From a virus, in the IMG/VR virus record IMGVR_UViG_3300027782_000040: 64,000 nucleotides of DNA; one strand, written 5' to 3'. The notes under the pieces were generated by a model that was not told the DNA's origin, ran no database searches, and saw only the letters and a list, made by a program, of their open reading frames with translations. Below, one piece after another: positions 1 to 64,000 of this stretch. A program made the translations under genes and the position numbers. Position 1 is the stretch's first letter; the number at the start of each line of letters is the position of its first letter.

Positions 1-116
1 AAGAAGTTAATTTTGGTGAAATCTTAAATAAACCTCAATATAAAGATATTAGTGACTTTGCAGCTCAAGCCTGTAGTGGAACTGATGGTTCTTGCGATAT
101 AACAAGAATTAATTAA
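1..116 (+). CDS. C-terminal end of a ribonucleotide reductase (class II/NrdJ-like), truncated by window start
   Basis: Frame 3 reads EVNFGEILNKPQYKDISDFAAQACSGTDGSCDITRIN*. The C-terminal AQAC-x-G...C-D-I cysteine pair is typical of RNR tails. Confidence 0.6.
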   Translation, partial: EVNFGEILNKPQYKDISDFAAQACSGTDGSCDITRIN

Positions 117-280
117 TGGTAGAAGGGGTAGATTATTACATAGATGAGAAGTCAGGGCTTATGGTTCTGACTTCTCTTTTTTTATTAAAGAGAGGGTACT
201 GTTGTGGTAACGGATGTTCAGGATGCCCTTACTTACCCCCATATCAAAAGGGAAACACAAAAATAAAAGAAGATACATAA
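116..280 (+). CDS. Small Cys-rich protein (DUF5522-like), 54 aa, not in ORF track
   Basis: MVEGVDYYIDEKSGLMVLTSLFLLKRGYCCGNGCSGCPY... The ATG overlaps the upstream TAA. The RGYCCGNGC..CPY signature is present. Confidence 0.75.
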   Translation: MVEGVDYYIDEKSGLMVLTSLFLLKRGYCCGNGCSGCPYLPPYQKGNTKIKEDT

Positions 281-298
281 CCATTTTCGTATTGTTTA

Positions 299-305
299 TA
301 TTTAT
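299..305 (+). promoter_or_regulatory. TATTTAT putative late promoter (representative copy)
   Basis: The same heptamer occurs at 2638, 10962, 20972, 21768, 22356, 25755, 30583, 37651, 39626, 43708, 48457, 51108 and 61795, each 5-25 nt before an ATG. Confidence 0.7.
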
Positions 306-310
306 TGAAT

Positions 311-763
311 ATGGCAGCAACCTATGGAATAGATTTCCCATTTAGGGATAGTTTAGAAGGAAAGTTTTTAAAGATGACTGGTACTCCCGAAAGAGAGATT
401 AGAGCGGATTTAATACACCTCCTATTGACAAAGAAGGGTAGTAGATATTTTCTACCTGATTTTGGTACTAGATTGTATCAATACATCTTTGACCAAAACG
501 ACGCTGTTACATTTGGATTAATTGAAAGTGAAATTCGTGATTCTGTAAAAAAATATATCCCTAATTTGGATTTAACCTCAATAGTAGTGGTTTCAGCAGA
601 AGACGACCCAGACCAAATTAATTCACTACAAGAAAATGAAGATAATAGACTTTTTAGGGTTTCTAGTCATTCTGAAAAACCACATACGGCTGTAGTTAAA
701 ATTGAATATACAGTAAATAACGGAGCATTTACGTCTTCGGATTTTATAATACTAAACATTTAA
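311..763 (+). CDS. Baseplate wedge protein, gp25/GPW-like
   Basis: YGIDFPF, LLLTKKGSRYFLPDFGTRLYQYIFD motifs. ATG at 311 follows TATTTAT. Confidence 0.9.
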   Translation: MAATYGIDFPFRDSLEGKFLKMTGTPEREIRADLIHLLLTKKGSRYFLPDFGTRLYQYIFDQNDAVTFGLIESEIRDSVKKYIPNLDLTSIVVVSAEDDPDQINSLQENEDNRLFRVSSHSEKPHTAVVKIEYTVNNGAFTSSDFIILNI

Positions 764-764
764 G

Positions 765-2597
765 ATGAGTAAAAAAATATCATACGCAACAAGAGATTTT
801 GCGGGTTTAAGGGAAGAGTTAGTAAATCTAACCACACAATATTATCCTGACTTGGTTAAGAACACCAACGACGCATCAATATTTTCAGTATTATTAGATT
901 TAAATGCTGCGGTTGCAGATAACCTACACTTTCATATAGATAGAGTTTGGCAAGAAACAATGTTAGATTTTGCTCAACAAAGACAATCGTTATTTCATAT
1001 TGCGAAAACTTATGGTATGAAAATACCATGTAAAAGACCTTCAGTTGCGTTATGTGACTTTTCAATGAATGTTCCGGTTAGAGGTGATAAAGAAGATGAA
1101 AGATATTTGGGAATTATGAGATCAGGAACACAAGTATCGGGAGGAGGACAAATTTTTGAAACAGTAGAGGATGTAGATTTTTCAAATCCATTTAATAGTA
1201 AAGGTGAACCAAATAGATTAAAAATACCAAATTTTAATGCTAATAATCAATTAGTGTCTTATACAATCACAAAAAGAGAGGCGGTAGTTAATGGAGTTAC
1301 AAGAATATATAGGAGAGTAATTACATCATTAGACCAAAAGCCATTTTTAAAATTATATTTACCTGAACAAGATGTGTTAGGTGTTAGTAGTATCATACAT
1401 AAAGATGGTACTAACTTTGGTGCAAATCCTACCTCAAATGAATTTAGTGATTTAACAAATAAATGGTATGAAGTTAAAAGTTTGGTACAGGATAAAGTTT
1501 TTGTTCCAGACCCAACCGCAGTATCGGATAAAAATAATTTTAAGGCGGGAACCAATAAAACCGTTACAAATAAATTCATAACTGAATACACACCAGAAGG
1601 ATATTTTTCAGTTACATTCGGTTCAGGTAATGTTGACCCATTAGATAATTTAGATAGTCATATGAATGGTACAATGAAAGTTAACCTTTCAACCTATCTT
1701 AATAATATGTCATTGGGTGCAATACCAAAATCAAGTACAACCTTATTCATAAAATACAGAGTTGGTGGAGGTAAAGATTCCAATTTAGGTGTGAATGTTA
1801 TCACGAGTATTGATAATATGGAATTGGACGTTAACGGACCTATATCTTCTATTAACACACAAGTGACTCAATCTATGAGAGTTACAAATATAACACCTGC
1901 TGTCGGTGGTGCGGACCAACCAACAATTGAAGAATTAAGAAACATGATTTCTTTTAACTTTGCCGCACAAAATAGAGCGGTAACATTGAACGATTATAAA
2001 TCAATAATTGAGTTGATGCCAGCAACATTCGGAGCACCAGCAAAAGTGAATGTCATTGAAGAAGATAATAAGGTAAAAATTAAAATTTTATCTTATGACG
2101 ATAATGGTAATTTATCTGATACAGTTTCAAATACATTAAAAAGTAATATAATTGAATATCTTTCTGAATATAGAATGATAAATGACTATATTGACATTGC
2201 AAGTGGGGAAGTTATTGACTTATCATTGGAAATGGATATTGTCATCGATAAAAACGAAAACCCGACAGATGTCATTAAAACAGCAATTAACGATACCATA
2301 GATTTCTTTGATAATTCTAAAAGAAAAATGGGTGACCCATTATTTGTTGGAGATTTAATTAGACATATTGGTCAAATACCTGGTGTAGTGAATGTAATCG
2401 ATATCAGGGCATATAATAAGATTGGTGGGTTATATTCATCATCGGAAACTGCAATGGCATATAAAGACACTTTAACCAAGGAAATTTTACAGTCAGATAT
2501 GACCATTTTTATGAAGTCTAACCAAATATTCCAAATAAGGTTCCCTAATAGTGATATTAGAGTTAGAACTAAAACATTAGGAACGACTACATATTAA
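765..2597 (+). CDS. Baseplate wedge subunit (gp6/baseplate J-like)
   Basis: ISYATRDF N-terminus, YRVGGG, GGAD...AQNRAVTLNDY motifs. Follows gp25-like gene. Confidence 0.9.
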   Translation: MSKKISYATRDFAGLREELVNLTTQYYPDLVKNTNDASIFSVLLDLNAAVADNLHFHIDRVWQETMLDFAQQRQSLFHIAKTYGMKIPCKRPSVALCDFSMNVPVRGDKEDERYLGIMRSGTQVSGGGQIFETVEDVDFSNPFNSKGEPNRLKIPNFNANNQLVSYTITKREAVVNGVTRIYRRVITSLDQKPFLKLYLPEQDVLGVSSIIHKDGTNFGANPTSNEFSDLTNKWYEVKSLVQDKVFVPDPTAVSDKNNFKAGTNKTVTNKFITEYTPEGYFSVTFGSGNVDPLDNLDSHMNGTMKVNLSTYLNNMSLGAIPKSSTTLFIKYRVGGGKDSNLGVNVITSIDNMELDVNGPISSINTQVTQSMRVTNITPAVGGADQPTIEELRNMISFNFAAQNRAVTLNDYKSIIELMPATFGAPAKVNVIEEDNKVKIKILSYDDNGNLSDTVSNTLKSNIIEYLSEYRMINDYIDIASGEVIDLSLEMDIVIDKNENPTDVIKTAINDTIDFFDNSKRKMGDPLFVGDLIRHIGQIPGVVNVIDIRAYNKIGGLYSSSETAMAYKDTLTKEILQSDMTIFMKSNQIFQIRFPNSDIRVRTKTLGTTTY

Positions 2598-2651
2598 AAT
2601 GTTTTTTGTTTATAATAGTAGAAAATCTCCTTTTTTCTATTTATTAAAAGA

Positions 2652-5600
2652 ATGATACAGAAGCATAGAATATCCACAAACATTGGGAAGGACCAAATAG
2701 TCAATCTTGAATTAAAACAAGATTTTGATTTTTTGGAAGTTCTATCATTAAGATTCACTCAAAAGGATGTTTATTCATCAATGTGTTCGGATTACGGTGT
2801 GGTATGTGGTAGAATTACTGTTAACAATGGTTTAGGTGTACCAAACGCCAGAGTATCGTTATTTGTTCCACAATTACAAATTCATTCAAATGATCCAGTT
2901 ATATCTGCGTTATATCCATATACAGAAATTGGGGACAAAGACAGTAACAATTATAGATACAATTTGTTACCATCAAGAAAACAACATGGCGGACATGAAC
3001 CAACCGGTACATTTTTTGACCAAGAAGATATTTTAACAAGAGAAGAAGTTTTAGAAGTGTATGAAACTTATTATTCGTATACAGTTAAAACTAATAGTTC
3101 TGGTGATTTTATGATTTGGGGGGTTCCATTAGGACAACAAACAATTCACGTTGATGTTGATTTATCTGATATTGGTTGTTTCTCTTTAAGACCTGATGAT
3201 TTTATTAGACAAGGTGCTGGTTTAGACCAATTTAAAACATCATACGCTTTTAAAGCATCAGAAGATTTAAATTCGTTACCACAAATTGTTTCATTTGATA
3301 AAACGATTGAAGTTTATCCTTTTTGGGGTAATAATGATTTTTGTGAAATTGGTTTAACAAGAACTGATTTTGATTTATCCGATAAAGGTGTAAGAATTGA
3401 ACCAAAAGCAATTTTATTAGGTTCAATATTTTCTGACCAAGGGAATAGTACTGTAAATAAAAATTGTACTTTAAGAGATGGAATGGGTAATAAATGTAAC
3501 TTAATAACCGAACCAGCAACGGTTGAAATATTAAGATTTACAAATAAAAAAGACGAAAATAATAGACCAATATTGGAACTTATGGAAACAAGTGAAGATA
3601 TTGATGATAGTGGTTCGTTTATGATTTCAGTTCCAATGAATATGGAATATGTTTACACAAACGAATTTGGTGAGAACGAAATTACAAACGACCCAAATAA
3701 AGGGGTACCAACATCCGCATGTTATAGATTTAGAGTATCAACAAAAAATGAATCATTAGGTAGGGTTAGAACTGTAGCTTCTTATTTAATTCCAAATATT
3801 AGGGAATATGCAACAACGGAATCAGAAATTGATAAATCATATACTTGGTCAACAAATTGGAATGATTATCCGACGGGGGCAACAAACAATAACATCCTTT
3901 TTAATAATGTTAATGGGTCATATTACCCACAAGATTATTTTTATAGATTTAATTATAATAAAATTTATAGTGTATCGTCATTTTTTGGATCTTATAGTGA
4001 AGGTAATTTAGGGATTACACAAATAGCACCAAAGGAGGAAGACGATTGTCAAAACAATTCACTCACACCTCCAATTAATCATGCGACACAAACAGTTACC
4101 TTCGCAATTTTATTGGCTATAATATTGAACACATTCGAAAGAATAAGTTATTACACAATCATTGCGGCTATACAGGTTTTAATTGTTCCATTTCAAGCAT
4201 TATATAATTGGCACATATACATACGTGCTTTAAAAGTAACATTGATAGATTATTATCCATTTAGGGCGGGTGGTATTATTGATGTTGATACTAAAGTTAT
4301 TGAACCATTACAAAGATTCGGTACTGTTCGTTTAGGTATTGCAATATATCCTGAATGTGAAACATGTGACAACTTAGATTATATAAATGATTTGCCAACA
4401 ACAACGACAGATCCAGAATTAACGTTTCTTAAAGTTGCAACAGGAACAGGTGTTACGGATACATCTTTATACGCCACATGTGGGGTTGAGATTTTTGACG
4501 AATCAAGTGTTAGGATATTTTTATCAATTCCAACTACTGGAACCACATGTGCATCCGTATCACCTATCTTCACAACGACAGGTACCACTATAACTAATAT
4601 TATTGATAATCCAGGTAGATACATTATAAAATTTAACGATACAGGAGAATATGGAAATCTTAGTGTTTATGGGTATGACATATCGGGATCAGGAACAACA
4701 GCATATTATTACGATGATACAACGGGTTTAAGTTATACAGGTCAAACATTACCGACAGGAAGTATAGGATATGAAATATTTGATTCACTATCATTTTTAA
4801 TTGGAGGTTCAAATACTTCAGGATTAAATAGTGAATTAGAAGGAGGATGTCAACAATATGTTACCGTGTATAAAGAATCAATTGTTTATGGAACATATTG
4901 TGCTAGTAACGCATCTACACCATATAGTGGATTAACATCGGCAAATATAAAATTAGGTACTGTTTGTACCACAGGTATAACCGTTGGTCAAGTTATTGCT
5001 GGTGTTAATAGTAATCCTTGTGGTACATGTGGCACACACAGTGGATTTTCTGAATTTAGATATGGATTATTTACAATTATACCGGCGGCGGCAATTGCCA
5101 ATTGGGGAGATAATTTTGATGCAATTACCGAATACGCAAGAAGAAAACTTGTTGCTAAAGTGTTCTGTGGTGGTATAGCAAATTATAAATTTATTGACAA
5201 TTGGTTGACCGGTTCATTATATATGTTTCCATTTAAAGCAAAAGTTAGATGGGATAATGAGGAAACATTAGATTTAAATGTTAGAAGAACAAAATATTGT
5301 CCAGATTTAGTTTATTTTAAAGCAGGTACGGTGGAAAATCCTGATAAAAGATTTTATTATAGATCTACATATTTTAATGGTACAACATTTAGTAGAAGTA
5401 GTAGAGAAAGTTTAGGTCACCCAACAACAATTGTTGATTTAGGACCAAGAGATGAATTTATAAAAGAAATATGTGTGGACCCACAATTAGACCCAAACTG
5501 TTCGGTTGTTAGAGATATTGGACCAACATCCTATCAAAATTTTAAAGAGATGTTAGGGTTATATATTAATTATAAATTAGATTATTTAGCAACAGACCAA

Positions 5601-6467
5601 AATACAACAGGTGATTACAATTCATTTTTTGAAAACAATGGATACGGTGTACCTGGAACGGTAATGAATGGGGACATTCTTCAACTAATTTCAATAAATA
5701 ATGAAGTTGGCATTGAAGAATTTGATTTACAAAATAGAAATTACGCAGCATATAATCCACAAGTGTTGGATGTTGAACAATATCCTGGATTATTGGATGG
5801 AGGACCACTACCAATAAATCTCGTATTAGATGATGGTGAAGGATATAGAGTTAGGGCATGTTTAAATGAACCCGGAAGATTGACTGAATCATCACAAAAA
5901 GTTCCATTTTACTTGTGGGAAAAAGGTGGTACAGGTTTTGGTTCGAGTGTTAATCAACATTGGGACTATACTACACCAATCTCAACTGCAAATGGTAATT
6001 TACAACCATTACAAGGTATGACCTATAATTACAAATACAGTGGAGATACGACACACAAATATTTGTTATTACCAATGACAAAACAATATAGTGGTGATAC
6101 GTTTACATATACAGGTGTAACATATAATGATGTGTATGCGGATATTGAAACAACAGGAGCAACACATACAACTTATAATAATCAAGAAGAAGGATTCACA
6201 GTACTCGAAATTGCCACAGGCACATTAGATAATCCATTAACGGGAACACTATGGATTAGAACGGGAGAAACAAGTAATTGGGCATCAAAGGCATGGACAA
6301 ACGACCTTGATTTTATGGTAAAACCAACATCAACAAATTACGATGGTACAAAACAAATACTATCAACACCATTTCTGTTTTATTTTGGATTAAGACCAGG
6401 TAAAACCGCAATAGATAAACTAATAGAAAAATACGGACCAAAAGGTGCGTTCCCGTCTGCTGAATAA
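2652..6467 (+). CDS. Large baseplate/tail structural protein
   Basis: 1271 aa with an N-terminal beta-sandwich-like part (YGVVCGRITVNNGLGVPNARVSLF), an internal hydrophobic segment and C-terminal PFLFYFGLRPGKTA. Baseplate context. Confidence 0.65.
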   Translation: MIQKHRISTNIGKDQIVNLELKQDFDFLEVLSLRFTQKDVYSSMCSDYGVVCGRITVNNGLGVPNARVSLFVPQLQIHSNDPVISALYPYTEIGDKDSNNYRYNLLPSRKQHGGHEPTGTFFDQEDILTREEVLEVYETYYSYTVKTNSSGDFMIWGVPLGQQTIHVDVDLSDIGCFSLRPDDFIRQGAGLDQFKTSYAFKASEDLNSLPQIVSFDKTIEVYPFWGNNDFCEIGLTRTDFDLSDKGVRIEPKAILLGSIFSDQGNSTVNKNCTLRDGMGNKCNLITEPATVEILRFTNKKDENNRPILELMETSEDIDDSGSFMISVPMNMEYVYTNEFGENEITNDPNKGVPTSACYRFRVSTKNESLGRVRTVASYLIPNIREYATTESEIDKSYTWSTNWNDYPTGATNNNILFNNVNGSYYPQDYFYRFNYNKIYSVSSFFGSYSEGNLGITQIAPKEEDDCQNNSLTPPINHATQTVTFAILLAIILNTFERISYYTIIAAIQVLIVPFQALYNWHIYIRALKVTLIDYYPFRAGGIIDVDTKVIEPLQRFGTVRLGIAIYPECETCDNLDYINDLPTTTTDPELTFLKVATGTGVTDTSLYATCGVEIFDESSVRIFLSIPTTGTTCASVSPIFTTTGTTITNIIDNPGRYIIKFNDTGEYGNLSVYGYDISGSGTTAYYYDDTTGLSYTGQTLPTGSIGYEIFDSLSFLIGGSNTSGLNSELEGGCQQYVTVYKESIVYGTYCASNASTPYSGLTSANIKLGTVCTTGITVGQVIAGVNSNPCGTCGTHSGFSEFRYGLFTIIPAAAIANWGDNFDAITEYARRKLVAKVFCGGIANYKFIDNWLTGSLYMFPFKAKVRWDNEETLDLNVRRTKYCPDLVYFKAGTVENPDKRFYYRSTYFNGTTFSRSSRESLGHPTTIVDLGPRDEFIKEICVDPQLDPNCSVVRDIGPTSYQNFKEMLGLYINYKLDYLATDQNTTGDYNSFFENNGYGVPGTVMNGDILQLISINNEVGIEEFDLQNRNYAAYNPQVLDVEQYPGLLDGGPLPINLVLDDGEGYRVRACLNEPGRLTESSQKVPFYLWEKGGTGFGSSVNQHWDYTTPISTANGNLQPLQGMTYNYKYSGDTTHKYLLLPMTKQYSGDTFTYTGVTYNDVYADIETTGATHTTYNNQEEGFTVLEIATGTLDNPLTGTLWIRTGETSNWASKAWTNDLDFMVKPTSTNYDGTKQILSTPFLFYFGLRPGKTAIDKLIEKYGPKGAFPSAE

Positions 6468-8248
6468 TGGAAAAGAAACAAATCATATTACCAAGTAAAA
6501 AGTTCGCAAAGGCGGATGACCAAGAATTAGAATTAAAACTAAATCTTGATAATAGTGATACACTTATGCGAATAGGTGAAAGGGATATAATATTAGATAT
6601 AGATGAACAATATTATAAAGAACGTAATGAAAGTATAAATTATAAGATATACGGAAAATTAAAAATGATTTTTAGAAATTTATATTCCGGTAGTACAGGT
6701 TCATATGAACCTTTAACGAAGAGTCTTTATTTAAATGGTGATGGTAGTGATAATAATTTCAATGGATTTTTACCATATGATGAATTTGCATTTTTAAGAA
6801 GGGACGTTTATAGGGAAGTAAATTTACCAGTAACTGGAAATACAATAGGGACCTTTACACCAAATATAGTAAAATCAGGATCAACGGCACACACAACTAT
6901 AACACCAATATCGGCACCATATCAAAATTGGAATTTATATTTAAGTTATGTGTATAGTGGTGATAGTAATTTTAATATGGTTTATACGTTAACAGGTGTA
7001 ACAGGTAGTACGAAAGTTAGTTTTACCGCTAAAGATGGTATACCATTTAGGGTTGTAAATTATAACACATACTATGAATTGACATCACCAGTTGAACATG
7101 GAATGAACGAAGGAGAACACGTGGTTTTATCAGGTGGAACGTTAACAGGATTATCAAACCCAACTGGTTCAACATTTTATATTAATTCAGTTGGTAATGA
7201 AACATTTGACTCTGGAAAATATGTTATTAATATTTTAAAGTCACAAATAAAAACAGGAACAACACTCAATACAATTATGTTAGGTAAAAGATGTAAAGAT
7301 TTTACCAATATCGTTCCCTCAACATCTAAATATTACGTTCACAAACATAAAACATTAACTAACACAGGTGGATATATAATGGATTCACTTGGATTTGAAA
7401 GTCCAGTGTTTGAAGATGAGAAAAAATTGTTACTTGAAAATAGTGCAGGAATAAATGATGTTGTGGTTGAAAGAAATAGAATGGAATCTGTTTTATACGA
7501 TTTTAAAGAACCATTTAAATTAAGCGGATTAACAAATAATTTAGGATTTAGTCCAACAAATGTTTTTGTTACTGCAATTTTTAGAAATGGAAATGGATAT
7601 TTTAATTATCCACCAAAGGTTGGATATAAATTTAATTTCCACGATACGTGGATTGATGAACATTTTAGTGGAACTACGTCAAACGAAACAAGTTTAACAA
7701 GTTCTGGATTTACAAAAAGTGGAGTTACATTTTTAAGTGGTCAAACATTACCAATCGGTTCAATATTAAATGGTGCCTTTGTTGAGTATAATCCAAAAGA
7801 AATGACCGAAAGAATTGTTAGTGAAGCATTTCATAAAATCACAAATCCCACAAATATATTTGACCATAATCAAGATATGAATGTAGATGGTTTTAGTGGT
7901 GCCACATCTGGAAATACAATGGGATTAATATACCAACCACATTATAGAATTAAATTAAGAGAATTATCACCATATACTGAAACGGCAAATACTAATGATA
8001 TTTTCAACTTACCTGAAAATGCAAAGTATGACCCATATGATAAAGTTTGGAGATGGAGAGATATATATGACCATGGTTATGTTGATTCCGATGGATTCGG
8101 AACAGATTTTCCTTTTATGAATGGAAATCATTATGTTAAAGCAAACATTAATTTCTATTTAAGAAATGAAAGATATTATAAAAATAAATCAAATGGAATA
8201 ATGAATTTCATGGATGTAAATAATAAAAATAGTAATTCAGATTGTTAA
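6467..8248 (+). CDS. Putative virion structural protein
   Basis: 593 aa, translationally coupled within the structural block, rich in [ST]GxT. Confidence 0.6.
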   Translation: MEKKQIILPSKKFAKADDQELELKLNLDNSDTLMRIGERDIILDIDEQYYKERNESINYKIYGKLKMIFRNLYSGSTGSYEPLTKSLYLNGDGSDNNFNGFLPYDEFAFLRRDVYREVNLPVTGNTIGTFTPNIVKSGSTAHTTITPISAPYQNWNLYLSYVYSGDSNFNMVYTLTGVTGSTKVSFTAKDGIPFRVVNYNTYYELTSPVEHGMNEGEHVVLSGGTLTGLSNPTGSTFYINSVGNETFDSGKYVINILKSQIKTGTTLNTIMLGKRCKDFTNIVPSTSKYYVHKHKTLTNTGGYIMDSLGFESPVFEDEKKLLLENSAGINDVVVERNRMESVLYDFKEPFKLSGLTNNLGFSPTNVFVTAIFRNGNGYFNYPPKVGYKFNFHDTWIDEHFSGTTSNETSLTSSGFTKSGVTFLSGQTLPIGSILNGAFVEYNPKEMTERIVSEAFHKITNPTNIFDHNQDMNVDGFSGATSGNTMGLIYQPHYRIKLRELSPYTETANTNDIFNLPENAKYDPYDKVWRWRDIYDHGYVDSDGFGTDFPFMNGNHYVKANINFYLRNERYYKNKSNGIMNFMDVNNKNSNSDC

Positions 8249-8249
8249 C

Positions 8250-10061
8250 ATGAAAATATTAAGAAAAGATACTGATTTAAATATATTATTGAATACTGAA
8301 ACTGATTTTCAAACAAATCTCGGTTGGGAAGAAAACTTGAAAGAATTTGAAACTGAAATATTAAGTGATATTATTAACCCAATTGAAAATTATGAAACGG
8401 TTAGATATATTCATAAACCATATACGTCTAGTGGAGTAACACAAACCGATATTTGGTTTTATTTTTATTTTCAAAGCGGTGGAACATATGTTCAAGATTA
8501 TACCCCACAAGGTATAAGTTCACAAGAAAATGAACATATGTTAAAACAGGCGACTGAGAGTTTTTTTAGATTAGAGTTTTTTAAAACACCAGGAACTGTA
8601 TCAAGTAATATATTAACATGTGAACCACCAACAAGACAAAATAGAAAATTAATATTTGCAAAAAATTTGTCATTACCGTTAGGTGAGAAAATGTTTTATA
8701 ATCCACTTAATGGTTATATACATTTACCTGTTTTTAGAGGATCAAATTATAGTAATAAAGAAAATATGTATTTCTTTTGGTTCCAAGATGAAAGTGTTTT
8801 AACTGAAACTAATTTAAGTGGTACAACAACAGGTAACACCTTCTTTATGACAGCAAAGTTTTATAATGCAAAAGAAGGTACAATTTTAGATTTTACAAAT
8901 GATTGTTACAGTACGGGTCACACTATTACTGAACAAAATGATATGTACTATCAAGTTGATATTAATAAAACAGATTATTCGTATCAAGTTTATTATTACA
9001 ATGGTGTAGTAAAATGTGAAGAAGTTGGTTTTACAAACAAACCAATAATGTTTTTTGAAAGAGGAGGTGGAACGGCACCAACTAACATAGTATATCACAC
9101 ATGTTCAAATGTAACACCTACACCGACACCAACTGCAACCCGTGTAGCAACACCAACACCAACTCCAACTCCAACACAAACTCAAACACCAAGTGGATCA
9201 TCATCGGGACCAACTTATTATAGTGATGTTGTTGGTCGGAGCGCATCGTCAGTAAGTGATGCTTGTAGTCAAGTAAGTACAATTGGGGTTACGGGAAGTG
9301 GAACCTTATTCTGTAATTCGGCAACATTTACATCTACGGACGGATATTCAATGGGTACTGGAAATTATTATTTATCAAACGGTTCAAAATATGTACAAGT
9401 ATCACATACTATTTATACGAATCTATTTACTGTCATCGGTGGTGGTTGTACAACATGTCCTGGCGTAACAATATACGATTGGTACACACTTGAAAATTGT
9501 TGGGACCAAACTACTGGTTATACAACAGGTCTTACAGTAGGAACATATGCTGTAAATAATAGAGTAACAACATTTTTAGATATTGGTACAATATGGAAAG
9601 TAATTGCAATTAGCTCAAGTAATCCGGCACCATTAATAAATAAAATATCTGTCGCACCAAGTTTAGATTATTTTAGTGCAATACAAAATGGTTGTCCACC
9701 AATATTTGAATATTTTTTAAGTGATCCATATACAGGTACCACATTATTCTGTTCATCACCTGGTAAATCAACTGGAACATTAATAAAAACGTTTTCACCT
9801 ACAATATCAGAAATTTTAAATTATCCAGTTTATAATTCAAGTAAAGTTTTATTTGAAGGTGCGGGTAATGATTATAATTATTTTATTTCCACCTCTGCTG
9901 GTGTAAATTCATATACAAACGGTAGCACACCTTTAAGTAACAATAGAATATTAATAAAAATTGACGGTACAATAACAAACAACGGTGCAGGAACCCCTGG
10001 TTACGTTTTAGATGTATATTCAACACCTTGTAGTGGAGGTGGCGGAGGAGGAAACTTATAA
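8250..10061 (+). CDS. Putative virion protein with Pro-Thr linker and Cys-containing C-terminal domains
   Basis: 603 aa. TPTPTP linker at about 9112-9195. Confidence 0.6.
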   Translation: MKILRKDTDLNILLNTETDFQTNLGWEENLKEFETEILSDIINPIENYETVRYIHKPYTSSGVTQTDIWFYFYFQSGGTYVQDYTPQGISSQENEHMLKQATESFFRLEFFKTPGTVSSNILTCEPPTRQNRKLIFAKNLSLPLGEKMFYNPLNGYIHLPVFRGSNYSNKENMYFFWFQDESVLTETNLSGTTTGNTFFMTAKFYNAKEGTILDFTNDCYSTGHTITEQNDMYYQVDINKTDYSYQVYYYNGVVKCEEVGFTNKPIMFFERGGGTAPTNIVYHTCSNVTPTPTPTATRVATPTPTPTPTQTQTPSGSSSGPTYYSDVVGRSASSVSDACSQVSTIGVTGSGTLFCNSATFTSTDGYSMGTGNYYLSNGSKYVQVSHTIYTNLFTVIGGGCTTCPGVTIYDWYTLENCWDQTTGYTTGLTVGTYAVNNRVTTFLDIGTIWKVIAISSSNPAPLINKISVAPSLDYFSAIQNGCPPIFEYFLSDPYTGTTLFCSSPGKSTGTLIKTFSPTISEILNYPVYNSSKVLFEGAGNDYNYFISTSAGVNSYTNGSTPLSNNRILIKIDGTITNNGAGTPGYVLDVYSTPCSGGGGGGNL

Positions 10062-10070
10062 AAAATAATA

Positions 10071-10946
10071 ATGAAAAGAATTAACCATACCATTAAAAGA
10101 AAAAAAATACCTGAAGTGAAATTAGTTTCATTAACAGGTAAGACATGGTACGATTCAAATAATAACCCAACACCATGGACGGGTGACACTGAATTTTTAG
10201 TTACAGGTTTTACACCCGACACAGGTTATGTTGTTTATAACGTAACCGGTGGAACTGTAGATGGTGGTTATTATTATAAATGGAATACACCAACAGAAGA
10301 CACATGGAATTTAATTGTTGGTACAGGTACGACAGAACAAGAAATAGAAACCCATGTTAATAGCCAAATACATGAAGATTTTCAACTACCATTATTTTTA
10401 GAAGCAACGGCTGATGAAATGGGAGATATGGTTGATTTTGATAAAAATATTGGACATAATGAAATTAGTGCAAACTTCGCATATGAAAGTGTTTGTACTG
10501 AAACTGGTAGTACAATAACAATTAACAACACAACAACATATCAATTAGTTAATATAATTTTGGCTAATGATACGAATCCAGACGGAACAACGAATGTAAC
10601 GAGTGTTAGAAGATTGGCTACAGAAATATCCGAACAAAATGTTTTAGACGAATTAGAAGATTTTTTAGTGGTTGATGGACAAGATTTTTCAATATCGGGA
10701 TCATCATTTACGGTACATTGGGGAGACGAAACAACATCACCAATTGGAATTAATGGTAGTGTAACAAAATCATTTGATGTTGCCGAAGAAAAAACAATTA
10801 GAATAGTTTTTGAGTCACCATATTTAACAAATCAAGTGGTTAAAGTTGTTAATTGTGGTGAAACTGCAGTGAGTTACATGAGAATTAATACCGAAAACAA
10901 TGACCCTATTCAAAGTGAAAATAATAATTACATAAATGTCGATTAG
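10071..10946 (+). CDS. Putative structural protein with PKD-like C-terminal part and terminal TENxxxIxSENN motif
   Basis: FTVHWGD PKD-like motif. Ends INTENNDPIQSENNNYINVD. Confidence 0.55.
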   Translation: MKRINHTIKRKKIPEVKLVSLTGKTWYDSNNNPTPWTGDTEFLVTGFTPDTGYVVYNVTGGTVDGGYYYKWNTPTEDTWNLIVGTGTTEQEIETHVNSQIHEDFQLPLFLEATADEMGDMVDFDKNIGHNEISANFAYESVCTETGSTITINNTTTYQLVNIILANDTNPDGTTNVTSVRRLATEISEQNVLDELEDFLVVDGQDFSISGSSFTVHWGDETTSPIGINGSVTKSFDVAEEKTIRIVFESPYLTNQVVKVVNCGETAVSYMRINTENNDPIQSENNNYINVD

Positions 10947-10984
10947 AATCAAAAACTAATATATTTATTAGTTAATCAATAGCT

Positions 10985-13330
10985 ATGGCAGGACTAGATA
11001 AAAAAATTAGTGAATTACTCGAATTTTCGGGAGATACCTCAGGTTCATGGTTAATTGTAAATAATAGTAGTGAAACGGCAACATCTAAAATTAGAAGGGA
11101 AGCTTTTCTAAGTGGATTTAGCGGTGGAAGTAATGGTACATCAGGTTCTTCAGGTTCTAATGGAACTAGTGGAACAAATGGAACTTCCGGAACAAATGGT
11201 ACATCGGGAACTAATGGTTCATCTGGAACTAGTGGTTCGTCAGGTTCATCTGGAACTAGTGGTTCATCAGGAACTAGTGGTAGTTCAGGTTCTTCAGGAA
11301 CAAGTGGAAGTTCTGGAACTAGTGGTTCGTCAGGTTCATCTGGAACTAGTGGTTCATCAGGAACTAGTGGTTCATCAGGAACTAGTGGTTCTAACGGAAC
11401 AGACGGAACTTCTGGTTCTAATGGTACTGATGGTAGTTCTGGAACAAGTGGATCTAATGGTACAGACGGCACATCGGGAAGCAATGGTACGGATGGAACG
11501 AGTGGTTCTAATGGTACCGATGGTTCTTCAGGAAGTAACGGTACTAACGGTTCTTCTGGAACATCAGGAGATTCATTATTTGCCGAAACAGGTTCATATT
11601 GGTATACAAAAAATAATATACAAATAGATGGTACGTTAACAGCTAAAGAATATTATGTTACATTAATATCTTCTTCAGTAATGTTTGTATCAGGGTCAAA
11701 TAACTTTGGTAACACATTAGATGACAATCATAATTTTACAGGCTCAGTTAATATATCAGGTTCATTAACAATAAACGGAACATCATATACCGCGGCAACT
11801 TCAGGAACTAGCGGTAGTAATGGAACCGATGGTTCTTCTGGTTCATCAGGTTCATCAGGTTCAAACGGTACAGACGGTTCATCAGGTACTAGTGGTAGTA
11901 ATGGAACAGACGGGTCTTCAGGAACTAGTGGAAGTAATGGTACTGACGGTTCATCAGGTTCCAATGGTACAGACGGAACTTCAGGTACATCAGGTTCTAA
12001 TGGTACTGATGGTTCATCAGGTACTAGTGGAAGCAATGGTACAGATGGTTCTTCAGGAACTAGTGGAAGCAATGGTACAGATGGTTCTTCAGGAACTAGT
12101 GGAAGCAATGGTACAGATGGTTCTTCAGGAACTAGTGGTTCTAATGGTACAGACGGAAGTTCAGGTACATCAGGTTCTAATGGTACAGATGGTAGTTCTG
12201 GTACTAGTGGTTCTAACGGTACAGACGGAAGTTCAGGTTCTTCAGGTAGTAATGGAACAGACGGTTCTTCAGGTACTAGTGGAAGTAATGGAACAGATGG
12301 TAGCTCAGGTTCTTCAGGTTCTAATGGTACTGACGGGTCTTCTGGTTCTTCAGGTTCAAATGGTACAGATGGTTCTTCAGGTAGTAATGGTACAGACGGA
12401 AGTTCCGGAACATCAGGTTCTAATGGTACCGATGGGTCTTCAGGAACTAGTGGTTCTAATGGTACAGATGGTTCTTCAGGTACTAGTGGTTCTAATGGTA
12501 CAGATGGTTCTTCAGGTACTAGTGGAAGCAATGGAACAGATGGGACTAGTGGTTCTAATGGTACATCAGGTGATTCATTATTTGTGTCGGGTGCTGGATT
12601 TTATTATACAACAAATAATTTACAAATTACAGGTTCAGTAAAAATTAAAGGTACAATTACGGCTGAAGAATATAATGTTACATTAGTATCTTCTTCTGTT
12701 TTATATTCATCAGGATCAACAAAATTTGGTGACACATCTGATGACACACATCAATTTACTGGTTCAGTATTAGTTGAAGGAAAAGTTAATGCTAGTTCAT
12801 TAACGGGTTCAATTAATTTTAATAATTTAACAAATGTTCCTTCATTAGTATCGGGTTCATCACAAGTATCATTCGGTGGTATAACAGGTGTTCCGTCAGG
12901 TATTGTATCTAGTTCATTACAAATAAAAAATTATGGAGATTTTGCTACAACCGGTTCAAATACATTTAAAGGAAATCAAATAATTTCAGGGTCATTAACT
13001 GTTACAGGTAGTGTAAGTGCCGCGGCGTATTATGAAGTATCGGATATTAGATATAAAGATATTATTTCAGTTAATCCAAATGTAGATTTATCAACATTAG
13101 ATGTGATTCAATTTACACTTAAAGGTGATAGTCAAGTAAGATATGGTTATTCGGCTCAAAGTGTTAAAGAAGCTTGTTCTGACTTAGTCGTTGGTGATTT
13201 ACCAATGAGTGTCAATTATAACGATGTCCATACTCTCAAAATACACCAATTGGAAAATAAAATAAAACAATTAGAAAATAAATTAGAGTCATTGTATGTC
13301 ATTATCATGGACAGGGATAACCAAAAATAA
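10985..13330 (+). CDS. Collagen-like (Gly-X-Y) tail fibre with C-terminal intramolecular chaperone (peptidase S74-like)
   Basis: DKKISEL N-terminus and GSNGTDGSSGTS repeats. C-terminal SDIRYKD...YGYSAQSV...SVNY plus a coiled coil. Confidence 0.85.
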   Translation: MAGLDKKISELLEFSGDTSGSWLIVNNSSETATSKIRREAFLSGFSGGSNGTSGSSGSNGTSGTNGTSGTNGTSGTNGSSGTSGSSGSSGTSGSSGTSGSSGSSGTSGSSGTSGSSGSSGTSGSSGTSGSSGTSGSNGTDGTSGSNGTDGSSGTSGSNGTDGTSGSNGTDGTSGSNGTDGSSGSNGTNGSSGTSGDSLFAETGSYWYTKNNIQIDGTLTAKEYYVTLISSSVMFVSGSNNFGNTLDDNHNFTGSVNISGSLTINGTSYTAATSGTSGSNGTDGSSGSSGSSGSNGTDGSSGTSGSNGTDGSSGTSGSNGTDGSSGSNGTDGTSGTSGSNGTDGSSGTSGSNGTDGSSGTSGSNGTDGSSGTSGSNGTDGSSGTSGSNGTDGSSGTSGSNGTDGSSGTSGSNGTDGSSGSSGSNGTDGSSGTSGSNGTDGSSGSSGSNGTDGSSGSSGSNGTDGSSGSNGTDGSSGTSGSNGTDGSSGTSGSNGTDGSSGTSGSNGTDGSSGTSGSNGTDGTSGSNGTSGDSLFVSGAGFYYTTNNLQITGSVKIKGTITAEEYNVTLVSSSVLYSSGSTKFGDTSDDTHQFTGSVLVEGKVNASSLTGSINFNNLTNVPSLVSGSSQVSFGGITGVPSGIVSSSLQIKNYGDFATTGSNTFKGNQIISGSLTVTGSVSAAAYYEVSDIRYKDIISVNPNVDLSTLDVIQFTLKGDSQVRYGYSAQSVKEACSDLVVGDLPMSVNYNDVHTLKIHQLENKIKQLENKLESLYVIIMDRDNQK
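11126..12571 (+). repeat. Two tracts of 9-nt-based coding repeats (Gly-X-Y), including three exact 36-nt copies at 12023-12130
   Basis: ACTAGTGGAAGCAATGGTACAGATGGTTCTTCAGGA x3. Other units are synonymously diverged. Confidence 0.9.
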
Positions 13331-14615
13331 AATATTAACTGATAGTGATATTAATAGAGCCGCTGAAGATGGTTTTTTAACATCAAAAACAACGATTCCA
13401 ACAACAGATAAAGGAGTTACAAAAGAACGTGCACTACAATATATTAATATTAACCCCCTACATGTTTCATATACTGGAAAATCGTCCAATCAATTAATTA
13501 CTAAAGAAGATATTAAAAAACCTTGTGATGAATGTACATCATATAACATCGTTATTAATCAGAGTGATTTAAACGATATATCAGGTAACACCGATAATAA
13601 GATTTATTTATATTATTATCCTTGTGGAACTTATAGTGGAGTTACACCATATATAACTTTTTCATATCCAGGAACATTTACAGATTATATTTGTGCTCAA
13701 AGTTGTGCCGTTACAGAACCATATTTATTTTCAAGTTTTGATGAAGGTAAAATATTAACAGATTCAAGTTATGTTGAATTAGCAGGAAATTGTGCAACAT
13801 CAACATTTAGAAGCGTTTCTTGTAGTGGTACCACAGTTTATAATGTTGCATCTGAAGGATTTAATTACCCACCTACACAATTTGATTTAGGACAAACTTA
13901 TGGTAATGTAGATATTACAATTAGTATTAGTGGAAATACAAATTCAAACAACGAAATATTCATCGGTAATAGAGCTGAGAGTTATGGTACAACATATGCA
14001 TTCGGTACAGGTAATCAAAGTATATCAGATACAGTAGGTTTTATTAGTAATACAACTAAAACAACATTAGACGTTGTGGTTTATTCAACTACAACAGGTA
14101 ATACATTTACACCATTTAATGTGGTATTTACTGCGTCATGTCCTGCAAGTGATGACACTTGTTCAATTGCAACAACAGGTGGTACATATTATAGTGGGAC
14201 AACAATTAACGTAACAGCAATAGGAAATATTAAATACGAAACAACAACTGGAATGGTATTTAAAAACATAACATCAACTGGAACGTACACAATAAACGAT
14301 TGTATATTAATCAATTCAATATCACCAGGTTATCCACTAATTAGTGTTGCAGCATATAATAATGTTGTTACGGGAAGTAGTTGTAGTTCGGTTACAGTAG
14401 ATACGTCAGGTTCAGAATCATCATCAACAGGAACAACAGGAAACTGTAGAACCATAACATTTAATGCAAATCAAGGATTTAGTGCCACCACATATTGGAT
14501 AGATTGTGACGGCATTATACGAACAAGATTTGTCGATAGAGGAACCATATTCACAACCACAGGACAAGATGGTAGTGCGTCGGGATTACCATTAACATAT
14601 GGGGCATTTTTATAA
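13296..14615 (+). CDS. Cys/Thr-rich putative virion protein
   Basis: 439 aa, beta-rich, multiple Cys, structural context. Confidence 0.6.
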   Translation: MSLSWTGITKNKILTDSDINRAAEDGFLTSKTTIPTTDKGVTKERALQYININPLHVSYTGKSSNQLITKEDIKKPCDECTSYNIVINQSDLNDISGNTDNKIYLYYYPCGTYSGVTPYITFSYPGTFTDYICAQSCAVTEPYLFSSFDEGKILTDSSYVELAGNCATSTFRSVSCSGTTVYNVASEGFNYPPTQFDLGQTYGNVDITISISGNTNSNNEIFIGNRAESYGTTYAFGTGNQSISDTVGFISNTTKTTLDVVVYSTTTGNTFTPFNVVFTASCPASDDTCSIATTGGTYYSGTTINVTAIGNIKYETTTGMVFKNITSTGTYTINDCILINSISPGYPLISVAAYNNVVTGSSCSSVTVDTSGSESSSTGTTGNCRTITFNANQGFSATTYWIDCDGIIRTRFVDRGTIFTTTGQDGSASGLPLTYGAFL

Positions 14616-14626
14616 AATAAAATAAC

Positions 14627-14923
14627 ATGAGTACAACATATACAACCATACCTATAAAACAAATAAGTAACAATTTTGGAACTGTTAATAAAGTTATTTG
14701 GTTTGATGTTACAAATATTCAAGGTACGTTTGGGGTTAATTTATTTATCACACCAAATCAATCTACAGATATGAATATTGTAATATTTAATAAAGGGAGT
14801 AATGAAGAAATGTATAGAAAAACATATAATAAATCATCTGATAGTTCAGTTATAACTGATACTGTTAAATTAAGACATGTTCCTGGTCAAAAATCGGCAA
14901 CTTACGGAATTAAAAGTTTATAA
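14627..14923 (+). CDS. Hypothetical small structural protein
   Basis: 98-aa ORF tightly packed in the operon. Confidence 0.6.
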
Positions 14924-14925
14924 AA

Positions 14926-17900
14926 ATGAGTATAACCGGAGGTACATTCAGTGTTGATTGTTTAATAAGTGATGTCTCATCATCAACAAACGATTGTGGA
15001 GTTCAAAAAACTTTAACATGGTCTAATGCTGGTACCAAATCAAATATACAAAGTTATTTCTTCAATTATAATCAATTAAATAACAAAATTCCGGTTTATG
15101 TTTTCATAAAACCAAAAGTCAAAAAGTTATTTAAATTTACATTCACACCAGGTTCAAATAACGGTTCAAATATTACTATTAATATTAATCAAAAAATAAA
15201 CGGTGTTTATACGTTAGTAGATGTTGAAAATTTAAATACGCTATCTACTGAGACTTCAAAATATATTACACTTTATTTTGATGAAAATAAAAATGATGAC
15301 ATTTCACTAACTTTAGATATCATTACATCAGGTGGAACGAGCGGACAAATGTATTGTGAAATTGATTGTGACCCTGCAATAATAAGTGCTGAATTTTGTA
15401 CTGGATTTACGAACTCAAATTATTATTGTACAACATGCCCAACAGTTGTAAAATTATATAGAGCTAAAACACCTAATTTACCACCAATAAATGGTATTTT
15501 GAATATTAATTCTGGATTTAGTAATTTCTCACCTTTCACAACAGGACCTTGGTATTTGGATAATGGATTAACAATTGAAGCACCTTCAGGTGTAACATAT
15601 TCTTATGCTTCTGGAGATATTGCAAAAAGATCAATATACACATATAATCCATCTACACATTCTTTTATATTACAATCAAGTTGTTTAGGAAGTAATTCAA
15701 ATTGCGGGGGAGATGTTATTTTAACACATAATTTAAGTGGATATACATATTCTCATCCATACATACCAACTAAAAGCGAATTACCAAGTAATGGTTTAAA
15801 ATACTCAATACAAGATTTAATTATAACTTTAGATAGTTCAAATAAAATTGTACCTATAACAATTTCAATAACGGGACAATGTAAAGATGCTTGTTTTACT
15901 ATTTCTGATGGTGTTAATAATAGTCACGCTGGTAATGTAAGTTATACAGATAATTATTCAGCAACTCCACCATATTTTGTTAAAGTAACTGATTACACAT
16001 CTTTAAAAGTTCAAATGACAAATATTGGTACACGTGGAATAACCGCGGTAACAAACAGTGGTCAAATAAGAATAAGGGTTGCAATTGGACAATCAAAATC
16101 ATATAATGGTTCTTCTGTTGTAACTAAAATTTCAGTTGGTTGTGGAACTACAATTTTTGGGTATGATATGGGAGTACATCCATATTCAGCGTACGATTCA
16201 TATAATAGTCCAACCGCGGTAACTAAATTATGGTCATATAATAATATTAGTACATGGTCAGGTTCAACAGATAATTACTCAACCAAAGGTACATGCGTTT
16301 ATAATGATGTTTTATTAACAAATTTAGCATTACCATATTATTATGCCGATAACATTAGAACATCTAACACAAACAAAGTTTATGAAATAGGTAATATATT
16401 ACAAAGAAACTTTGGAACACATACAGATTATAAAATAACTAAAAAAGCATTTGGACCTAGAAAAACATCACCAATAGTTTCAGGACCTAAAGATTTTACA
16501 AACCTTAAAAATAGAGGTGATGAAGTTTTAATATCGGGAGAAAATTTAATACCTACATCAATTGAACCAACAATGAACGGTATTGGTTTAGTACGTAAAA
16601 TATTATCAACATCAGATTATTATCAACCTTCAGTTTACAAATATTATTTAGGTTATACCTCAGGATTTACTGAGTCTAATTCTAATGATACATTCTTCAC
16701 TACTTGGAATTTTTCAAATTCTACAGCTAAACCATTAACTGGATATCAACATATGTTAATGAAATTATCTGCAAGTTACATAGGTGGTACAAACGTACCA
16801 GATTTAATTAATTTATTAAAAGATGATAAAAGAGTTGAAGCTGGTTTTATGGGTGCTGCCGTATCAAGTTTACTTCTTGCTTGTGCAGGTTATCTTCCTG
16901 TGGCAGAGGGATTGTCACTTTTTGCATCATTTTTTTTAACTGTACCTGGATTATTGGTACTCGCTTTTGCTTATTTAGCGGTAAAGTTTATTGTGGATGC
17001 ATTAAAAACACAAAATATAACAATTAAAGAAAAGTTCACATATTTTTACACTAGATATGCAACAACACCATATCTAACAACTGGAACAACAATTTATAAA
17101 ACAAGTACTTTAACAACATGGAGTACGGGTATATATAATGACGGTGCATATTTTTACAATATTCCATCAAATTCAAATAATGGTAAACCAACTACAAAAA
17201 CATTATCATATTCTACAAATGATGGTATAAGAACAAATTCATTTGATGTTATTAATACAAGTAAAATAAATTATATTACAGATTTTCATAGTTTATTTTT
17301 TTTAAGTTATGTTTCAGGTTATCCTGTTAAATTTAATACAAACCCAACATTATATTCAAGTAATTCATTATCAATAACTGTATCGGCGGAAACTTCAAAT
17401 ATCGGTGATTTAAACAACCCAATACCTGTTGTGTATTCTTTACCTTCGGGACATTCTGTTTCAACAATTTCACAAGAAGATGCGGATAGTAAGGCCGCAG
17501 GTTTTCTTTCTTCATTAACAGGTAATACAATTAGTTTATCATCATATGAAGAAAAACCAGGAATTGTTGACGTACAATTAAATTTCACACACGAAATTAA
17601 AAATGAAAACATACCAAATGTTTTTATTTTGAATTATGATAATTCGGATGAAAATGGAATTACAATTGGTAAAAAATTATATTATGATTATAATGGTAAG
17701 TCCACAGTATTAAATGGTTATTATTCATTGGTAGGTACTTCACCATATAGAACCATATATAAAACAGTAAATGGTGTTGTTACAGATATACTTACATGGC
17801 AAAACAGTAATGAAAATTATGTCACATCGGTAACAACTGGAACAGGTGCAACTATAAATACACTTTTAGATTATACAAGTGAATGGTATATAGGTTCTAC

Positions 17901-20900
17901 GAATCATGAATTAATAAATTTGAATTATACTAATAATCAAGATAGTTTAATAACAAATTGGAATACAAATACATTTTACTCTGGAACAACAACAGGTGTC
18001 ACAGTTAATAAAGGTTTTACAAATTCATTGGCAGCACCCACCGAACTTTATTTTTATGACGATAATTTAACGGGTTTAACTTATAATGTGGCAGATGATG
18101 GAAAATATAAAGCAATTTATCCATTTAATAGTTTAATTTTCACATATCGTAATCCTTTTACGATTTTAATTAATGCGGAAGAAATTAGTGACCTCGATAA
18201 TGATGATAACGGTATTAATTTTTATTTAACCGATATTAGTGGTAACACTGTACCATCATATGTTGGTGTTACTTTTAATGTTAATATTTTTACAGGGTCA
18301 ACGAGTTTACTTTCATCTGAAAGAATAACAATTGATTCAGATGAAACGAATCAGTTTTTATATTTAAATATTCCTCAAACAGGAGGCACACTAACGTCAT
18401 ACAACATAACAAGTTATGAATCTGAAAACCCATTTGATAAAATAACTTTTATTCAAAGTGGATTTACACAAAGTACAGGTGTAACTACTTGTCCGTATTA
18501 TACGGGAACAACATATATTGTCGATTCATATGGTTATGTACAATACAATAGATTTAATACGATTAATAATGGTTTTATAACTGAAGTTATTTATGTCTCT
18601 GAGGCTATATATGAAATTACAGACCCAATTCAATATCAATCATTAGTTCCTGTTGTAGATACTGAAACGTATTATCCACCCGCAAATATTAGAATTTTAG
18701 AAACAGGAGTTTGTTATGTCGTACCAACTCCAACTCCAACCCCAACAATAAGTTTAACCCCAACACAAACAGGAACACCAACTCCTACACCAACAGTAAA
18801 CTGTTCATTCGGTGTTAGCATTGTAATATTAACTCCAACCCCTACTCCAACAGGAACAGGAACCCCAACACCTACTCCGACAATAACTTTAACACCAACA
18901 GGAACAGGAACACCAACTCCTACACCAACAGTAAACTGTTCATTCGGTGTTAGTGTTGTTGTATTAAGTCCAACACCTACTCCTACACCAACTGGTACCC
19001 CAACTCCTACACCAACAATAAGTTTAACACCTACAATAAGTTTAACACCAACAGGAACTCCAACAGGTACTCCAACAGGGACACCAACAGGAACGCCAAC
19101 TCCTACACCAACTCCTACACCAACAATAAACTGTTCGTTCGGAGTGAGTATAGTGGTATTAAGCCCAACCCCAACCCCTACTCCAACAGGTACTCCAACA
19201 GGAACACCAACACCAACACCAACAATTAGTGTTACACCGACAATTAGTGTTACTCCAACTATTAGTGTTACACCAACTGGAACACCAACTGGTACACCAA
19301 CTGGTACACCAACTGGTACACCAACTGGAACACCAACTCCAACACCAACAGTAAATTGTTCATTCGGCGTTAGTGTGGTCGTATTATCACCAACCCCAAC
19401 CCCTACACCAACAGGAACACCAACCCCTACACCAACAATTAGTTTAACGCCGACAATAAGTTTAACCCCAACAATTAGCTTAACGCCAACAATTAGTTTA
19501 ACTCCAACAATAAGTTTAACACCAACAATAAGTTTAACACCAACAAGAACTCAGACACCTACACCAACAGGAACACCAACTGGTACCCCAACACCAACGC
19601 CGACAGTCAATTGTTCGTTCGGTGTCAGCATTGTTGTATTAAGTCCAACCCCAACACCAACAGGAACACCAACAAAAACTCCAACACCAACTCCAACACC
19701 AACTGGTACACCAACAGGAACACCAACTGGTACACCAACAGGAACACCAACCCCTACACCAACAATTAGTTTAACGCCGACAATAAGTTTAACCCCAACA
19801 ATTAGTTTAACTCCAACAATAAGTTTAACACCAACAATAAGTTTAACACCAACAATAAGTTTAACACCAACAAGAACTCAGACACCTACACCGACACCAA
19901 CTACATCGTTACCGGCATTAACGGTATCGGTAAGTTCAAGTACATTACAATCATGCTATAATGTTAGTGATGCATCATTTACATTAAGTGCGAGTGGTGG
20001 TAATGGTGCGTCATATGAATATTCCAAAGATGGTACAACATACCAAGCAAGTGCAACATTTAGTTCATTAGCGGGTGGTACATATAATGGTTATGTTAGA
20101 AATACAAATAGAACTGGAACTGTTGCATCAGTTTCAGTTGGAAGTTTAGTAAGAACAGCACCAAATGCAACAATAACGGTTACAAATGTAAGTTGTAATG
20201 GTGGAGCTGACGGACAAATTGCAGTAACATCTGGTACGGGTGGAACAGGTAGTGGATATAGTGGATCAACAGATGACGTTACATATTTTGCATTACCAAA
20301 AATATTCTACACATTAACTCAAGGTTCTTATGATGTATATATTAAAGATAGTAATGGTTGTAAACAATCTTACGCACAAACAATCACACAACCAACAGCA
20401 CAAGTATGTAATATTTCAGTATATAGTTATGATACCGGAACAGGAGATGGTCAAATCGCTGTGGTAGTTTCAGGAGGAACAGGACTTAAAACTCTTAAAT
20501 TGTATCAAGATACATCTACACCATATAGCGACTACTCAACTGATACATTAATACAAAGTGGCACTTCTGTCGCTAATAATACAACATATTATTTTACAAA
20601 TGTACCTTGTGCAGCAACTAGTCTTTGGGTTCAATGTACGGACGCAAATAATTGTGTAATACATTCTAATACGTCGGTTAAAACTTGTGGATATTTCCAA
20701 ACGTTTCCAGGAACATTTAAACTTGGTAATAACTTAACGTGTACACCACAATCGCCATTTAGTAGAATTTACTTAGGTTCAATTGACTATAGTAATTTTG
20801 TTGCAAATGGTGGTATGTTAAGTACTGGAATGGTATTATATACCGATGGTAGTGGTACCATTTATACATTTAACACAATTTATGATTCTACCTCTACAAA

Positions 20901-20952
20901 TATATACAATGTATCGTCAGGTGTTGTTGGAGGAGTTAAATCACTTTGTTAA
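14926..20952 (+). CDS. Giant adhesin-like virion protein: DUF5977-like motif, Pro/Thr stalk, SprB-like repeats
   Basis: [12 protein letters not shown] motif, about 400 aa Pro/Thr region, [16 protein letters not shown]...[11 protein letters not shown] SprB-type repeat. Confidence 0.7.
18721..19905 (+). repeat. Pro/Thr coding repeat: 5 x [VI]NCSFGVS[IV]V[VI]L units separated by PT, PTGT and TISLTP runs
   Basis: Units start near 18796, 18931, 19126, 19351 and 19606. 18-nt TISLTP tandem repeats are also present. Confidence 0.9.
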
Positions 20953-21003
20953 AAAATAAAAAAAATGACGATATTTATAATAAAAGAAATTAAAATTTAA
21001 AAA

Positions 21004-21711
21004 ATGCCAGCAGGACCAATAATCGGAACATCTCAAGTTAGTTTACAATTAACAGGGGGATCATCAGTACCAAATAACTTTACTGTCGATATATATTCAT
21101 GGGACGTTGCAACCGACGTCGCAGTTTATAATAGAACTATCATTACGGGTTTAACAAGAACAGCAACATCGGCGGTAAATGGAGGTTCATTAGCCGTATC
21201 ACCATATTATGGGATTACAGGCATAACAGGTTTAGATAACTATGTTAAATTAACCAGTACAACTTCATGTAGTACAACTACAACACAAGATATCACAAGT
21301 GCAGCATTAACGGTATACACCCCCAATTCAGGAACATTAACTGAAGATTATCCATCAGGGGCGGAAGATAGCTTTGCCACCACTGGTATGGGTGCCGGCA
21401 CTTTATCTCCCGGCTCACATCAAGTTGCACAACTCACAACATTATCTTATTTAGACGCGGCCGATTTTACTTTGAGTTATTTAAGTGGAACCACCGTTTC
21501 CACTGGTTTAGTAGTTGGAGGTGCATATACATATGGACCATTTAGTAGTTTTTCTGTAACAAAATCGGGTAAAGTATTTTCATTATTTGGGTCGGCAAAT
21601 ACAAGTTTAAGTGCACTAAATAGTAGTATACATGGTGTTATGAGGTTAACATACAATCCTTCAGGATATTATGTTAATTTTAATTATTATTATGTACCAA
21701 CTTCACTTTAA
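21004..21711 (+). CDS. Putative virion protein
   Basis: 235 aa, S/T/G-rich, preceded by TATTTAT. Confidence 0.6.
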   Translation: MPAGPIIGTSQVSLQLTGGSSVPNNFTVDIYSWDVATDVAVYNRTIITGLTRTATSAVNGGSLAVSPYYGITGITGLDNYVKLTSTTSCSTTTTQDITSAALTVYTPNSGTLTEDYPSGAEDSFATTGMGAGTLSPGSHQVAQLTTLSYLDAADFTLSYLSGTTVSTGLVVGGAYTYGPFSSFSVTKSGKVFSLFGSANTSLSALNSSIHGVMRLTYNPSGYYVNFNYYYVPTSL

Positions 21712-21791
21712 TCTATCCCTTTATTTACATTAAATTAATCTTTATATTACCTAAAACCTAATAAAGATATTTATAGGTGTAAATAATTTAT

Positions 21792-22349
21792 ATGTCAGAT
21801 TTATTTGGAAGTATGTCTTTTTATGTTCCGTCTTACCCAATGTCGGGTGAAACACAATCTGTAGTAATACAAAATTATTTAAACGATTATGAATATACCC
21901 CAACAACGGGATATACCACAACAGGTTTTACTTATTTAGGTATTGGAGGTAGTAAGTTATCCGAATTAAAAAAATACGGAGCAACAGGATATACACAAAC
22001 ATTAACAAGTGGATCAATAACAGGAGGAACAACTTGGACGGGTTATACATTTAATTATACACATAATACCACTGGTTCCACAAGTTTACAATATAGAGAT
22101 TATTCTGACGGGTACACCATGATTACAGGTAGCACTACAGGGTTTACCAAGGAGGAAGTGATTAACTATACCCTGACAAGAAACGAGCATTTTTTGGGGT
22201 TTGTAGAACAACCAACCGTTTATTCTGACATTTTTGTGGAACGAGGTAAATTGGGAGTTATGGAAAGGAACTTCAGGTTAAGTGAAATTGATAGTATGGG
22301 TGAATTGAGTATATATGGAAATGGGTATTTTAAAGTTAGAAAACAATAA
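21792..22349 (+). CDS. Putative virion/baseplate protein
   Basis: 185 aa with nine [ST]GxT motifs, preceded by TATTTAT. Confidence 0.6.
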   Translation: MSDLFGSMSFYVPSYPMSGETQSVVIQNYLNDYEYTPTTGYTTTGFTYLGIGGSKLSELKKYGATGYTQTLTSGSITGGTTWTGYTFNYTHNTTGSTSLQYRDYSDGYTMITGSTTGFTKEEVINYTLTRNEHFLGFVEQPTVYSDIFVERGKLGVMERNFRLSEIDSMGELSIYGNGYFKVRKQ

Positions 22350-22374
22350 GATTTATATTTATTAATAAAAGAAA

Positions 22375-23283
22375 ATGGCAGTAGGATCATATGGTATTGT
22401 AAGACCCGCAGACGTATCACCAGCAGACGTAGAGATATTATATCATTACGTTTCGGGTAGAACTGCGAACGTTACACCAACATTAACAAAATTAGATTCC
22501 ACAGCAATATTAACACCGGTATTTCATAATGAAAATACAGGTGGTGTTGCAAATAAAGAAATTTTAGGTGGTTTATATAATCTGAAATTACAAGCGGGTC
22601 AATTCTCTGATTTGGGAATTTACACATTACATTTACGTCCTAAACAAGTTAGAACAAATATTATGGATTGTGGAGTTTTAGCGTCACTTCCATCAGTTAG
22701 AGGTTTAGTCATTGACATTGGTAATGTACCGGTTGACGACCAAGGAAAATTCACACCACAAGGATTAGTTGGATATAGAATTGAATATATTAATAAGACC
22801 AATTACCAAAAAGTTCCAAACTTTTATAGATTGGTAACTTCATCTTTTTATTGTGTACCAACTACTGCAAATTTATCAAACTCAACAGATAAGGCGATTA
22901 GGTATCAATATACCGATTCCCAATCTAACTTTATATTTTTAACAGTAACACCAAGTTCATCACCATCAAGTAGACCAAATGTGGTTCCATTTATCGGTGA
23001 ACCAGGTCAAACTATTATTTTAACAAATACATTCTTCAACCCAACAACGGTTGAAATTGAAATGGTTGAACATGACGCATCAACATTGGCACACGCACTT
23101 TACGGTGACCAAACTAAGGCAATTGCTCCAGGTATTTACACTATCTACGATAAGGATAAGAATATCTATAAACAATACAATCTTTATGAAATTAAAGACC
23201 AATTTAACGAGACATTATATGAAGTTCGTGAAGAAAGAACAAGTATTGATGAAACATTAAATTTAGATAACATAACAGGATAA
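22375..23283 (+). CDS. Putative baseplate/tail structural protein
   Basis: 302 aa, coupled to the next gene, preceded by TATTTAT. Confidence 0.6.
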   Translation: MAVGSYGIVRPADVSPADVEILYHYVSGRTANVTPTLTKLDSTAILTPVFHNENTGGVANKEILGGLYNLKLQAGQFSDLGIYTLHLRPKQVRTNIMDCGVLASLPSVRGLVIDIGNVPVDDQGKFTPQGLVGYRIEYINKTNYQKVPNFYRLVTSSFYCVPTTANLSNSTDKAIRYQYTDSQSNFIFLTVTPSSSPSSRPNVVPFIGEPGQTIILTNTFFNPTTVEIEMVEHDASTLAHALYGDQTKAIAPGIYTIYDKDKNIYKQYNLYEIKDQFNETLYEVREERTSIDETLNLDNITG

Positions 23284-25745
23284 TGGCTAAAGTAAGATAT
23301 AAAGTTCCAAGTGAAGCTGCTAGTGGTGTAGAAACATTTAGTGATAAATTAGTCGGCACACAGATTACTGATGGTACTAGTCAACTGACTAATACGAACT
23401 TTGATATTAATAGAGTCATTCCTGAAAAAGATAGTAAGGATTTTAAATCACAACCTTTTTCTGATTTCTTAACATTGAAAGATTTAAAGGAAGAATTAAG
23501 TGCCGCAACCACACAAAATGGTAGAGCAAAGAAAAAAGAAAAAATTAAATTTAAAGGTGGAATTAATGATGCTGGTAAATCTTTATATGGTTCATTAAAA
23601 CAAAGATTACAAGTATCAATATCAGATATTATTACAAACTTTCCTGCCGCAATATTAGTTGATAAAGATAGTCCCATTAAAAGTGTTGACGTCACATTAT
23701 CAGGAATAACATATAGTGAAAGCGCAAAGACAACTGATTTTTATATTCAGAAATCAATTTTATTTAATCCGTTTGATATTACACTTATTAAACCATTAAG
23801 TAATACTTTACCGACAACTGATAACACAATAAGAAATTTTTATTCTTCATATACAAAATATGTTTTAGTTTATAATAATCTAACATATGATATTGTTTCA
23901 TATACCGAACCTAACGCATTAAATTTAATTAAATTAAAAGTTAAAGGAAAACCATTCACAGGTTCAACAATAAACGATAGTGTTTTAATAAGACCAAATG
24001 ATGGAATTACCGAAGAATTTTTTAGTGGGTTAGATGAATTAGAAACTCTTTTATTAAATAGAGAAACTAATCCAAAATATCAAGCAAGTTTTAAAGTACC
24101 GAAAGATAGTTTAGATGAAACTAAAACTGAAATCGTTAATGTATATGTTAATTGGCCAACAACAAAAGATGGTTGGAATTTACAAATTGTTGGTATTGAT
24201 TATGCAGATTACATTAGTCAATTAAGTAGTTTAGGTGATGAGATTGATGATTACAAATCTAATTTAATTATAAGATTTTTAACCGCACCACAATTATTTG
24301 AGTTTGATACGGATGACCAAAAAGCACAATCAATATTTCAATTATACGGTCAGTCATTTGATAGAGTAAAAAAATATATAGACAATATTGCTTACATGCG
24401 TAATGTAAGTTATGATGGAATAAATAATGTTCCCGATGTGTTATTGAAAAATCTTTCACAAACACTAGGACTTACAACTACAAATCTATTTGATGAAAAA
24501 ACATTAGAGGATACATTATACACTAGACAAAATAGTGTATTTGATGGTTTATTAGTTGGTAAGACATTAATAGAGGCGGAGTATGAATTTTATAGAAGAT
24601 TATTAGTTAACCTTACTCATCTATATAAATCTAAAGGAACTAGAGTATCTATAGAATTTTTCTTAAAATTCTTAGGTGCACCTGAACCAATGATTAAAAT
24701 TGAGGAACACGTATACAATGTAACAAAATTACCAAACAATCCTAATTTAGAAACCGATTTATATGATGTAATTCAAGGAACAAAAGTTGATACTGTTATT
24801 ACAGGAACAACTGCAGTTACGGGAAGTATTTTTACATATTATAGTGGAGGAACAACAGGATTAACAAGTGGATATACGTTTGCAACTGGTTCAGTTACAA
24901 GTTCATCAACATTAAGTAGAGATGAATATCCAATTGATGAAAATGGATTACCAAGAAAAACAACAAATTTATCTTCAGACATATTTTTCCAAAAAGGTTC
25001 AGGATGGAATGATTTAACTTTAGAACATAGGTCTAGTACAATTATTGATACGGATTTATCTAGTGGATCATTTGTCAATGGAGTTTTTCAATTAACAGGT
25101 AGAACTAAAACCATTAAAACAAAATCAAAAGATTATACATACGGAGAAGAATATTTTGATAATTTTAGAACACTACCAGGATTAGACTATGGGTTTAACA
25201 TTAAAGGTTCAATAGATAATAAAAAGGCATCTGTTGTTACTGACGATGACTCATCTAAATTAATTCTTAATAGAAAAAATATTAACATATATCTATCACC
25301 GTCACAAACTATTGATTATGACGTCTATAGAAGATCAAGAAATAATAGTAAAACATTTGGTAATTTAACACCTCAAACAGGAGTAACATTTGAAGAGTTT
25401 TTAATATCCTCTTTAAGTAAAGTAATAACAAATTCAAATAGTATTAAATTTAGTAAATCATACAGTGGATTAACAAATGTTTTTTATGATTATTCCACTA
25501 ACACCGGATTCACCCCATATAACTTCACATCGGTTAATGAGTTTATAAACAAAATGAGTCCGTCATGGTTAAAAGTTGTAGAACAATTTGTTCCATCAAC
25601 TACATTATGGACAGGTGGAAACTTAATTGGAAATAACATTTTTAATAGGTCAAAATACGATTATAGAAAACCAAGATATGGTATACCTATTACAGGTAGC
25701 ACAACTTATGATAGTGTAACATTTAATTGTGAAGAAATAGAATAA
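23283..25745 (+). CDS. Baseplate protein with P2 gpI/tail-I-like motif
   Basis: VPDVLLKNLSQTLG...LYKSKGTRVSIEFFLKFLG. Confidence 0.7.
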   Translation: MAKVRYKVPSEAASGVETFSDKLVGTQITDGTSQLTNTNFDINRVIPEKDSKDFKSQPFSDFLTLKDLKEELSAATTQNGRAKKKEKIKFKGGINDAGKSLYGSLKQRLQVSISDIITNFPAAILVDKDSPIKSVDVTLSGITYSESAKTTDFYIQKSILFNPFDITLIKPLSNTLPTTDNTIRNFYSSYTKYVLVYNNLTYDIVSYTEPNALNLIKLKVKGKPFTGSTINDSVLIRPNDGITEEFFSGLDELETLLLNRETNPKYQASFKVPKDSLDETKTEIVNVYVNWPTTKDGWNLQIVGIDYADYISQLSSLGDEIDDYKSNLIIRFLTAPQLFEFDTDDQKAQSIFQLYGQSFDRVKKYIDNIAYMRNVSYDGINNVPDVLLKNLSQTLGLTTTNLFDEKTLEDTLYTRQNSVFDGLLVGKTLIEAEYEFYRRLLVNLTHLYKSKGTRVSIEFFLKFLGAPEPMIKIEEHVYNVTKLPNNPNLETDLYDVIQGTKVDTVITGTTAVTGSIFTYYSGGTTGLTSGYTFATGSVTSSSTLSRDEYPIDENGLPRKTTNLSSDIFFQKGSGWNDLTLEHRSSTIIDTDLSSGSFVNGVFQLTGRTKTIKTKSKDYTYGEEYFDNFRTLPGLDYGFNIKGSIDNKKASVVTDDDSSKLILNRKNINIYLSPSQTIDYDVYRRSRNNSKTFGNLTPQTGVTFEEFLISSLSKVITNSNSIKFSKSYSGLTNVFYDYSTNTGFTPYNFTSVNEFINKMSPSWLKVVEQFVPSTTLWTGGNLIGNNIFNRSKYDYRKPRYGIPITGSTTYDSVTFNCEEIE

Positions 25746-25766
25746 TAATATAAATATTTATAACAT

Positions 25767-27284
25767 ATGAGCTTTTTAAATACAGGATATTCAGCAACGG
25801 TCGCAGCAAGATTAACACAAAAGGGTAGAAACTCTATTGCAAAAGGTAATTTTGTGGTAAGTTACTTTGCTGTGGGGGATTCTGAATACAATTATAATAC
25901 AGGAACAACTCAAAATATATTATCACCATTTGACAAAGATAGTCATGTAAAATACCCAATTTGGTATACAAGTGGAAGTACATTTTTTGGAATACCGGTA
26001 GATAGTTCAAATACCACAATATGTAGGAATTTGGTCACAGCAAATAGTGATTGGACATTAAGTACGGTTTGGGATAAAAATCCGATTGGATTATCAAATA
26101 TATATACATCTAATGCGTATGTTGGGGTTAAAAATTTATTAGGTTATTCATCATCTTCAGGACAAACATATAATACAGGAACAACAATATATGACACTAC
26201 TGGAACTCCGGTAATCATTTCACCTGAAGAACAAAAAGCAATTGCAATATTACATTATACACAGAGCGGAACCACTGGAGACCCTTATAGGTTCTTTAAA
26301 TATGATGATTACATCTGTATTGATAATACATCGGGTCAAACATCGTTTAATGTGACATTGACCTCAATTATGTATCACAGATTAACGGGAGCAACATCGG
26401 GAGCAACATTTACTATGGGAACCGTTGATAAAAAAATGGTATCTAATTACAACTCAAGATATGAATTACCATATAGAGATTTAGTAGATTATGCTGGTAA
26501 TACGGTTGGTAAAATATTTCACAATCAAAAACTTGTAGTATTTGATGATGAGGAAATTGTTGCAGCATTAGACACAGGATCAACGAGAAATTATACATTA
26601 ACAGCACCAAAAGTGGATACTTTAGTAACAACTAATTACCCAATTACTGGATTAACAACAACAGGTAAAACTATGTGGGTTACGTATAAATTTAGTGGAG
26701 GTACAGTATCTGATGATTTACCTTGTAATTATTTTATGAAAGTTACAGGGTCAACAAATGATGAAAATGTTACTGTTAAATTTAGTAGTGGTGGATTTAA
26801 ACATTTAAATAATGGTTATACTGCAACTCAATTTCATATATTACATCAATTAACAGATAACGGAGTTCAACCAACACCAAATAATTGGAAAATTAGGGAT
26901 TACACAAGTGACTTAAGCGCAATCAATGATTTAAAAACCGGATTTACATTTACAATCAACCAAACCAAAATCACCGAAGCCATTGCAGTAGGAAATTATT
27001 CATCTTCATTATCAGGTTTTGGTGTAGATAGAGCGTTGTCTGGTGGAACTATTACAGGCACGGTTGCATTGGTAAGGTCAAGTGATATTGAAGAAATGGT
27101 CTTTAATTTAAATCTACCCGATGGTAAATTCACAACATCCCAAAACCCAACATTTACAGGTACATCTAAAATAACAGAAGTGGCTTTACTTAATTCTAAT
27201 AAAGAAACATTAGCAATGGGTAAATTATCGTCACCAGTAACAAGAAGTGGTAGTCAGGTAATCCAAGTTAAAATTGATTTCTAA
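25767..27284 (+). CDS. Tail-collar/fibre attachment protein (DUF3751-like termini)
   Basis: ARLTQKGR...YFAVGDSE at the N-terminus. ITEVALLN...MGKLSSPV...VKIDF at the C-terminus. Confidence 0.65.
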   Translation: MSFLNTGYSATVAARLTQKGRNSIAKGNFVVSYFAVGDSEYNYNTGTTQNILSPFDKDSHVKYPIWYTSGSTFFGIPVDSSNTTICRNLVTANSDWTLSTVWDKNPIGLSNIYTSNAYVGVKNLLGYSSSSGQTYNTGTTIYDTTGTPVIISPEEQKAIAILHYTQSGTTGDPYRFFKYDDYICIDNTSGQTSFNVTLTSIMYHRLTGATSGATFTMGTVDKKMVSNYNSRYELPYRDLVDYAGNTVGKIFHNQKLVVFDDEEIVAALDTGSTRNYTLTAPKVDTLVTTNYPITGLTTTGKTMWVTYKFSGGTVSDDLPCNYFMKVTGSTNDENVTVKFSSGGFKHLNNGYTATQFHILHQLTDNGVQPTPNNWKIRDYTSDLSAINDLKTGFTFTINQTKITEAIAVGNYSSSLSGFGVDRALSGGTITGTVALVRSSDIEEMVFNLNLPDGKFTTSQNPTFTGTSKITEVALLNSNKETLAMGKLSSPVTRSGSQVIQVKIDF

Positions 27285-27322
27285 CGATTTACATTTATTT
27301 TAAATTACATTATATTAGAATT

Positions 27323-27934
27323 ATGAGTATAGATGTAAAATTTAAGAATAAGCCAAAGATACTGGGACTTGATATTAGTACAAAAACCATAGGGTTTGCT
27401 TTGTTTGATATTTCAGGTTCTAAATTATTGGAACTAACACATTTTTCCCCAAAAATTAAACCACAACCTGAAGATAAGTTGGAAGAACTTATGATGAAGG
27501 CCAATACATTTCAAAGACATTTGGAAGGATATAAAGATATGGGTATTACTCGTGTCATCATTGAGGAACCTTTATTAAACTCAAATAACGTTTATACAGT
27601 AGGTACATTATTGAGATATAATACAATGATATGTAAATTGATTTATGATATTTTTGAAATTGTTCCAACATTCATCTCAACATATAACGCAAGAAAATAT
27701 GCGTTTCCTGATTTAGTAGGTCCAAATGAAAAGGGACGTAATGTATTATTTGGTGGATATCCAAAAGATATCGATAAGAAACAAGTTATTTGGGATCATG
27801 TTAATGATGTATGTCCTGATGTTCAATGGTTGTACGATAAGAATGGTAAATTGAAAAAAGAAAATTTTGATATGAGCGACGCTGCGACCGCAGTTATTGG
27901 TCATTTCAATATGATAAAACAATTGGATAAATAA
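27323..27934 (+). CDS. RuvC-like Holliday junction resolvase
   Basis: ILGLDISTKTIG, VIIEEP and FDMSDA acidic catalytic motifs. Confidence 0.8.
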   Translation: MSIDVKFKNKPKILGLDISTKTIGFALFDISGSKLLELTHFSPKIKPQPEDKLEELMMKANTFQRHLEGYKDMGITRVIIEEPLLNSNNVYTVGTLLRYNTMICKLIYDIFEIVPTFISTYNARKYAFPDLVGPNEKGRNVLFGGYPKDIDKKQVIWDHVNDVCPDVQWLYDKNGKLKKENFDMSDAATAVIGHFNMIKQLDK

Positions 27935-27987
27935 TATTTGGCAACTGATATTTTATATTACGATTTATCAATGATATATTTAATAAT

Positions 27988-28063
27988 AGGACGGGACAAG
28001 GGTTAAAAGCCTTGTTTGGTTGGTAGGAGGTTAGCGGTGGTGTGCTGGCCTCCATTTTTTTTT
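27988..28063 (+). ncRNA. Candidate small structured RNA ending in an intrinsic terminator
   Basis: GC-rich intergenic island with two hairpins (ACAAGG/CCTTGT and GGAGGTTAGC/GCTGGCCTCC) plus T9. TATTTA lies upstream at 27977. Confidence 0.35.
28026..28063 (+). terminator. Rho-independent terminator
   Basis: 10-bp stem (2 G-U pairs) followed by A and T9. Confidence 0.75.
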
Positions 28064-28091
28064 ATAAGATTTTTTTGTTATAATATACAAC

Positions 28092-29033
28092 ATGAACACC
28101 CAAGAAGTAGATTATTCCGCAGTATTTGAAATTTTGGAAGATATATTTGGTGACTATAAGAATCATAATGATTATAGATATCAAGTCTCTTTTGACTGTC
28201 CTGTGTGTTCTCACGAAATCAAAGGGTTAGAAAAAGGTGATGGTAAAGGAAACTTGGAAATCAATTACAAATATGGTGTTTATAAGTGTTGGGTATGTGC
28301 CGAATCTCACGAAACACACGGTTCAATATATAAGTTAATTAAGAAGTTTGGTAACCCTAAACAACTTAAAAAATATATTTTATTAAAACCAGAAGAAGAT
28401 GAGGATGGTAATAAAAAAGAATACAAACCAGTTAAATTACCAAAAGAATTTATTCCATTTAAAGATGCAAGTTTTGGAATGAAATTAACACCAGGATATA
28501 AGCAGGCATACAATTACATTAAAAGTAGGAATATTACCGATTTGATGTTGCAACTTTATAATATTGGATTTTGTGCAACAGGTGTATATGAAAATAGAAT
28601 TATCATTCCTTCATATGATGAAAATAGAAGGTTGAATTACTTTATTGCTCGTTCTTTTTTAAACAAAACGAGAAGAAAGTATATGAACCCCGTAGTACAA
28701 AAGGAAATCATTATTTTCAATGAAAGTTTAATTAATTGGGACGAACCTGTTTATATAGTTGAAGGTGCGTTCGATAGTATTTTCATTCCAAACGCAATCC
28801 CAATGTTGGGAAAGTTTATGGGTGAACATTTATTTAAAAAACTATATGATAATGCAAAAAAAATAATTATAGTACTTGACCCCGATGCGTGGAACGACCA
28901 AGAGAGATTGTATCATAGATTGAATTGTGGGAAACTAATGGGAAAAGTGTGGAGTATTAAATTAGAAGGGGATAAAGACATTGCCGATTTACAAGGAAAC
29001 TTAAGTGAATATAAAATGAAACAAATAGAGTAA
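28092..29033 (+). CDS. DNA primase (Zn finger + TOPRIM)
   Basis: CPVC...YKCWVC zinc finger, RIIIP, IVEGAFD and LDPDA TOPRIM motifs. Confidence 0.9.
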   Translation: MNTQEVDYSAVFEILEDIFGDYKNHNDYRYQVSFDCPVCSHEIKGLEKGDGKGNLEINYKYGVYKCWVCAESHETHGSIYKLIKKFGNPKQLKKYILLKPEEDEDGNKKEYKPVKLPKEFIPFKDASFGMKLTPGYKQAYNYIKSRNITDLMLQLYNIGFCATGVYENRIIIPSYDENRRLNYFIARSFLNKTRRKYMNPVVQKEIIIFNESLINWDEPVYIVEGAFDSIFIPNAIPMLGKFMGEHLFKKLYDNAKKIIIVLDPDAWNDQERLYHRLNCGKLMGKVWSIKLEGDKDIADLQGNLSEYKMKQIE

Positions 29034-29034
29034 C

Positions 29035-29904
29035 ATGAATTTAAAAGACATCTCATTAGAGATAAACGATTTATTAGAAAAGAGAAGACAAGAATTAGAA
29101 TTAACATTCATAGAAGAAGAACACATTTACTATATGAAAGATGTTGATGGTGAAATTAAAAAGAACTTTCCATCCGTATCTAAAGTAGTTAAGAAATTTC
29201 ACAAACCATTTGATGCTGATGGTATGGCACTTAAAATGGCAAAAGGAGACCCTGAAGGACAATCACAATTACTTGCCGAATGGAAAGAGGCTGGCGACTT
29301 ATCAACCAATATGGGAAGTAGAGTTCACTTTGAATTGGAGAAAGATTTAATTGGTCGTTTTGGTAATTACAAAGAAGTTAGACAACCGATATTTGAGATT
29401 AATGAAGAACAACAACGCAAAAGTGATGCAATGATTAAAGCGGGAAAAGATTTTCTTGATTTAATGTTAGAACGAGGAGGGGTATTATTAGATACAGAAA
29501 TTGTATTAGGTGATCCCAAAGAGCAGTATACGGGGCAACCTGATAAGTGTTGGTTAATGCAAAATAAAACAAAAGACGATTTTGGATTTGTAATAACTGA
29601 TTGGAAGAGTAATAAGCCAAAGAACTTTGAGGTACATCACTATACTGGTAGATTGTATCCACCATTTAATAATTTTCATGATAATGCCTTAGGCCATTAT
29701 TATTTACAATTACCATTATATGGTAGATTGTTACGTAAGATGCTAGAAGGGACAAAATATTCCGATACTAAATTATTAGGTGGAGTTATAGTTCTTTTAA
29801 AAGAAGACGGAACATTTACCGAATATAAAGTTCCACCACAAATAACAAATGCAATCCTTACAATGGATTTATCAAAATATATTTCAAGATGGTCAAAAAA
29901 ATAA
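29035..29904 (+). CDS. PD-(D/E)XK exonuclease
   Basis: PSVS, GSRVH, GQPD...ITDWKS, YYLQLPLY motifs. Confidence 0.8.
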   Translation: MNLKDISLEINDLLEKRRQELELTFIEEEHIYYMKDVDGEIKKNFPSVSKVVKKFHKPFDADGMALKMAKGDPEGQSQLLAEWKEAGDLSTNMGSRVHFELEKDLIGRFGNYKEVRQPIFEINEEQQRKSDAMIKAGKDFLDLMLERGGVLLDTEIVLGDPKEQYTGQPDKCWLMQNKTKDDFGFVITDWKSNKPKNFEVHHYTGRLYPPFNNFHDNALGHYYLQLPLYGRLLRKMLEGTKYSDTKLLGGVIVLLKEDGTFTEYKVPPQITNAILTMDLSKYISRWSKK

Positions 29905-30569
29905 TACACATTGCCGACTTACATATTCGTACAATTCAAATGCATGATTTGTATAGAGAACAATTTGAAACATTAATTGATGAGATACGAGAACATAATA
30001 TTGTGTGGCATCAAGAAGGTATTGAATATGAAGAAATTCGTATCGTTGTTGCAGGGGACCTGGCGCATCAGAAAATAAATATTTCTAATGAACAGTTATT
30101 ATTAACAAGTTGGTTTTTAAAAGAATTATCGAAATATGGTAAAGTTGTTATCATTCCCGGCAATCACGATTTCTTAGAAAATAATACACAAAGAATGGAT
30201 AGTATAACACCTGTGGTTCAATTATTAGACGACCCAACTATTCAATATTACAAAGATAGTGGTGAATATATGGATGATAATATTCAATGGATTGTTTATT
30301 CATTATATCAACATAACGCACGACCTGAGTTTACTAAAGACGAATCTAAATTAACGATAGGATTATTCCACGGACCTATTCAAGGATTTTCAACTGATTT
30401 AGGTTTTACATTTGACGACGCATATGATAAAAGTAATTTTTATGGTTGTGATATTGTCCTATGTGGAGATATACATAAAAGAGCAATTGTAAATTTGGAG
30501 ACGGAAATTGAAGTTGATGAAAAAGATGTTGAAAATTATTTAAAAAATGGTTGGGAAAAAGTGATTTAG
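29889..30569 (+). CDS. SbcD/Mre11-like metallophosphoesterase, N-terminal fragment
   Basis: ADLH, GD, GNHD, FHG and GDIHKR motifs. Ends in an acidic tail. Confidence 0.85.
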   Translation: MVKKIIHIADLHIRTIQMHDLYREQFETLIDEIREHNIVWHQEGIEYEEIRIVVAGDLAHQKINISNEQLLLTSWFLKELSKYGKVVIIPGNHDFLENNTQRMDSITPVVQLLDDPTIQYYKDSGEYMDDNIQWIVYSLYQHNARPEFTKDESKLTIGLFHGPIQGFSTDLGFTFDDAYDKSNFYGCDIVLCGDIHKRAIVNLETEIEVDEKDVENYLKNGWEKVI

Positions 30570-30573
30570 TCTT

Positions 30574-30603
30574 TTTTGGTGATATTTATATATATCACTA
30601 AAA
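30574..30603 (+). promoter_or_regulatory. Inverted repeat containing a TATTTAT late-promoter motif upstream of the homing endonuclease
   Basis: TTTTGGTGATAT-ttatat-ATATCACTAAAA, with TATTTAT at 30583-30589. Confidence 0.6.
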
Positions 30604-30613
30604 TATTATAAAT

Positions 30614-31468
30614 ATGGAAAAAAATTGTGAAAGATGTGGAAATAAATTTAATGGAAAAAAAAATCAAAAATTTTGTTCTAAAAAATGTATTCACGTAAAA
30701 ATTGAACAAATAGTAAAGGTGTGTGAATTAGATGAATGTGATAATACATTTTTAATTTATCCAAATGCTAAAATACCAAAAAGATTATGTTCAAGAAAAT
30801 GTCAAGTTAAATGGCAAAAAATAAATATGGTGGGTGAAAGTAATCCAAATTATGGAAATAGGAAACCTGGTATGTTTAAACATACCGAAGAAACTAAAAA
30901 AATATTAAAAGAAAAAATTAAAGAAAGTTGGAAAAAAGAAAGTAGAATAAAAAAACATTTAGATTTTTTTGAAAGACATAGACTTGAAGATGGATCAATG
31001 GATTGGCATACAAATGAATTTAGGGAAAAAATTAGTAAATCAAATATAAAAAGGTTAGAAAATAATGAAACATCTTTTGCGTATAAAAATTGCACAAAAG
31101 GTTTTTTATTAAATACAAAAACAAATAATGAGGAGTTCTATCATTCGTCTTGGGAAATGAATAAGATGATAGAATTAAATGAAAATAAAGATGTATTTTT
31201 TTGGACGAAAAAACATGGAATACAAATAAAATATAATCATAAAAATTTAAATAAAATTTATTTACCCGATTTTTATGTTGAATATATTAACGGAGTTAAA
31301 AAAATAGAAGAAATAAAAGGATATGTCGAAGATGAAGAGCAATTAAAGTTAAAAATAATTGCAGTTAAAGAATATTGTAAAATCAATAATATACAATTTG
31401 TTATTGATTATGTTGAAAATAAAGAAAAATATAAACATTTAATAGAATGGGAAAAAAAATTAAATTAG
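30614..31468 (+). mobile_element. Free-standing homing endonuclease-like gene (Zn ribbons, NUMOD3-like, TnsA-N-like PD-(D/E)XK domain) inserted in sbcD
   Basis: CERC/FCSKKC/LCSRKC, NPNYG...HTEETKK, YHSSWE...YLPDFYV...IEEIKG. Very low GC. Confidence 0.8.
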
Positions 31469-31677
31469 TAAAAAAAATACCAATAATACAAATTGGTAGC
31501 CTCATTCAACAAAACTTTGGTGAGACAGTTAAACATCATGGGTATGGTATTTATGATGTGGAAACAAATGAATATACATTTCATGATTTGGATAACGAAC
31601 AGCCGTTTCTTCATTTCTCAATAAACGATATAAAAGACATTGAAGATGGAAAAGAAACACACGTTAATCTTGGATAA
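31447..31677 (+). CDS. SbcD/Mre11-like nuclease, C-terminal fragment
   Basis: GSLIQQNFGE...HGYGIYD is the motif that normally follows GDIHKR in this family. It has its own ATG inside the endonuclease 3' end. Confidence 0.85.
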   Translation: MGKKIKLVKKIPIIQIGSLIQQNFGETVKHHGYGIYDVETNEYTFHDLDNEQPFLHFSINDIKDIEDGKETHVNLG

Positions 31678-32185
31678 GGAGTTCACTCAATTTTGTGAAT
31701 TAAATAATATAACAGATATTGATAAACAAGCTCAAGAAACCTTTAATAGAGGATTTTCTTTATTAAAATACGGTGAGATACCAAATGGTAATAAAATTAG
31801 AGAAATCGTTGAAGTACCCAAAGAGACAATCAAAGAAGTTATTGTTGAAAAGATAGTTGAACGTATTGTTGAGGTTCCCGTTGAAGTCATTAGGGAAGTA
31901 ATTAAAGAAATAACAATAGAGGTACCTGTGGAGGTCATTAAAGAGGTCATCGTTGAAAAGAAAGGTAAGAGTAAAACCGTAACTAAAGAGGTGATTAAAG
32001 AGGTTCCGGTTGAGAAAATTGTGGAAGTTGTTAGGGAGGTGCTTAACAATGATGAGATAGATAGATTAATGAAAGAGAATGAAAAACTTAAGACAGATTT
32101 AGATAACATTACAAATTCACTATCCAAGTTAGGGAAGGGTAGATTAATGAAGAATAGTAATATGAATTCATTATACGACGAATAA
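31646..32185 (+). CDS. Hypothetical protein with V/I/E/K repeats (EVPVEVIKEV) and C-terminal coiled coil
   Basis: Repetitive central region. ATG at 31646. Confidence 0.75.
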   Translation: MEKKHTLILDKEFTQFCELNNITDIDKQAQETFNRGFSLLKYGEIPNGNKIREIVEVPKETIKEVIVEKIVERIVEVPVEVIREVIKEITIEVPVEVIKEVIVEKKGKSKTVTKEVIKEVPVEKIVEVVREVLNNDEIDRLMKENEKLKTDLDNITNSLSKLGKGRLMKNSNMNSLYDE

Positions 32186-32244
32186 TTTTCGGCAACTTAC
32201 TTTTTTTTACGGAATCTTTTCTCTATATTTTAAATAATAAATTA

Positions 32245-32550
32245 ATGATTATGATGAATTTTATTATGTGGTTGTTCATTTCCTATGGGATATCAAACAT
32301 TATGGTTTTTGGTAGTATATTCAACACACCAAGAGAATGGATTACAAGAAAATCAGAATGGTTTGGAAAACTGGTGAATTGTATGATGTGCCTACCCTTT
32401 TATGTAGGCATTGGTATGTCCCTTGTTTTTGGGGGATTAACAAATAAATATTTTCCATGTCCTTGGTATATGTGTTTATTCTTTGATGCTGTTTTAACCA
32501 GTGGTTTAGTCTATTCATTTAATGTCTTGGTTGAGAAATTAGAAAAATAG
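32245..32550 (+). CDS. Small membrane protein (DUF1360-like CxxC)
   Basis: Three hydrophobic segments. LVNCMMCLPFYVG motif. Confidence 0.6.
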   Translation: MIMMNFIMWLFISYGISNIMVFGSIFNTPREWITRKSEWFGKLVNCMMCLPFYVGIGMSLVFGGLTNKYFPCPWYMCLFFDAVLTSGLVYSFNVLVEKLEK

Positions 32551-32559
32551 AATTAAGTA

Positions 32560-33249
32560 ATGAATAGTAATTTACCAATATTCCATCCATTTAATTTATT
32601 AAAAAGAATGAACAATTTTTTTAATGAAGTTGTTAATCCACTTTCACCTGAATTTATTGTTGGAGATTTTAAAGACGGAAGAAAAGAATCAGAAAAACAA
32701 GAAAATCCAATACGTGTGTTTCTAATGGATTTAAATTCAGAGGCAAGTAAGTATGGATTTAAATTTAAAAATAGATTAGATGAAAATAATGAAAGAAGTA
32801 CCGAAGATATTATCATTGAAGATTTATTATCGATTGAACATACGGAGCATTTAGGTAATATTAAATCACATATGTCCAAAAATGCAAGTAATATTGGTAA
32901 AGATGGAATAATTGGTTATGCATTAACGGGAGACGACAAATCTTATAAAACCGCACAAATAACTGAATTGTTTCTCAACAAAGTAAAAAATAATGATAAT
33001 AAAATAAATTATGGGTTTTATTATTATATATCTTATAAAAAAGATAAAAAAACATTTTTAGTACACGAATTATCATATATGTCACAAGATGATATTATAA
33101 TTAACCCAACAAATTTTTTACAATCTAAAATGGAATATGAATCAGTTTATAGAACAAGTGAAGAAAGGTTTTATTTTTTGTGGGAAAATTATAAAATGTA
33201 TGTTAGAAAAAATGTAATTAAATTTGACGGTATGGACCCATACCTATAA
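32560..33249 (+). CDS. Putative type II restriction endonuclease
   Basis: Immediately upstream of the MTase, possible D...NIK catalytic motif, low GC. Confidence 0.45.
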   Translation: MNSNLPIFHPFNLLKRMNNFFNEVVNPLSPEFIVGDFKDGRKESEKQENPIRVFLMDLNSEASKYGFKFKNRLDENNERSTEDIIIEDLLSIEHTEHLGNIKSHMSKNASNIGKDGIIGYALTGDDKSYKTAQITELFLNKVKNNDNKINYGFYYYISYKKDKKTFLVHELSYMSQDDIIINPTNFLQSKMEYESVYRTSEERFYFLWENYKMYVRKNVIKFDGMDPYL

Positions 33250-33255
33250 TATATC

Positions 33256-34563
33256 ATGAGTGAAAAAATATTGACGGAAGAAGAAATAAACAAATTAAAT
33301 AAAGATAAATACGGACAGTTCTTTTCAAAGAATCCTGTAATAAGGAACGTAATACAATCTCTCATCTCAAACAAAGGTACAATTATGGAACCTTCAGTTG
33401 GGGAAGGAGATTTAATTTTTGGGTTAGAGAGTAAAGAACCTGTCTTAATAGACTTTAAACCTAAGGTTACGGAAATCAATAGTATTCCCGTAATTGAAAT
33501 GGACTTCTTTAGTTATCCAGTAGAAAATAAATTTAACACAATTATTGGTAACCCACCATTTGTAAAATATAAATTTCTTGACGATAGTGTTGTAGAAAAT
33601 ATAAAACACTATGAATTTAATAAAAAGACTAATCCAAATGGATATAACAAGAAATCAAATCTATATTATTTTTTTATTCATAAGTGTATTGAACAATTAG
33701 AAGATAATGGAGAATTAATTTTTATTACACCAAAAGAGTTCATGTATAATGTGGGAGCGATTACTTTGAGAAATTTCATGTTTCAAAATGGTACAATAAC
33801 TCATTTTATAGATTGCGGAGAGAAAAAGTTATTTACTGATGCATCTGTACCATCTCTTTGTATCTTTAGATTTCAAAAGGGTACATTCTTAAGAGAAACT
33901 AAATTTTGGGAAACAATCGAATCATATGTAAATAAGGATGAATGTGTTATTAAACCAATGAAGATATCAAATGACCAATTTTGTTTTTGTGATGAAGACG
34001 ATACTAACACACTATCAGATTTTTTTGATGTTAAAGTAGGTGTAGTATCAGGATTAGATGGTTTCTATTCAACTGATAGGGTAGAAGATGGTGTTTATAT
34101 ACATAAATTTAGAACTAATAGTGGTTATCAGAATTATTATTTTTTTGACCAAATAAATGATATTAATTTAGTACCGGAGGATATTAGATTGTTATTCTTA
34201 TTAAATAAGGATAAATTAAAAAATAGAAAAATTAAAAAATATACGGATAATGATTGGTGGAAATATGGTGCAGTTAGAAACTTAGAAAATATGTTAAGTG
34301 ACAAAAATAGAATCTATGTCGCACCAAAAACAAGATTAGCAAATCCATTTTTTATGGGACAATCAAATGAACTTTACTCTGGTTCGTTGTTGGGTATATT
34401 TCCTAAAAAAGATAATATTGATTTGGAAAAATCTATTATGTTTTTTAATTCTGATATTTTTAAAAACAGATTAAAACAATTTTTTATAATGATTGAAGAT
34501 AAATTTAATTTTACACCTTCAGTACTTGGAAAAATACCACTAAATTTAAACGAAATAATTTAA
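33256..34563 (+). CDS. Amino-DNA methyltransferase (gamma class, Eco57I/TaqI-like)
   Basis: YGQFFS, MEPSVGEG (motif I), IIGNPPF (motif IV), NLYYFFI and a C-terminal target-recognition domain. Confidence 0.9.
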   Translation: MSEKILTEEEINKLNKDKYGQFFSKNPVIRNVIQSLISNKGTIMEPSVGEGDLIFGLESKEPVLIDFKPKVTEINSIPVIEMDFFSYPVENKFNTIIGNPPFVKYKFLDDSVVENIKHYEFNKKTNPNGYNKKSNLYYFFIHKCIEQLEDNGELIFITPKEFMYNVGAITLRNFMFQNGTITHFIDCGEKKLFTDASVPSLCIFRFQKGTFLRETKFWETIESYVNKDECVIKPMKISNDQFCFCDEDDTNTLSDFFDVKVGVVSGLDGFYSTDRVEDGVYIHKFRTNSGYQNYYFFDQINDINLVPEDIRLLFLLNKDKLKNRKIKKYTDNDWWKYGAVRNLENMLSDKNRIYVAPKTRLANPFFMGQSNELYSGSLLGIFPKKDNIDLEKSIMFFNSDIFKNRLKQFFIMIEDKFNFTPSVLGKIPLNLNEII

Positions 34564-36896
34564 TGAATCCGTTTATAAAAGTAACGTGGGAAGATGTCCC
34601 CGAAAATTTCACCCCTGAAAAAATCAGAAGAGTAAAATCTTATTTTGAGAAAAAATATAATGCTAAGACAGTTCAAGTAATCACTAAAACATTAACGAGT
34701 GTTAATCAAACACGATTAGAATCTTTGGAAGCGTCAGATAATATCTTAGACCACCAATATCAAAAGAAACTAATGAAAGATTTCATTAAGGATAATGAAA
34801 TTGATATTAAATGGGAATTGGTTGATAGGTTAGATAATAAAGTTAATATTCAAATAGATAAATTAAATGAAAACAAAGTTAGATATAATAAATGGTATAT
34901 TAGGAAAGTGGAGTTTTCTAATTTTTTATCATTCGGAGATAATAACGTTATTGATTTTACTGGGTTGGACGGTATTACGGTAATTGAATCCACACCAAAG
35001 AACTTCGGCGGTAAATCTACATCTTCAGTAGATCTTTTAATGTTCTTATTTTTTAATACAACAACAAAGACAAAAACTAACGGTGAAATCTTTAATAGAT
35101 TTACCGATAAGAATGATGTAAGTGTTCGTGGTGAAATCACTATTGATGGTGATGACTACGTCATTGAAAGAAAGACATCTCGTAAGATGGGTAAGTCTGG
35201 TGAGTACACCGTTAAAAATGAATTAGAGTTTTATAAAAAAACTGAAGATGGAGAAATCGTAAATTTATCGGGTGAACAAAGAAGAGAAACGGAAGCATTT
35301 ATATCTTCAGCAATTGGAACAGAAGAAGATTTCTTATCAACCATATTAACAACTGGTTATAATTTAGAAGAACTGATTGAATCCAAACCAACCGCTCGTG
35401 GACAAATCTTAACAAAGTTCATGGGGTTGGAAAACTTAAAAATTAAAGAAGAACTTGCAAAAGAAATTTATAACGATTGGGGTAAGAAATTGGTATCCAA
35501 CACATATAACAAAGTTAGTTTAGAATCTGATAATGAAACATACAAAGAAAGTATTACCAATTCAGAAAATGAGATTGTAAAATTAACAAAAGAATTAGGT
35601 AAGTTTGAAAAGGATTTAGACAAGTTAGAAAAGAAAAGAGATGATGTATTTTTAAAAAGAAATAATGATGTTGATAAAGAATTACTGAATACAAATCCAA
35701 CTTTATTACAAAGAGAAGTTACTTTTTTATTAACTCAAAAAAATGTAAGTCAAACAAACGCCGACGGAGTTAGTGTTGTTGAACCATCACAATTCTATGA
35801 TGAAGATCAACACAAAGAGTTAAAAGGTGAAATGGCAAATCTTCAAGGAATTGATGTTGTATCCAAATATGAAAAAACTCAAAGAGAAAAATTAATTAAA
35901 CAATTTGAAGAAGGAACAGTTTGTCCTACTTGTAATCGTGCGTTAGATGAAGTAGATCATACGGACGAGATTGAAAAGATTAAAAAAGAAATTGAAGATA
36001 TCATTAAGGAGATGGAATTAAATCAAAATCAATTTGATTTATTAAAAGAACAATCTGAAGGATTTGATAAATTAAAAACCGAATTTGAAGCTTACGAAAG
36101 AAACAAACTTCGTAAGGAAAGATATCAATTAGAGATTGAACAAAAACAATTGGAGATTGATAGTAAACAAAAAAGATTAGATAATTACGAAAGTAATAAA
36201 AAGAAACTTGAGGATAACCAAAAGATTGATGCTGAAGTGATTGCACTTAAAACTAAAATAGAAACAGCAAACGGAGATATTAGACAGACAAACACTAACA
36301 TTGAAAAACATACCAATAACATTTCAAATATGAATGGTAAGGTTGGTATCAATGAGGAGTTAATTAAAAAGATTACGGCGGAGGAAGAATTAGCTGCCGT
36401 GTTTAAAATATACTTAACCGTTTATGGTAAAAACGGAATATCTAAAATCATTCTTAAAAATATGATTCCATTAATCAATCAGGAATTGTATCGTTTGTTA
36501 GTTGATAGTTGTCATTTCATTTTAGAGATGAATATAAACGATAAGAACGAGGTTGAATTTATTATGATAGATACTGAAACTCGTATTGTTAAGCCTCTTA
36601 ATGCGGGGTCTGGTTATGAAAGAACCATATCCTCATTGGCACTTCGTAGTGTATTAACTAAAATATCATCATTACCTAAACCTAACATCGTAGTTATGGA
36701 CGAGGTGTTTGGTAAGATTGCTGACGAGAACTTGGAAATGGTCGGTGAGTTCTTTAAAAAGATTAAAAATTATTTTGACCATATACTTGTCATATCACAC
36801 AATTCTTTAATACGTAATTGGTCTGATAATATCGTTATGATTAAGAAAGAAGAAAATGTTTCATCCATAGATTTTATCACAACAAAAATTTCTTAG
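34563..36896 (+). CDS. SbcC/Rad50 (gp46-like) ATPase
   Basis: NFLSFG, GGKST Walker A, coiled coil with CPTC hook, GSGYE signature, VVMDE Walker B, VISH. Confidence 0.92.
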   Translation: MNPFIKVTWEDVPENFTPEKIRRVKSYFEKKYNAKTVQVITKTLTSVNQTRLESLEASDNILDHQYQKKLMKDFIKDNEIDIKWELVDRLDNKVNIQIDKLNENKVRYNKWYIRKVEFSNFLSFGDNNVIDFTGLDGITVIESTPKNFGGKSTSSVDLLMFLFFNTTTKTKTNGEIFNRFTDKNDVSVRGEITIDGDDYVIERKTSRKMGKSGEYTVKNELEFYKKTEDGEIVNLSGEQRRETEAFISSAIGTEEDFLSTILTTGYNLEELIESKPTARGQILTKFMGLENLKIKEELAKEIYNDWGKKLVSNTYNKVSLESDNETYKESITNSENEIVKLTKELGKFEKDLDKLEKKRDDVFLKRNNDVDKELLNTNPTLLQREVTFLLTQKNVSQTNADGVSVVEPSQFYDEDQHKELKGEMANLQGIDVVSKYEKTQREKLIKQFEEGTVCPTCNRALDEVDHTDEIEKIKKEIEDIIKEMELNQNQFDLLKEQSEGFDKLKTEFEAYERNKLRKERYQLEIEQKQLEIDSKQKRLDNYESNKKKLEDNQKIDAEVIALKTKIETANGDIRQTNTNIEKHTNNISNMNGKVGINEELIKKITAEEELAAVFKIYLTVYGKNGISKIILKNMIPLINQELYRLLVDSCHFILEMNINDKNEVEFIMIDTETRIVKPLNAGSGYERTISSLALRSVLTKISSLPKPNIVVMDEVFGKIADENLEMVGEFFKKIKNYFDHILVISHNSLIRNWSDNIVMIKKEENVSSIDFITTKIS

Positions 36897-36912
36897 TTTC
36901 AAATATCTTAAT

Positions 36913-36920
36913 TATATTTG
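36913..36920 (+). promoter_or_regulatory. Bacteroidota-type -7 promoter element TAnnTTTG
   Basis: TATATTTG lies 23 nt upstream of the clpP ATG. Confidence 0.4.
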
Positions 36921-36943
36921 TCTTATAAACTAAATTTACTTTT

Positions 36944-37621
36944 ATGACACCAAAAGATTACCAACAATTTGGACTTTACGCTAAAGACAAAGGGATAAGC
37001 TCCTTAGATTTACATTATCACAATCAAAAAATTCAAGATAGTTTAACTCCATATATTTTGGAGGAGAGACAAATGAATGTTACAATAATGGATGTGTTCT
37101 CAAGATTGATGATGGAACGTATCATTTGGGTTGCTGGTGGTGTAGATGACCATATGTCAACTATTTGTCAAGCACAATTAATGTTCTTGGATAGTTTAGA
37201 TCATAATGACATTACAATGCACATCGATAGTCCAGGTGGAAGTGTAAAATCAGGTTTATCAATTGTGGATGTTATGGACTATATCACATCTGACATTAGA
37301 ACCATCAATACAGGTATGGCGGCGTCAATGGGTTCGGTCCTATTAGGGGCAGGTACCAAAGGTAAAAGAGGGTCATTGAGGTTCTCTCAAACCATGTTAC
37401 ACCAATCATCAGGCGGTGCTGGTGGTAATATTCAAGATGCGAGAATTACTTTTCAAGAATGGGAAAAAGTAAACAATATCCTATTTGAATTATTAGGTGA
37501 ATATTGTGGAAAAACCGCTGAACAGGTTAAAAACGACGCTTCAAGGGATTTGTGGTTAAATGCGGAAGATGCACTTACCTATGGAATTATTGATGAAATA
37601 GTAAAAAAGAAGAAAAAATAA
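36944..37621 (+). CDS. clpP: ATP-dependent Clp protease proteolytic subunit
   Basis: DVFSRLMMERII, DSPGG, AASMG (Ser), MLHQ (His), SRD (Asp). Confidence 0.95.
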   Translation: MTPKDYQQFGLYAKDKGISSLDLHYHNQKIQDSLTPYILEERQMNVTIMDVFSRLMMERIIWVAGGVDDHMSTICQAQLMFLDSLDHNDITMHIDSPGGSVKSGLSIVDVMDYITSDIRTINTGMAASMGSVLLGAGTKGKRGSLRFSQTMLHQSSGGAGGNIQDARITFQEWEKVNNILFELLGEYCGKTAEQVKNDASRDLWLNAEDALTYGIIDEIVKKKKK

Positions 37622-37623
37622 TC

Positions 37624-37645
37624 AAAGGGGGATAAAACCCCCTTT
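37624..37645 (+). terminator. Intrinsic terminator-like hairpin
   Basis: AAAGGGGG-ATAAAA-CCCCCTTT. Confidence 0.7.
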
Positions 37646-37674
37646 CTTCATATTTATAATAAAACATAGAATAG

Positions 37675-38316
37675 ATGAAAAAATTATTAAACTTAAAAAA
37701 CATTGCAATAGCATTATTAATTGTAATTGTAGTTTTCCAACAATGCGGTGGAAACAAAAAAGGAACGGGCGAAATTGTGAAAATAGATGGTAAAAAATAT
37801 GAACTTATTAAACATGAAATTGATACAGTTGAAGTGGTTAAGACAAAGGTAGTAACTAAAAAAGGTGAAGACATTTATCACGAAACAATTAAGGAAGTAA
37901 CCATTCCTGCAATTGTAGATACTCAAGCTTTATTACACGATTATTTTGCAAAGAATATCTATAAAGATACATTACAATTACCAGATAGTTTGGGAACCGT
38001 ATCTTTAATTGATACCATCACTCAAAACAAAATTTTAGGTAGAACGTTTAATGCAAGTGTTAAACAAAGAACTATTAAAGAAACTACAATTGTAAAAGAA
38101 TTACCAAAGACTAAAGTATTTTATGGTTTTGAAGGTGGTTTTAACAAAGTGGATGTGGTATCTCATTTAGGATTTGGAGTTTTAATTAATACAAAACAAG
38201 ATAAAATATTCCATTTAGGAATTGGTGCAGCAAATAGAGTAACAGACGGAACCAACGGTGTATTAGCACCTTATATTGGAGGTGGTGTGTATTGGAAATT
38301 GAAACTTAAAAAATAA
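37675..38316 (+). CDS. Membrane-anchored/lipoprotein-like protein (possible spanin component)
   Basis: N-terminal TM then QQCGG, a DT-rich middle and C-terminal beta-strands ending GVYWK. Preceded by TATTTAT. Confidence 0.5.
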   Translation: MKKLLNLKNIAIALLIVIVVFQQCGGNKKGTGEIVKIDGKKYELIKHEIDTVEVVKTKVVTKKGEDIYHETIKEVTIPAIVDTQALLHDYFAKNIYKDTLQLPDSLGTVSLIDTITQNKILGRTFNASVKQRTIKETTIVKELPKTKVFYGFEGGFNKVDVVSHLGFGVLINTKQDKIFHLGIGAANRVTDGTNGVLAPYIGGGVYWKLKLKK

Positions 38317-38323
38317 CCCATAA

Positions 38324-38770
38324 ATGAATACATATGTATTATTTATTTTTGGTATGTTTGATGACCACGAAGATGTTGAGTATTTTTGTACCGATGTTAT
38401 AGGTGAAAGTAAAGTTATCAAATCAATTAGATTCATTATAGAAAATTCAGAGAATATAATAGTAATATTTGATTCTGAAATGGAACCAACAGAGGTTGAC
38501 CAAGAATTATATACAATATTAATTGACGAACATATTAAATTTTATTTCTTATTCAAAAGAGAAGATATGGTCACGGCTCACTTACCCCAACAAATTAAAG
38601 ATTTAATTTTTACCCCGACTATTGATAATACGATAATTAGGGTTGATTATGAAAAAAACAAAAAAAGGGAAACTTTAGATTTGGACAGATTACTTGAAAA
38701 AATAGAAGAATCTGGAATTGAGAGCCTTACAGTAGAAGAAAAAAACTTCCTTGACAATTTTGAAAATTAA
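38324..38770 (+). CDS. Hypothetical protein with C-terminal DUF6576-like helix pair
   Basis: LDRLLEKIEESGIESLTVEEKNFL. Confidence 0.6.
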   Translation: MNTYVLFIFGMFDDHEDVEYFCTDVIGESKVIKSIRFIIENSENIIVIFDSEMEPTEVDQELYTILIDEHIKFYFLFKREDMVTAHLPQQIKDLIFTPTIDNTIIRVDYEKNKKRETLDLDRLLEKIEESGIESLTVEEKNFLDNFEN

Positions 38771-38818
38771 GATATATTTCTTATCTTAGTACTATCCATC
38801 CACTTAAACTTACACCAC

Positions 38819-39634
38819 ATGAAAAAATCTATTTTAGTTAATCCAGACGAGATTCAATTGTACATTAAAGATTTACGAAAAATTCCTGTAATGTCACATC
38901 AAAGACAGGAAGAAGTTTTTGAATTATTAAACAATAAAAAAACTGATAAAGAAACAAAAGAAAAACTTTATAATGAATTGGTTGTTGGTAATTTAAGATT
39001 TGTAATATCCGTAGCTAAAATGTTCCAAAATCAAGGAATGGATTTATTGGATATTATTTCAGAAGGCAATATTGGTTTGATAAAGGCAGCGGAAAGATTT
39101 GACCCGACGACTGGTTTGAAATTTATTTCATATGCGGTGTGGTGGGTCAGACAATCAATAATGGCATCCTTAAATGAAAACTGTAGAACAATTCGTATAC
39201 CATCAAATTTGGTACAGGATGCTCAAAAACAAAAGAAAGTTGAAATAAGTGAAGAAGATAATTTCTTTATAAATAATGTTGAAGATGAAACACCAATCGG
39301 TGTTAATCTCCCATACTGTATTGGTTTATATAAAGAAATCAACGAGGACGGAGACCAATTAATTGATGTTATACCTAATAGAGAAGCGGAAAGCCCCGAT
39401 GCAATTCTTAATTCACCAGAAGAAATAAAGAAAAAAGTTTCAGCAATGTTAAGTGTGTTGGATGAGAGAGAAAAGATAATTATTGAAAAATACTATGGGT
39501 TAACGGGTATAGAATCTAACTTGGAGGACTTAGGTGAGGAGTTTGGTTGTACTAAAGAACGTATAAGACAACTAAGAGATAAGGCCATTAAGAAGCTCAG
39601 AAACGAGAGTTTTGGTTTATTAAACTATTTATAA
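38819..39634 (+). CDS. RNA polymerase sigma-70 family factor (RpoD/RpoH-like)
   Basis: NLRFVISVAK, EGNIGLIKAAERFD, FISYAVWWVRQ, region 4 TKERIRQLRDKAIKKLR. Confidence 0.95.
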   Translation: MKKSILVNPDEIQLYIKDLRKIPVMSHQRQEEVFELLNNKKTDKETKEKLYNELVVGNLRFVISVAKMFQNQGMDLLDIISEGNIGLIKAAERFDPTTGLKFISYAVWWVRQSIMASLNENCRTIRIPSNLVQDAQKQKKVEISEEDNFFINNVEDETPIGVNLPYCIGLYKEINEDGDQLIDVIPNREAESPDAILNSPEEIKKKVSAMLSVLDEREKIIIEKYYGLTGIESNLEDLGEEFGCTKERIRQLRDKAIKKLRNESFGLLNYL

Positions 39635-39646
39635 AAATATAACATT

Positions 39647-39940
39647 ATGAAAAAGTTAATTGAATTAATAAAAACATATAAACTACAGATACTGATTTTT
39701 TTAACAGTCATCTTCTTTTTTAAGTCTTGTAGTAACTCAAGTAAAGTGTCTAAATTAGAAAAAATTGAAAAACAAAACGTCTTTATGATTGATAGTCTTA
39801 AAACTGCACATAAAAATGAGAAAATTGCAATTCATGGTTTTTATGATAATTGGATCACACAAAAAGACAGAGGACCACAATTAATGGAGCTACATCTAAT
39901 CGTTAAGGAAAATCTAAAAAAAGAACAAGAATCTAAATGA
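39647..39940 (+). CDS. Small membrane-anchored protein
   Basis: N-terminal TM followed by KSC. Preceded by TATTTAT. Confidence 0.6.
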   Translation: MKKLIELIKTYKLQILIFLTVIFFFKSCSNSSKVSKLEKIEKQNVFMIDSLKTAHKNEKIAIHGFYDNWITQKDRGPQLMELHLIVKENLKKEQESK

Positions 39941-41016
39941 AACATTGGTTAAACCAAAATTTTAAAACATTAATCATTGCGGCATTTTTGATTCCAATCA
40001 TTACTGTGGCGATTGTTTCTATTTCACACGTAACAAAATGGTATGGTATATCCAATCCAATAAGTTGGGCAGTTTATTTATCAATTGGAATTGAGATTGC
40101 TGCATTATCGGCATTAGCGGCTATTTCTGCAAACATGGGTAAGAAAGTTTATTTTCCATTTGCGGTTGTAACATTAATTCAATTCATTGGTAACATATTT
40201 TTTGCGTATACATATATCGACATCAACGGACAATCATTTAAAGATTGGGTTGATTTGGTATCACCATTAACAGAATTAATGGGAGTAGACCCAACTGACT
40301 TAGTAGGTAATAAAAGATTCTTAGCATTTTTTGCTGGAGGTATGTTACCAATCATTTCATTATCCTTTCTTCATATGTTAGTTAAATTTACTGAAGAAGA
40401 TAGATTAAAAGAAGATGAGGAAACACCACCATCTAATCCTGAAGATTTAAAAAACTTTGTTGATGAAACCACAAGATTACATTTAACTGAAAACGATTTA
40501 ATGAAGTTAGAAGAAACTTTATTAAATCCACCAAAACCAAATGACAATTTAAAATCTGCTGCCGAATATTATAAAATGAAGACAGATATTGAACGTGAAA
40601 AACGTGGAGAACTATTAGCGGAGATGATGAAGAACGACCAAGAATTAGGTTTATATGACGATACATCAGATTGGGATGTTACTTTAATGGATGGTTTAGA
40701 AGATGAAGAACCATTCTTTACTGAAGAAGAAACGGAGAAAATTTTACAAGAAGAACCAACTGAAGAAGAAATTCAAAGAAATTTTTCCACTATAGAACCT
40801 AAAACGGAGAATATTTTACAAGAAGAACCAACAACAACCGCAAATAATAAAATATTCACAACAATTGAACAACATAAAAAGAATGGTTATAAAGTAAGTC
40901 AAATTCCTGAAGATGACGAAAGAATGAACATTATAGGTCAGAATGGAAATGAAGGGTTACATTACGACAATGAAGAAGATACATCATTAGAAAAAAATGA
41001 TGAAAAAAAAAATTAA
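39937..41016 (+). CDS. Four-TM membrane protein with long acidic tail, ending at an A10 slippery run
   Basis: Four hydrophobic segments in the first 150 aa. Ends GAA AAA AAA AAT TAA. Confidence 0.8.
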   Translation: MKHWLNQNFKTLIIAAFLIPIITVAIVSISHVTKWYGISNPISWAVYLSIGIEIAALSALAAISANMGKKVYFPFAVVTLIQFIGNIFFAYTYIDINGQSFKDWVDLVSPLTELMGVDPTDLVGNKRFLAFFAGGMLPIISLSFLHMLVKFTEEDRLKEDEETPPSNPEDLKNFVDETTRLHLTENDLMKLEETLLNPPKPNDNLKSAAEYYKMKTDIEREKRGELLAEMMKNDQELGLYDDTSDWDVTLMDGLEDEEPFFTEEETEKILQEEPTEEEIQRNFSTIEPKTENILQEEPTTTANNKIFTTIEQHKKNGYKVSQIPEDDERMNIIGQNGNEGLHYDNEEDTSLEKNDEKKN

Positions 41017-41255
41017 TAGACCCCCAAATTCCAATAACGGAAAAAAACGTCCTAACGTTAGAATCTCAAGATTCTGATAATTTATATTGGGAAAAAGATG
41101 ATGTAAATCCAAACCAAGTACTATATGATTTGGAAAATAATAAGGTTATAATATCTAATGATGATATAACCCTTAACTCACCACTAACTGATTTAGGCCC
41201 TAAATTCATTAAGAAAAATGTTAGTAATACACGAAATAGAAAAAATAGATTATAA
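41004..41255 (+). CDS. Start-less -1 frame extension of 39937..41016 (frameshift/slippage product)
   Basis: 83 open codons KKKLIDPQIP...RKNRL*, bounded by TGA 41001-41003. Fills the gap to the amidase. Confidence 0.55.
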   Translation, partial: KKKLIDPQIPITEKNVLTLESQDSDNLYWEKDDVNPNQVLYDLENNKVIISNDDITLNSPLTDLGPKFIKKNVSNTRNRKNRL

Positions 41256-41841
41256 TAGTTTAATTATTAATAAAAGAAAATCTAAAAAAACTCAAATATT
41301 CCTATACGATACACAAAGAAGATTTGACGACTTTGTTAATAAAATTGAACATCGTAATAATGGTAAGTTTGATGACATCCCACATTTTATAGTTACAAAA
41401 TTAGGTAGTATATATCAATTGTTTGACACTGACCATAGTTCTAATACGTTTAATGACTCACAGAACGACAAGAGGATGATTAAAATAGCAATTGAGAACT
41501 TGGGTTGGTTGAATAAGAATACCATCACTGGTGTCCTTAATAATTGGATTGGAGACCCATATAGGTCAGAACCTCATATACGTAACTGGAGGAACTACTA
41601 TTTTTGGGATAAGTATACTGAAATCCAAATGAATTCACTATCTGAACTATGTGATTCCCTATGTGATAAACACGAAATACCAAAACAAACTGTACCGTCC
41701 CAAGGATATTTGGAAAACATATCTAATTTCAAGGGAATAGTATGTAAATCCAACTTTTCAAGTATTTATACAGATATAAACCCTTCTTTTAATTTTGGGG
41801 TCTTTTTTAATTATGCAAATGAAAATGAAAACAGATTATGA
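41218..41841 (+). CDS. N-acetylmuramoyl-L-alanine amidase-like protein (catalytic residues look degenerate)
   Basis: PHFIVTKLGSIYQL, IAIENLGWL, YTEIQMNSL..LC, TDINPSF. The usual Zn-binding His residues are not evident. Confidence 0.65.
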   Translation: MLVIHEIEKIDYNSLIINKRKSKKTQIFLYDTQRRFDDFVNKIEHRNNGKFDDIPHFIVTKLGSIYQLFDTDHSSNTFNDSQNDKRMIKIAIENLGWLNKNTITGVLNNWIGDPYRSEPHIRNWRNYYFWDKYTEIQMNSLSELCDSLCDKHEIPKQTVPSQGYLENISNFKGIVCKSNFSSIYTDINPSFNFGVFFNYANENENRL

Positions 41842-42340
41842 TGTAACCAAGAATATGTTAAAGACCATTAGGTCTATAACAGAAACTAAAGTATTAAAAC
41901 AATCAATTAATGAGGTGGCCGAATTTGAATCAACATTATCTGACAATACTGACCAAGAACAAAAAAATGATGTTACAGTAATCAACAATGTTGATGTTAA
42001 GTTATTATCTACAGATCAAGCTGACATGACATTGAGTGAAACACAAAAAACTACAATTTCAGGTTTAATTGATAATTTCAAACAACAAGTTTCACAAATT
42101 GCAGAATTTGACCCAGGGATGACCATTAACCAAGACCAAATCAGATTGGATGGTTATTTACCAGATGAAGATATTAACTTTGTTTTTATCGCTGGAACCG
42201 AAAGTGGTGTTTATATTAATGCTGATATGTTGAAACTTGAACAAAATGTTGCGACAGCGTTAGAAAAATTGGCGAAATTTGATGAAACATTCAAAACATC
42301 AATTGAACCATTAATAAATCAAAGAGATAATAACATATAA
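41819..42340 (+). CDS. Hypothetical (probable virion/head-associated) protein, start uncertain (41813-41825)
   Basis: ORF in a late cluster. TATTTAT at 41763. Confidence 0.55.
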   Translation: MKMKTDYDVTKNMLKTIRSITETKVLKQSINEVAEFESTLSDNTDQEQKNDVTVINNVDVKLLSTDQADMTLSETQKTTISGLIDNFKQQVSQIAEFDPGMTINQDQIRLDGYLPDEDINFVFIAGTESGVYINADMLKLEQNVATALEKLAKFDETFKTSIEPLINQRDNNI

Positions 42341-42579
42341 TGGCATTAACAGACCAAGATAAAAAAGAAATAGAAAGAATCACCAAAAGGGAGATTAAAG
42401 ATTTTATGGACTCAACCCAAGCCACAAGAATTGTTGTTAAAATGATTCAAGATGAGTTAGGAACCAAAAAAATAGATGATAAAATCGTTGACCTTTCAAC
42501 TAAAGTGGTTGTTGAACTTTTCAAGACCTTATGGCAGAGAAAGGGATTCTGGGAAAGTGCATTAAAAAGTGTAAGATAA
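42340..42579 (+). CDS. Hypothetical protein
   Basis: 79 aa, TAATG-coupled on both sides. Confidence 0.7.
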   Translation: MALTDQDKKEIERITKREIKDFMDSTQATRIVVKMIQDELGTKKIDDKIVDLSTKVVVELFKTLWQRKGFWESALKSVR

Positions 42580-43718
42580 TGAAAATATTAAAAATTGGAA
42601 ATTCTTTAATATTTGGTGTTGAACATTATAACATGAATGATGTTAAAAAAGTTTTCAATTACGTAAAAAAATATTATAAACCAGAAGATAGGGTAGTTTT
42701 TATGGGTGAAGGCGGGGATGACAATAATGTTTACGAAAAAGGTGGTGAACAAGAGGAAATAAAAAATAAATTAGAAAACTATTTTACTAATTTTATAAAT
42801 GATTCTTGGGACGGTAAAGAAACAAACGTATTAAATCCAAATTCTAACCTTTTCAAAGAAATAAGTTCAAGAACTGAACTATCACGTGACAAAACTATGG
42901 CTGCGGTTTATGTGATTATTGTGGGACAAACAAGAATACCGGAGGAAATGATTAGTTTATTAACAAAAGAGGGGGAAAATTGGATAAGAAGTTTTGATAT
43001 AAAAAATCCTAAAAACCCAAGTAACGAAGATATGGATTTGATGTACGATTTATGTTTTCCTCAAGATACTAATAATTCTGAAACTGAAATGTCAAAAATA
43101 ACGGATATTTTCAATGAGGTAAGAGATGAGAATTTATTGAAAAAAATAAAAAACTATCATAAAAATGGTTACACGGTAATAGCCACCGTAGGGGAAGGAC
43201 ATATAGATTTATTAAAAAATACAAAATTGAAGAAAGTGGAAGCTAAAGAAACTGATTGTGGTTCTTCTGGTTCATTCGAAGGACCTCTATTTGGTAAATC
43301 GGACGTTATTAAGAGACCTATCTCTAAAATCCCTAACATGGACCTCAAAGAGGAGGCCGAACTCAAAGAAGTGACCGCAGGTGACGCAGGACAGTATGAT
43401 GTTCCTTTATTTGGTAAATCACCCAAAGGCCGTAGAAACCCATTAAAAATAGATGGACCTAAAAGTATCTACAAAGGTAGATCGGTAACAGATAAGAACT
43501 TTCCTAAATGGGGAGGTCCTGATAGTGTTTTTGTAAAAGTAAAAGAGAAGTGTAAGAAATTCCCTTATTGTGACCAAGGTAATACAGGAGCAATAGAATT
43601 CATACACGAAGACGATGAATTACAAGAATCTATTAAGGAAATATCAAAAAAATACGGAATTCTACATAAAGATGTGGAAAATATCGTATTAAATGAGATT
43701 AACAAGATATTTATTTAA
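42579..43718 (+). CDS. Hypothetical protein (probable head-associated)
   Basis: ATG at 42579 overlaps the upstream TAA. Duplicated GxFxxPLFGKS motif and KCKKFPYCDQG. Confidence 0.65.
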   Translation: MKILKIGNSLIFGVEHYNMNDVKKVFNYVKKYYKPEDRVVFMGEGGDDNNVYEKGGEQEEIKNKLENYFTNFINDSWDGKETNVLNPNSNLFKEISSRTELSRDKTMAAVYVIIVGQTRIPEEMISLLTKEGENWIRSFDIKNPKNPSNEDMDLMYDLCFPQDTNNSETEMSKITDIFNEVRDENLLKKIKNYHKNGYTVIATVGEGHIDLLKNTKLKKVEAKETDCGSSGSFEGPLFGKSDVIKRPISKIPNMDLKEEAELKEVTAGDAGQYDVPLFGKSPKGRRNPLKIDGPKSIYKGRSVTDKNFPKWGGPDSVFVKVKEKCKKFPYCDQGNTGAIEFIHEDDELQESIKEISKKYGILHKDVENIVLNEINKIFI

Positions 43719-43720
43719 TT

Positions 43721-45082
43721 ATGAAAGTAAGCGAATTAACAACAATTATCGAAAACATCGTTTCTAACGAAATTAGAAAGACAATTATGGAAGAGAATAA
43801 TGGTAAGAAAGAAGTTTATCACATAAAATGTGAAGGTATACCTTTAGCAACATTTGAATCTGAAGAAGAGGCGAACGATGCATTACCTGATTATAAGGCT
43901 AAACATAAAGATGGTGAACTAATCATCGAAAAAGGAGTTTATGAAAGTCATGATGATATGATGAATAAACTTGATGAGATGAACGACCAATTAGAAGAAA
44001 CAGAAAATATGGAAAATACAGAAAAACAACCAATGGAAGGAAACGCTTTTAGTGGAGCATTAGCAGCAGCTAAATTAAAAGGTGAAAAAGAATTTAAAGT
44101 TGGTAAAAAAGAATATGATGTAAAAGAGGAAGAAGAGTGTGACGAGTGTGGTAGTTCTTCTATGGAAGAAGAGGAAAAAGGTGATGACGATTTTGAAAAT
44201 ATGTTAAGGGGTAGAAGAAAACACAGTTATGTAGATAAAGGTGAAGAAACACCTGACGAAATGGCTGAAGAAAAGAAATCTTGTGAAAAATGTGGTAAAG
44301 AAATATGTGAGTGTGGTGTTGGGTATATGGAAGAGGAGGATATGACAGAAAACAAACAAATGTGTAATGAGTGTGGTGGTAAGATGAACGAAGAAGGTAT
44401 GTGTAATGAATGTGGGTCAAAGATGTACGAATCAAAAAAGAAGACAGTACGTTTAACTGAATCTGAATTAACTAAATTGATCGCTAAAATGGTTAGTGAA
44501 TCAATTCCTGGTTTAGATGCTGCTAAGAAATCACATAATGAAAGTGGTAAAGAGAACCAAGAATATTTGGCGTCTGTTGATAAGAAAATGAAAGATTATT
44601 TATCTTTTGATGGTAACGACAACCCTGAATTTCCTAAAGCTATCGGTAAGGGTGAAAAAGTTGCAAGAAAAAATACACCAGAACAAGAAGAAGAAATTGC
44701 AAAAAACTATGCAGGGTTAGAAAATTTAGAATATGATATTGAACCATCAGAACAATTTAAGAAAAGATTGAAGATGGCTATTGAAGGAGATACGTTGATG
44801 GGTAATGGTAAAGTAACTGAACCTGCAAGTATTAAACCATCAAACGGTGCGGAGAAAGGAAAAGAAGCAAAAGAAAAAGAAGGTAATCACATTCAAACTC
44901 CTGAAACCGCTAAAAAGATAGAAAAACAAGTTAAAGATAGAGAAGAAGATAAAAAGAATAGAGTGTTATATTCTAAAGAAAAGGTTCCAGTTAGTGAATC
45001 AAAAGTAAATTTTTCAAGTGTTCTTGACAACGAAATCAAGAAAATGAAGAATATTTCAGAATACAATAAAAAAACTCAATAA
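43721..45082 (+). CDS. Acidic putative internal head/scaffold-like protein with CxxCG repeats
   Basis: VRLTESELTKLIAKMVSE motif, CDECG/CEKCG/CNECG repeats, preceded by TATTTAT. Confidence 0.6.
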   Translation: MKVSELTTIIENIVSNEIRKTIMEENNGKKEVYHIKCEGIPLATFESEEEANDALPDYKAKHKDGELIIEKGVYESHDDMMNKLDEMNDQLEETENMENTEKQPMEGNAFSGALAAAKLKGEKEFKVGKKEYDVKEEEECDECGSSSMEEEEKGDDDFENMLRGRRKHSYVDKGEETPDEMAEEKKSCEKCGKEICECGVGYMEEEDMTENKQMCNECGGKMNEEGMCNECGSKMYESKKKTVRLTESELTKLIAKMVSESIPGLDAAKKSHNESGKENQEYLASVDKKMKDYLSFDGNDNPEFPKAIGKGEKVARKNTPEQEEEIAKNYAGLENLEYDIEPSEQFKKRLKMAIEGDTLMGNGKVTEPASIKPSNGAEKGKEAKEKEGNHIQTPETAKKIEKQVKDREEDKKNRVLYSKEKVPVSESKVNFSSVLDNEIKKMKNISEYNKKTQ

Positions 45083-45131
45083 TTTCTTTTTTTTAAATTC
45101 TTTAATCTTTATATTATAATATAATAAGGTT

Positions 45132-45587
45132 ATGGAAAATAAAGAAGGATATTTAGAGTTTGTACATTCCGAAAGTTACAAGAATCAAATTGATGTTTGG
45201 TACAGAGCTTACAACATAAGTCGTGAGAAGACAGAACTTTTCTATGACTTTCTTATGTCATTATATAATCTTTTACAAGAGACGTATTTAGGACCTGAAG
45301 TGTTTGAATTAGAGGAGGACCAAAAAAACCATTTTACATGGTGTTGGGATAAAACCATTGAAAATTTTAATAAAGAAAAGATATTTTTTAAAGAAAGGGG
45401 TAATTGTTATGAATACTGTTGGAACTTCTTTTTAGAGGCATATTATTTTGCACAACTAGATGATAATCAAATAAAAATAACACAATATTTCTTTAAATTA
45501 TTTAATTTTAAACATAGAAAGACCAGGTCCGAATTGGATATGTTGACCGAAATTTACAAATTGTTTGAACAAAACTTGAAAAAGTAG
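45132..45587 (+). CDS. Hypothetical protein
   Basis: 151-aa ORF. Confidence 0.7.
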   Translation: MENKEGYLEFVHSESYKNQIDVWYRAYNISREKTELFYDFLMSLYNLLQETYLGPEVFELEEDQKNHFTWCWDKTIENFNKEKIFFKERGNCYEYCWNFFLEAYYFAQLDDNQIKITQYFFKLFNFKHRKTRSELDMLTEIYKLFEQNLKK

Positions 45588-45627
45588 ATATTTTTCCGTA
45601 TATTCGTATTAAAAACCGAATAATATT

Positions 45628-45819
45628 ATGGAAACCTTAAATAAAATAAAGGACCTAGTAGAGAAAATGTCAGTAGATACACAAAAGGTTTATGATAAAG
45701 GAAACCGAAGTGCATCAATCAGAGCTAGGAAATACGCTCAAGAAATTAAATTACTAATTGCCATTTATCGCAAGGACATCCTTGAAGAAATTAAAAAATA
45801 CGACAATGTATCAAATTAA
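45628..45819 (+). CDS. Histone H1-like protein (Hc1 family, Bacteroidota type)
   Basis: KGNRSASIRARK...EIK...YRK matches the GNKAAGTRARK consensus. Confidence 0.8.
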   Translation: METLNKIKDLVEKMSVDTQKVYDKGNRSASIRARKYAQEIKLLIAIYRKDILEEIKKYDNVSN

Positions 45820-45982
45820 AGTATTTTTATTTGTAATCAGTATATTATTTTCAATAAGATTAATCGCTGAATTTACAATTAAATTATTCCAAGATAATCC
45901 AGAACCTTTAGTATTATCAAAAACTGAACAGGTATTGGTATATCTTGCTGCTTCATATATAATAACATTCATATTAACATAA
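45806..45982 (+). CDS. Small two-TM membrane protein
   Basis: MYQIKVFLFVISILF... with two hydrophobic segments. Confidence 0.6.
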   Translation: MYQIKVFLFVISILFSIRLIAEFTIKLFQDNPEPLVLSKTEQVLVYLAASYIITFILT

Positions 45983-45986
45983 TACC

Positions 45987-46442
45987 GTGTTTGAATCAAT
46001 AAAATCAATAAGACCATATTTCCATTCATTAAGAGAAATTGAAAATAATGTTAGTTTAGATATTAAATTACCATTGAATTGGAAATATGAAGAAATTTTA
46101 AAACCATATCGTTCGGTTGTAGTTAAAATTCAAGATAAAAATGAAAAATTTACATTAATGTCATTAATTTCAAATGCAACACAAGAAGGATATGATGTTG
46201 TTTTTGCTTGTGCATTAGAAATATTTAAAGTAAATAAAGATGAAGAAGAGAAACAAAAACTTTTTCAATCGAAAGTAAAAAAATTACAAGAACTATTTAA
46301 GAATGAGTCATTAGATAAATTAAAAGGTTTAAATTTATTAGACAATTATGGACAAGAGAATACAACAGGGATTGGAGATTCTGAGGAAGGAGATAGAGAA
46401 GGACTCGTTGGAGATAGAGACGAGCAAGAAGAGAATGATTGA
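45987..46442 (+). CDS. Hypothetical protein
   Basis: 151 aa, GTG start, acidic tail. Confidence 0.65.
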   Translation: MFESIKSIRPYFHSLREIENNVSLDIKLPLNWKYEEILKPYRSVVVKIQDKNEKFTLMSLISNATQEGYDVVFACALEIFKVNKDEEEKQKLFQSKVKKLQELFKNESLDKLKGLNLLDNYGQENTTGIGDSEEGDREGLVGDRDEQEEND

Positions 46443-46551
46443 TGAAATCAAATCACTGGATAAAAATAAAATGTTTCAGCCGAAACCAAAAAAGAAAGTA
46501 TCTATAATAGATAAGATATTAAAGATATTAGGACATGGAAAAAAAAGGTGA
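46348..46551 (+). CDS. Hypothetical basic protein
   Basis: 67 aa, bridges the flanking genes by overlap. Confidence 0.5.
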   Translation: MDKRIQQGLEILRKEIEKDSLEIETSKKRMIDEIKSLDKNKMFQPKPKKKVSIIDKILKILGHGKKR

Positions 46552-46768
46552 GTTATTAAATCAATTAGCTATTATATCGGATTTATTGGAAAAGGTAAAT
46601 GCCGAGACTAAATCAACAACAATTGTTTTTGAATTATCAAATATGGAGTTTGATAGAGTGTTTCAGAGTATACAAAAAAAATATGGAAGTAAATTGGAGA
46701 ACCCTAAAGGTAAGTTTAATATTACGATAGGGTTAATTGATATTGTATTTAATACGAATAATGTCTAA
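46535..46768 (+). CDS. Hypothetical protein
   Basis: 77-aa ORF. Confidence 0.6.
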   Translation: MEKKGELLNQLAIISDLLEKVNAETKSTTIVFELSNMEFDRVFQSIQKKYGSKLENPKGKFNITIGLIDIVFNTNNV

Positions 46769-47390
46769 AAAGTTCTTCTTTTTTAAATCCTTTAGATTCT
46801 AATAGTTTATATAATAAACTTCTTTGATGTGTGGTTATATCTTTAACAAAAAAGAAATTACCCTTTTTTCTATTCACCAAATCCTTTTTTACAATTTCAA
46901 ATAACCTATTCGCGTCATTTATATTCTTATTTCCAAATAACTTAATGTCATCATCAACTTGTACGAATAATTTATTATTTAAAGTGAAAATTTGTGCTAT
47001 TTCCGTTATAGGTAATATTTGTTCCATCATTATATGATACCTAATTCTTTTCTTTATTTGGAAATCATATATTTGTTCTTCCTGCCAATACGGGATTATC
47101 TCTTTTATTCGAAATTTATCGTCTTCAATTAATGCTGGTTGATTCCTACCCAAACTATCCCTAACATATGTTGCAGTTGCCCAACGGTTATTTGGGAAGA
47201 TAAGAGCCAATTCAAAAACTAATTCGTTTTTTTTCCTCTTACCTCCTTGTTGTTTAAGAAAGGGTGGAACTTGTTGTGTTTTAAACTCCCTCCAATATTC
47301 GTAGGCGGTAGTTCTTTTCATACTCCTATGTAATATTTTAACCCTTTTTTGATTACAGAAAAGTACTATAAAATATTTCCCGTTTTTCAT
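46749..47390 (-). CDS. Hypothetical protein (start MKNGKYF)
   Basis: Only long minus-strand gene. Its ATG overlaps the TGA of the upstream small ORF. Confidence 0.7.
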   Translation of the reverse strand: MKNGKYFIVLFCNQKRVKILHRSMKRTTAYEYWREFKTQQVPPFLKQQGGKRKKNELVFELALIFPNNRWATATYVRDSLGRNQPALIEDDKFRIKEIIPYWQEEQIYDFQIKKRIRYHIMMEQILPITEIAQIFTLNNKLFVQVDDDIKLFGNKNINDANRLFEIVKKDLVNRKKGNFFFVKDITTHQRSLLYKLLESKGFKKEELFRHYSY

Positions 47391-47539
47391 AAAAATTTTA
47401 TTATTAAAGAATAAAGACCATAACCACCTAAGATGAACCATATAATTGAAAATATAACAATTCCCTTAGGCACAAAATCCCCAGATTTAATCATCTCGTC
47501 TTTAATATTTTGTTTCTTTTTACAACTTGAACATGCCAT
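47387..47539 (-). CDS. Small membrane protein with N-terminal CxxC, 50 aa, not in ORF track
   Basis: MACSSCKKKQNIKDEMIKSGDFVPKGIVIFSIIWFILGGYGLYSLIIKFL*. ATGA overlap with the next gene. Confidence 0.7.
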   Translation of the reverse strand: MACSSCKKKQNIKDEMIKSGDFVPKGIVIFSIIWFILGGYGLYSLIIKFL

Positions 47540-47610
47540 ATTAAAATATATACTTTTAATTTCTCTTTATCAATTTTTTTTGTTATATTTTTTAATATAA
47601 TAAATGATAA

Positions 47611-48453
47611 ATGATTAGTTACATCGGAGGTAAAGCTCGTATAGGTAAATGGATAGTACCACAAATCCCGACGGATATTGAAACTTATGTGGAGGGGTTT
47701 TCAGGTATGTTTTGGGTGTTTTTTAATATGGATTTAAGTAAGTACCCCAATCTTAAAACGGTAGTATATAATGACTATAATAGGTTAAATGCTAACCTAA
47801 TGAAATGGTCTAAACAATATGATATTTTATGGGAGGAGTTAGCAAAATACCCTTGTCAACAATTAGGGGTTATAGATACACCACCTGAATATGCTGAAAT
47901 GTTTAAAGTGTATCAAAAAGAAGTGTTTAATCCTGAATTAGTTATTACTGAAGAAAATAGTTTAGATATCGCAGGAAAATACGTTTATGTATTATGTCAG
48001 ATTTTCTCAGGTTCTAAACCAGAAACATCATCATATACGGATTACAAAGGAAAATATCGTTGTAAAGTTTTAATCTTTATGGATAAACTAAAACACCCAA
48101 AGTATAGAGAACATTTTGATAAGTTAACATTTGTTGAGAATATGGATTTCCAAGATGTGGTTGAAAAATACGATTCACCAACAACATATTTCTATATGGA
48201 CCCACCATATTGGAAAACTGAAAATTACTATTCAAATCATGACTTTGATGTGAATGACCACACAAGATTGGCGGAGTGTATTAAAAACATCGAAGGTAAA
48301 TTTAGTTTATCGTATTATGATTTCCCTAAGTTGGTTGAGTGGTTTCCAAAAGACCAATATAAGTGGAATCAAAAAGATTTTAAGAAAGCGGCTGCAGCTA
48401 AAAAAGACGGAACTCAAAATGTGGGAACTGAACTTTTAATAATGAATTATTAA
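47611..48453 (+). CDS. DNA adenine methyltransferase (Dam/D12 class)
   Basis: SYIGGK, YVEGFSG, VYND, YMDPPY, TELLIMNY. Confidence 0.92.
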   Translation: MISYIGGKARIGKWIVPQIPTDIETYVEGFSGMFWVFFNMDLSKYPNLKTVVYNDYNRLNANLMKWSKQYDILWEELAKYPCQQLGVIDTPPEYAEMFKVYQKEVFNPELVITEENSLDIAGKYVYVLCQIFSGSKPETSSYTDYKGKYRCKVLIFMDKLKHPKYREHFDKLTFVENMDFQDVVEKYDSPTTYFYMDPPYWKTENYYSNHDFDVNDHTRLAECIKNIEGKFSLSYYDFPKLVEWFPKDQYKWNQKDFKKAAAAKKDGTQNVGTELLIMNY

Positions 48454-48469
48454 TTATATTTATAAAAAA

Positions 48470-49000
48470 ATGAATATGGAAACAGCATGGTATGTGGTAA
48501 AAGTTTTACCAGGGAAAGAAAGATCATTAAACGAACAATTTAATAAAGACATCGGGTTAGGTAGAATTTCTAATATTGTGAGATTTGTATGCCCAACCGA
48601 AAAAGAATTGGTTGTTCTTAAAAATAAAAAAGTTTTAAGAGAGAAAGTATTATATAGTGGATATCTTTATTTTGAATCTATTAAAAGATTACAAGATGAT
48701 GATTTAAAAGTCATATCCTTGATTCCAAATATTATGGGTATGATGGGAGATAGGATGCCAATGTTATTAAAAGAAACTGATGTAAGAAGAATATTGAAAG
48801 ATGATACATTAGAAGAACATATTGATGCAAAGAAATTAAAATACATTTCAGGAGAACAAGTTAAAGTAAACGAAGGTCCATTCACATCATTTGAAGGGAC
48901 AATATCTGAAGTTAAAGGTGACCGAGTTGATGTTGAAATAAAAATATTTGGACGTAACACTGCGGTTTCTTTAATGTTATCACAAATAGAAAAGATATAA
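48470..49000 (+). CDS. nusG: Transcription elongation/antitermination factor NusG
   Basis: WYVVKV.PGKE NGN domain. KOW domain GEQVKVNEGPFTSFEG...IFGR. Confidence 0.92.
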   Translation: MNMETAWYVVKVLPGKERSLNEQFNKDIGLGRISNIVRFVCPTEKELVVLKNKKVLREKVLYSGYLYFESIKRLQDDDLKVISLIPNIMGMMGDRMPMLLKETDVRRILKDDTLEEHIDAKKLKYISGEQVKVNEGPFTSFEGTISEVKGDRVDVEIKIFGRNTAVSLMLSQIEKI

Positions 49001-49338
49001 TGGATTTATCACCCGAAGTTTTAATTTATGTTCAGTCAGTTAAAAATTACTTTGATACAAACAAAGAAGCTGGTGAATATTTTTTAAGTGGAACTAACGA
49101 AGAGTTATTCTTTAAACATTTAACTGAAATTGCACAAAAAAATTTTAGTAAGTCAGGCGACGCAATGCTCAATAGAGAACAATTTGAATTATTACGAAAG
49201 ACAATATTGGCTTTAAGTGTGATTGAAAAAAAATCATTTACAAAAAAAGTGGAAATTAAAAGTGAGGACTTCAATTACGACAATGGAGTTTTTATCGGAC
49301 TCCCATTTCCCAATTTCGGTTTAATTTGTCTTAATTAG
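49000..49338 (+). CDS. Hypothetical protein
   Basis: 112 aa, coupled to nusG. Confidence 0.7.
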   Translation: MDLSPEVLIYVQSVKNYFDTNKEAGEYFLSGTNEELFFKHLTEIAQKNFSKSGDAMLNREQFELLRKTILALSVIEKKSFTKKVEIKSEDFNYDNGVFIGLPFPNFGLICLN

Positions 49339-49373
49339 TTTTTATTTACAAACATTTTATTTATATTTAATTA

Positions 49374-50462
49374 ATGGAAAAATTATTACCTCAAAATTAT
49401 GCAATTTACGATACTGTTTATGGAAGTGAAACACCAACAGAACAGTATTATACAATTAAGTTTGATAAGATACCTTCTAAATTTTTAGATGGTGGGACAT
49501 TTTATGACCCAATGGTTGTTGATGAAATAAAAAAATTAGGATTTGTTGAAGAGGCGAGATGTAATATAAAAAATAAAAGACACGATTCCTCTTCACAATC
49601 AATATATGTTGATGATAGTAAAGGAATCATAATTAGAGTTTATAGTAGTAACAATAACAACACAAATAAAAAATCTAAAGATGATTTATTATTATTAGAT
49701 TTTTCATATGACATTAAAAAAGGTGAATTAAAAGACCAAATAGATTTGGACGTAATTAAAATACACCAAAGACCAAAAAAGAAAGCGAGTATCCAACTTG
49801 TTAAAAGTGACATGGGTCATTTAGATACTGAAGATTATGATTTATTTGTACCACCTACTGATTTAGAATTAAACTATGGTTCTGAGTTTTTAAAAATACA
49901 CGATGTCATTGTTGATAGATTAAATTCTGAATACGATAAGGGAATTATTCTTTTACACGGAGACCCTGGTACGGGCAAGACCTCATACATTAAACATTTA
50001 ACGAGTTTAGTGAAAGACAAAGATATTTTATTCATCCCACCATCAATGGCTGAAATGTTATCTGAACCAACAATCATTCCATTTTTAATGGACCATAAGA
50101 ACTCTATATTGATTATAGAAGATGCTGAAAGAGTTATTTCAGATAGAGAAGGTAATGGTTCACCAGCTGGTGTATCTAACATTCTTAACTTAACTGACGG
50201 TATATTGGGAGATTGTTTGAACATTCAAGTTATAGCTACATTTAATATGAAAAGAGAGAAGATAGACCAAGCTCTTCTTCGTAAGGGTCGTTTAATTGCT
50301 GAACATAAATTTGAGAAGCTTTCAATTGATGATACGAACAAATTATTAAAACATTTAGAAAAAAATCAAGAAGTTGGGGAAGGTATGGTTTTAGCTGATA
50401 TTTATAACATAGACACAGAGGTCTATAAAACATCCACAAAAGGAAATAAAATAGGATTTTAA
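49374..50462 (+). CDS. AAA+ ATPase
   Basis: GDPGTGKT, LIIEDAE, ILNLTDG, IDQALLRKGRL. Confidence 0.92.
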   Translation: MEKLLPQNYAIYDTVYGSETPTEQYYTIKFDKIPSKFLDGGTFYDPMVVDEIKKLGFVEEARCNIKNKRHDSSSQSIYVDDSKGIIIRVYSSNNNNTNKKSKDDLLLLDFSYDIKKGELKDQIDLDVIKIHQRPKKKASIQLVKSDMGHLDTEDYDLFVPPTDLELNYGSEFLKIHDVIVDRLNSEYDKGIILLHGDPGTGKTSYIKHLTSLVKDKDILFIPPSMAEMLSEPTIIPFLMDHKNSILIIEDAERVISDREGNGSPAGVSNILNLTDGILGDCLNIQVIATFNMKREKIDQALLRKGRLIAEHKFEKLSIDDTNKLLKHLEKNQEVGEGMVLADIYNIDTEVYKTSTKGNKIGF

Positions 50463-50471
50463 AATTATAAA

Positions 50472-50777
50472 ATGGAATACGTTACATCCGCACAAGTTGC
50501 ACAATTACAATCAGAAGGAAAAAAATTATTAGTTCAGTACACAGCCAATTGGTGTTCACCATGTAAGGCATTAACCCCAAGATTGGCATTATTATCATCA
50601 GGATATCCTGACGTTACTTTTGTTAAGGTAGATGTGGATGAAAACCAAGACGCCGTAATGGAGTTAGGTATTAGTACTGTACCTACAATTATGATTTACG
50701 ACGGAGATACTTTAATTAATAGATCACTTGGGGCAAATATTGACAGTGTTTATACAAAAATTTTAGACACGTTATAG
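50472..50777 (+). CDS. Thioredoxin
   Basis: WCSPC, KVDVD, cis-Pro VPT. Confidence 0.92.
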   Translation: MEYVTSAQVAQLQSEGKKLLVQYTANWCSPCKALTPRLALLSSGYPDVTFVKVDVDENQDAVMELGISTVPTIMIYDGDTLINRSLGANIDSVYTKILDTL

Positions 50778-50780
50778 TTT

Positions 50781-51053
50781 ATGAGTAGTAAGGTAATTAT
50801 TTTTACACTAAATAATTGTTCTCATTGTACTGTTTTAAAAAATTTATTAACCAAAGAGAAGATAGATTTTGATGAAATAGAAATTGAGGAGAACAAAGAA
50901 ATATGGGACAAAGTAGTTTCACAAACAGGCCACAACGCAGTACCAACGGTGTTTTTACCCAATGAAGGTACAGATGAAGGGATAGTATTTGTCCCTGAAA
51001 GAGATTACGAAAGTAAGGAAGAACTCATAGAAATGATAAAAAAACATATATAA
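50781..51053 (+). CDS. Glutaredoxin/NrdH-like
   Basis: CSHC, TGHNAVPTVF. Confidence 0.88.
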   Translation: MSSKVIIFTLNNCSHCTVLKNLLTKEKIDFDEIEIEENKEIWDKVVSQTGHNAVPTVFLPNEGTDEGIVFVPERDYESKEELIEMIKKHI

Positions 51054-51084
51054 AAAAAGGGAAATAAAAAAATTCCCTTTTTTT
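51052..51084 (+). terminator. Intrinsic terminator (potentially bidirectional)
   Basis: AAAAAAAGGGAA...TTCCCTTTTTTT. Confidence 0.75.
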
Positions 51085-51135
51085 ATGCCATATACCTAAA
51101 TAAAAAGTATTTATGTAAAAGAGTTTACTTTTACA

Positions 51136-54100
51136 ATGGCATTACAAAAAATAAATTGGACCCAAGTTGATACTGAGAACGTCCCTTCGGGGTCAATCAT
51201 TGACTTAGGTTCTTCATCAGGTCCATTACATGCGGTTTATGCCGACAACATTTATATATCAGGCGTAAGTATAACTGCTGGTGGCGGTGGTGGTACGGGC
51301 ACTTCAGGCACTTCAGGTACAAGTGGTGTAGGAACTAGTGGAACTTCAGGTACCGCAGGTTCATCAGGTACAAGTGGTGCCGGAACGGCAATTACATTAA
51401 CAGACGGAACATCAACAATTAATAATGTTGATAAAATTACATTTAGTGGTGCAACTATTACCGATAGTGGTAATGGTGATGTTATAGTTACAATAATCGG
51501 TGGTACAGGTGGTACAGGAGGAACAAATGGTTCTTCAGGAACTAGTGGTTCTAACGGTTCATCAGGAACAAGTGGTATAAATGGTACATCAGGTTCTAAC
51601 GGTACCGATGGTACTTCAGGAATCAGCGGAACAAATGGTTCTTCAGGAACTTCAGGTAGTAATGGTTCATCAGGAACAAGTGGTACAGGTACTTCAGGTT
51701 CATCGGGTACTAGTGGTATAAATGGTTCTTCAGGAACTAGTGGTACTGATGGTACGTCAGGTATTAATGGAACGAGTGGGTCATCAGGTACGAGTGGAAT
51801 AGGAACACATGGTACTTCAGGTACAAGTGGAGTTGGAACAAGTGGTACATCAGGAACTAGTGGTGTTGGAACGAGCGGTTCGTCAGGTACAAGTGGTTAT
51901 GCAGGTTATGAAGGACATTTAGCGATTTGGAGATATAGTGGAAATACAAATACAAGTGTTGATCCAGGTAACGGATACTTTAATTTAGATTCAGCATCTT
52001 GGGGAACCTCAACAACAAGTATTACATTAGATAATGTTGCTCATTTACCTAGCACAAACTTCTCAGCTTATTTAGATGGATTAACTATCGGAACAATTTT
52101 AAAATTAGTTAAGGTAGGAGACACATCAACATTTAAGTTATTAAAAATAGATATAGTATTACCACTTGATAGTGGATACGAAAAATACACAGTCACTCAA
52201 TTGTCATCAAATGGATTAGATCCAAATGATAATGATGAGTTTTTAATTATTCCATTAGGTATACCAGGTCTAACAGGTACTGCGGGTACATCAGGAACGA
52301 GTGGTAGTAATGGTACAGACGGAAGTTCTGGAACTAGTGGTTCTAATGGTTCTTCAGGAACATCAGGTTCTAACGGAACAGACGGTAGTTCAGGTTCATC
52401 AGGTTCTAATGGTTCTTCAGGAACAAGTGGATCTGATGGTGCTATTGGTACTTCAGGTAGTGACGGTAGTTCAGGTACATCGGGAGATAGTTTATTTGCT
52501 AAAACAGGTTCTGTTTGGTATACAAAGAATGATGTAACAATTGATGGTAAATTAACCATCAATGAATTAATAGTATCGTCTTCGGTTACCAACATGACCG
52601 TTCAATATGCAAGCGGATCAACCAAATTCGGAGATACACAAGATGATACACATCAATTAACAGGATCACTTTTAGTTACAGGATCTATTACTCTAAAAGG
52701 AAATCAAGAAATTACAGGTAGTGAAGTTTTATTAAACTCACCTGATGGCAGTGTCAGTAACAAATATGCATTATCGGTATCACAATCAATACATGCTGAA
52801 AACATCAACGTAGGTGTTCCAACATCAAATCCATGGCAATCAAGTTTAAATGGTTCTTATTTTAATAACTTCAATGAAAATACAGATGTTTCTGAAATAT
52901 TAAGATTTGTTGCGGGTTTGTTATCATCATCAGCACCTGACGCGGCACCAAATACAAAAACATATAGTTCATATACAACTAATACTAATAATAATACAAC
53001 AGGAACAGTTACGGTTGGTAGTATACCATTAAACTCAAGTAATTCAACAATTACTTACTTACAAAGTAAAGGTTTTGCAACTACAGGTTCAACAATCTTC
53101 AGTGGTATTTCTCCAATTTATACTAATTCAGGATTTTATGAAACATATACAAGTGTTGCTGGTGGTTCTACAATAGTTTCATCGTCAGTTGATACACAAT
53201 TATTCGGTTTAGGTACATTAAGTAGTGGAACTCCAACATCATTTAAAGTTTCGGGTTCATTCACTTTCAAATTTAAAGATAATAGTTCTAAAACAGATAC
53301 GGCAACTTCAAGTTCACAAGCACTTGTTACACAAACAGGAGCGGGCACAACTAATGGAGTTACTTTATCAAAGATTAACACTGCAAACCCTGCAGTTATT
53401 CCTGCAGCATACCAAGATGGTAAATATGCTACGGTTTTCTCACCAGCAATTTATAGTGGAGGGGCAACTGCAATAAGTGGTAGTGGTTATTATCACATAT
53501 CTGCGTCTATTGCTATTGCAAGTGGTTCAAGTGCATACACAACACCACAAACACATTTCACAGAATTATTTTATGCACCATTAACAACAATATCAACAAA
53601 CATACCAGCTCAAACACCAACATTTAGTGGTGTAAGTGTTAATGGAATAACTGCGGTGTCTCGTTCATTAAGTGGGGCGCCTTATTTAAGTTCGGCAACA
53701 TATACAATATCAGGTTCAGTATTAGGATTGTTTAATCCATTATATTATGCTGGTACAGGTATTGCAACAATCACAGATTCTGATGGTTTAGTAACGGAAT
53801 CAGGTGGAATATTAACAGTATCAACTGCAGGGGGAACAATAGGAACGGCAAATGCGGTTTACGATTCAACAGGTGTAACTGCAAGAAGTACAGGAACGGT
53901 TCCTTATGAAACTGATATTGTAAAAGTATATACAACATCGTCATTTGCACCTGGTACAGCTGATGAAAATATAAGTCAAACAGGTTTAGGTACAACATCG
54001 TTCTCATTACAAATAAATGGATTAAATAAAGCGGGAAGTACAACGACAAACACATCAACGGTTTCTTATCATACGGCAGGTGCATTTGGACAACCAAGTG

Positions 54101-54783
54101 CAAGTGGTAGTTTGGCATATTATGGTAAAATACAAGGTGCGGACACAGCAACAAATGGTGGGTCGTCTAACTCTGAACCATTCCTTGGTGAAAACTATAG
54201 AATACAATTAACAGATGGTATATTGGCATTCACAGGAACTACTTGGGACACAACATTTGGATTATACAATTTAGGAGCAAAAGATTTACAAGTTAAACCG
54301 GGTTATTTAGTTAAACCTGGTGGAACATATGGATATTGGTTAACTAATCCAAGTACTGCAAGTGATTACAAATATTATGTTAGAAAAGTTACAACAAACG
54401 CGGGTGTAAAGGGAACAATGACTTTAAACATGGGAGCCACCCTTGTGAATTGGGAGGCAACAACAAGTAATTCAGTTTCATGTTTAGTTTTATTTGAATC
54501 AACAAAGAGTGGTTTATTTACCCCACCAAGATTTTTTGATCCATCAAACGCCTTAACAAACTTAGGTACGGTGACGGCAAACACAGATGGTACAAATCCA
54601 TTTGGTTCAAGTATATATGTAAATCGTTGTAACACAAGTACAGTTTCAAGTTACACATATACTATACCATTAATTAGTGCGGATGGTATGGTACTAAACG
54701 CTACATATACTAATATTTATGTAATTGTAAGATACAAGGGAGACCCCACACCAATAACTTCAATAACAACAACTTTTAGTTAA
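51136..54783 (+). CDS. Collagen-like (GTS) fibre protein with large S/T-rich C-terminal domain
   Basis: Gly-X-Y tracts, shared SGSTKFGD module, preceded by TATTTAT. Confidence 0.75.
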   Translation: MALQKINWTQVDTENVPSGSIIDLGSSSGPLHAVYADNIYISGVSITAGGGGGTGTSGTSGTSGVGTSGTSGTAGSSGTSGAGTAITLTDGTSTINNVDKITFSGATITDSGNGDVIVTIIGGTGGTGGTNGSSGTSGSNGSSGTSGINGTSGSNGTDGTSGISGTNGSSGTSGSNGSSGTSGTGTSGSSGTSGINGSSGTSGTDGTSGINGTSGSSGTSGIGTHGTSGTSGVGTSGTSGTSGVGTSGSSGTSGYAGYEGHLAIWRYSGNTNTSVDPGNGYFNLDSASWGTSTTSITLDNVAHLPSTNFSAYLDGLTIGTILKLVKVGDTSTFKLLKIDIVLPLDSGYEKYTVTQLSSNGLDPNDNDEFLIIPLGIPGLTGTAGTSGTSGSNGTDGSSGTSGSNGSSGTSGSNGTDGSSGSSGSNGSSGTSGSDGAIGTSGSDGSSGTSGDSLFAKTGSVWYTKNDVTIDGKLTINELIVSSSVTNMTVQYASGSTKFGDTQDDTHQLTGSLLVTGSITLKGNQEITGSEVLLNSPDGSVSNKYALSVSQSIHAENINVGVPTSNPWQSSLNGSYFNNFNENTDVSEILRFVAGLLSSSAPDAAPNTKTYSSYTTNTNNNTTGTVTVGSIPLNSSNSTITYLQSKGFATTGSTIFSGISPIYTNSGFYETYTSVAGGSTIVSSSVDTQLFGLGTLSSGTPTSFKVSGSFTFKFKDNSSKTDTATSSSQALVTQTGAGTTNGVTLSKINTANPAVIPAAYQDGKYATVFSPAIYSGGATAISGSGYYHISASIAIASGSSAYTTPQTHFTELFYAPLTTISTNIPAQTPTFSGVSVNGITAVSRSLSGAPYLSSATYTISGSVLGLFNPLYYAGTGIATITDSDGLVTESGGILTVSTAGGTIGTANAVYDSTGVTARSTGTVPYETDIVKVYTTSSFAPGTADENISQTGLGTTSFSLQINGLNKAGSTTTNTSTVSYHTAGAFGQPSASGSLAYYGKIQGADTATNGGSSNSEPFLGENYRIQLTDGILAFTGTTWDTTFGLYNLGAKDLQVKPGYLVKPGGTYGYWLTNPSTASDYKYYVRKVTTNAGVKGTMTLNMGATLVNWEATTSNSVSCLVLFESTKSGLFTPPRFFDPSNALTNLGTVTANTDGTNPFGSSIYVNRCNTSTVSSYTYTIPLISADGMVLNATYTNIYVIVRYKGDPTPITSITTTFS

Positions 54784-54789
54784 TAAGAA

Positions 54790-57090
54790 ATGTCGATAGA
54801 TAATAGTAAAAAATCCCCAAGGTTACTCCAAAGTAGAAGATATACACACGAAACTTTTACTGATGCTCAAGAAGCTTTTACTTCGGTATTAGACATTAAC
54901 GCTAATGAGGTTTATGTAGATCAAGATTTGATACCGGCAAGTAGCATTCCTTTCGGAACAAGTGGAGACAATTTATCAATTTATAGTTCTGGTGGTCAAC
55001 AAGTAATGAAGTATTACTATCGTTACAAGATGACCAAATCAAGTACGAATAATCAAGTTTGGTTTTTCACTACGGGAACAACTGCTGGTATTGATGCTCA
55101 GTTAATTGATTCTAACCAACAAAAAAACTTCGTATCACCAAAATATTCAATCCCCTCACTATCTACCGCCAACGCGGAAGACAGTCCAGTGGGTTATGGT
55201 GTAAAAGTTTTCGTTTCAACGAACTCATCTTCACCATCGGCTGGTGATCAATTAGATCCAACAAAATTTGTATTTGATTATAAAACGGGTGTTCTTCAGT
55301 TTGTTTTAACTGCGGACGCTCCTGATAATACAAAATACGTTTACATAACAGCATATCAATATGTTGGTAGAACATTAAAAGATGCTTTACTTACATCAGT
55401 ATCATCATCTTCAGGTACAAGTGGTACTTCAGGAAGTAACGGTACCAACGGAACAAGTGGTTCAAATGGTACAGACGGAAGTTCAGGTTCATCAGGTTCT
55501 AACGGTAGTTCGGGTTCTAGTGGATCAAACGGAACTAATGGAAGTTCTGGTACATCAGGTTCTAATGGTACCAATGGTTCATCAGGAACTAGTGGTAGTA
55601 ATGGAACAGATGGTAGTTCAGGTTCATCAGGTTCTAGTGGAAGTAACGGAACCAACGGTTCTTCAGGAACGTCGGGAGATTCGTTATTTGCAAATAGCGG
55701 TTCTTTTTGGACGACAACCAACAACGTAGAAATCACAGGTTCGGTAAAAATTAAAGGTGTTTTAACTGCAGAGGAATATAATGTTACATTAGTATCTTCT
55801 TCTGTATTGTATAGTTCAGGTTCAACCAAATTTGGTGATACACCTGACGACACACATCAATTTACAGGTTCGGTATTTGTATCAGGGTCAATTAATATAG
55901 TTAGTGGTAGTTTATCAATAAACGGAGTTTCATTCTCCGCAATGACATCGGGTTCTTCAGGAACTTCAGGTTCTAATGGAACCGATGGAAGTTCTGGTTC
56001 TTCTGGTAGTAACGGTACAGACGGTTCGTCAGGTACATCAGGTTCTAACGGTACTGACGGTTCATCAGGTACTTCAGGTTCTAACGGAACAGATGGTACA
56101 TCGGGTAGTAATGGTACAGACGGAAGTTCAGGTTCATCAGGTTCTAACGGAACGGATGGTTCGTCAGGAACTAGCGGGTCTAACGGTACCGATGGTAGTT
56201 CAGGAACTAGCGGAAGTAATGGAACAGATGGAAGTTCTGGTTCATCAGGTTCTAATGGTACAGACGGAACAAGTGGCTCAAATGGTACGAACGGTAGTTC
56301 AGGAACAAGCGGTAGTAATGGTACAGATGGTAGTTCAGGTTCTAATGGTTCATCAGGAAGTTCTGGTACAAGTGGTTCTAATGGTACGAACGGTTCATCA
56401 GGTACTTCAGGAGATTCATTATTTGGACATACGGGTTCGTTTTGGGCAACAACAAACGATATTCAAATTACAGGTTCATTAAGTATATCTTCTCAATTAG
56501 GTATTAATGATGCAAATGTTTTATTAAATGAAAGTGCGTCATTAGTATTAACAAGTGGTTCTAACATATACATTGAGAACGGTGGATTTATTACCGCATC
56601 TTTCAAAGGAGATGGTGCGGGGTTATATAACATTCCAGCAAGTGGAGTTACAAATTTACAGTTAGATAGAATTGTTAGTGGAAGTGTAAGTGCTTCAATG
56701 GCTGACGGTACGTTAAGAGTTAATACAGATGTTAATATTGATGGTACTTTAACTGCAAGAGAATTACATATTAATTATGTAACATCTTCAGTTTTATATT
56801 CATCAGGTTCGACTAAGTTCGGAGATACATCGGATGATTTACATGAGTTTACAGGTTCATTACATACATCAGGTTCAGTAGTAATTAATGGAGATTTAAC
56901 CGTAAATGGTACAACAGTTTTAACATCAACAGATTTATTACGTGAGTCATTAATAGTATCAGGTGCAATGGCAATTATGCAAGCTCAAATTCAATCACAA
57001 ATGATATCCGCGTCACTTTCAATGCAAGGACAAAGAGTAATAACATATGATATAGGCACTGGAAGTGTCATGGATTTAGGAGGATTTTAA
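54790..57090 (+). CDS. Collagen-like fibre protein
   Basis: FDYKTGVL domain, two Gly-X-Y tracts, two shared modules. Ends DLGGF. Confidence 0.75.
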   Translation: MSIDNSKKSPRLLQSRRYTHETFTDAQEAFTSVLDINANEVYVDQDLIPASSIPFGTSGDNLSIYSSGGQQVMKYYYRYKMTKSSTNNQVWFFTTGTTAGIDAQLIDSNQQKNFVSPKYSIPSLSTANAEDSPVGYGVKVFVSTNSSSPSAGDQLDPTKFVFDYKTGVLQFVLTADAPDNTKYVYITAYQYVGRTLKDALLTSVSSSSGTSGTSGSNGTNGTSGSNGTDGSSGSSGSNGSSGSSGSNGTNGSSGTSGSNGTNGSSGTSGSNGTDGSSGSSGSSGSNGTNGSSGTSGDSLFANSGSFWTTTNNVEITGSVKIKGVLTAEEYNVTLVSSSVLYSSGSTKFGDTPDDTHQFTGSVFVSGSINIVSGSLSINGVSFSAMTSGSSGTSGSNGTDGSSGSSGSNGTDGSSGTSGSNGTDGSSGTSGSNGTDGTSGSNGTDGSSGSSGSNGTDGSSGTSGSNGTDGSSGTSGSNGTDGSSGSSGSNGTDGTSGSNGTNGSSGTSGSNGTDGSSGSNGSSGSSGTSGSNGTNGSSGTSGDSLFGHTGSFWATTNDIQITGSLSISSQLGINDANVLLNESASLVLTSGSNIYIENGGFITASFKGDGAGLYNIPASGVTNLQLDRIVSGSVSASMADGTLRVNTDVNIDGTLTARELHINYVTSSVLYSSGSTKFGDTSDDLHEFTGSLHTSGSVVINGDLTVNGTTVLTSTDLLRESLIVSGAMAIMQAQIQSQMISASLSMQGQRVITYDIGTGSVMDLGGF

Positions 57091-57191
57091 AGAAAAACAA
57101 ATTAATAATAAAAATATATTAAAAAACAATAGAAATAATTCGGTGGATGTAGTAAAATATACTATTTATAAACAAAACAAACACAAAGTAG

Positions 57192-60100
57192 ATGGCACAA
57201 ATTATTAAACACAGGAGGGGTTCGTTAGAAATCCTCAAAAACACAACAGCGAGAAACGGTGAATTGATTATTGCAACCGGTTCGATAAGTGACTTACATG
57301 GTCCATTTATCTTTATCGGTTCACCAGCAATTGGAGATGAAGGAGTTGCGGGTGCGTTTAAGGCAGTTTCAAAATTATACCAAGGAGCTAATGCACCAAC
57401 GATTTCTGCGGGAACGTATGGTTCAACATTAGACGGTACACCATTCTACGCTAGTGGTGAAAATAAATTATACATATTAAATAATGACGGTGCGGGTGGT
57501 AATGTCAAATTAAATTTAGTTGGTAACATTGAAGGTAATACTATCAGTGGTGTTACAATTACTAATTTAACAAGTACAACTGCAACAATTACTAATCAAG
57601 TTAATGTAAGTGGTTCGTTAAACGTTACGGGTAGTTTATATATAAACGGAACATCATATACGGCAGCAACTTCAGGAACTTCAGGTTCAAATGGTACTGA
57701 TGGTACATCTGGTTCTTCAGGTTCTAACGGAACTGACGGTTCTTCAGGTACATCAGGTTCTAATGGAACAGATGGTTCTTCAGGAACTTCAGGTTCTAAC
57801 GGAACCGATGGTTCTTCAGGTTCTAACGGAACTGACGGTTCTTCAGGTACATCAGGTTCTAATGGAACAGATGGTTCATCAGGTTCTAATGGTACAGACG
57901 GATCTTCAGGTTCTAATGGAACAGATGGTTCTTCAGGTACTTCAGGTACTTCAGGTTCAAATGGTACGGATGGTTCTTCAGGTACATCAGGATCAAATGG
58001 TACAGATGGTACATCTGGTTCTTCAGGTTCAAATGGTACGGATGGTTCTTCAGGTTCTAGTGGAAGCAACGGTACTGACGGTTCTTCAGGTTCTAATGGT
58101 ACAGATGGATCTTCTGGTACTTCAGGAGATAGTTTATTCGCATATACAGGTTCAGCATGGGCGACAACTAACAACGTAGAAATTACTGGTTCAGTAAGAA
58201 TTAAAGGTGTTTTAACAGCTGAAGAATATAATGTCACATTAGTTTCTTCATCAGTTCTTTATTCATCAGGTTCAACTAAATTTGGAGATACTAATGATGA
58301 TATACATCAATTTACAGGTAGTTTAAATATTTTATCAGGTTCAGTTAATATCACTGAAGGTGATTTAACAATAAATGGAGTTTCATTTTTAGCAATGACT
58401 TCAGGAACTTCAGGTTCTAACGGAACTGACGGTTCTTCAGGAACTTCAGGTTCAAATGGTACAGATGGTACATCTGGTTCTTCAGGTTCTAATGGAACTG
58501 ACGGTACATCAGGTTCTTCAGGTTCTTCAGGTTCAAATGGTACGGATGGTTCTTCAGGTTCTTCAGGTTCAAATGGTACGGATGGTTCTTCAGGTTCTAG
58601 TGGTTCTAATGGTACCGACGGTTCTAGTGGGTCAAATGGTACTGACGGTTCTTCAGGAACTTCAGGTTCAAATGGTACAGATGGTACATCTGGTTCTTCA
58701 GGTTCTAATGGAACTGACGGTACATCAGGTTCTTCAGGGTCAAATGGTACGGATGGTTCTTCAGGTAGTAATGGAACAGACGGAAGTTCAGGAACCTCAG
58801 GTTCAAATGGTACGGATGGTTCGTCAGGTACATCGGTTACTGTAAGTGGTACAAACAATACAATTGGTAAATTCCAAACAGGAGCAACTACAACGTTAGT
58901 AGATTCGAGTATTAGTGATGATGGTACAACTGTTACAATTAGTTCAGACGTTAATATCAATGGTATATTAACAGCAAGAGAAATACACATGGACTATGTG
59001 ACTTCTTCAGTGTTATTTACTTCAGGTTCAAATAGATTTGGTGATACGTTAGATGATACACATCAATTTACAGGTAGTGTTAATATTACAGGTTCAATAT
59101 CATTAAACGGTCAAGCAATTGGTACAGGTAAATTAGATGAAACAGCATTTAACGCTTATACATCTTCAGTTACCTCATCATTTGCAGGTACTTCATCATA
59201 CGCAATTTACGCTGAAAACGCTGTTATTGTTTCAGGTCAAACTAAAACATTAGTAATTGGTTCAGCATCAACAACATGGTCATTCAACCACAATTTAGGA
59301 TACAAATATCCTGCAATTAATGTGTTTGACGGTAGTGATAAAGTTGTTATACCAACAGAAATTGAGGTTATTGATAGTAATAACTTAAAAGTATATTTTA
59401 ACCAAGCTCAAACGGGTACAGTAATTGCCACTGTCGGTGGTAATGGTTCATCAGGAACAAGTGGGTCAAACGGAACTGACGGTTCTTCAGGTTCATCAGG
59501 TTCAAATGGTACAGACGGAAGTTCTGGAACAAGTGGATCTAACGGTACCGATGGTTCTTCAGGTTCTAGCGGTTCAAATGGTACCGACGGTTCCTCAGGA
59601 ACAAGTGGTTCAAATGGTACTGACGGAAGTTCTGGTTCTAACGGAACAGATGGTAGTTCAGGTTCATCAGGGAGTAATGGTACTGATGGTTCTTCAGGTT
59701 CTAGTGGAAGCAACGGTACTGACGGTTCTTCAGGTTCTAGTGGAAGCAACGGTACTGACGGTTCTTCAGGTTCATCAGGTTCTAATGGTACTGATGGTTC
59801 TTCAGGAAGTAATGGTACAGATGGTTCTTCAGGTACATCAGGAGATAGTTTATTTGCCGAAACAAGTTTAGGTTCTGGAATATGGAGAACAACAAACAAT
59901 GTAGAAATAACAGGTTCTTTAACAGTAAAAACTGGAACAATATCAGGTTCATTTACTGGAGATGGTGGTGGATTATATAACATTCCGGCAAGTGGAGTTA
60001 CAGGATTAGAATTAAATAAAATAGTAAGTGGAAGTGTAAGTGCTTCAATCCAATCTGATGGAACATTCAGAGTAAATGGAGACACATACATTGATGGTAT

Positions 60101-61724
60101 ATTAACTGCTAAAGAATTACATATTGATTATGTTACATCTTCAGTTCTTTATACTTCAGGTTCAACTAAGTTCGGAGATACACCTGATGATAACCATCAA
60201 TTCACTGGTTCAGTTTTAGTATCAGGTTCAATAAATTTAGTTGGTGGTGATTTAACAATTAATGGTACATCATATACCGCAGCAACTTCAGGTACTTCAG
60301 GTAGTAATGGAACAGACGGTTCTTCAGGTACATCAGGTTCTAACGGAACAGACGGTAGTTCAGGTTCTAATGGTACAGACGGAAGTTCTGGAACAAGTGG
60401 TTCTAACGGTACTGATGGTTCTTCAGGAAGTAATGGTACAGATGGTTCTTCAGGAACATCAGGAAGTAATGGTACAGATGGTTCTTCAGGAACAAGTGGT
60501 TCTAACGGAACAGATGGTAGTTCGGGTACTAGTGGAAGTAATGGTACTGACGGAAGTTCAGGAACAAGTGGTTCTAACGGTACGGATGGTTCTTCAGGAA
60601 CTAGCGGTGTTGATGGTGCAAGTGGTACTTCAGGTTCTAACGGTACGAATGGTTCTTCAGGAACTTCAGGTTCTAATGGAACCGATGGTTCTTCAGGAAC
60701 TAGCGGAAGTAATGGTACAGATGGTTCTTCAGGTTCTAACGGAACAGATGGTAGTTCAGGAACTAGTGGTTCTAACGGAACAGATGGTAGTTCAGGAACT
60801 AGTGGTTCAAACGGAACAGATGGCACATCAGGGTCTAACGGAACTGACGGTTCTTCAGGAACAAGTGGTTCTAATGGTACAGATGGTACGTCAGGTACAT
60901 CAGTATCAGTAACAGGTACAAACAACTACATTGGTAAATTTGATTCAACTGGAGCAACAATTACACTAATAGATTCAAGTATAGTTGATAATGGAACAGA
61001 TGTAACAGTTAATTCAAAGTTAATTATTACTGGTACAACGAATATTCAAGGTAATACAAGTGTTACAGGAGCGTTCACAGTTGGTTCAGGTTCAGCAACA
61101 ATGTTAGGTGGTGATTTATTTGTATCAGGAAACTTACAAGTATTAGGTTCATCAACAAGTGTAAGTTTACAATCAAATACAGTTGCAATCGGTGATAATA
61201 TCATATTAGTAAACGCTTACTCACCATTCCAAAGATACGCAGGTATCAGTGGATTTGATTCAGGTTCAGCGGATCAATCAGGTTCATTATTATGGGATTC
61301 AACCAATAACAAATGGTTAACTGTAAACGGTTCAAATAGTTCAAGTAAAATAGTTGGAACAACTGCAGGTACATTAGGAACTGAAACAAGTTTAACAAGT
61401 GGAACATTCCCAATCGCATCTGCTGATAACACAATCGGTGATAGTTTATTAACTTACTCAGGTACAACATTACAATTCAACACAGATAAGTTCACAGTTG
61501 AATCAGTAGCGGGAAACACTGTAGTAGCGGGTACATTAAAAGTGAGTGGAAATGGAGCGGATGCAGGTACGAACACCTCTAACGTAACATTTAAAAACTC
61601 AAGTGATGTATTTGGTGAGATTTCAGCGGTGTCTTCAAGTGTAGCGGTTACATCAATGTTAGGTTATAAAACATCTGACGGAACATTAACCTTCACCGAT
61701 ACAATAGATGGAGGAACATTCTAA
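57192..61724 (+). CDS. Long collagen-like tail fibre protein
   Basis: MAQIIKHRRGS N-terminus, four Gly-X-Y tracts, WSFNHNLG domain. Ends IDGGTF. Confidence 0.8.
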   Translation: MAQIIKHRRGSLEILKNTTARNGELIIATGSISDLHGPFIFIGSPAIGDEGVAGAFKAVSKLYQGANAPTISAGTYGSTLDGTPFYASGENKLYILNNDGAGGNVKLNLVGNIEGNTISGVTITNLTSTTATITNQVNVSGSLNVTGSLYINGTSYTAATSGTSGSNGTDGTSGSSGSNGTDGSSGTSGSNGTDGSSGTSGSNGTDGSSGSNGTDGSSGTSGSNGTDGSSGSNGTDGSSGSNGTDGSSGTSGTSGSNGTDGSSGTSGSNGTDGTSGSSGSNGTDGSSGSSGSNGTDGSSGSNGTDGSSGTSGDSLFAYTGSAWATTNNVEITGSVRIKGVLTAEEYNVTLVSSSVLYSSGSTKFGDTNDDIHQFTGSLNILSGSVNITEGDLTINGVSFLAMTSGTSGSNGTDGSSGTSGSNGTDGTSGSSGSNGTDGTSGSSGSSGSNGTDGSSGSSGSNGTDGSSGSSGSNGTDGSSGSNGTDGSSGTSGSNGTDGTSGSSGSNGTDGTSGSSGSNGTDGSSGSNGTDGSSGTSGSNGTDGSSGTSVTVSGTNNTIGKFQTGATTTLVDSSISDDGTTVTISSDVNINGILTAREIHMDYVTSSVLFTSGSNRFGDTLDDTHQFTGSVNITGSISLNGQAIGTGKLDETAFNAYTSSVTSSFAGTSSYAIYAENAVIVSGQTKTLVIGSASTTWSFNHNLGYKYPAINVFDGSDKVVIPTEIEVIDSNNLKVYFNQAQTGTVIATVGGNGSSGTSGSNGTDGSSGSSGSNGTDGSSGTSGSNGTDGSSGSSGSNGTDGSSGTSGSNGTDGSSGSNGTDGSSGSSGSNGTDGSSGSSGSNGTDGSSGSSGSNGTDGSSGSSGSNGTDGSSGSNGTDGSSGTSGDSLFAETSLGSGIWRTTNNVEITGSLTVKTGTISGSFTGDGGGLYNIPASGVTGLELNKIVSGSVSASIQSDGTFRVNGDTYIDGILTAKELHIDYVTSSVLYTSGSTKFGDTPDDNHQFTGSVLVSGSINLVGGDLTINGTSYTAATSGTSGSNGTDGSSGTSGSNGTDGSSGSNGTDGSSGTSGSNGTDGSSGSNGTDGSSGTSGSNGTDGSSGTSGSNGTDGSSGTSGSNGTDGSSGTSGSNGTDGSSGTSGVDGASGTSGSNGTNGSSGTSGSNGTDGSSGTSGSNGTDGSSGSNGTDGSSGTSGSNGTDGSSGTSGSNGTDGTSGSNGTDGSSGTSGSNGTDGTSGTSVSVTGTNNYIGKFDSTGATITLIDSSIVDNGTDVTVNSKLIITGTTNIQGNTSVTGAFTVGSGSATMLGGDLFVSGNLQVLGSSTSVSLQSNTVAIGDNIILVNAYSPFQRYAGISGFDSGSADQSGSLLWDSTNNKWLTVNGSNSSSKIVGTTAGTLGTETSLTSGTFPIASADNTIGDSLLTYSGTTLQFNTDKFTVESVAGNTVVAGTLKVSGNGADAGTNTSNVTFKNSSDVFGEISAVSSSVAVTSMLGYKTSDGTLTFTDTIDGGTF

Positions 61725-61743
61725 AAGTAGAATAAAAATTAAC

Positions 61744-61773
61744 AAGGAGGACCCAAAAAGTCCTCCTTTTTTT
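61744..61773 (+). terminator. Rho-independent terminator
   Basis: AAGGAGGAC-CCAAAAA-GTCCTCCTT followed by a T run. Confidence 0.85.
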
Positions 61774-61808
61774 GTCCATAAAGACAAAATAATATATTTA
61801 TATTTTAT

Positions 61809-62018
61809 ATGGGAATACTATTCAATAAAGTCAAGATAGTTCCAAATTTACATGGAACACCAACACCCACACCAACAGGTGGAACAGTAAGCCCGACTCC
61901 TACTCCAAGTGCAACACCGACTCCAACCCCTACACCAAGTGCGGTTGTTACAAACGACATTTTACTTGAAAACGGAGAATATTTATTACAAGAAAATAAT
62001 TCTAAAATCATATTATAA
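61809..62018 (+). CDS. Mini adaptor-like protein: short N-terminus, Pro-Thr linker, C-terminal LLENGEYLLQEN motif
   Basis: 69 aa, TATTTAT upstream, TAATG-coupled to the next gene. Confidence 0.75.
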   Translation: MGILFNKVKIVPNLHGTPTPTPTGGTVSPTPTPSATPTPTPTPSAVVTNDILLENGEYLLQENNSKIIL

Positions 62019-63478
62019 TGGCGGATCAAAAAATATCACAATTAAATGAAGTTACATCACCAAATTCAAGTGATGTTTTACCGATAGTAAACGGTGGAGA
62101 AACCAAAAAAATAACGGTTGCCAACTTGGCAGTTGCGGGTTCATCGGGTACATCAGGTTCTAATGGTTCTTCGGGTACAAGTGGAACTAGCGGATTAAAC
62201 GGTACCAATGGTAGTTCGGGTTCTAACGGAACCAATGGTTCATCAGGCACATCGGGGTCAAATGGTTCTTCAGGTTCTAATGGTAGTTCGGGTTCTTCAG
62301 GAGTTTCAACTTTAATAATATCTTCAGACACACAACCAACGGGAAAACCAACGGGTTCTTTATGGTTCAATACAAACGACGGTACAACTTACATATATTA
62401 TCAAGATATTAACGGAACCAATTGGGTTCCAACAAACCCAACATTAGCGGGTTCAAGTGGTTCATCGGGAACTAGTGGTGTAAATGGAACATCGGGTTCT
62501 AATGGTACATCAGGGACAAGTGGAACATCAGGTTATGTGGATAACGATTGGTTATATTTTAGACCATCAACAACGACAGTACCAACTACAGGTAATAAAT
62601 TTATTTTATCAGGTACAACAACAAGTAACGGTTCAGTTTCATATAATAGTAGTACTGGTATTTTTACACTTGATGCAAATAAAACATATAATTTGAATGC
62701 ATCGTTCGCACTTGCAAATAGTGTTAGTAATGCTGAATTAAATTATTGTTGGATTAATGTAACCAGTGGAAATAACACAATAAGTAATACAGGTGGTGTA
62801 TTGGTAAATTATAGTGTCTCACCTGCGGCTTGGCAACCAGTAGCGGATACAATTATCACCACAACAGGAATTACCCAAGTTGCAATTAGTTGTCCTTTTA
62901 GTAATTCAACAGGTGGTTTACAAACTGCAATGTGTTATGTTGATATTAAACAAATAAATGGATGGTCAGGAAGTAGTGGAACATCAGGTTCAAACGGTAG
63001 TTCAGGAACTAGTGGAAGTAGTGGTTTAACTGGTTCATCAGGAACAAGTGGTGTAACAGGTTCTTCAGGAACATCGGGTTCGTCAGGAACAAGTCCCGCA
63101 AATGTTACATTAAAAACAACGGGGTCGTGGACGTTACCAACTGGTACCACCACACAAAGTTTTACAGTTGAGTCGGGTGCTTCATATACAATGTGGGTGA
63201 ATGGTAATATTCCAAATGGTATTATAACGTGGAACGCAACTGTAACAACAGCAAATACAAATGTTCCGGCAGTTGGTTCTCAATATGGTTGGTATTACAC
63301 CACAGGTAATGCATTAGTTTTAACTGCAATGCCTGACCAAATTGTGGGAACGAGTGGTAGTATTGTAAATACACCAACATCATATGCACCAAATACTTCA
63401 AATGTATTTAAGTTTGGTATAACAAACAATAGCGGAACATCACAAACAATTAATTACGGTTACATAAAACTATCATAA
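62018..63478 (+). CDS. Collagen-like fibre protein with beta-sandwich (C1q/BclA-like) domains
   Basis: MADQKISQL N-terminus, GSLWFNTNDG module, YNSSTGIFTL domain. Confidence 0.75.
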   Translation: MADQKISQLNEVTSPNSSDVLPIVNGGETKKITVANLAVAGSSGTSGSNGSSGTSGTSGLNGTNGSSGSNGTNGSSGTSGSNGSSGSNGSSGSSGVSTLIISSDTQPTGKPTGSLWFNTNDGTTYIYYQDINGTNWVPTNPTLAGSSGSSGTSGVNGTSGSNGTSGTSGTSGYVDNDWLYFRPSTTTVPTTGNKFILSGTTTSNGSVSYNSSTGIFTLDANKTYNLNASFALANSVSNAELNYCWINVTSGNNTISNTGGVLVNYSVSPAAWQPVADTIITTTGITQVAISCPFSNSTGGLQTAMCYVDIKQINGWSGSSGTSGSNGSSGTSGSSGLTGSSGTSGVTGSSGTSGSSGTSPANVTLKTTGSWTLPTGTTTQSFTVESGASYTMWVNGNIPNGIITWNATVTTANTNVPAVGSQYGWYYTTGNALVLTAMPDQIVGTSGSIVNTPTSYAPNTSNVFKFGITNNSGTSQTINYGYIKLS

Positions 63479-63509
63479 TAAAAATATATAAAGAAAAAAA
63501 TAAAATAAA

Positions 63510-64000
63510 ATGTCTTTAACCTTTCCCTACCCAGTTTCATCAGGTACAACATTTCAATCAGGAGATTCACCTGTTTACATATATAACGGTTTATATTGGA
63601 CAATAGATAAAACCAATCGTTCCACATCAGGAACAAGTGGATTAAGTGGTTCTTCGGGTACTTCAGGTGCTCAGGGTCCGGCAGGTGAAACTTTAACGGT
63701 TCTTGGTGTATATCCATCATATAGTGGTTTAACAGGTTTAACACCAACAAACTTGGATACATACATAGTTCAAGATACAAGTCATTTATGGATTTATAAC
63801 CCATCTTCACCATCAGCAAATGGTATAGGTTGGGTTGATATGGGACAAATACAAGGACCAAAAGGAGATAGTGGAACATCAGGGTCAAGTGGGTCTAACG
63901 GTTCTTCAGGAACATCAGGATCATCAGGTGGAACGGGTTCTTCTGGTTCAAGTGGGTCATCGGGAACTAGTGGATCAAGCGGAAGTTCAGGTTCCAACGG
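63510..64000 (+). CDS. Collagen-like fibre protein, truncated at window end
   Basis: MSLTFPYPVSSGTTF...GTSGAQGPAG...GWVDMGQIQGPKGDSGTSGSS. Open to the end of the window. Confidence 0.8.
   Translation, partial: MSLTFPYPVSSGTTFQSGDSPVYIYNGLYWTIDKTNRSTSGTSGLSGSSGTSGAQGPAGETLTVLGVYPSYSGLTGLTPTNLDTYIVQDTSHLWIYNPSSPSANGIGWVDMGQIQGPKGDSGTSGSSGSNGSSGTSGSSGGTGSSGSSGSSGTSGSSGSSGSN

Follow-up and report, generated by a model that had tools for sequence, protein, structure and literature searches.

The window analysed, a 64,000-nucleotide stretch of DNA from the virus record IMGVR_UViG_3300027782_000040, contains near its start the genes of two baseplate wedge proteins, gp25-like (305..763; PHROG 261/43, E 4e-16) and J-like (765..2597; PHROG 219/6, Pfam Baseplate_J), and these, like the genes at 2652..27284 listed below, lie on the + strand. 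In relatives, the 10 kb upstream of the J gene hold replication enzymes and not core tail genes. Between the J gene and a ruvC-like gene there are 11 orphan genes, whose products contain the tetrapeptide [ST]-G-x-T 113 times, with about 19 expected. Enrichment was assessed by shuffling each protein 2000 times with its composition preserved; the two wedge proteins served as internal negative controls (0 motifs observed in each, with 0.06 expected in the gp25-like and 0.44 in the J-like protein). The orphan series begins with a 1271-aa distal-baseplate or fibre protein (2652..6467; 13 observed, 1.8 expected, z 8.4), which matches no Pfam or PHROG family, followed by the window's strongest enrichment, in a 593-aa tail protein (6467..8248; 15 observed, 0.7 expected, z 17.3), by a 603-aa tail protein (8250..10061; 9 and 1.7, z 5.7) and by a 291-aa protein (10071..10946; 6 and 0.5, z 8.0). 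A collagen-like fibre comes next (10985..13330; Pfam Collagen, E 1.5e-59), with 2 motifs where 8.3 are expected (z -2.4). Beyond it lie an orphan protein of 439 aa (13296..14615; 9 and 1.7, z 5.6) and an orphan giant of 2008 aa (14926..20952; 22 and 8.0, z 5.0), the latter with PT/TPTG (Thr-Pro) linkers at 18724-19770 and no Pfam match. Two orphans are not enriched, one of 235 aa (21004..21711; 3 and 1.2, p 0.11, not significant) and one of 302 aa (22375..23283; 1 and 0.3). The gene located between them encodes a 185-aa protein (21792..22349; 9 and 0.9, z 8.6) whose motifs, SGET, TGYT (three), TGFT (two), TGGT and TGST (two), fall within residues 18-119; its alignment shows a variable N-terminal stretch of 120 residues that bears all 9 and an invariant, motif-free C-terminal domain. 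The series is completed by tail proteins of 820 aa (23283..25745; 11 and 1.1, z 9.5; no Pfam or PHROG match) and 505 aa (25767..27284; 15 and 1.4, z 11.6).

For nine of the orphan genes the observed count lay beyond all shuffles (z = 5.0-17.3), which corresponds to an excess of about 5-20 fold in proteins without detectable mutual homology. A sequence-only reading of this DNA had obtained by hand 9 motifs in 21792..22349, 15 in 6467..8248, 15 in 25767..27284, about 11 in 23283..25745 and more than 10 in 2652..6467; all these counts were reproduced (the last two being 11 and 13), and the shuffle test that it had proposed gave the enrichment of the nine proteins. Its statement that the motif is essentially absent from the gp25-like and J-like proteins, primase, SbcC, ClpP and sigma proved correct, since the 26 listed genes at 27323-50777, which include the last four, contain a single [ST]-G-x-T (2.0 expected), and this is the GTGKT of the Walker A loop of an AAA ATPase. 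The carriers are unrelated structural proteins, as had been claimed, at BLAST sensitivity: all-against-all comparison gave weak, motif-driven matches only, and a hidden shared domain was rejected on that basis. No Pfam or PHROG family was found for any enriched protein, whereas the collagen-like fibres do match such families and are not enriched; known fibre repeats (Pfam Collagen, Phage_fiber_2 and others) gave no profile match over the motif-bearing regions. When gapped tri- and tetrapeptide patterns were ranked without prior choice, only those of the Thr-Pro linkers stood above TG.T and SG.T.

The grammar of the motif is strict at three positions. Ser and Thr are equally enriched at position 1, about 6-fold; in this lineage Gly alone is enriched at position 2, and at position 4 Thr alone (Ser reaches 0.9-1.5x and Val/Ile 0.7-1.2x). 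Position 3 is free except for a modest depletion of Pro (1 observed, 5.8 expected, binomial p 0.018), whose baseline is inflated by the Thr-Pro linkers. Within the motif columns of aligned orthologues, conservation is highest at G and T and lowest at x. Short, with fixed and free positions and enriched across non-homologous proteins, [ST]-G-x-T shows the behaviour of a sequon. Nothing relevant on TGxT or SGxT as a named motif appeared in the literature searched.

The window shares this habit with a whole clade of huge freshwater phages, the relatives being myovirus-like genomes of 300-310 kb and about 35% GC from freshwater metagenomes; their hosts are predicted to be Bacteroidota. They share their genome size and the placement of bS21 with the bS21-encoding huge phages of freshwater Bacteroidetes described by Chen et al. 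2022 (PMC9723584), where bS21 adjoins the head genes on the opposite strand. The same arrangement was found in relatives G001 (with the capsid gene nearby), G004 and G009, whereas in G003, a genome 63% complete, no bS21 was found. The terms 'glycosyl', tail fibres and collagen have 0 occurrences in the main text of PMC9723584. No close relative was found in INPHARED. The nearest cultured phage by its J protein, Flavobacterium phage immuto (27% identity), is missing the enrichment habit (20 observed, 11.6 expected), and no enrichment is seen in LR756508, which has a homologous J protein (2 observed, 2.05 expected), or in the fibres of T4.

Within the clade, enrichment recurs in dozens of diverged orthologues. 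The 185-aa protein has 40 orthologues with 3-15 motifs (0.4-1.4 expected), and the 721-aa orthologue of the 505-aa protein in G001 has 14 (1.2 expected). Close orthologues of the 593-aa protein usually bear 9-16 motifs, whereas distant homologues of the same length bear 0-5. Fourteen of its 15 sites are lineage-specific, the distant homologues showing there mostly gaps or unrelated residues; 21 of the 48 retain site 74. Judged from these alignments, the motif in this protein is an overlay on an older fold. With the motif-poor homologue P0011 as query, IMG/VR returned no matches; an alignment-based search did find homologues. Across orthologues the sites turn over while their density is maintained: each sequence has about 13 sites, spread over 37 motif columns of the alignment. 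The sequence-only reading had also asked if related phages swap to a different motif, and a sister clade does use a shifted version, adding S-A-x-T (103 observed, 16 expected). In this lineage that variant shows no enrichment (11 observed, 8.5 expected). Such a shift is the kind of drift that would be expected of a motif whose reader protein co-evolves with it. Avoidance of the motif in non-virion proteins was considered and rejected: those of G001 contain 83 motifs with 53 expected, so that there is no depletion and no sign of off-target avoidance.

In the relatives the motif is also present in the outer domains of the sheath and, more weakly, in the capsid protein. All 49 motifs of six sheaths fall in poorly conserved middle blocks and 0 in the conserved N- and C-terminal core. 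The enriched proteins are beta-rich in AF2 models. The model of the 593-aa protein is good (pLDDT 86) and that of the 185-aa protein poor (pLDDT 50). By DSSP on the former, its 15 sites occupy mixed contexts: about 10 are mostly coil, two are all-strand, one is a hairpin (E--E), and several lie at strand ends. No characterised fold was found for this model: Foldseek against the PDB gave no match at E <= 0.001, VIA-align reached at most Z 7.2, over one small barrel domain, and a BFVD search returned only an uncharacterised homologue. The variable blocks, the coil and the lineage-specific insertions suggest that the motifs are placed on exposed, variable parts of the virion. The sequence-only reading had expected exposed loops; the predicted sites are mainly in loops and variable domains, with mixed contexts and some sites in strands.

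No glycosyltransferase was detected in the window, in agreement with what had been read from its sequence: tblastn with eight enzymes of one relative, Glf and seven glycosyltransferases, returned nothing better than E 0.16, and partial Pfam/PHROG scans revealed none. The same two glycosyltransferases are present in all nine large relative genomes examined, one GT-A-like (about 270 aa, ExDD invariant) and one GT-B-like (about 405 aa). The GT-A-like protein has no homologue among 50,697 catalogued phages, and both enzymes match profiles of solved glycosyltransferases weakly (E 0.005), in a way that is uninformative on the acceptor. The relatives have three to seven GT2 matches per genome, and one of them contains an operon of Glf, a methyltransferase and four glycosyltransferases. 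Glf (UDP-galactopyranose mutase) was discarded as a clade marker, as it is present in G001 and G002 alone. The conserved pair flanks dUTPase and PhoH, genes of nucleotide metabolism, a setting that could also fit a nucleic-acid or other substrate; DNA as the target is weakly disfavoured because a ThyA-type hydroxymethylase is not conserved (one of three near-complete genomes). The association between glycosyltransferases and motif amounts to essentially one evolutionary contrast, clade against outgroups, and glycosyltransferases are common in huge phages.

Several explanations have to be weighed. The peptide might be functionless, a by-product of composition, of low-complexity repeats or of a DNA-level signal such as a nucleotide motif, slippage or duplication of a 12-nt unit. 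The proteins are indeed rich in Ser, Thr and Gly, and eight spacings of exactly 4 residues (tandem sites) could come from short duplications. However, the observed counts of the nine enriched proteins were never equalled by a shuffle, and the collagen-like fibres, even richer in these residues, remain at or under shuffle expectation, results that dispose of a composition artefact. Synonymous codons are used within the motif as in the background, which places the signal in the protein and rules out a DNA motif; 85 of 102 gaps exceed 6 residues, and the enrichment recurs in dozens of diverged orthologues. Shuffles, unbiased pattern scan and codon usage together effectively refute this explanation, to which we assign a negligible probability. 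A structural idiom without any modification deserves more attention. The motif would then be a kink, a beta-bulge or a two-residue hairpin connector, Phi-[ST]-G-x-T-Phi, in beta-rich surface loops or domains. A mild preference for hydrophobic residues at position -1 (49%, background 32%) and at +4 (45%) fits strand-turn-strand, as do the beta-rich models, the sites at strand ends and the single E--E hairpin; positional conservation of some sites, such as site 74, and conservation of Gly and Thr would also be expected of a structural role. Yet the strongest turn formers are not enriched (NG.T 0.84x, DG.T 0.99x), other beta-branched residues do not substitute for Thr ([ST]G.V 1.2x, [ST]G.I 0.68x), and with E--E at only 1 of 15 sites a generic two-residue beta-hairpin idiom was rejected. 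Motif spacing ranges from 3 to 578 residues without a period, so the motif is not a solenoid repeat; together with the mixed DSSP contexts, this eliminated periodic beta-solenoid or tandem-repeat turns. Moreover, predicted contexts are heterogeneous, homologues of the same fold manage with 0-5 sites, the positions of sites shift freely from one orthologue to another, the Ala used by the sister clade at position 2 fits poorly with a need for the positive phi angle of glycine, and T4 fibres and the Flavobacterium myophage with a homologous baseplate do without the habit. We therefore regard a purely structural role as unlikely, without dismissing it.

Recognition by something other than a glycosyltransferase would account equally well for the strict positions with a free x, the overlay on an older fold, the turnover at kept density and the exposed placement, which fit any reader or ligand. 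It might be another modification (phosphorylation, methylation, acylation), docking of a chaperone or decoration protein (the latter already raised by the sequence-only reading), or an anion- or sugar-binding loop for weak, multivalent adhesion to host polysaccharide. T-G-x-T is able to form an anion-binding nest, as in the FMN-phosphate loop of flavodoxin, (T/S)-x-T-G-x-T. This string occurs in PMC7084853. A tetrapeptide in heterogeneous conformations would nevertheless make a poor fixed binding pocket, no kinase, decoration protein or chaperone came up as a candidate in the scans run here, and a more direct candidate for the reader is available in the glycosyltransferases conserved across the clade, so that we give recognition of this kind a minor share of the probability.

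Building on the observed enrichment, specificity, placement and evolutionary behaviour of the motif, and on the enzymes present in the relatives, we propose that selection maintains [ST]-G-x-T, a short linear motif specific to this clade, on exposed, variable parts of the virion, most likely as the acceptor sequon for phage-encoded O-glycosylation, a reading that we hold tentatively, with a probability of roughly 0.4. The reader would be a phage-encoded cytoplasmic protein O-glycosyltransferase, the candidates being the GT-A-like and GT-B-like pair, which we infer to act on proteins and to recognize this motif. The glycan would be attached to the Thr of the motif and/or to the Ser/Thr hydroxyl, coating the surface of the assembled particle, and accessory cassettes such as the operon with Glf, methyltransferase and four glycosyltransferases would diversify it. 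Such a coat may be a shield against proteases or host receptors, or may serve adhesion. The sequence-only reading had already suggested a glycosylation sequon; its free x and its enrichment in non-homologous proteins stand, and aperiodicity, overlay, turnover and the glycosyltransferases of the relatives now speak for it, whereas modification of Ser/Thr by a glycan is the step that we still infer. A bolder version, that the whole clade coats tail, fibres, sheath and capsid with glycans through [ST]-G-x-T (plus S-A-x-T in the sister clade), read by two clade-core, virus-only glycosyltransferases, with sequon and accessory glycan cassettes diversifying between lineages, is conceivable and in our view slightly less probable.

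To our knowledge, glycosylation of phage-particle proteins has so far been shown for a few groups only, and we know of no phage sequon. If the proposal is true, glycosylated virion surfaces would be predictable from sequence alone across hundreds of uncultured genomes and conserved 'orphan' phage glycosyltransferases would acquire a function, with a bearing on how hosts are recognized, how particles resist proteases and how sticky they are in the lakes where these phages abound. A clade-wide coat, if real, would give bacteriophages an equivalent of the glycan shields known from eukaryotic viruses. Even without a glycan, a selected motif common to the clade marks the exposed parts of structural proteins that resist annotation, and so aids both annotation and structure-function work.

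Among established sequons, N-x-[ST] (x not Pro) and D-[ST]-[AILVMT], that of general O-glycosylation in Bacteroidota, are likewise motifs of three or four residues with a free position and disfavoured Pro, scattered over unrelated exposed proteins and subject to gain and loss of sites; the residues of the motif are different here. The Bacteroidota pathway handles proteins after their export, in the periplasm; since virions are put together in the cytoplasm, it should not encounter them. Virion O-glycosylation in mycobacteriophages is the subject of Freeman et al. 2023 (Cell Host Microbe 31:1216), a study cited in PMC12801897. In these siphoviruses of Actinobacteria the acceptor is, as far as we know, a Ser/Thr-rich C-terminal extension of capsid and tail-tube subunits. 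Phage-encoded glycosyltransferases, often accompanied by methyltransferases, reportedly decorate structural proteins there, or are proposed to do so, within the cytoplasm of the host. Coating of the virion surface by phage-encoded glycosyltransferases, here proposed from sequence alone, would be common to both, but in these huge myoviruses the tetrapeptide is scattered along the tail and fibre proteins and, in relatives, along the outer domains of the sheath, and is not located in C-terminal tails, so that even if glycosylated they would not belong to the mycobacteriophage type. The major capsid protein of chlorovirus PBCV-1 is glycosylated by virus-encoded glycosyltransferases, independently of the host, at non-canonical sequons and with methylated sugars made by viral enzymes. 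Virus-encoded cytoplasmic glycosylation of structural protein at non-canonical sequons would be shared with our proposal, whereas PBCV-1 is a eukaryotic virus with N-linked glycans, one capsid protein as substrate and other sequons. The bacterial autotransporter heptosyltransferases AAH/TibC are cytoplasmic and modify many Ser/Thr in beta-rich adhesins through a short strand-loop-strand element, not through an extended sequence. The phage system would resemble them in cytoplasmic O-glycosylation of Ser/Thr in beta-rich proteins by way of a short recognition element, and differ in that AAH/TibC combine an enzyme of heptosyltransferase fold with beta-helix repeats as the substrate.

The gp25-like (305-763, + strand) and baseplate J-like (765-2597, + strand) genes are followed by 12 closely packed genes ending at 27284, downstream of which lie a ruvC-like gene and then primase, exonuclease, split SbcD, SbcC, ClpP, sigma factor and other genes. 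One of the 12 encodes a collagen-like fibre (10985-13330, + strand; Pfam Collagen, E 1.5e-59). The other 11 matched no Pfam or PHROG family in profile scans, and we infer their virion role from their position 3' of the baseplate genes and from relatives. Counts of the tetrapeptide [ST]-G-x-T (Ser/Thr-Gly-any-Thr) in each protein were set against those in 2000 shuffles of its own sequence, and nine of the 11 orphan genes stood above every shuffle: 2652-6467 (13 motifs observed, 1.8 expected; z 8.4), 6467-8248, encoding a 593-aa protein (15 and 0.7; z 17.3), 8250-10061 (9 and 1.7; z 5.7), 10071-10946 (6 and 0.5; z 8.0), 13296-14615 (9 and 1.7; z 5.6), 14926-20952, encoding a 2008-aa protein (22 and 8.0; z 5.0), 21792-22349, encoding a 185-aa protein (9 and 0.9; z 8.6), 23283-25745 (11 and 1.1; z 9.5) and 25767-27284 (15 and 1.4; z 11.6). 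The sequence-only reading had counted motifs by hand, and every count was reproduced. It had also called the carriers unrelated and the motif scattered and non-tandem; no homology among the carriers is detectable by BLAST, and motif spacing is aperiodic.

Its statement that the motif spares the core wedge proteins and the enzymes holds as well, with none in the gp25-like and J-like proteins and a total of 1 against 2.0 expected in the 26 genes listed between 27323 and 50777. That single match comes from an AAA ATPase (49374-50462), in whose Walker A loop, GTGKT, it lies; apart from the virion block and the collagen-like fibres, no further [ST]GxT occurs. In genome-wide counts, P-loops contribute trivial background matches to the pattern. 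Despite their extreme Ser/Thr/Gly content, the collagen-like fibres at 10985-13330 and 57192-61724 fall below their shuffles (2 observed vs 8.3 expected, and 9 vs 16.8); their Gly-x-y register seems to avoid Thr at y, where it would complete the motif. In an unbiased scan of gapped patterns, TG.T and SG.T came out on top, behind only patterns from the Thr-Pro linkers of the 2008-aa protein. This protein contains eight (TP)n or (TPTG)n tracts at 18724-19770 (aa 1267-1615), each ending in IS, IN or VN and dividing repeated modules, and a shorter Thr-Pro-type tract lies at 9150-9182. Pro/Thr linkers are the classic O-glycosylated linkers of secreted bacterial enzymes, and by analogy those of the 2008-aa protein might serve as acceptors of a second type.

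Over 597 relatives of the J-like wedge protein (the J protein) occur in IMG/VR, some of them on contigs 211-310 kb long; the 50,697 catalogued phage records include no close relative. Close orthologues of the 593-aa protein (58-92% identity) usually carry 9-16 motifs, one pair having 5, and those of the 185-aa protein carry 3-15 vs 0.4-1.4 expected. In a 93%-complete relative of 310,691 bp (G001), read end to end, the motif is enriched at p < 1e-3 in 9 of 331 ORFs, namely four fibre-block genes, the tail sheath (11 motifs vs 1.6 expected), a giant protein of 4057 aa and three more orphans; the gp23-like capsid protein lies narrowly below the cut-off (4 observed, 0.55 expected, p 0.002), and no motif depletion was found in the remaining ORFs. 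The habit is not general to fibres or to Flavobacterium myophages: T4 gp34-38 gave 8 motifs where 4.7 were expected, the genes downstream of J in Flavobacterium phage immuto (J 27% identical) 20 where 11.6 were expected, and the uncultured 484-kb phage LR756508 2 where 2.05 were expected. In three near-complete relatives bS21 adjoins the head genes, as in the bS21-encoding huge phages whose predicted hosts are freshwater Bacteroidetes, mainly Flavobacteriia (PMC9723584). The closest large relative (G003, locus L009, IMGVR_UViG_3300044633_003049; J protein 97% identical) is labelled a provirus in IMG/VR, groups its GT2 and GT1 matches at 21-41 kb and yielded no bS21; host sequence or a misassembly may account for part of this contig.

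On the proteins, the motif follows variable regions. The sheaths of six relatives, drawn from two sub-clades, have 49 motifs between them, every one in the poorly conserved middle blocks and none in the N- and C-terminal blocks, which are conserved. Known contractile sheaths have an inner core built from the conserved termini, with variable insertions pointing outward. The 185-aa protein is modular, with a hypervariable, indel-rich N-terminal region of ~120 aa full of motifs and a motif-free C-terminal region of ~60 aa, nearly invariant over 24 orthologues down to 53% identity, and from its sequence it looks like an anchor domain bearing a variable display domain. The structure of the 593-aa protein was predicted from an 84-sequence alignment (mean pLDDT 86, pTM 0.84); fold searches with the model found no characterised relative. 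Of its 15 sites about 10 are mostly coil, 2 fully strand and 1 an E--E hairpin, the others lying at strand ends, and with such mixed predicted contexts they do not constitute a single regular structural element. The C-terminal Cys of this family (last codon at 8245) is invariant among the 19 close orthologues, and its conservation across the 84 aligned sequences exceeds 90%, which suggests a possible disulfide, metal site or lipidation at the extreme C-terminus.

A profile search with the 593-aa family recovered 509 cluster representatives. Homologues that are full-length but only 21-42% identical carry 0-5 sites. Opposite 14 of the 15 sites of the window protein, these distant sequences mostly have gaps or unrelated residues; site 74 alone is old. 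This indicates that the motif was overlaid on a pre-existing fold, in part by new loop insertions. The close group has 37 distinct motif columns vs ~13 sites per sequence, with G and T the best conserved motif positions and x the least. The sequence-only reading asked whether related phages swap to another motif, and the answer is a partial one. In a sister clade (L196-L275) whose 593-aa homologue is motif-poor and adjoining tail genes rich, S-A-x-T is enriched (103 observed vs 16 expected) alongside [ST]-G-x-T in the tail genes (SG.T 200 vs 37; TG.T 191 vs 47). Examples of S-A-x-T carriers there are L265:18035 (764 aa; 7 vs 0.6) and L205:16936 (1605 aa; 6 vs 0.7); in the window S-A-x-T is unenriched (11 vs 8.5).

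An origin of the motif in chance, composition or a DNA-level signal is effectively excluded: beyond the shuffles, motif codons follow background synonymous usage, which places the signal at the protein level. The pattern is strict. At position 1 Ser (6.1x) and Thr (5.6x) are enriched and Ala, Asn, Asp, Gly and Pro are not (at most 1x); position 2 is enriched for Gly only (Ala, Asn, Asp and Ser at most 1.3x) and position 4 for Thr only (Ser 0.9-1.5x, Val 1.2x, Ile 0.7x, Asn 0.5x). Position 3 stays near background, Pro excepted (1 motif vs 5.8 expected, p 0.018), and the flanking residues vary almost freely, hydrophobic ones being mildly in excess at -1 and +4. Neither N-G nor D-G, the classic turn formers, shows enrichment, which argues for a required Thr hydroxyl rather than a generic turn or strand-starter. 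The data are better explained by a factor acting in trans that reads a short, presumably exposed motif than by a structural idiom, and the most concrete candidate for this reader is a phage protein O-glycosyltransferase, which would read the motif on virion proteins; to this reading we tentatively assign a probability of about 0.4. The association between glycosyltransferases and motif is one phylogenetic contrast only. A purely structural idiom and some other reader or ligand are each less likely than the glycosyltransferase reading, and about equally so.

No glycosyltransferase was found within the 64-kb window, as the sequence-only reading had stated. The search beyond it was confined to relatives' genomes, which have three to seven GT2 matches apiece, and two glycosyltransferases proved common to all nine large genomes examined: a GT-A-like protein (~260-290 aa, invariant ExDD, 42-69% identity across relatives), with no homologue in catalogued phages, immuto and LR756508 among them, and a GT-B-like protein (~405 aa, 46-67% identity, PHROG 7162). 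Both belong to virus-only clusters named glycosyltransferase. In G001 they lie 5 kb apart (L102:150-6246 = G001 260150-266249), separated by a dUTPase, a PhoH-like ATPase and several unknown ORFs, with head-region genes just downstream, a mixed setting that would suit a nucleic-acid or another substrate as well as protein. Of three near-complete genomes, only one has a ThyA-family gene, and this rarity speaks weakly against hydroxymethyl-base glycosylation as the conserved role. G001 and G002 also have an operon with two GT4, two GT2, a methyltransferase and UDP-galactopyranose mutase. The eight genes in G001 (L094:7470-14573 = G001 107470-114576) run GT4, GT4, 93-aa ORF, GT2, unknown 252-aa ORF, Methyltransf_24 methyltransferase, UDP-galactopyranose mutase (E 1e-73) and GT2, and by gene content form a putative phage-borne pathway for a methylated, galactofuranose-containing glycan. 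The mutase (Glf) was found in none of the eight other large genomes searched, so the Glf-bearing cassette is accessory.

The O-glycosylation system of the host phylum, Bacteroidota, differs both in its motif, D-[ST]-[AILVMT], and in being periplasmic. Freeman et al., in 2023, are said to have found mycobacteriophage virions glycosylated by phage glycosyltransferases; there the modification presumably sits on Ser/Thr-rich C-terminal tails, a pattern different from that of the window's phage. The literature searched names no comparable TGxT or SGxT motif, and the main text of the bS21-phage paper (PMC9723584) does not mention glycosylation. If real, the [ST]-G-x-T system would be a variant, not previously described, of virion glycosylation by phage glycosyltransferases.

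Follow-up and report, generated by a model that had tools for sequence, protein, structure and literature searches.

A phage sbcD/mre11 gene divided by a putative homing endonuclease, with acidic and basic tails that probably hold its halves together

How might a phage gene go on encoding a working enzyme when a free-standing endonuclease reading frame lies in the middle of it, with neither an intron nor an intein in sight? The question is raised by the sbcD/mre11 gene of a lake phage, which in the 64,000-nt stretch of DNA analyzed here (the window) exists as two separately translated cistrons with an endonuclease ORF between them. An earlier note on this DNA had described the order of N-half, 44-nt spacer, endonuclease and overlapping C-half within 29889–31677 just as we find it:

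29889–30569, + strand: N-half of sbcD/mre11, 226 aa (ORF list, Pfam, PHROG and Foldseek, with SbcD/Mre11 as top matches)
30483–30569, + strand: N-tail, AIVNLE and then the acidic tag TEIEVDEKDVENYLKNGWEKVI, ending in a stop codon
30570–30613, + strand: spacer, 44 nt, with a 12-bp hairpin at 30574–30603, upstream of the endonuclease start
30614–31468, + strand: free-standing putative homing endonuclease, 284 aa (family alignment, PF08722)
31447–31677, + strand: C-half of sbcD, 76 aa (ORF list, PHROG, alignment to intact proteins)
31447–31476, + strand: basic C-head MGKKIKLVKK, with its first 22 nt shared by the endonuclease ORF
34563–36896, + strand: SbcC/Rad50-like partner, 777 aa (tblastn with the SbcC part of a clade-B SbcD-SbcC fusion, E 3e-36, residues 74–848)

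The two halves are consecutive pieces of one protein, because in the PHROG 100 (SbcD-like) profile the N-half corresponds to positions 27–220 and the C-half to positions 227–281. The N-half matches Pfam Metallophos (PF00149) with E 4e-12 and contains all of the metallophosphoesterase metal-binding motifs (DLH, GD, GNHD, FHGP and GDIH), while Foldseek, given a model of the read-through form, returns S. aureus SbcD (7dog) and Mre11 structures at the top (E about 1e-6). These motifs and this fold, taken with the SbcC-like partner gene that follows in the window beyond a variable island, place the split protein in the SbcD/Mre11 family and predict nuclease activity for it. The N-half ends in ...CGDIHKRAIVNLETEIEVDEKDVENYLKNGWEKVI and a stop codon; the C-half begins with MGKKIKLVKKIPIIQIGSLIQQNFGE, overlaps the endonuclease ORF over 22 nt, and has no clear Shine-Dalgarno sequence upstream of its start. 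The break falls after GDIHKR and before IGSLIQQ. In the uninterrupted form, a protein of 272 aa with 85–93% identity to residues 1–198 of the N-half, this region reads CGDIHKR-QQFTLPNGGHAIM-VGSLIQQ. The N-half has AIVNLE where the native hairpin strand reads QQFTLP, and the C-half has IPIIQ where the native strand reads HAIM, homology to the intact form returning at IGSLIQQ (31492). A search for DNA relatives of the window's 3.5-kb region among deposited phages gave no match.

Both the type of locus and the principle of the tails have already been published, and the window adds no new category. Dassa, London, Stoddard, Schueler-Furman and Pietrokovski (Dassa et al., 2009, Nucleic Acids Res 37:2560; PMC2677866) described an SbcD-like gene, fractured by an endonuclease and free of any intein, in GOS metagenome data from Lake Gatun. 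There the upstream ORF carries 25 extra C-terminal residues and the downstream ORF 9 extra N-terminal ones, both absent from intact SbcD, the 3' end of the endonuclease overlaps the downstream ORF, and the metagenomic source is freshwater and phage-like (PMC2677866). Compared by its published description, that locus shares with the window the enzyme family that is split, the free-standing endonuclease between the halves, and the lack of an intein. Our clade-B loci with a Vsr-like endonuclease (L102, L121 and others) fit the description; the window, in contrast, has a TnsA-like PD-(D/E)xK endonuclease rather than a Vsr-like one, and an SbcD of the stand-alone 272-aa type, without an SbcC fusion. 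The 2009 study treated one such locus, and the function of the tails, their spread and the decay of the element lay outside its analysis (PMC2677866).

The principle of the tails is due to Crona et al. (2010, Nucleic Acids Res 39:1381; PMC3045599), who proposed in general terms, and tested for NrdA, that charged tails derived from the element neutralize the effect of fragmentation. In phage Aeh1, too, an essential gene is cut between adjacent β-strands by a free-standing endonuclease gene, mobE (Friedrich et al., 2007; PMC3045599), whose ORF overlaps the downstream half and is regulated by a hairpin (PMC3045599). The enzyme there is a different one, the endonuclease is of the HNH type, and the tail sequences are unrelated. 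The polarity is even reversed, the NrdA-a tail being basic and that of NrdA-b acidic, whereas in the window the N-tail is acidic and the C-head basic. Further, both NrdA fragments contribute active-site residues, whereas the metal ligands in the window all sit in the N-half; and the NrdA tails have been characterized biochemically, whereas those of the window are known from sequence and models. The earlier note had rightly named Aeh1 nrdA and mobE as a precedent and had missed the more direct SbcD-like one. A remark by Crona et al. is the source of one further parallel, T4 topoisomerase gp39/gp60 beside mobA, likewise fragmented and furnished with charged extensions that resemble tails (PMC3045599), in which the enzyme is again another and the sequences are unrelated.

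Might the interruption nevertheless be removed, so that a single mRNA or protein results? A cryptic group I or II intron, an atypical or degenerate split intein, or frameshifting at an A8 run in the overlap could each bring this about, and the locus offers each something: a hairpin of native length would result if GDIHKR-AIVNLE were joined to KKIPIIQ-IGS, alleles lacking the endonuclease have about 290 nt between GDIH and IGS, as long as a small group I intron, and the overlap holds A_AAA_AAA in the endonuclease frame, from which a -1 slip would reach the frame of the C-half. Against an intron, no Rfam intron family matched the window or three short-gap alleles at E ≤ 10, the candidate stretch in L119, of 299 nt, shows no more folding than shuffled sequence does (z -0.67), and the N-tail evolves as protein, with protein-type substitutions in the 5' part of the interruption; we have rejected group I and II introns on these grounds. 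Against an intein, the tails (22 and 10 residues here; 22–28 for the N-tail and 10–15 for the C-head overall) are too short and lack Cys/Ser-1, His-Asn, a +1 nucleophile and any Pfam HINT/intein match, the N-tail starting with Ala and the C-head having no His-Asn; Dassa et al. (PMC2677866) likewise found none at such a locus. A split or degenerate intein is thus rejected as well. A -1 frameshift that would join endonuclease and C-half in one protein fails as a conserved mechanism, since other alleles lack the slippery run and have overlaps of the ATGA type or of some other form. That the interruption is removed in any of these ways seems to us scarcely credible. Genes fractured by split inteins (PMC2677866) resemble the window in the order of N-part, endonuclease and C-part, in being phage genes of replication or repair, and in having oppositely charged junctions; they differ in having the HINT motifs and splicing residues that the window lacks, with its tails of 22 and 10 residues. 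Any reassembly here must be non-covalent.

Where do the tails come from? At the break, about 150 uninterrupted relatives from two clades show just a hairpin of 13 residues, and neither tail. The tail sequences were absent from the 79 intact clade-A loci, from more than 100 intact proteins and from about 68 clade-B SbcD-SbcC fusions. Since every intact homologue examined lacks them, the gene was not simply split inside an existing loop, and the idea that the tails are such a loop, already present in intact homologues, is ruled out by the 79 clade-A and about 68 clade-B sequences.

Their arrival can be read from the pattern of identity along the gene. Up to about 30318 the window is approximately 100% identical to the empty-site phages L001 and L002, and the split alleles L116 and L118 match it at 100% over 30377–31497, although the phages that carry them otherwise differ by 20–25%, identity elsewhere being only 60–85%. 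Site by site, 66 of 66 informative positions in 30032–30318 match L001 (against L118), all 31 in 30377–30483 match the split alleles, 20–24 in 31454–31497 do the same, and from 31515 onward the window agrees with the intact alleles L002 and L003. The boundaries are as follows:

30319–30376, strand not applicable: left crossover interval, with the intact allele L001 upstream and the split alleles L116 and L118 downstream
30377–30482, + strand: co-converted 3' end of the N-exon, encoding ...FTFDDAYDKSNFYGCDIVLCGDIHKR
31498–31514, strand not applicable: right crossover interval (comparison of informative sites)

The FTFDDAYDKSNFYGCDIVLCGDIHKR patch is common to all clade-A split alleles and unlike all 79 intact ones. 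Because identity switches at 30318/30377 and again at 31497/31515, tails and endonuclease moved as one block of about 1.15 kb. The reading proposed in the earlier note, that the invading element may have supplied a pair of charged, non-splicing tags, is thus borne out as regards the lack of an intron or intein at the break, the absence of the tags from intact alleles, and their arrival together with the endonuclease. What found no support is the further suggestion that the pair is a general device for occupying genes: a YLKNGWE pattern retrieved sbcD loci along with unrelated, unbroken proteins, and a stricter pattern retrieved sbcD alone.

Within sbcD, the pair recurs. Split loci were gathered by pattern scans, a metagenome search for the tag pattern with a 15-nt spacer yielding 8 of them. 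At least four SbcD lineages, with cores 31–40% identical, carry this tail pair, and a tree built from the N-terminal 157 columns demands at least five changes to account for the split state, at least four of them forced by supported branches. One clade-A subclade, with long branches, is wholly split. The tails are also retained where the endonuclease has been reduced to a mere 3' stub (L118, L100, L092 and L119); such decayed alleles invariably keep the ORF's 3' end beside the C-head.

The endonucleases beside the tail pair are of several kinds (HNH, Vsr-like or, in the window, TnsA-like PD-(D/E)xK) with a common N-terminal region. That of the window has CxxC...CSxxC zinc ribbons and a NUMOD3-like region in its N-terminal part, homologous to the HNH and Vsr-like enzymes found at the same sbcD site, and a TnsA-like nuclease domain (PDF...ExK) in its C-terminal part; PF08722 matches 30 of the 37 family members, and PD...ExK is invariant. 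Peptide patterns found no close relative in IMG/VR, and the family profile found nothing significant among PDB sequences. The start codon is preceded by the spacer hairpin (ΔG -14 kcal/mol, z -2.4) and directly adjoined by TATAAATA. Spread into empty alleles, restriction to one site and co-conversion of the flanks all point to an endonuclease of the homing type, which would presumably cut the intact allele.

Are the tails more than read-through? A pessimist might hold that a selfish insertion has simply broken sbcD into a pseudogene whose tails mean nothing. Phage sbcD can be dispensable under some conditions, and the intact allele is the commoner state, present in most relatives. Yet both halves stay open, with every catalytic motif kept, across alleles diverged by 30%, and the split has outlasted decay of the endonuclease and filled a whole subclade. 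The tails themselves are better conserved between clades than any other part of the locus, at 56–83% identity for the N-tag and 57–86% for the C-tag, as against 31–40% for the enzyme cores and 23–40% for the N-terminal regions of the endonucleases. Their EIEVDE and YLKNGWE cores show only synonymous third-position changes, bar two substitutions of W-E by W-Q, and differences per site are 0.24, 0.09 and 0.36 at the three codon positions. Because the conserved cores change only synonymously, the N-tail is a translated peptide under selection, and a dead gene is in our judgment very unlikely. Opposite charge is preserved as well: net -4 for the N-tail and +5 for the C-head in the window, in agreement with the acidic and basic extensions noted earlier, and -4 to -9 against +4 to +8 over all lineages.

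Structure prediction gives these peptides ordered elements. AlphaFold2 was run on two natural same-frame read-throughs, one from each clade, each of them an artificial single chain. The N-tail is predicted as a strand and a helix and the C-head as a strand, at pLDDT 72–85, with the junk linkers below 50. The clade-A model has two continuous 12-residue strands, each composed of native hairpin plus tag, one per side; since the strand lengths match in the pLDDT and DSSP output of these single-chain models, the tail strands may be supposed to pair. From the purifying selection, the conserved opposite charges and the ordered elements of the models, we infer that the tails probably hold the halves together, or re-zip them.

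The account that we consider probable, then, is the following. A mobile cassette, consisting in order of the N-tail, a hairpin-regulated homing endonuclease gene and the C-head, would have homed into the hairpin-coding stretch of sbcD between GDIHKR and IGS, leaving two cistrons. The N-half would carry every metal ligand and, at its end, the acidic strand-helix tail; the C-half, from its own ATG within the 3' end of the endonuclease ORF, would begin with the basic strand. With no splicing of RNA or protein, the two polypeptides would join non-covalently, AIVNLE/IPIIQ and the acidic EIEVD/basic KIKLV strands most likely pairing into an extended β-ribbon capped by the YLKNGW helix. Acting as a clasp, such a ribbon would restore the SbcD fold and let it work with SbcC, and the split enzyme would be active.

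It could be instead that the split enzyme works but that its tails are not a zipper between N- and C-halves, either repairing some other damaged interface or mainly serving the element. Because NrdA fragments bind one another without their tails, which are dispensable for that association and essential for assembly of the dimer of heterodimers (PMC3045599), the tails here may likewise serve something other than N-C association. Interfaces that come to mind are SbcD dimerization and SbcC docking, and services to the element might include bringing the start codon of the C-half and destroying the endonuclease target site. The clade-B model is compatible with this, its tails being confident beside native hairpin strands at pLDDT below 50, and the unfailing retention of the endonuclease 3' end by the C-head in decayed alleles hints at a role in expression. 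On the other hand, the two continuous strands of the clade-A model have the look of a simple extension of the native hairpin, and a role in expression or immunity alone would not call for conservation of YLKNGWE at the amino-acid level with synonymous changes. We think this alternative unlikely, and prefer the clasp.

With these loci, the tail-antidote idea of Crona et al. gains broad comparative support in a second enzyme: one acidic/basic pair is selected across very different phages, travels with its endonuclease and outlives it, evidence of a kind that the single-phage NrdA case could not supply. The empty-site, occupied and decayed alleles form a natural test set for how a selfish element makes its insertion harmless, and the pair, 22 and 10 residues long, might be tested as a small tag for joining split proteins non-covalently. 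More speculatively, and at something short of an even chance, the acidic tail and the basic head may together make up a single small, autonomous fold, a portable non-covalent clasp carried into at least four SbcD/Mre11 lineages by a single endonuclease lineage that exchanges its nuclease domains. The domains exchanged would be HNH, Vsr-like and TnsA-like PD-(D/E)xK, and the fold would comprise a strand, a helix and a short strand together with one strand from the other chain. It would then be a natural, transferable module for reassembling split proteins and not a one-off pair of charged peptides. When the tags are joined and compared with Pfam, those of clade A match nothing, and those of clade B give a sub-threshold DUF4177 signal (E 0.039, 14.6 bits against a cutoff of 25), a hint and not a family membership.

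The window (G+C ~30%), whose relatives include freshwater IMG/VR contigs of 140-335 kb, carries sbcD as an N-half and a C-half ORF on either side of an endonuclease ORF. Reading of the ORFs confirmed every detail that the earlier note had given for them, including both tail sequences, that is, the acidic C-terminal extension of the N-half (N-tail) and the basic N-terminal extension of the C-half (C-head). On the SbcD PHROG profile the N-half occupies positions 27-220 and the C-half the consecutive positions 227-281. A variable island (31640-34563) separates sbcD from sbcC; in the compared phages L116 and L118 it holds other cargo, an HNH-like ORF and another methyltransferase.

Features of the split sbcD locus and its neighbors
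28092-29033, + strand: primase, upstream of the split sbcD
29035-29904, + strand: exonuclease, between primase and N-half
29889-30569, + strand: N-half ORF, 226 aa; PF00149 calcineurin-like metallophosphoesterase, E 4e-12
30614-31468, + strand: endonuclease ORF, 284 aa; middle ORF, with a 44-nt spacer before its start
31447-31677, + strand: C-half ORF, 76 aa; starts 22 nt ahead of the end of the endonuclease ORF
Island 31640-34563: 181-aa ORF with EVPVEVIKEVI-type repeats, overlapping the C-half end
Island 31640-34563: 101-aa membrane ORF
Island 31640-34563: 229-aa ORF, weak endonuclease PHROG match (phrog_3978, E 5e-5)
Island 31640-34563: Eco57I-like N6 DNA methyltransferase, 435 aa
34563-36896: SbcC/Rad50-like gene, downstream of sbcD

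Sequence comparison and structure modeling make it probable that the two halves reassemble non-covalently, helped by a putative acidic/basic clasp borne by the invading element. The uninterrupted SbcD is a 272-aa protein, represented by >100 database proteins and 79 IMG/VR loci, and these intact proteins are 85-93% identical to the window across N-half residues 1-198. At the break, all intact alleles of this stand-alone clade (clade A) read CGDIHKR-Q[QT]FTLP.GG.A[IV]M-[IV]GSLIQQ, a 13-residue hairpin. In the window, the N side of this hairpin is swapped for AIVNLE followed by TEIEVDEKDVENYLKNGWEKVI and a stop, and the C side for MGKKIKLVKK followed by IPIIQ; neither tail is present in any clade-A intact allele among those proteins and loci. 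The picture is repeated in a distant clade (clade B), whose N-halves are ~31% identical to the window's and in which SbcD and SbcC form a single fused polypeptide of ~1050 aa. Its intact alleles (~68) read GDIHKPAQFLDDARTIAYPGSLIQQ at the break and have no tails, and in its split alleles the N-half ends ...YSYEEIEVDE.....EYLKNGWEIK plus stop and the C-half restarts MSKKIKLFRKKPEIRYAGS. Because intact alleles of both clades are free of the tags, the two do not form one contiguous loop in intact homologues, an outcome that the earlier note had named as refuting its reading. The single-chain Mre11-Rad50 fusion is itself found across a large freshwater phage clade (L127, L129 and ~66 other clade-B loci; e.g., L127:3001-6150), and where a cassette splits it the C-half remains joined to the ATPase (~850 aa).

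The limits of the cassette were mapped by sliding-window and informative-site comparison. At 30032-30318 the window agrees with the intact-allele phage L001 at 66/66 informative sites (against L118), at 30377-30483 with the split alleles L116 and L118 at 31/31, and at 31454-31497 with split alleles at 20-24 sites; from 31515 it again matches intact-allele phages, L002 and L003. Identity of L116 and L118 to the window is 100% across the block and only 60-85% outside it. These sharp breakpoints place the transferred block at roughly 30350-31505; it includes the endonuclease gene with N-tail and C-head, together with ~110 nt of co-converted N-exon on one side and ~6 nt of C-exon on the other. Co-conversion of the N-exon accounts for the patch FDDAYDK.NF..CDIV, found in all clade-A split alleles and in no intact one. 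Both tails fall inside the block and are 100% identical in L116 and L118; the mobile cassette carries them, in support of the suggestion that the invading element supplied them. On a tree built from 157 N-terminal columns outside the co-conversion tract, the split state requires at least 5 changes, at least 4 of them forced by well-supported branches; the window is nested within an intact-allele clade (95% identical to the protein P0004), and all seven members of one long-branched subclade are split. At the sequence level, breakpoints and tree pattern bear the signature of homing, together with long persistence in one lineage.

In 11 distinct alleles, the N-tail cores EIEVDE and YLKNGWE show only synonymous third-position changes, except for two of W-E to W-Q, and per-site differences along the N-tail are 0.24/0.09/0.36 at codon positions 1/2/3; the N-tail evolves as protein. 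Between lineages, identity is 56-83% for the 18-residue N-tag and 57-86% for the 7-residue C-tag core, against 31-40% for enzyme cores and 23-40% for endonuclease N-terminal regions; no other part of the locus is as conserved as the tails. Their net charges are opposite in every lineage (N-tail -4 to -9, C-head +4 to +8). Both tails are intact despite loss of the endonuclease in L118 (rc 10640-10891), where a window-type gene is cut down to its last 90 codons, in L100:8044-8273 (Vsr-like gene, last 71 codons), in L092 (rc 5429-5545; Vsr-like gene, last 43 codons) and in L119:736-898 (faint Vsr-like remnant). The 5' part of these decayed genes is always lost and the 3' part by the C-half start always kept; as a guess, the retained DNA may serve C-half expression. 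Given the Vsr-like appearance of the L119 remnant, at least 2 endonuclease types have been present in clade A.

No Rfam intron family matches the window at E <= 10, nor, at the same threshold, L119, L100 or L092, in which the endonuclease is a stub and the gap only 117-230 nt. The 299-nt would-be intron stretch of L119 folds no better than shuffles (z -0.67). These results, with the protein-type evolution of the N-tail, speak strongly against an intron. An intein is excluded, since the tails measure 22 and 10 residues, start with Ala and Met, have no His-Asn and no +1 nucleophile, and give no HINT match; the earlier reading of neither intron nor intein thus holds. The overlap of endonuclease stop and C-half start (31447-31468) contains an A8 run, A_AAA_AAA in the endonuclease frame, at which a -1 slip could in principle enter the C-half frame; the overlaps of other alleles differ and have no slippery site, and frameshifting is therefore rejected as a conserved mechanism.

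AlphaFold2 was run on two natural alleles with same-frame halves, L118 (84-codon gap) and L092 (39-codon gap), with stops read through as Gly/Ser and with both intact and split relatives in the input alignments. The clade-A model has a single 12-residue strand on the N side (AIVNLETEIEVD), continued by the helix EKDVENYLK and a strand of two residues, and a single 12-residue strand on the C side (IKLVKKIPIIQI); pLDDT is 72-84 for these elements and <50 for the junk linker, and in the PDB this model comes closest to nuclease domains of SbcD and Mre11. The clade-B model has a tag strand YKEIEVD, a helix, a short strand and a C-head strand IKLYKKK at 77-85, the native hairpin strands beside the tags being at <50. 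Being of equal length, the modeled strands that flank the break are compatible with an extended hairpin, and we infer that its E-x-E and K-x-K faces would meet. Against Pfam, the joined clade-B tags give only a sub-threshold DUF4177 match (E 0.039), and that the tail pair is a split mini-domain is no more than a lead. The motif YLKNGWE[IL].G also occurs in unrelated small phage proteins (viral contigs L085, L088, L089 and L103), inside an apparent DUF1737/DUF4177-type small alpha/beta domain, which may be the kind of fold behind the N-tail.

The window's endonuclease is one of a 54-protein family. Of 37 aligned members, 30 match Pfam Tn7_TnsA-like_N (best E 5e-8), and a few also match NUMOD3 and other PD-(D/E)xK families; P218, D219, F220, E233 and K235 are invariant. 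The same sbcD site is occupied by Vsr-like endonucleases in L102, L112, L121, L162 and L178 and by HNH endonucleases in L096 and L106. All three types have homologous N-terminal regions (~180 residues) that contain CxxC...CSxxC zinc ribbons and a stretch resembling NUMOD3 (L096 vs L112, 40% identity over 195 aa, E 3e-46; window vs L112, 31% over 196 aa, E 2e-15). This homology suggests a shared DNA-binding module aimed at the conserved sbcD site, with the catalytic domain swapped. Modular exchange of domains is well known among homing endonucleases.

Both locus type and tail principle are already in print. Dassa et al. (2009; PMC2677866) described one intein-less Lake Gatun GOS locus in which ORFs for the two halves of an SbcD-like exonuclease enclose a Vsr-like endonuclease ORF; the halves have terminal additions that SbcD-like proteins lack, 25 residues at the C terminus and 9 at the N terminus, and the downstream ORF overlaps the endonuclease 3' end. 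Crona et al. (2010; PMC3045599) found the oppositely charged tails of phage Aeh1 NrdA-a/NrdA-b essential for activity and probably inherited with mobE; these workers proposed such tails as a general way to neutralize fragmentation and predicted that comparable tails had escaped notice in other fragmented genes. The earlier note's observation is thus confirmed, and its interpretation, supported in part only, amounts to a published idea applied to a published locus type, of which the window is a further instance. New here are a third nuclease class at the sbcD site, TnsA-like PD-(D/E)xK where the Lake Gatun locus has a Vsr-like enzyme; a host gene that encodes SbcD alone (272 aa); crossover intervals placed to the base by comparison with nearly identical empty-site relatives; and quantified conservation of the tail pair, beyond that of its surroundings and outliving the endonuclease.

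Between 30574 and 30616, the 44-nt spacer before the endonuclease ATG holds a 12-bp hairpin (dG -14 kcal/mol, z -2.4), reminiscent of the control hairpins described for mobE and I-TevI, and next to the start codon lies TATAAATA, the consensus of T4 late promoters.
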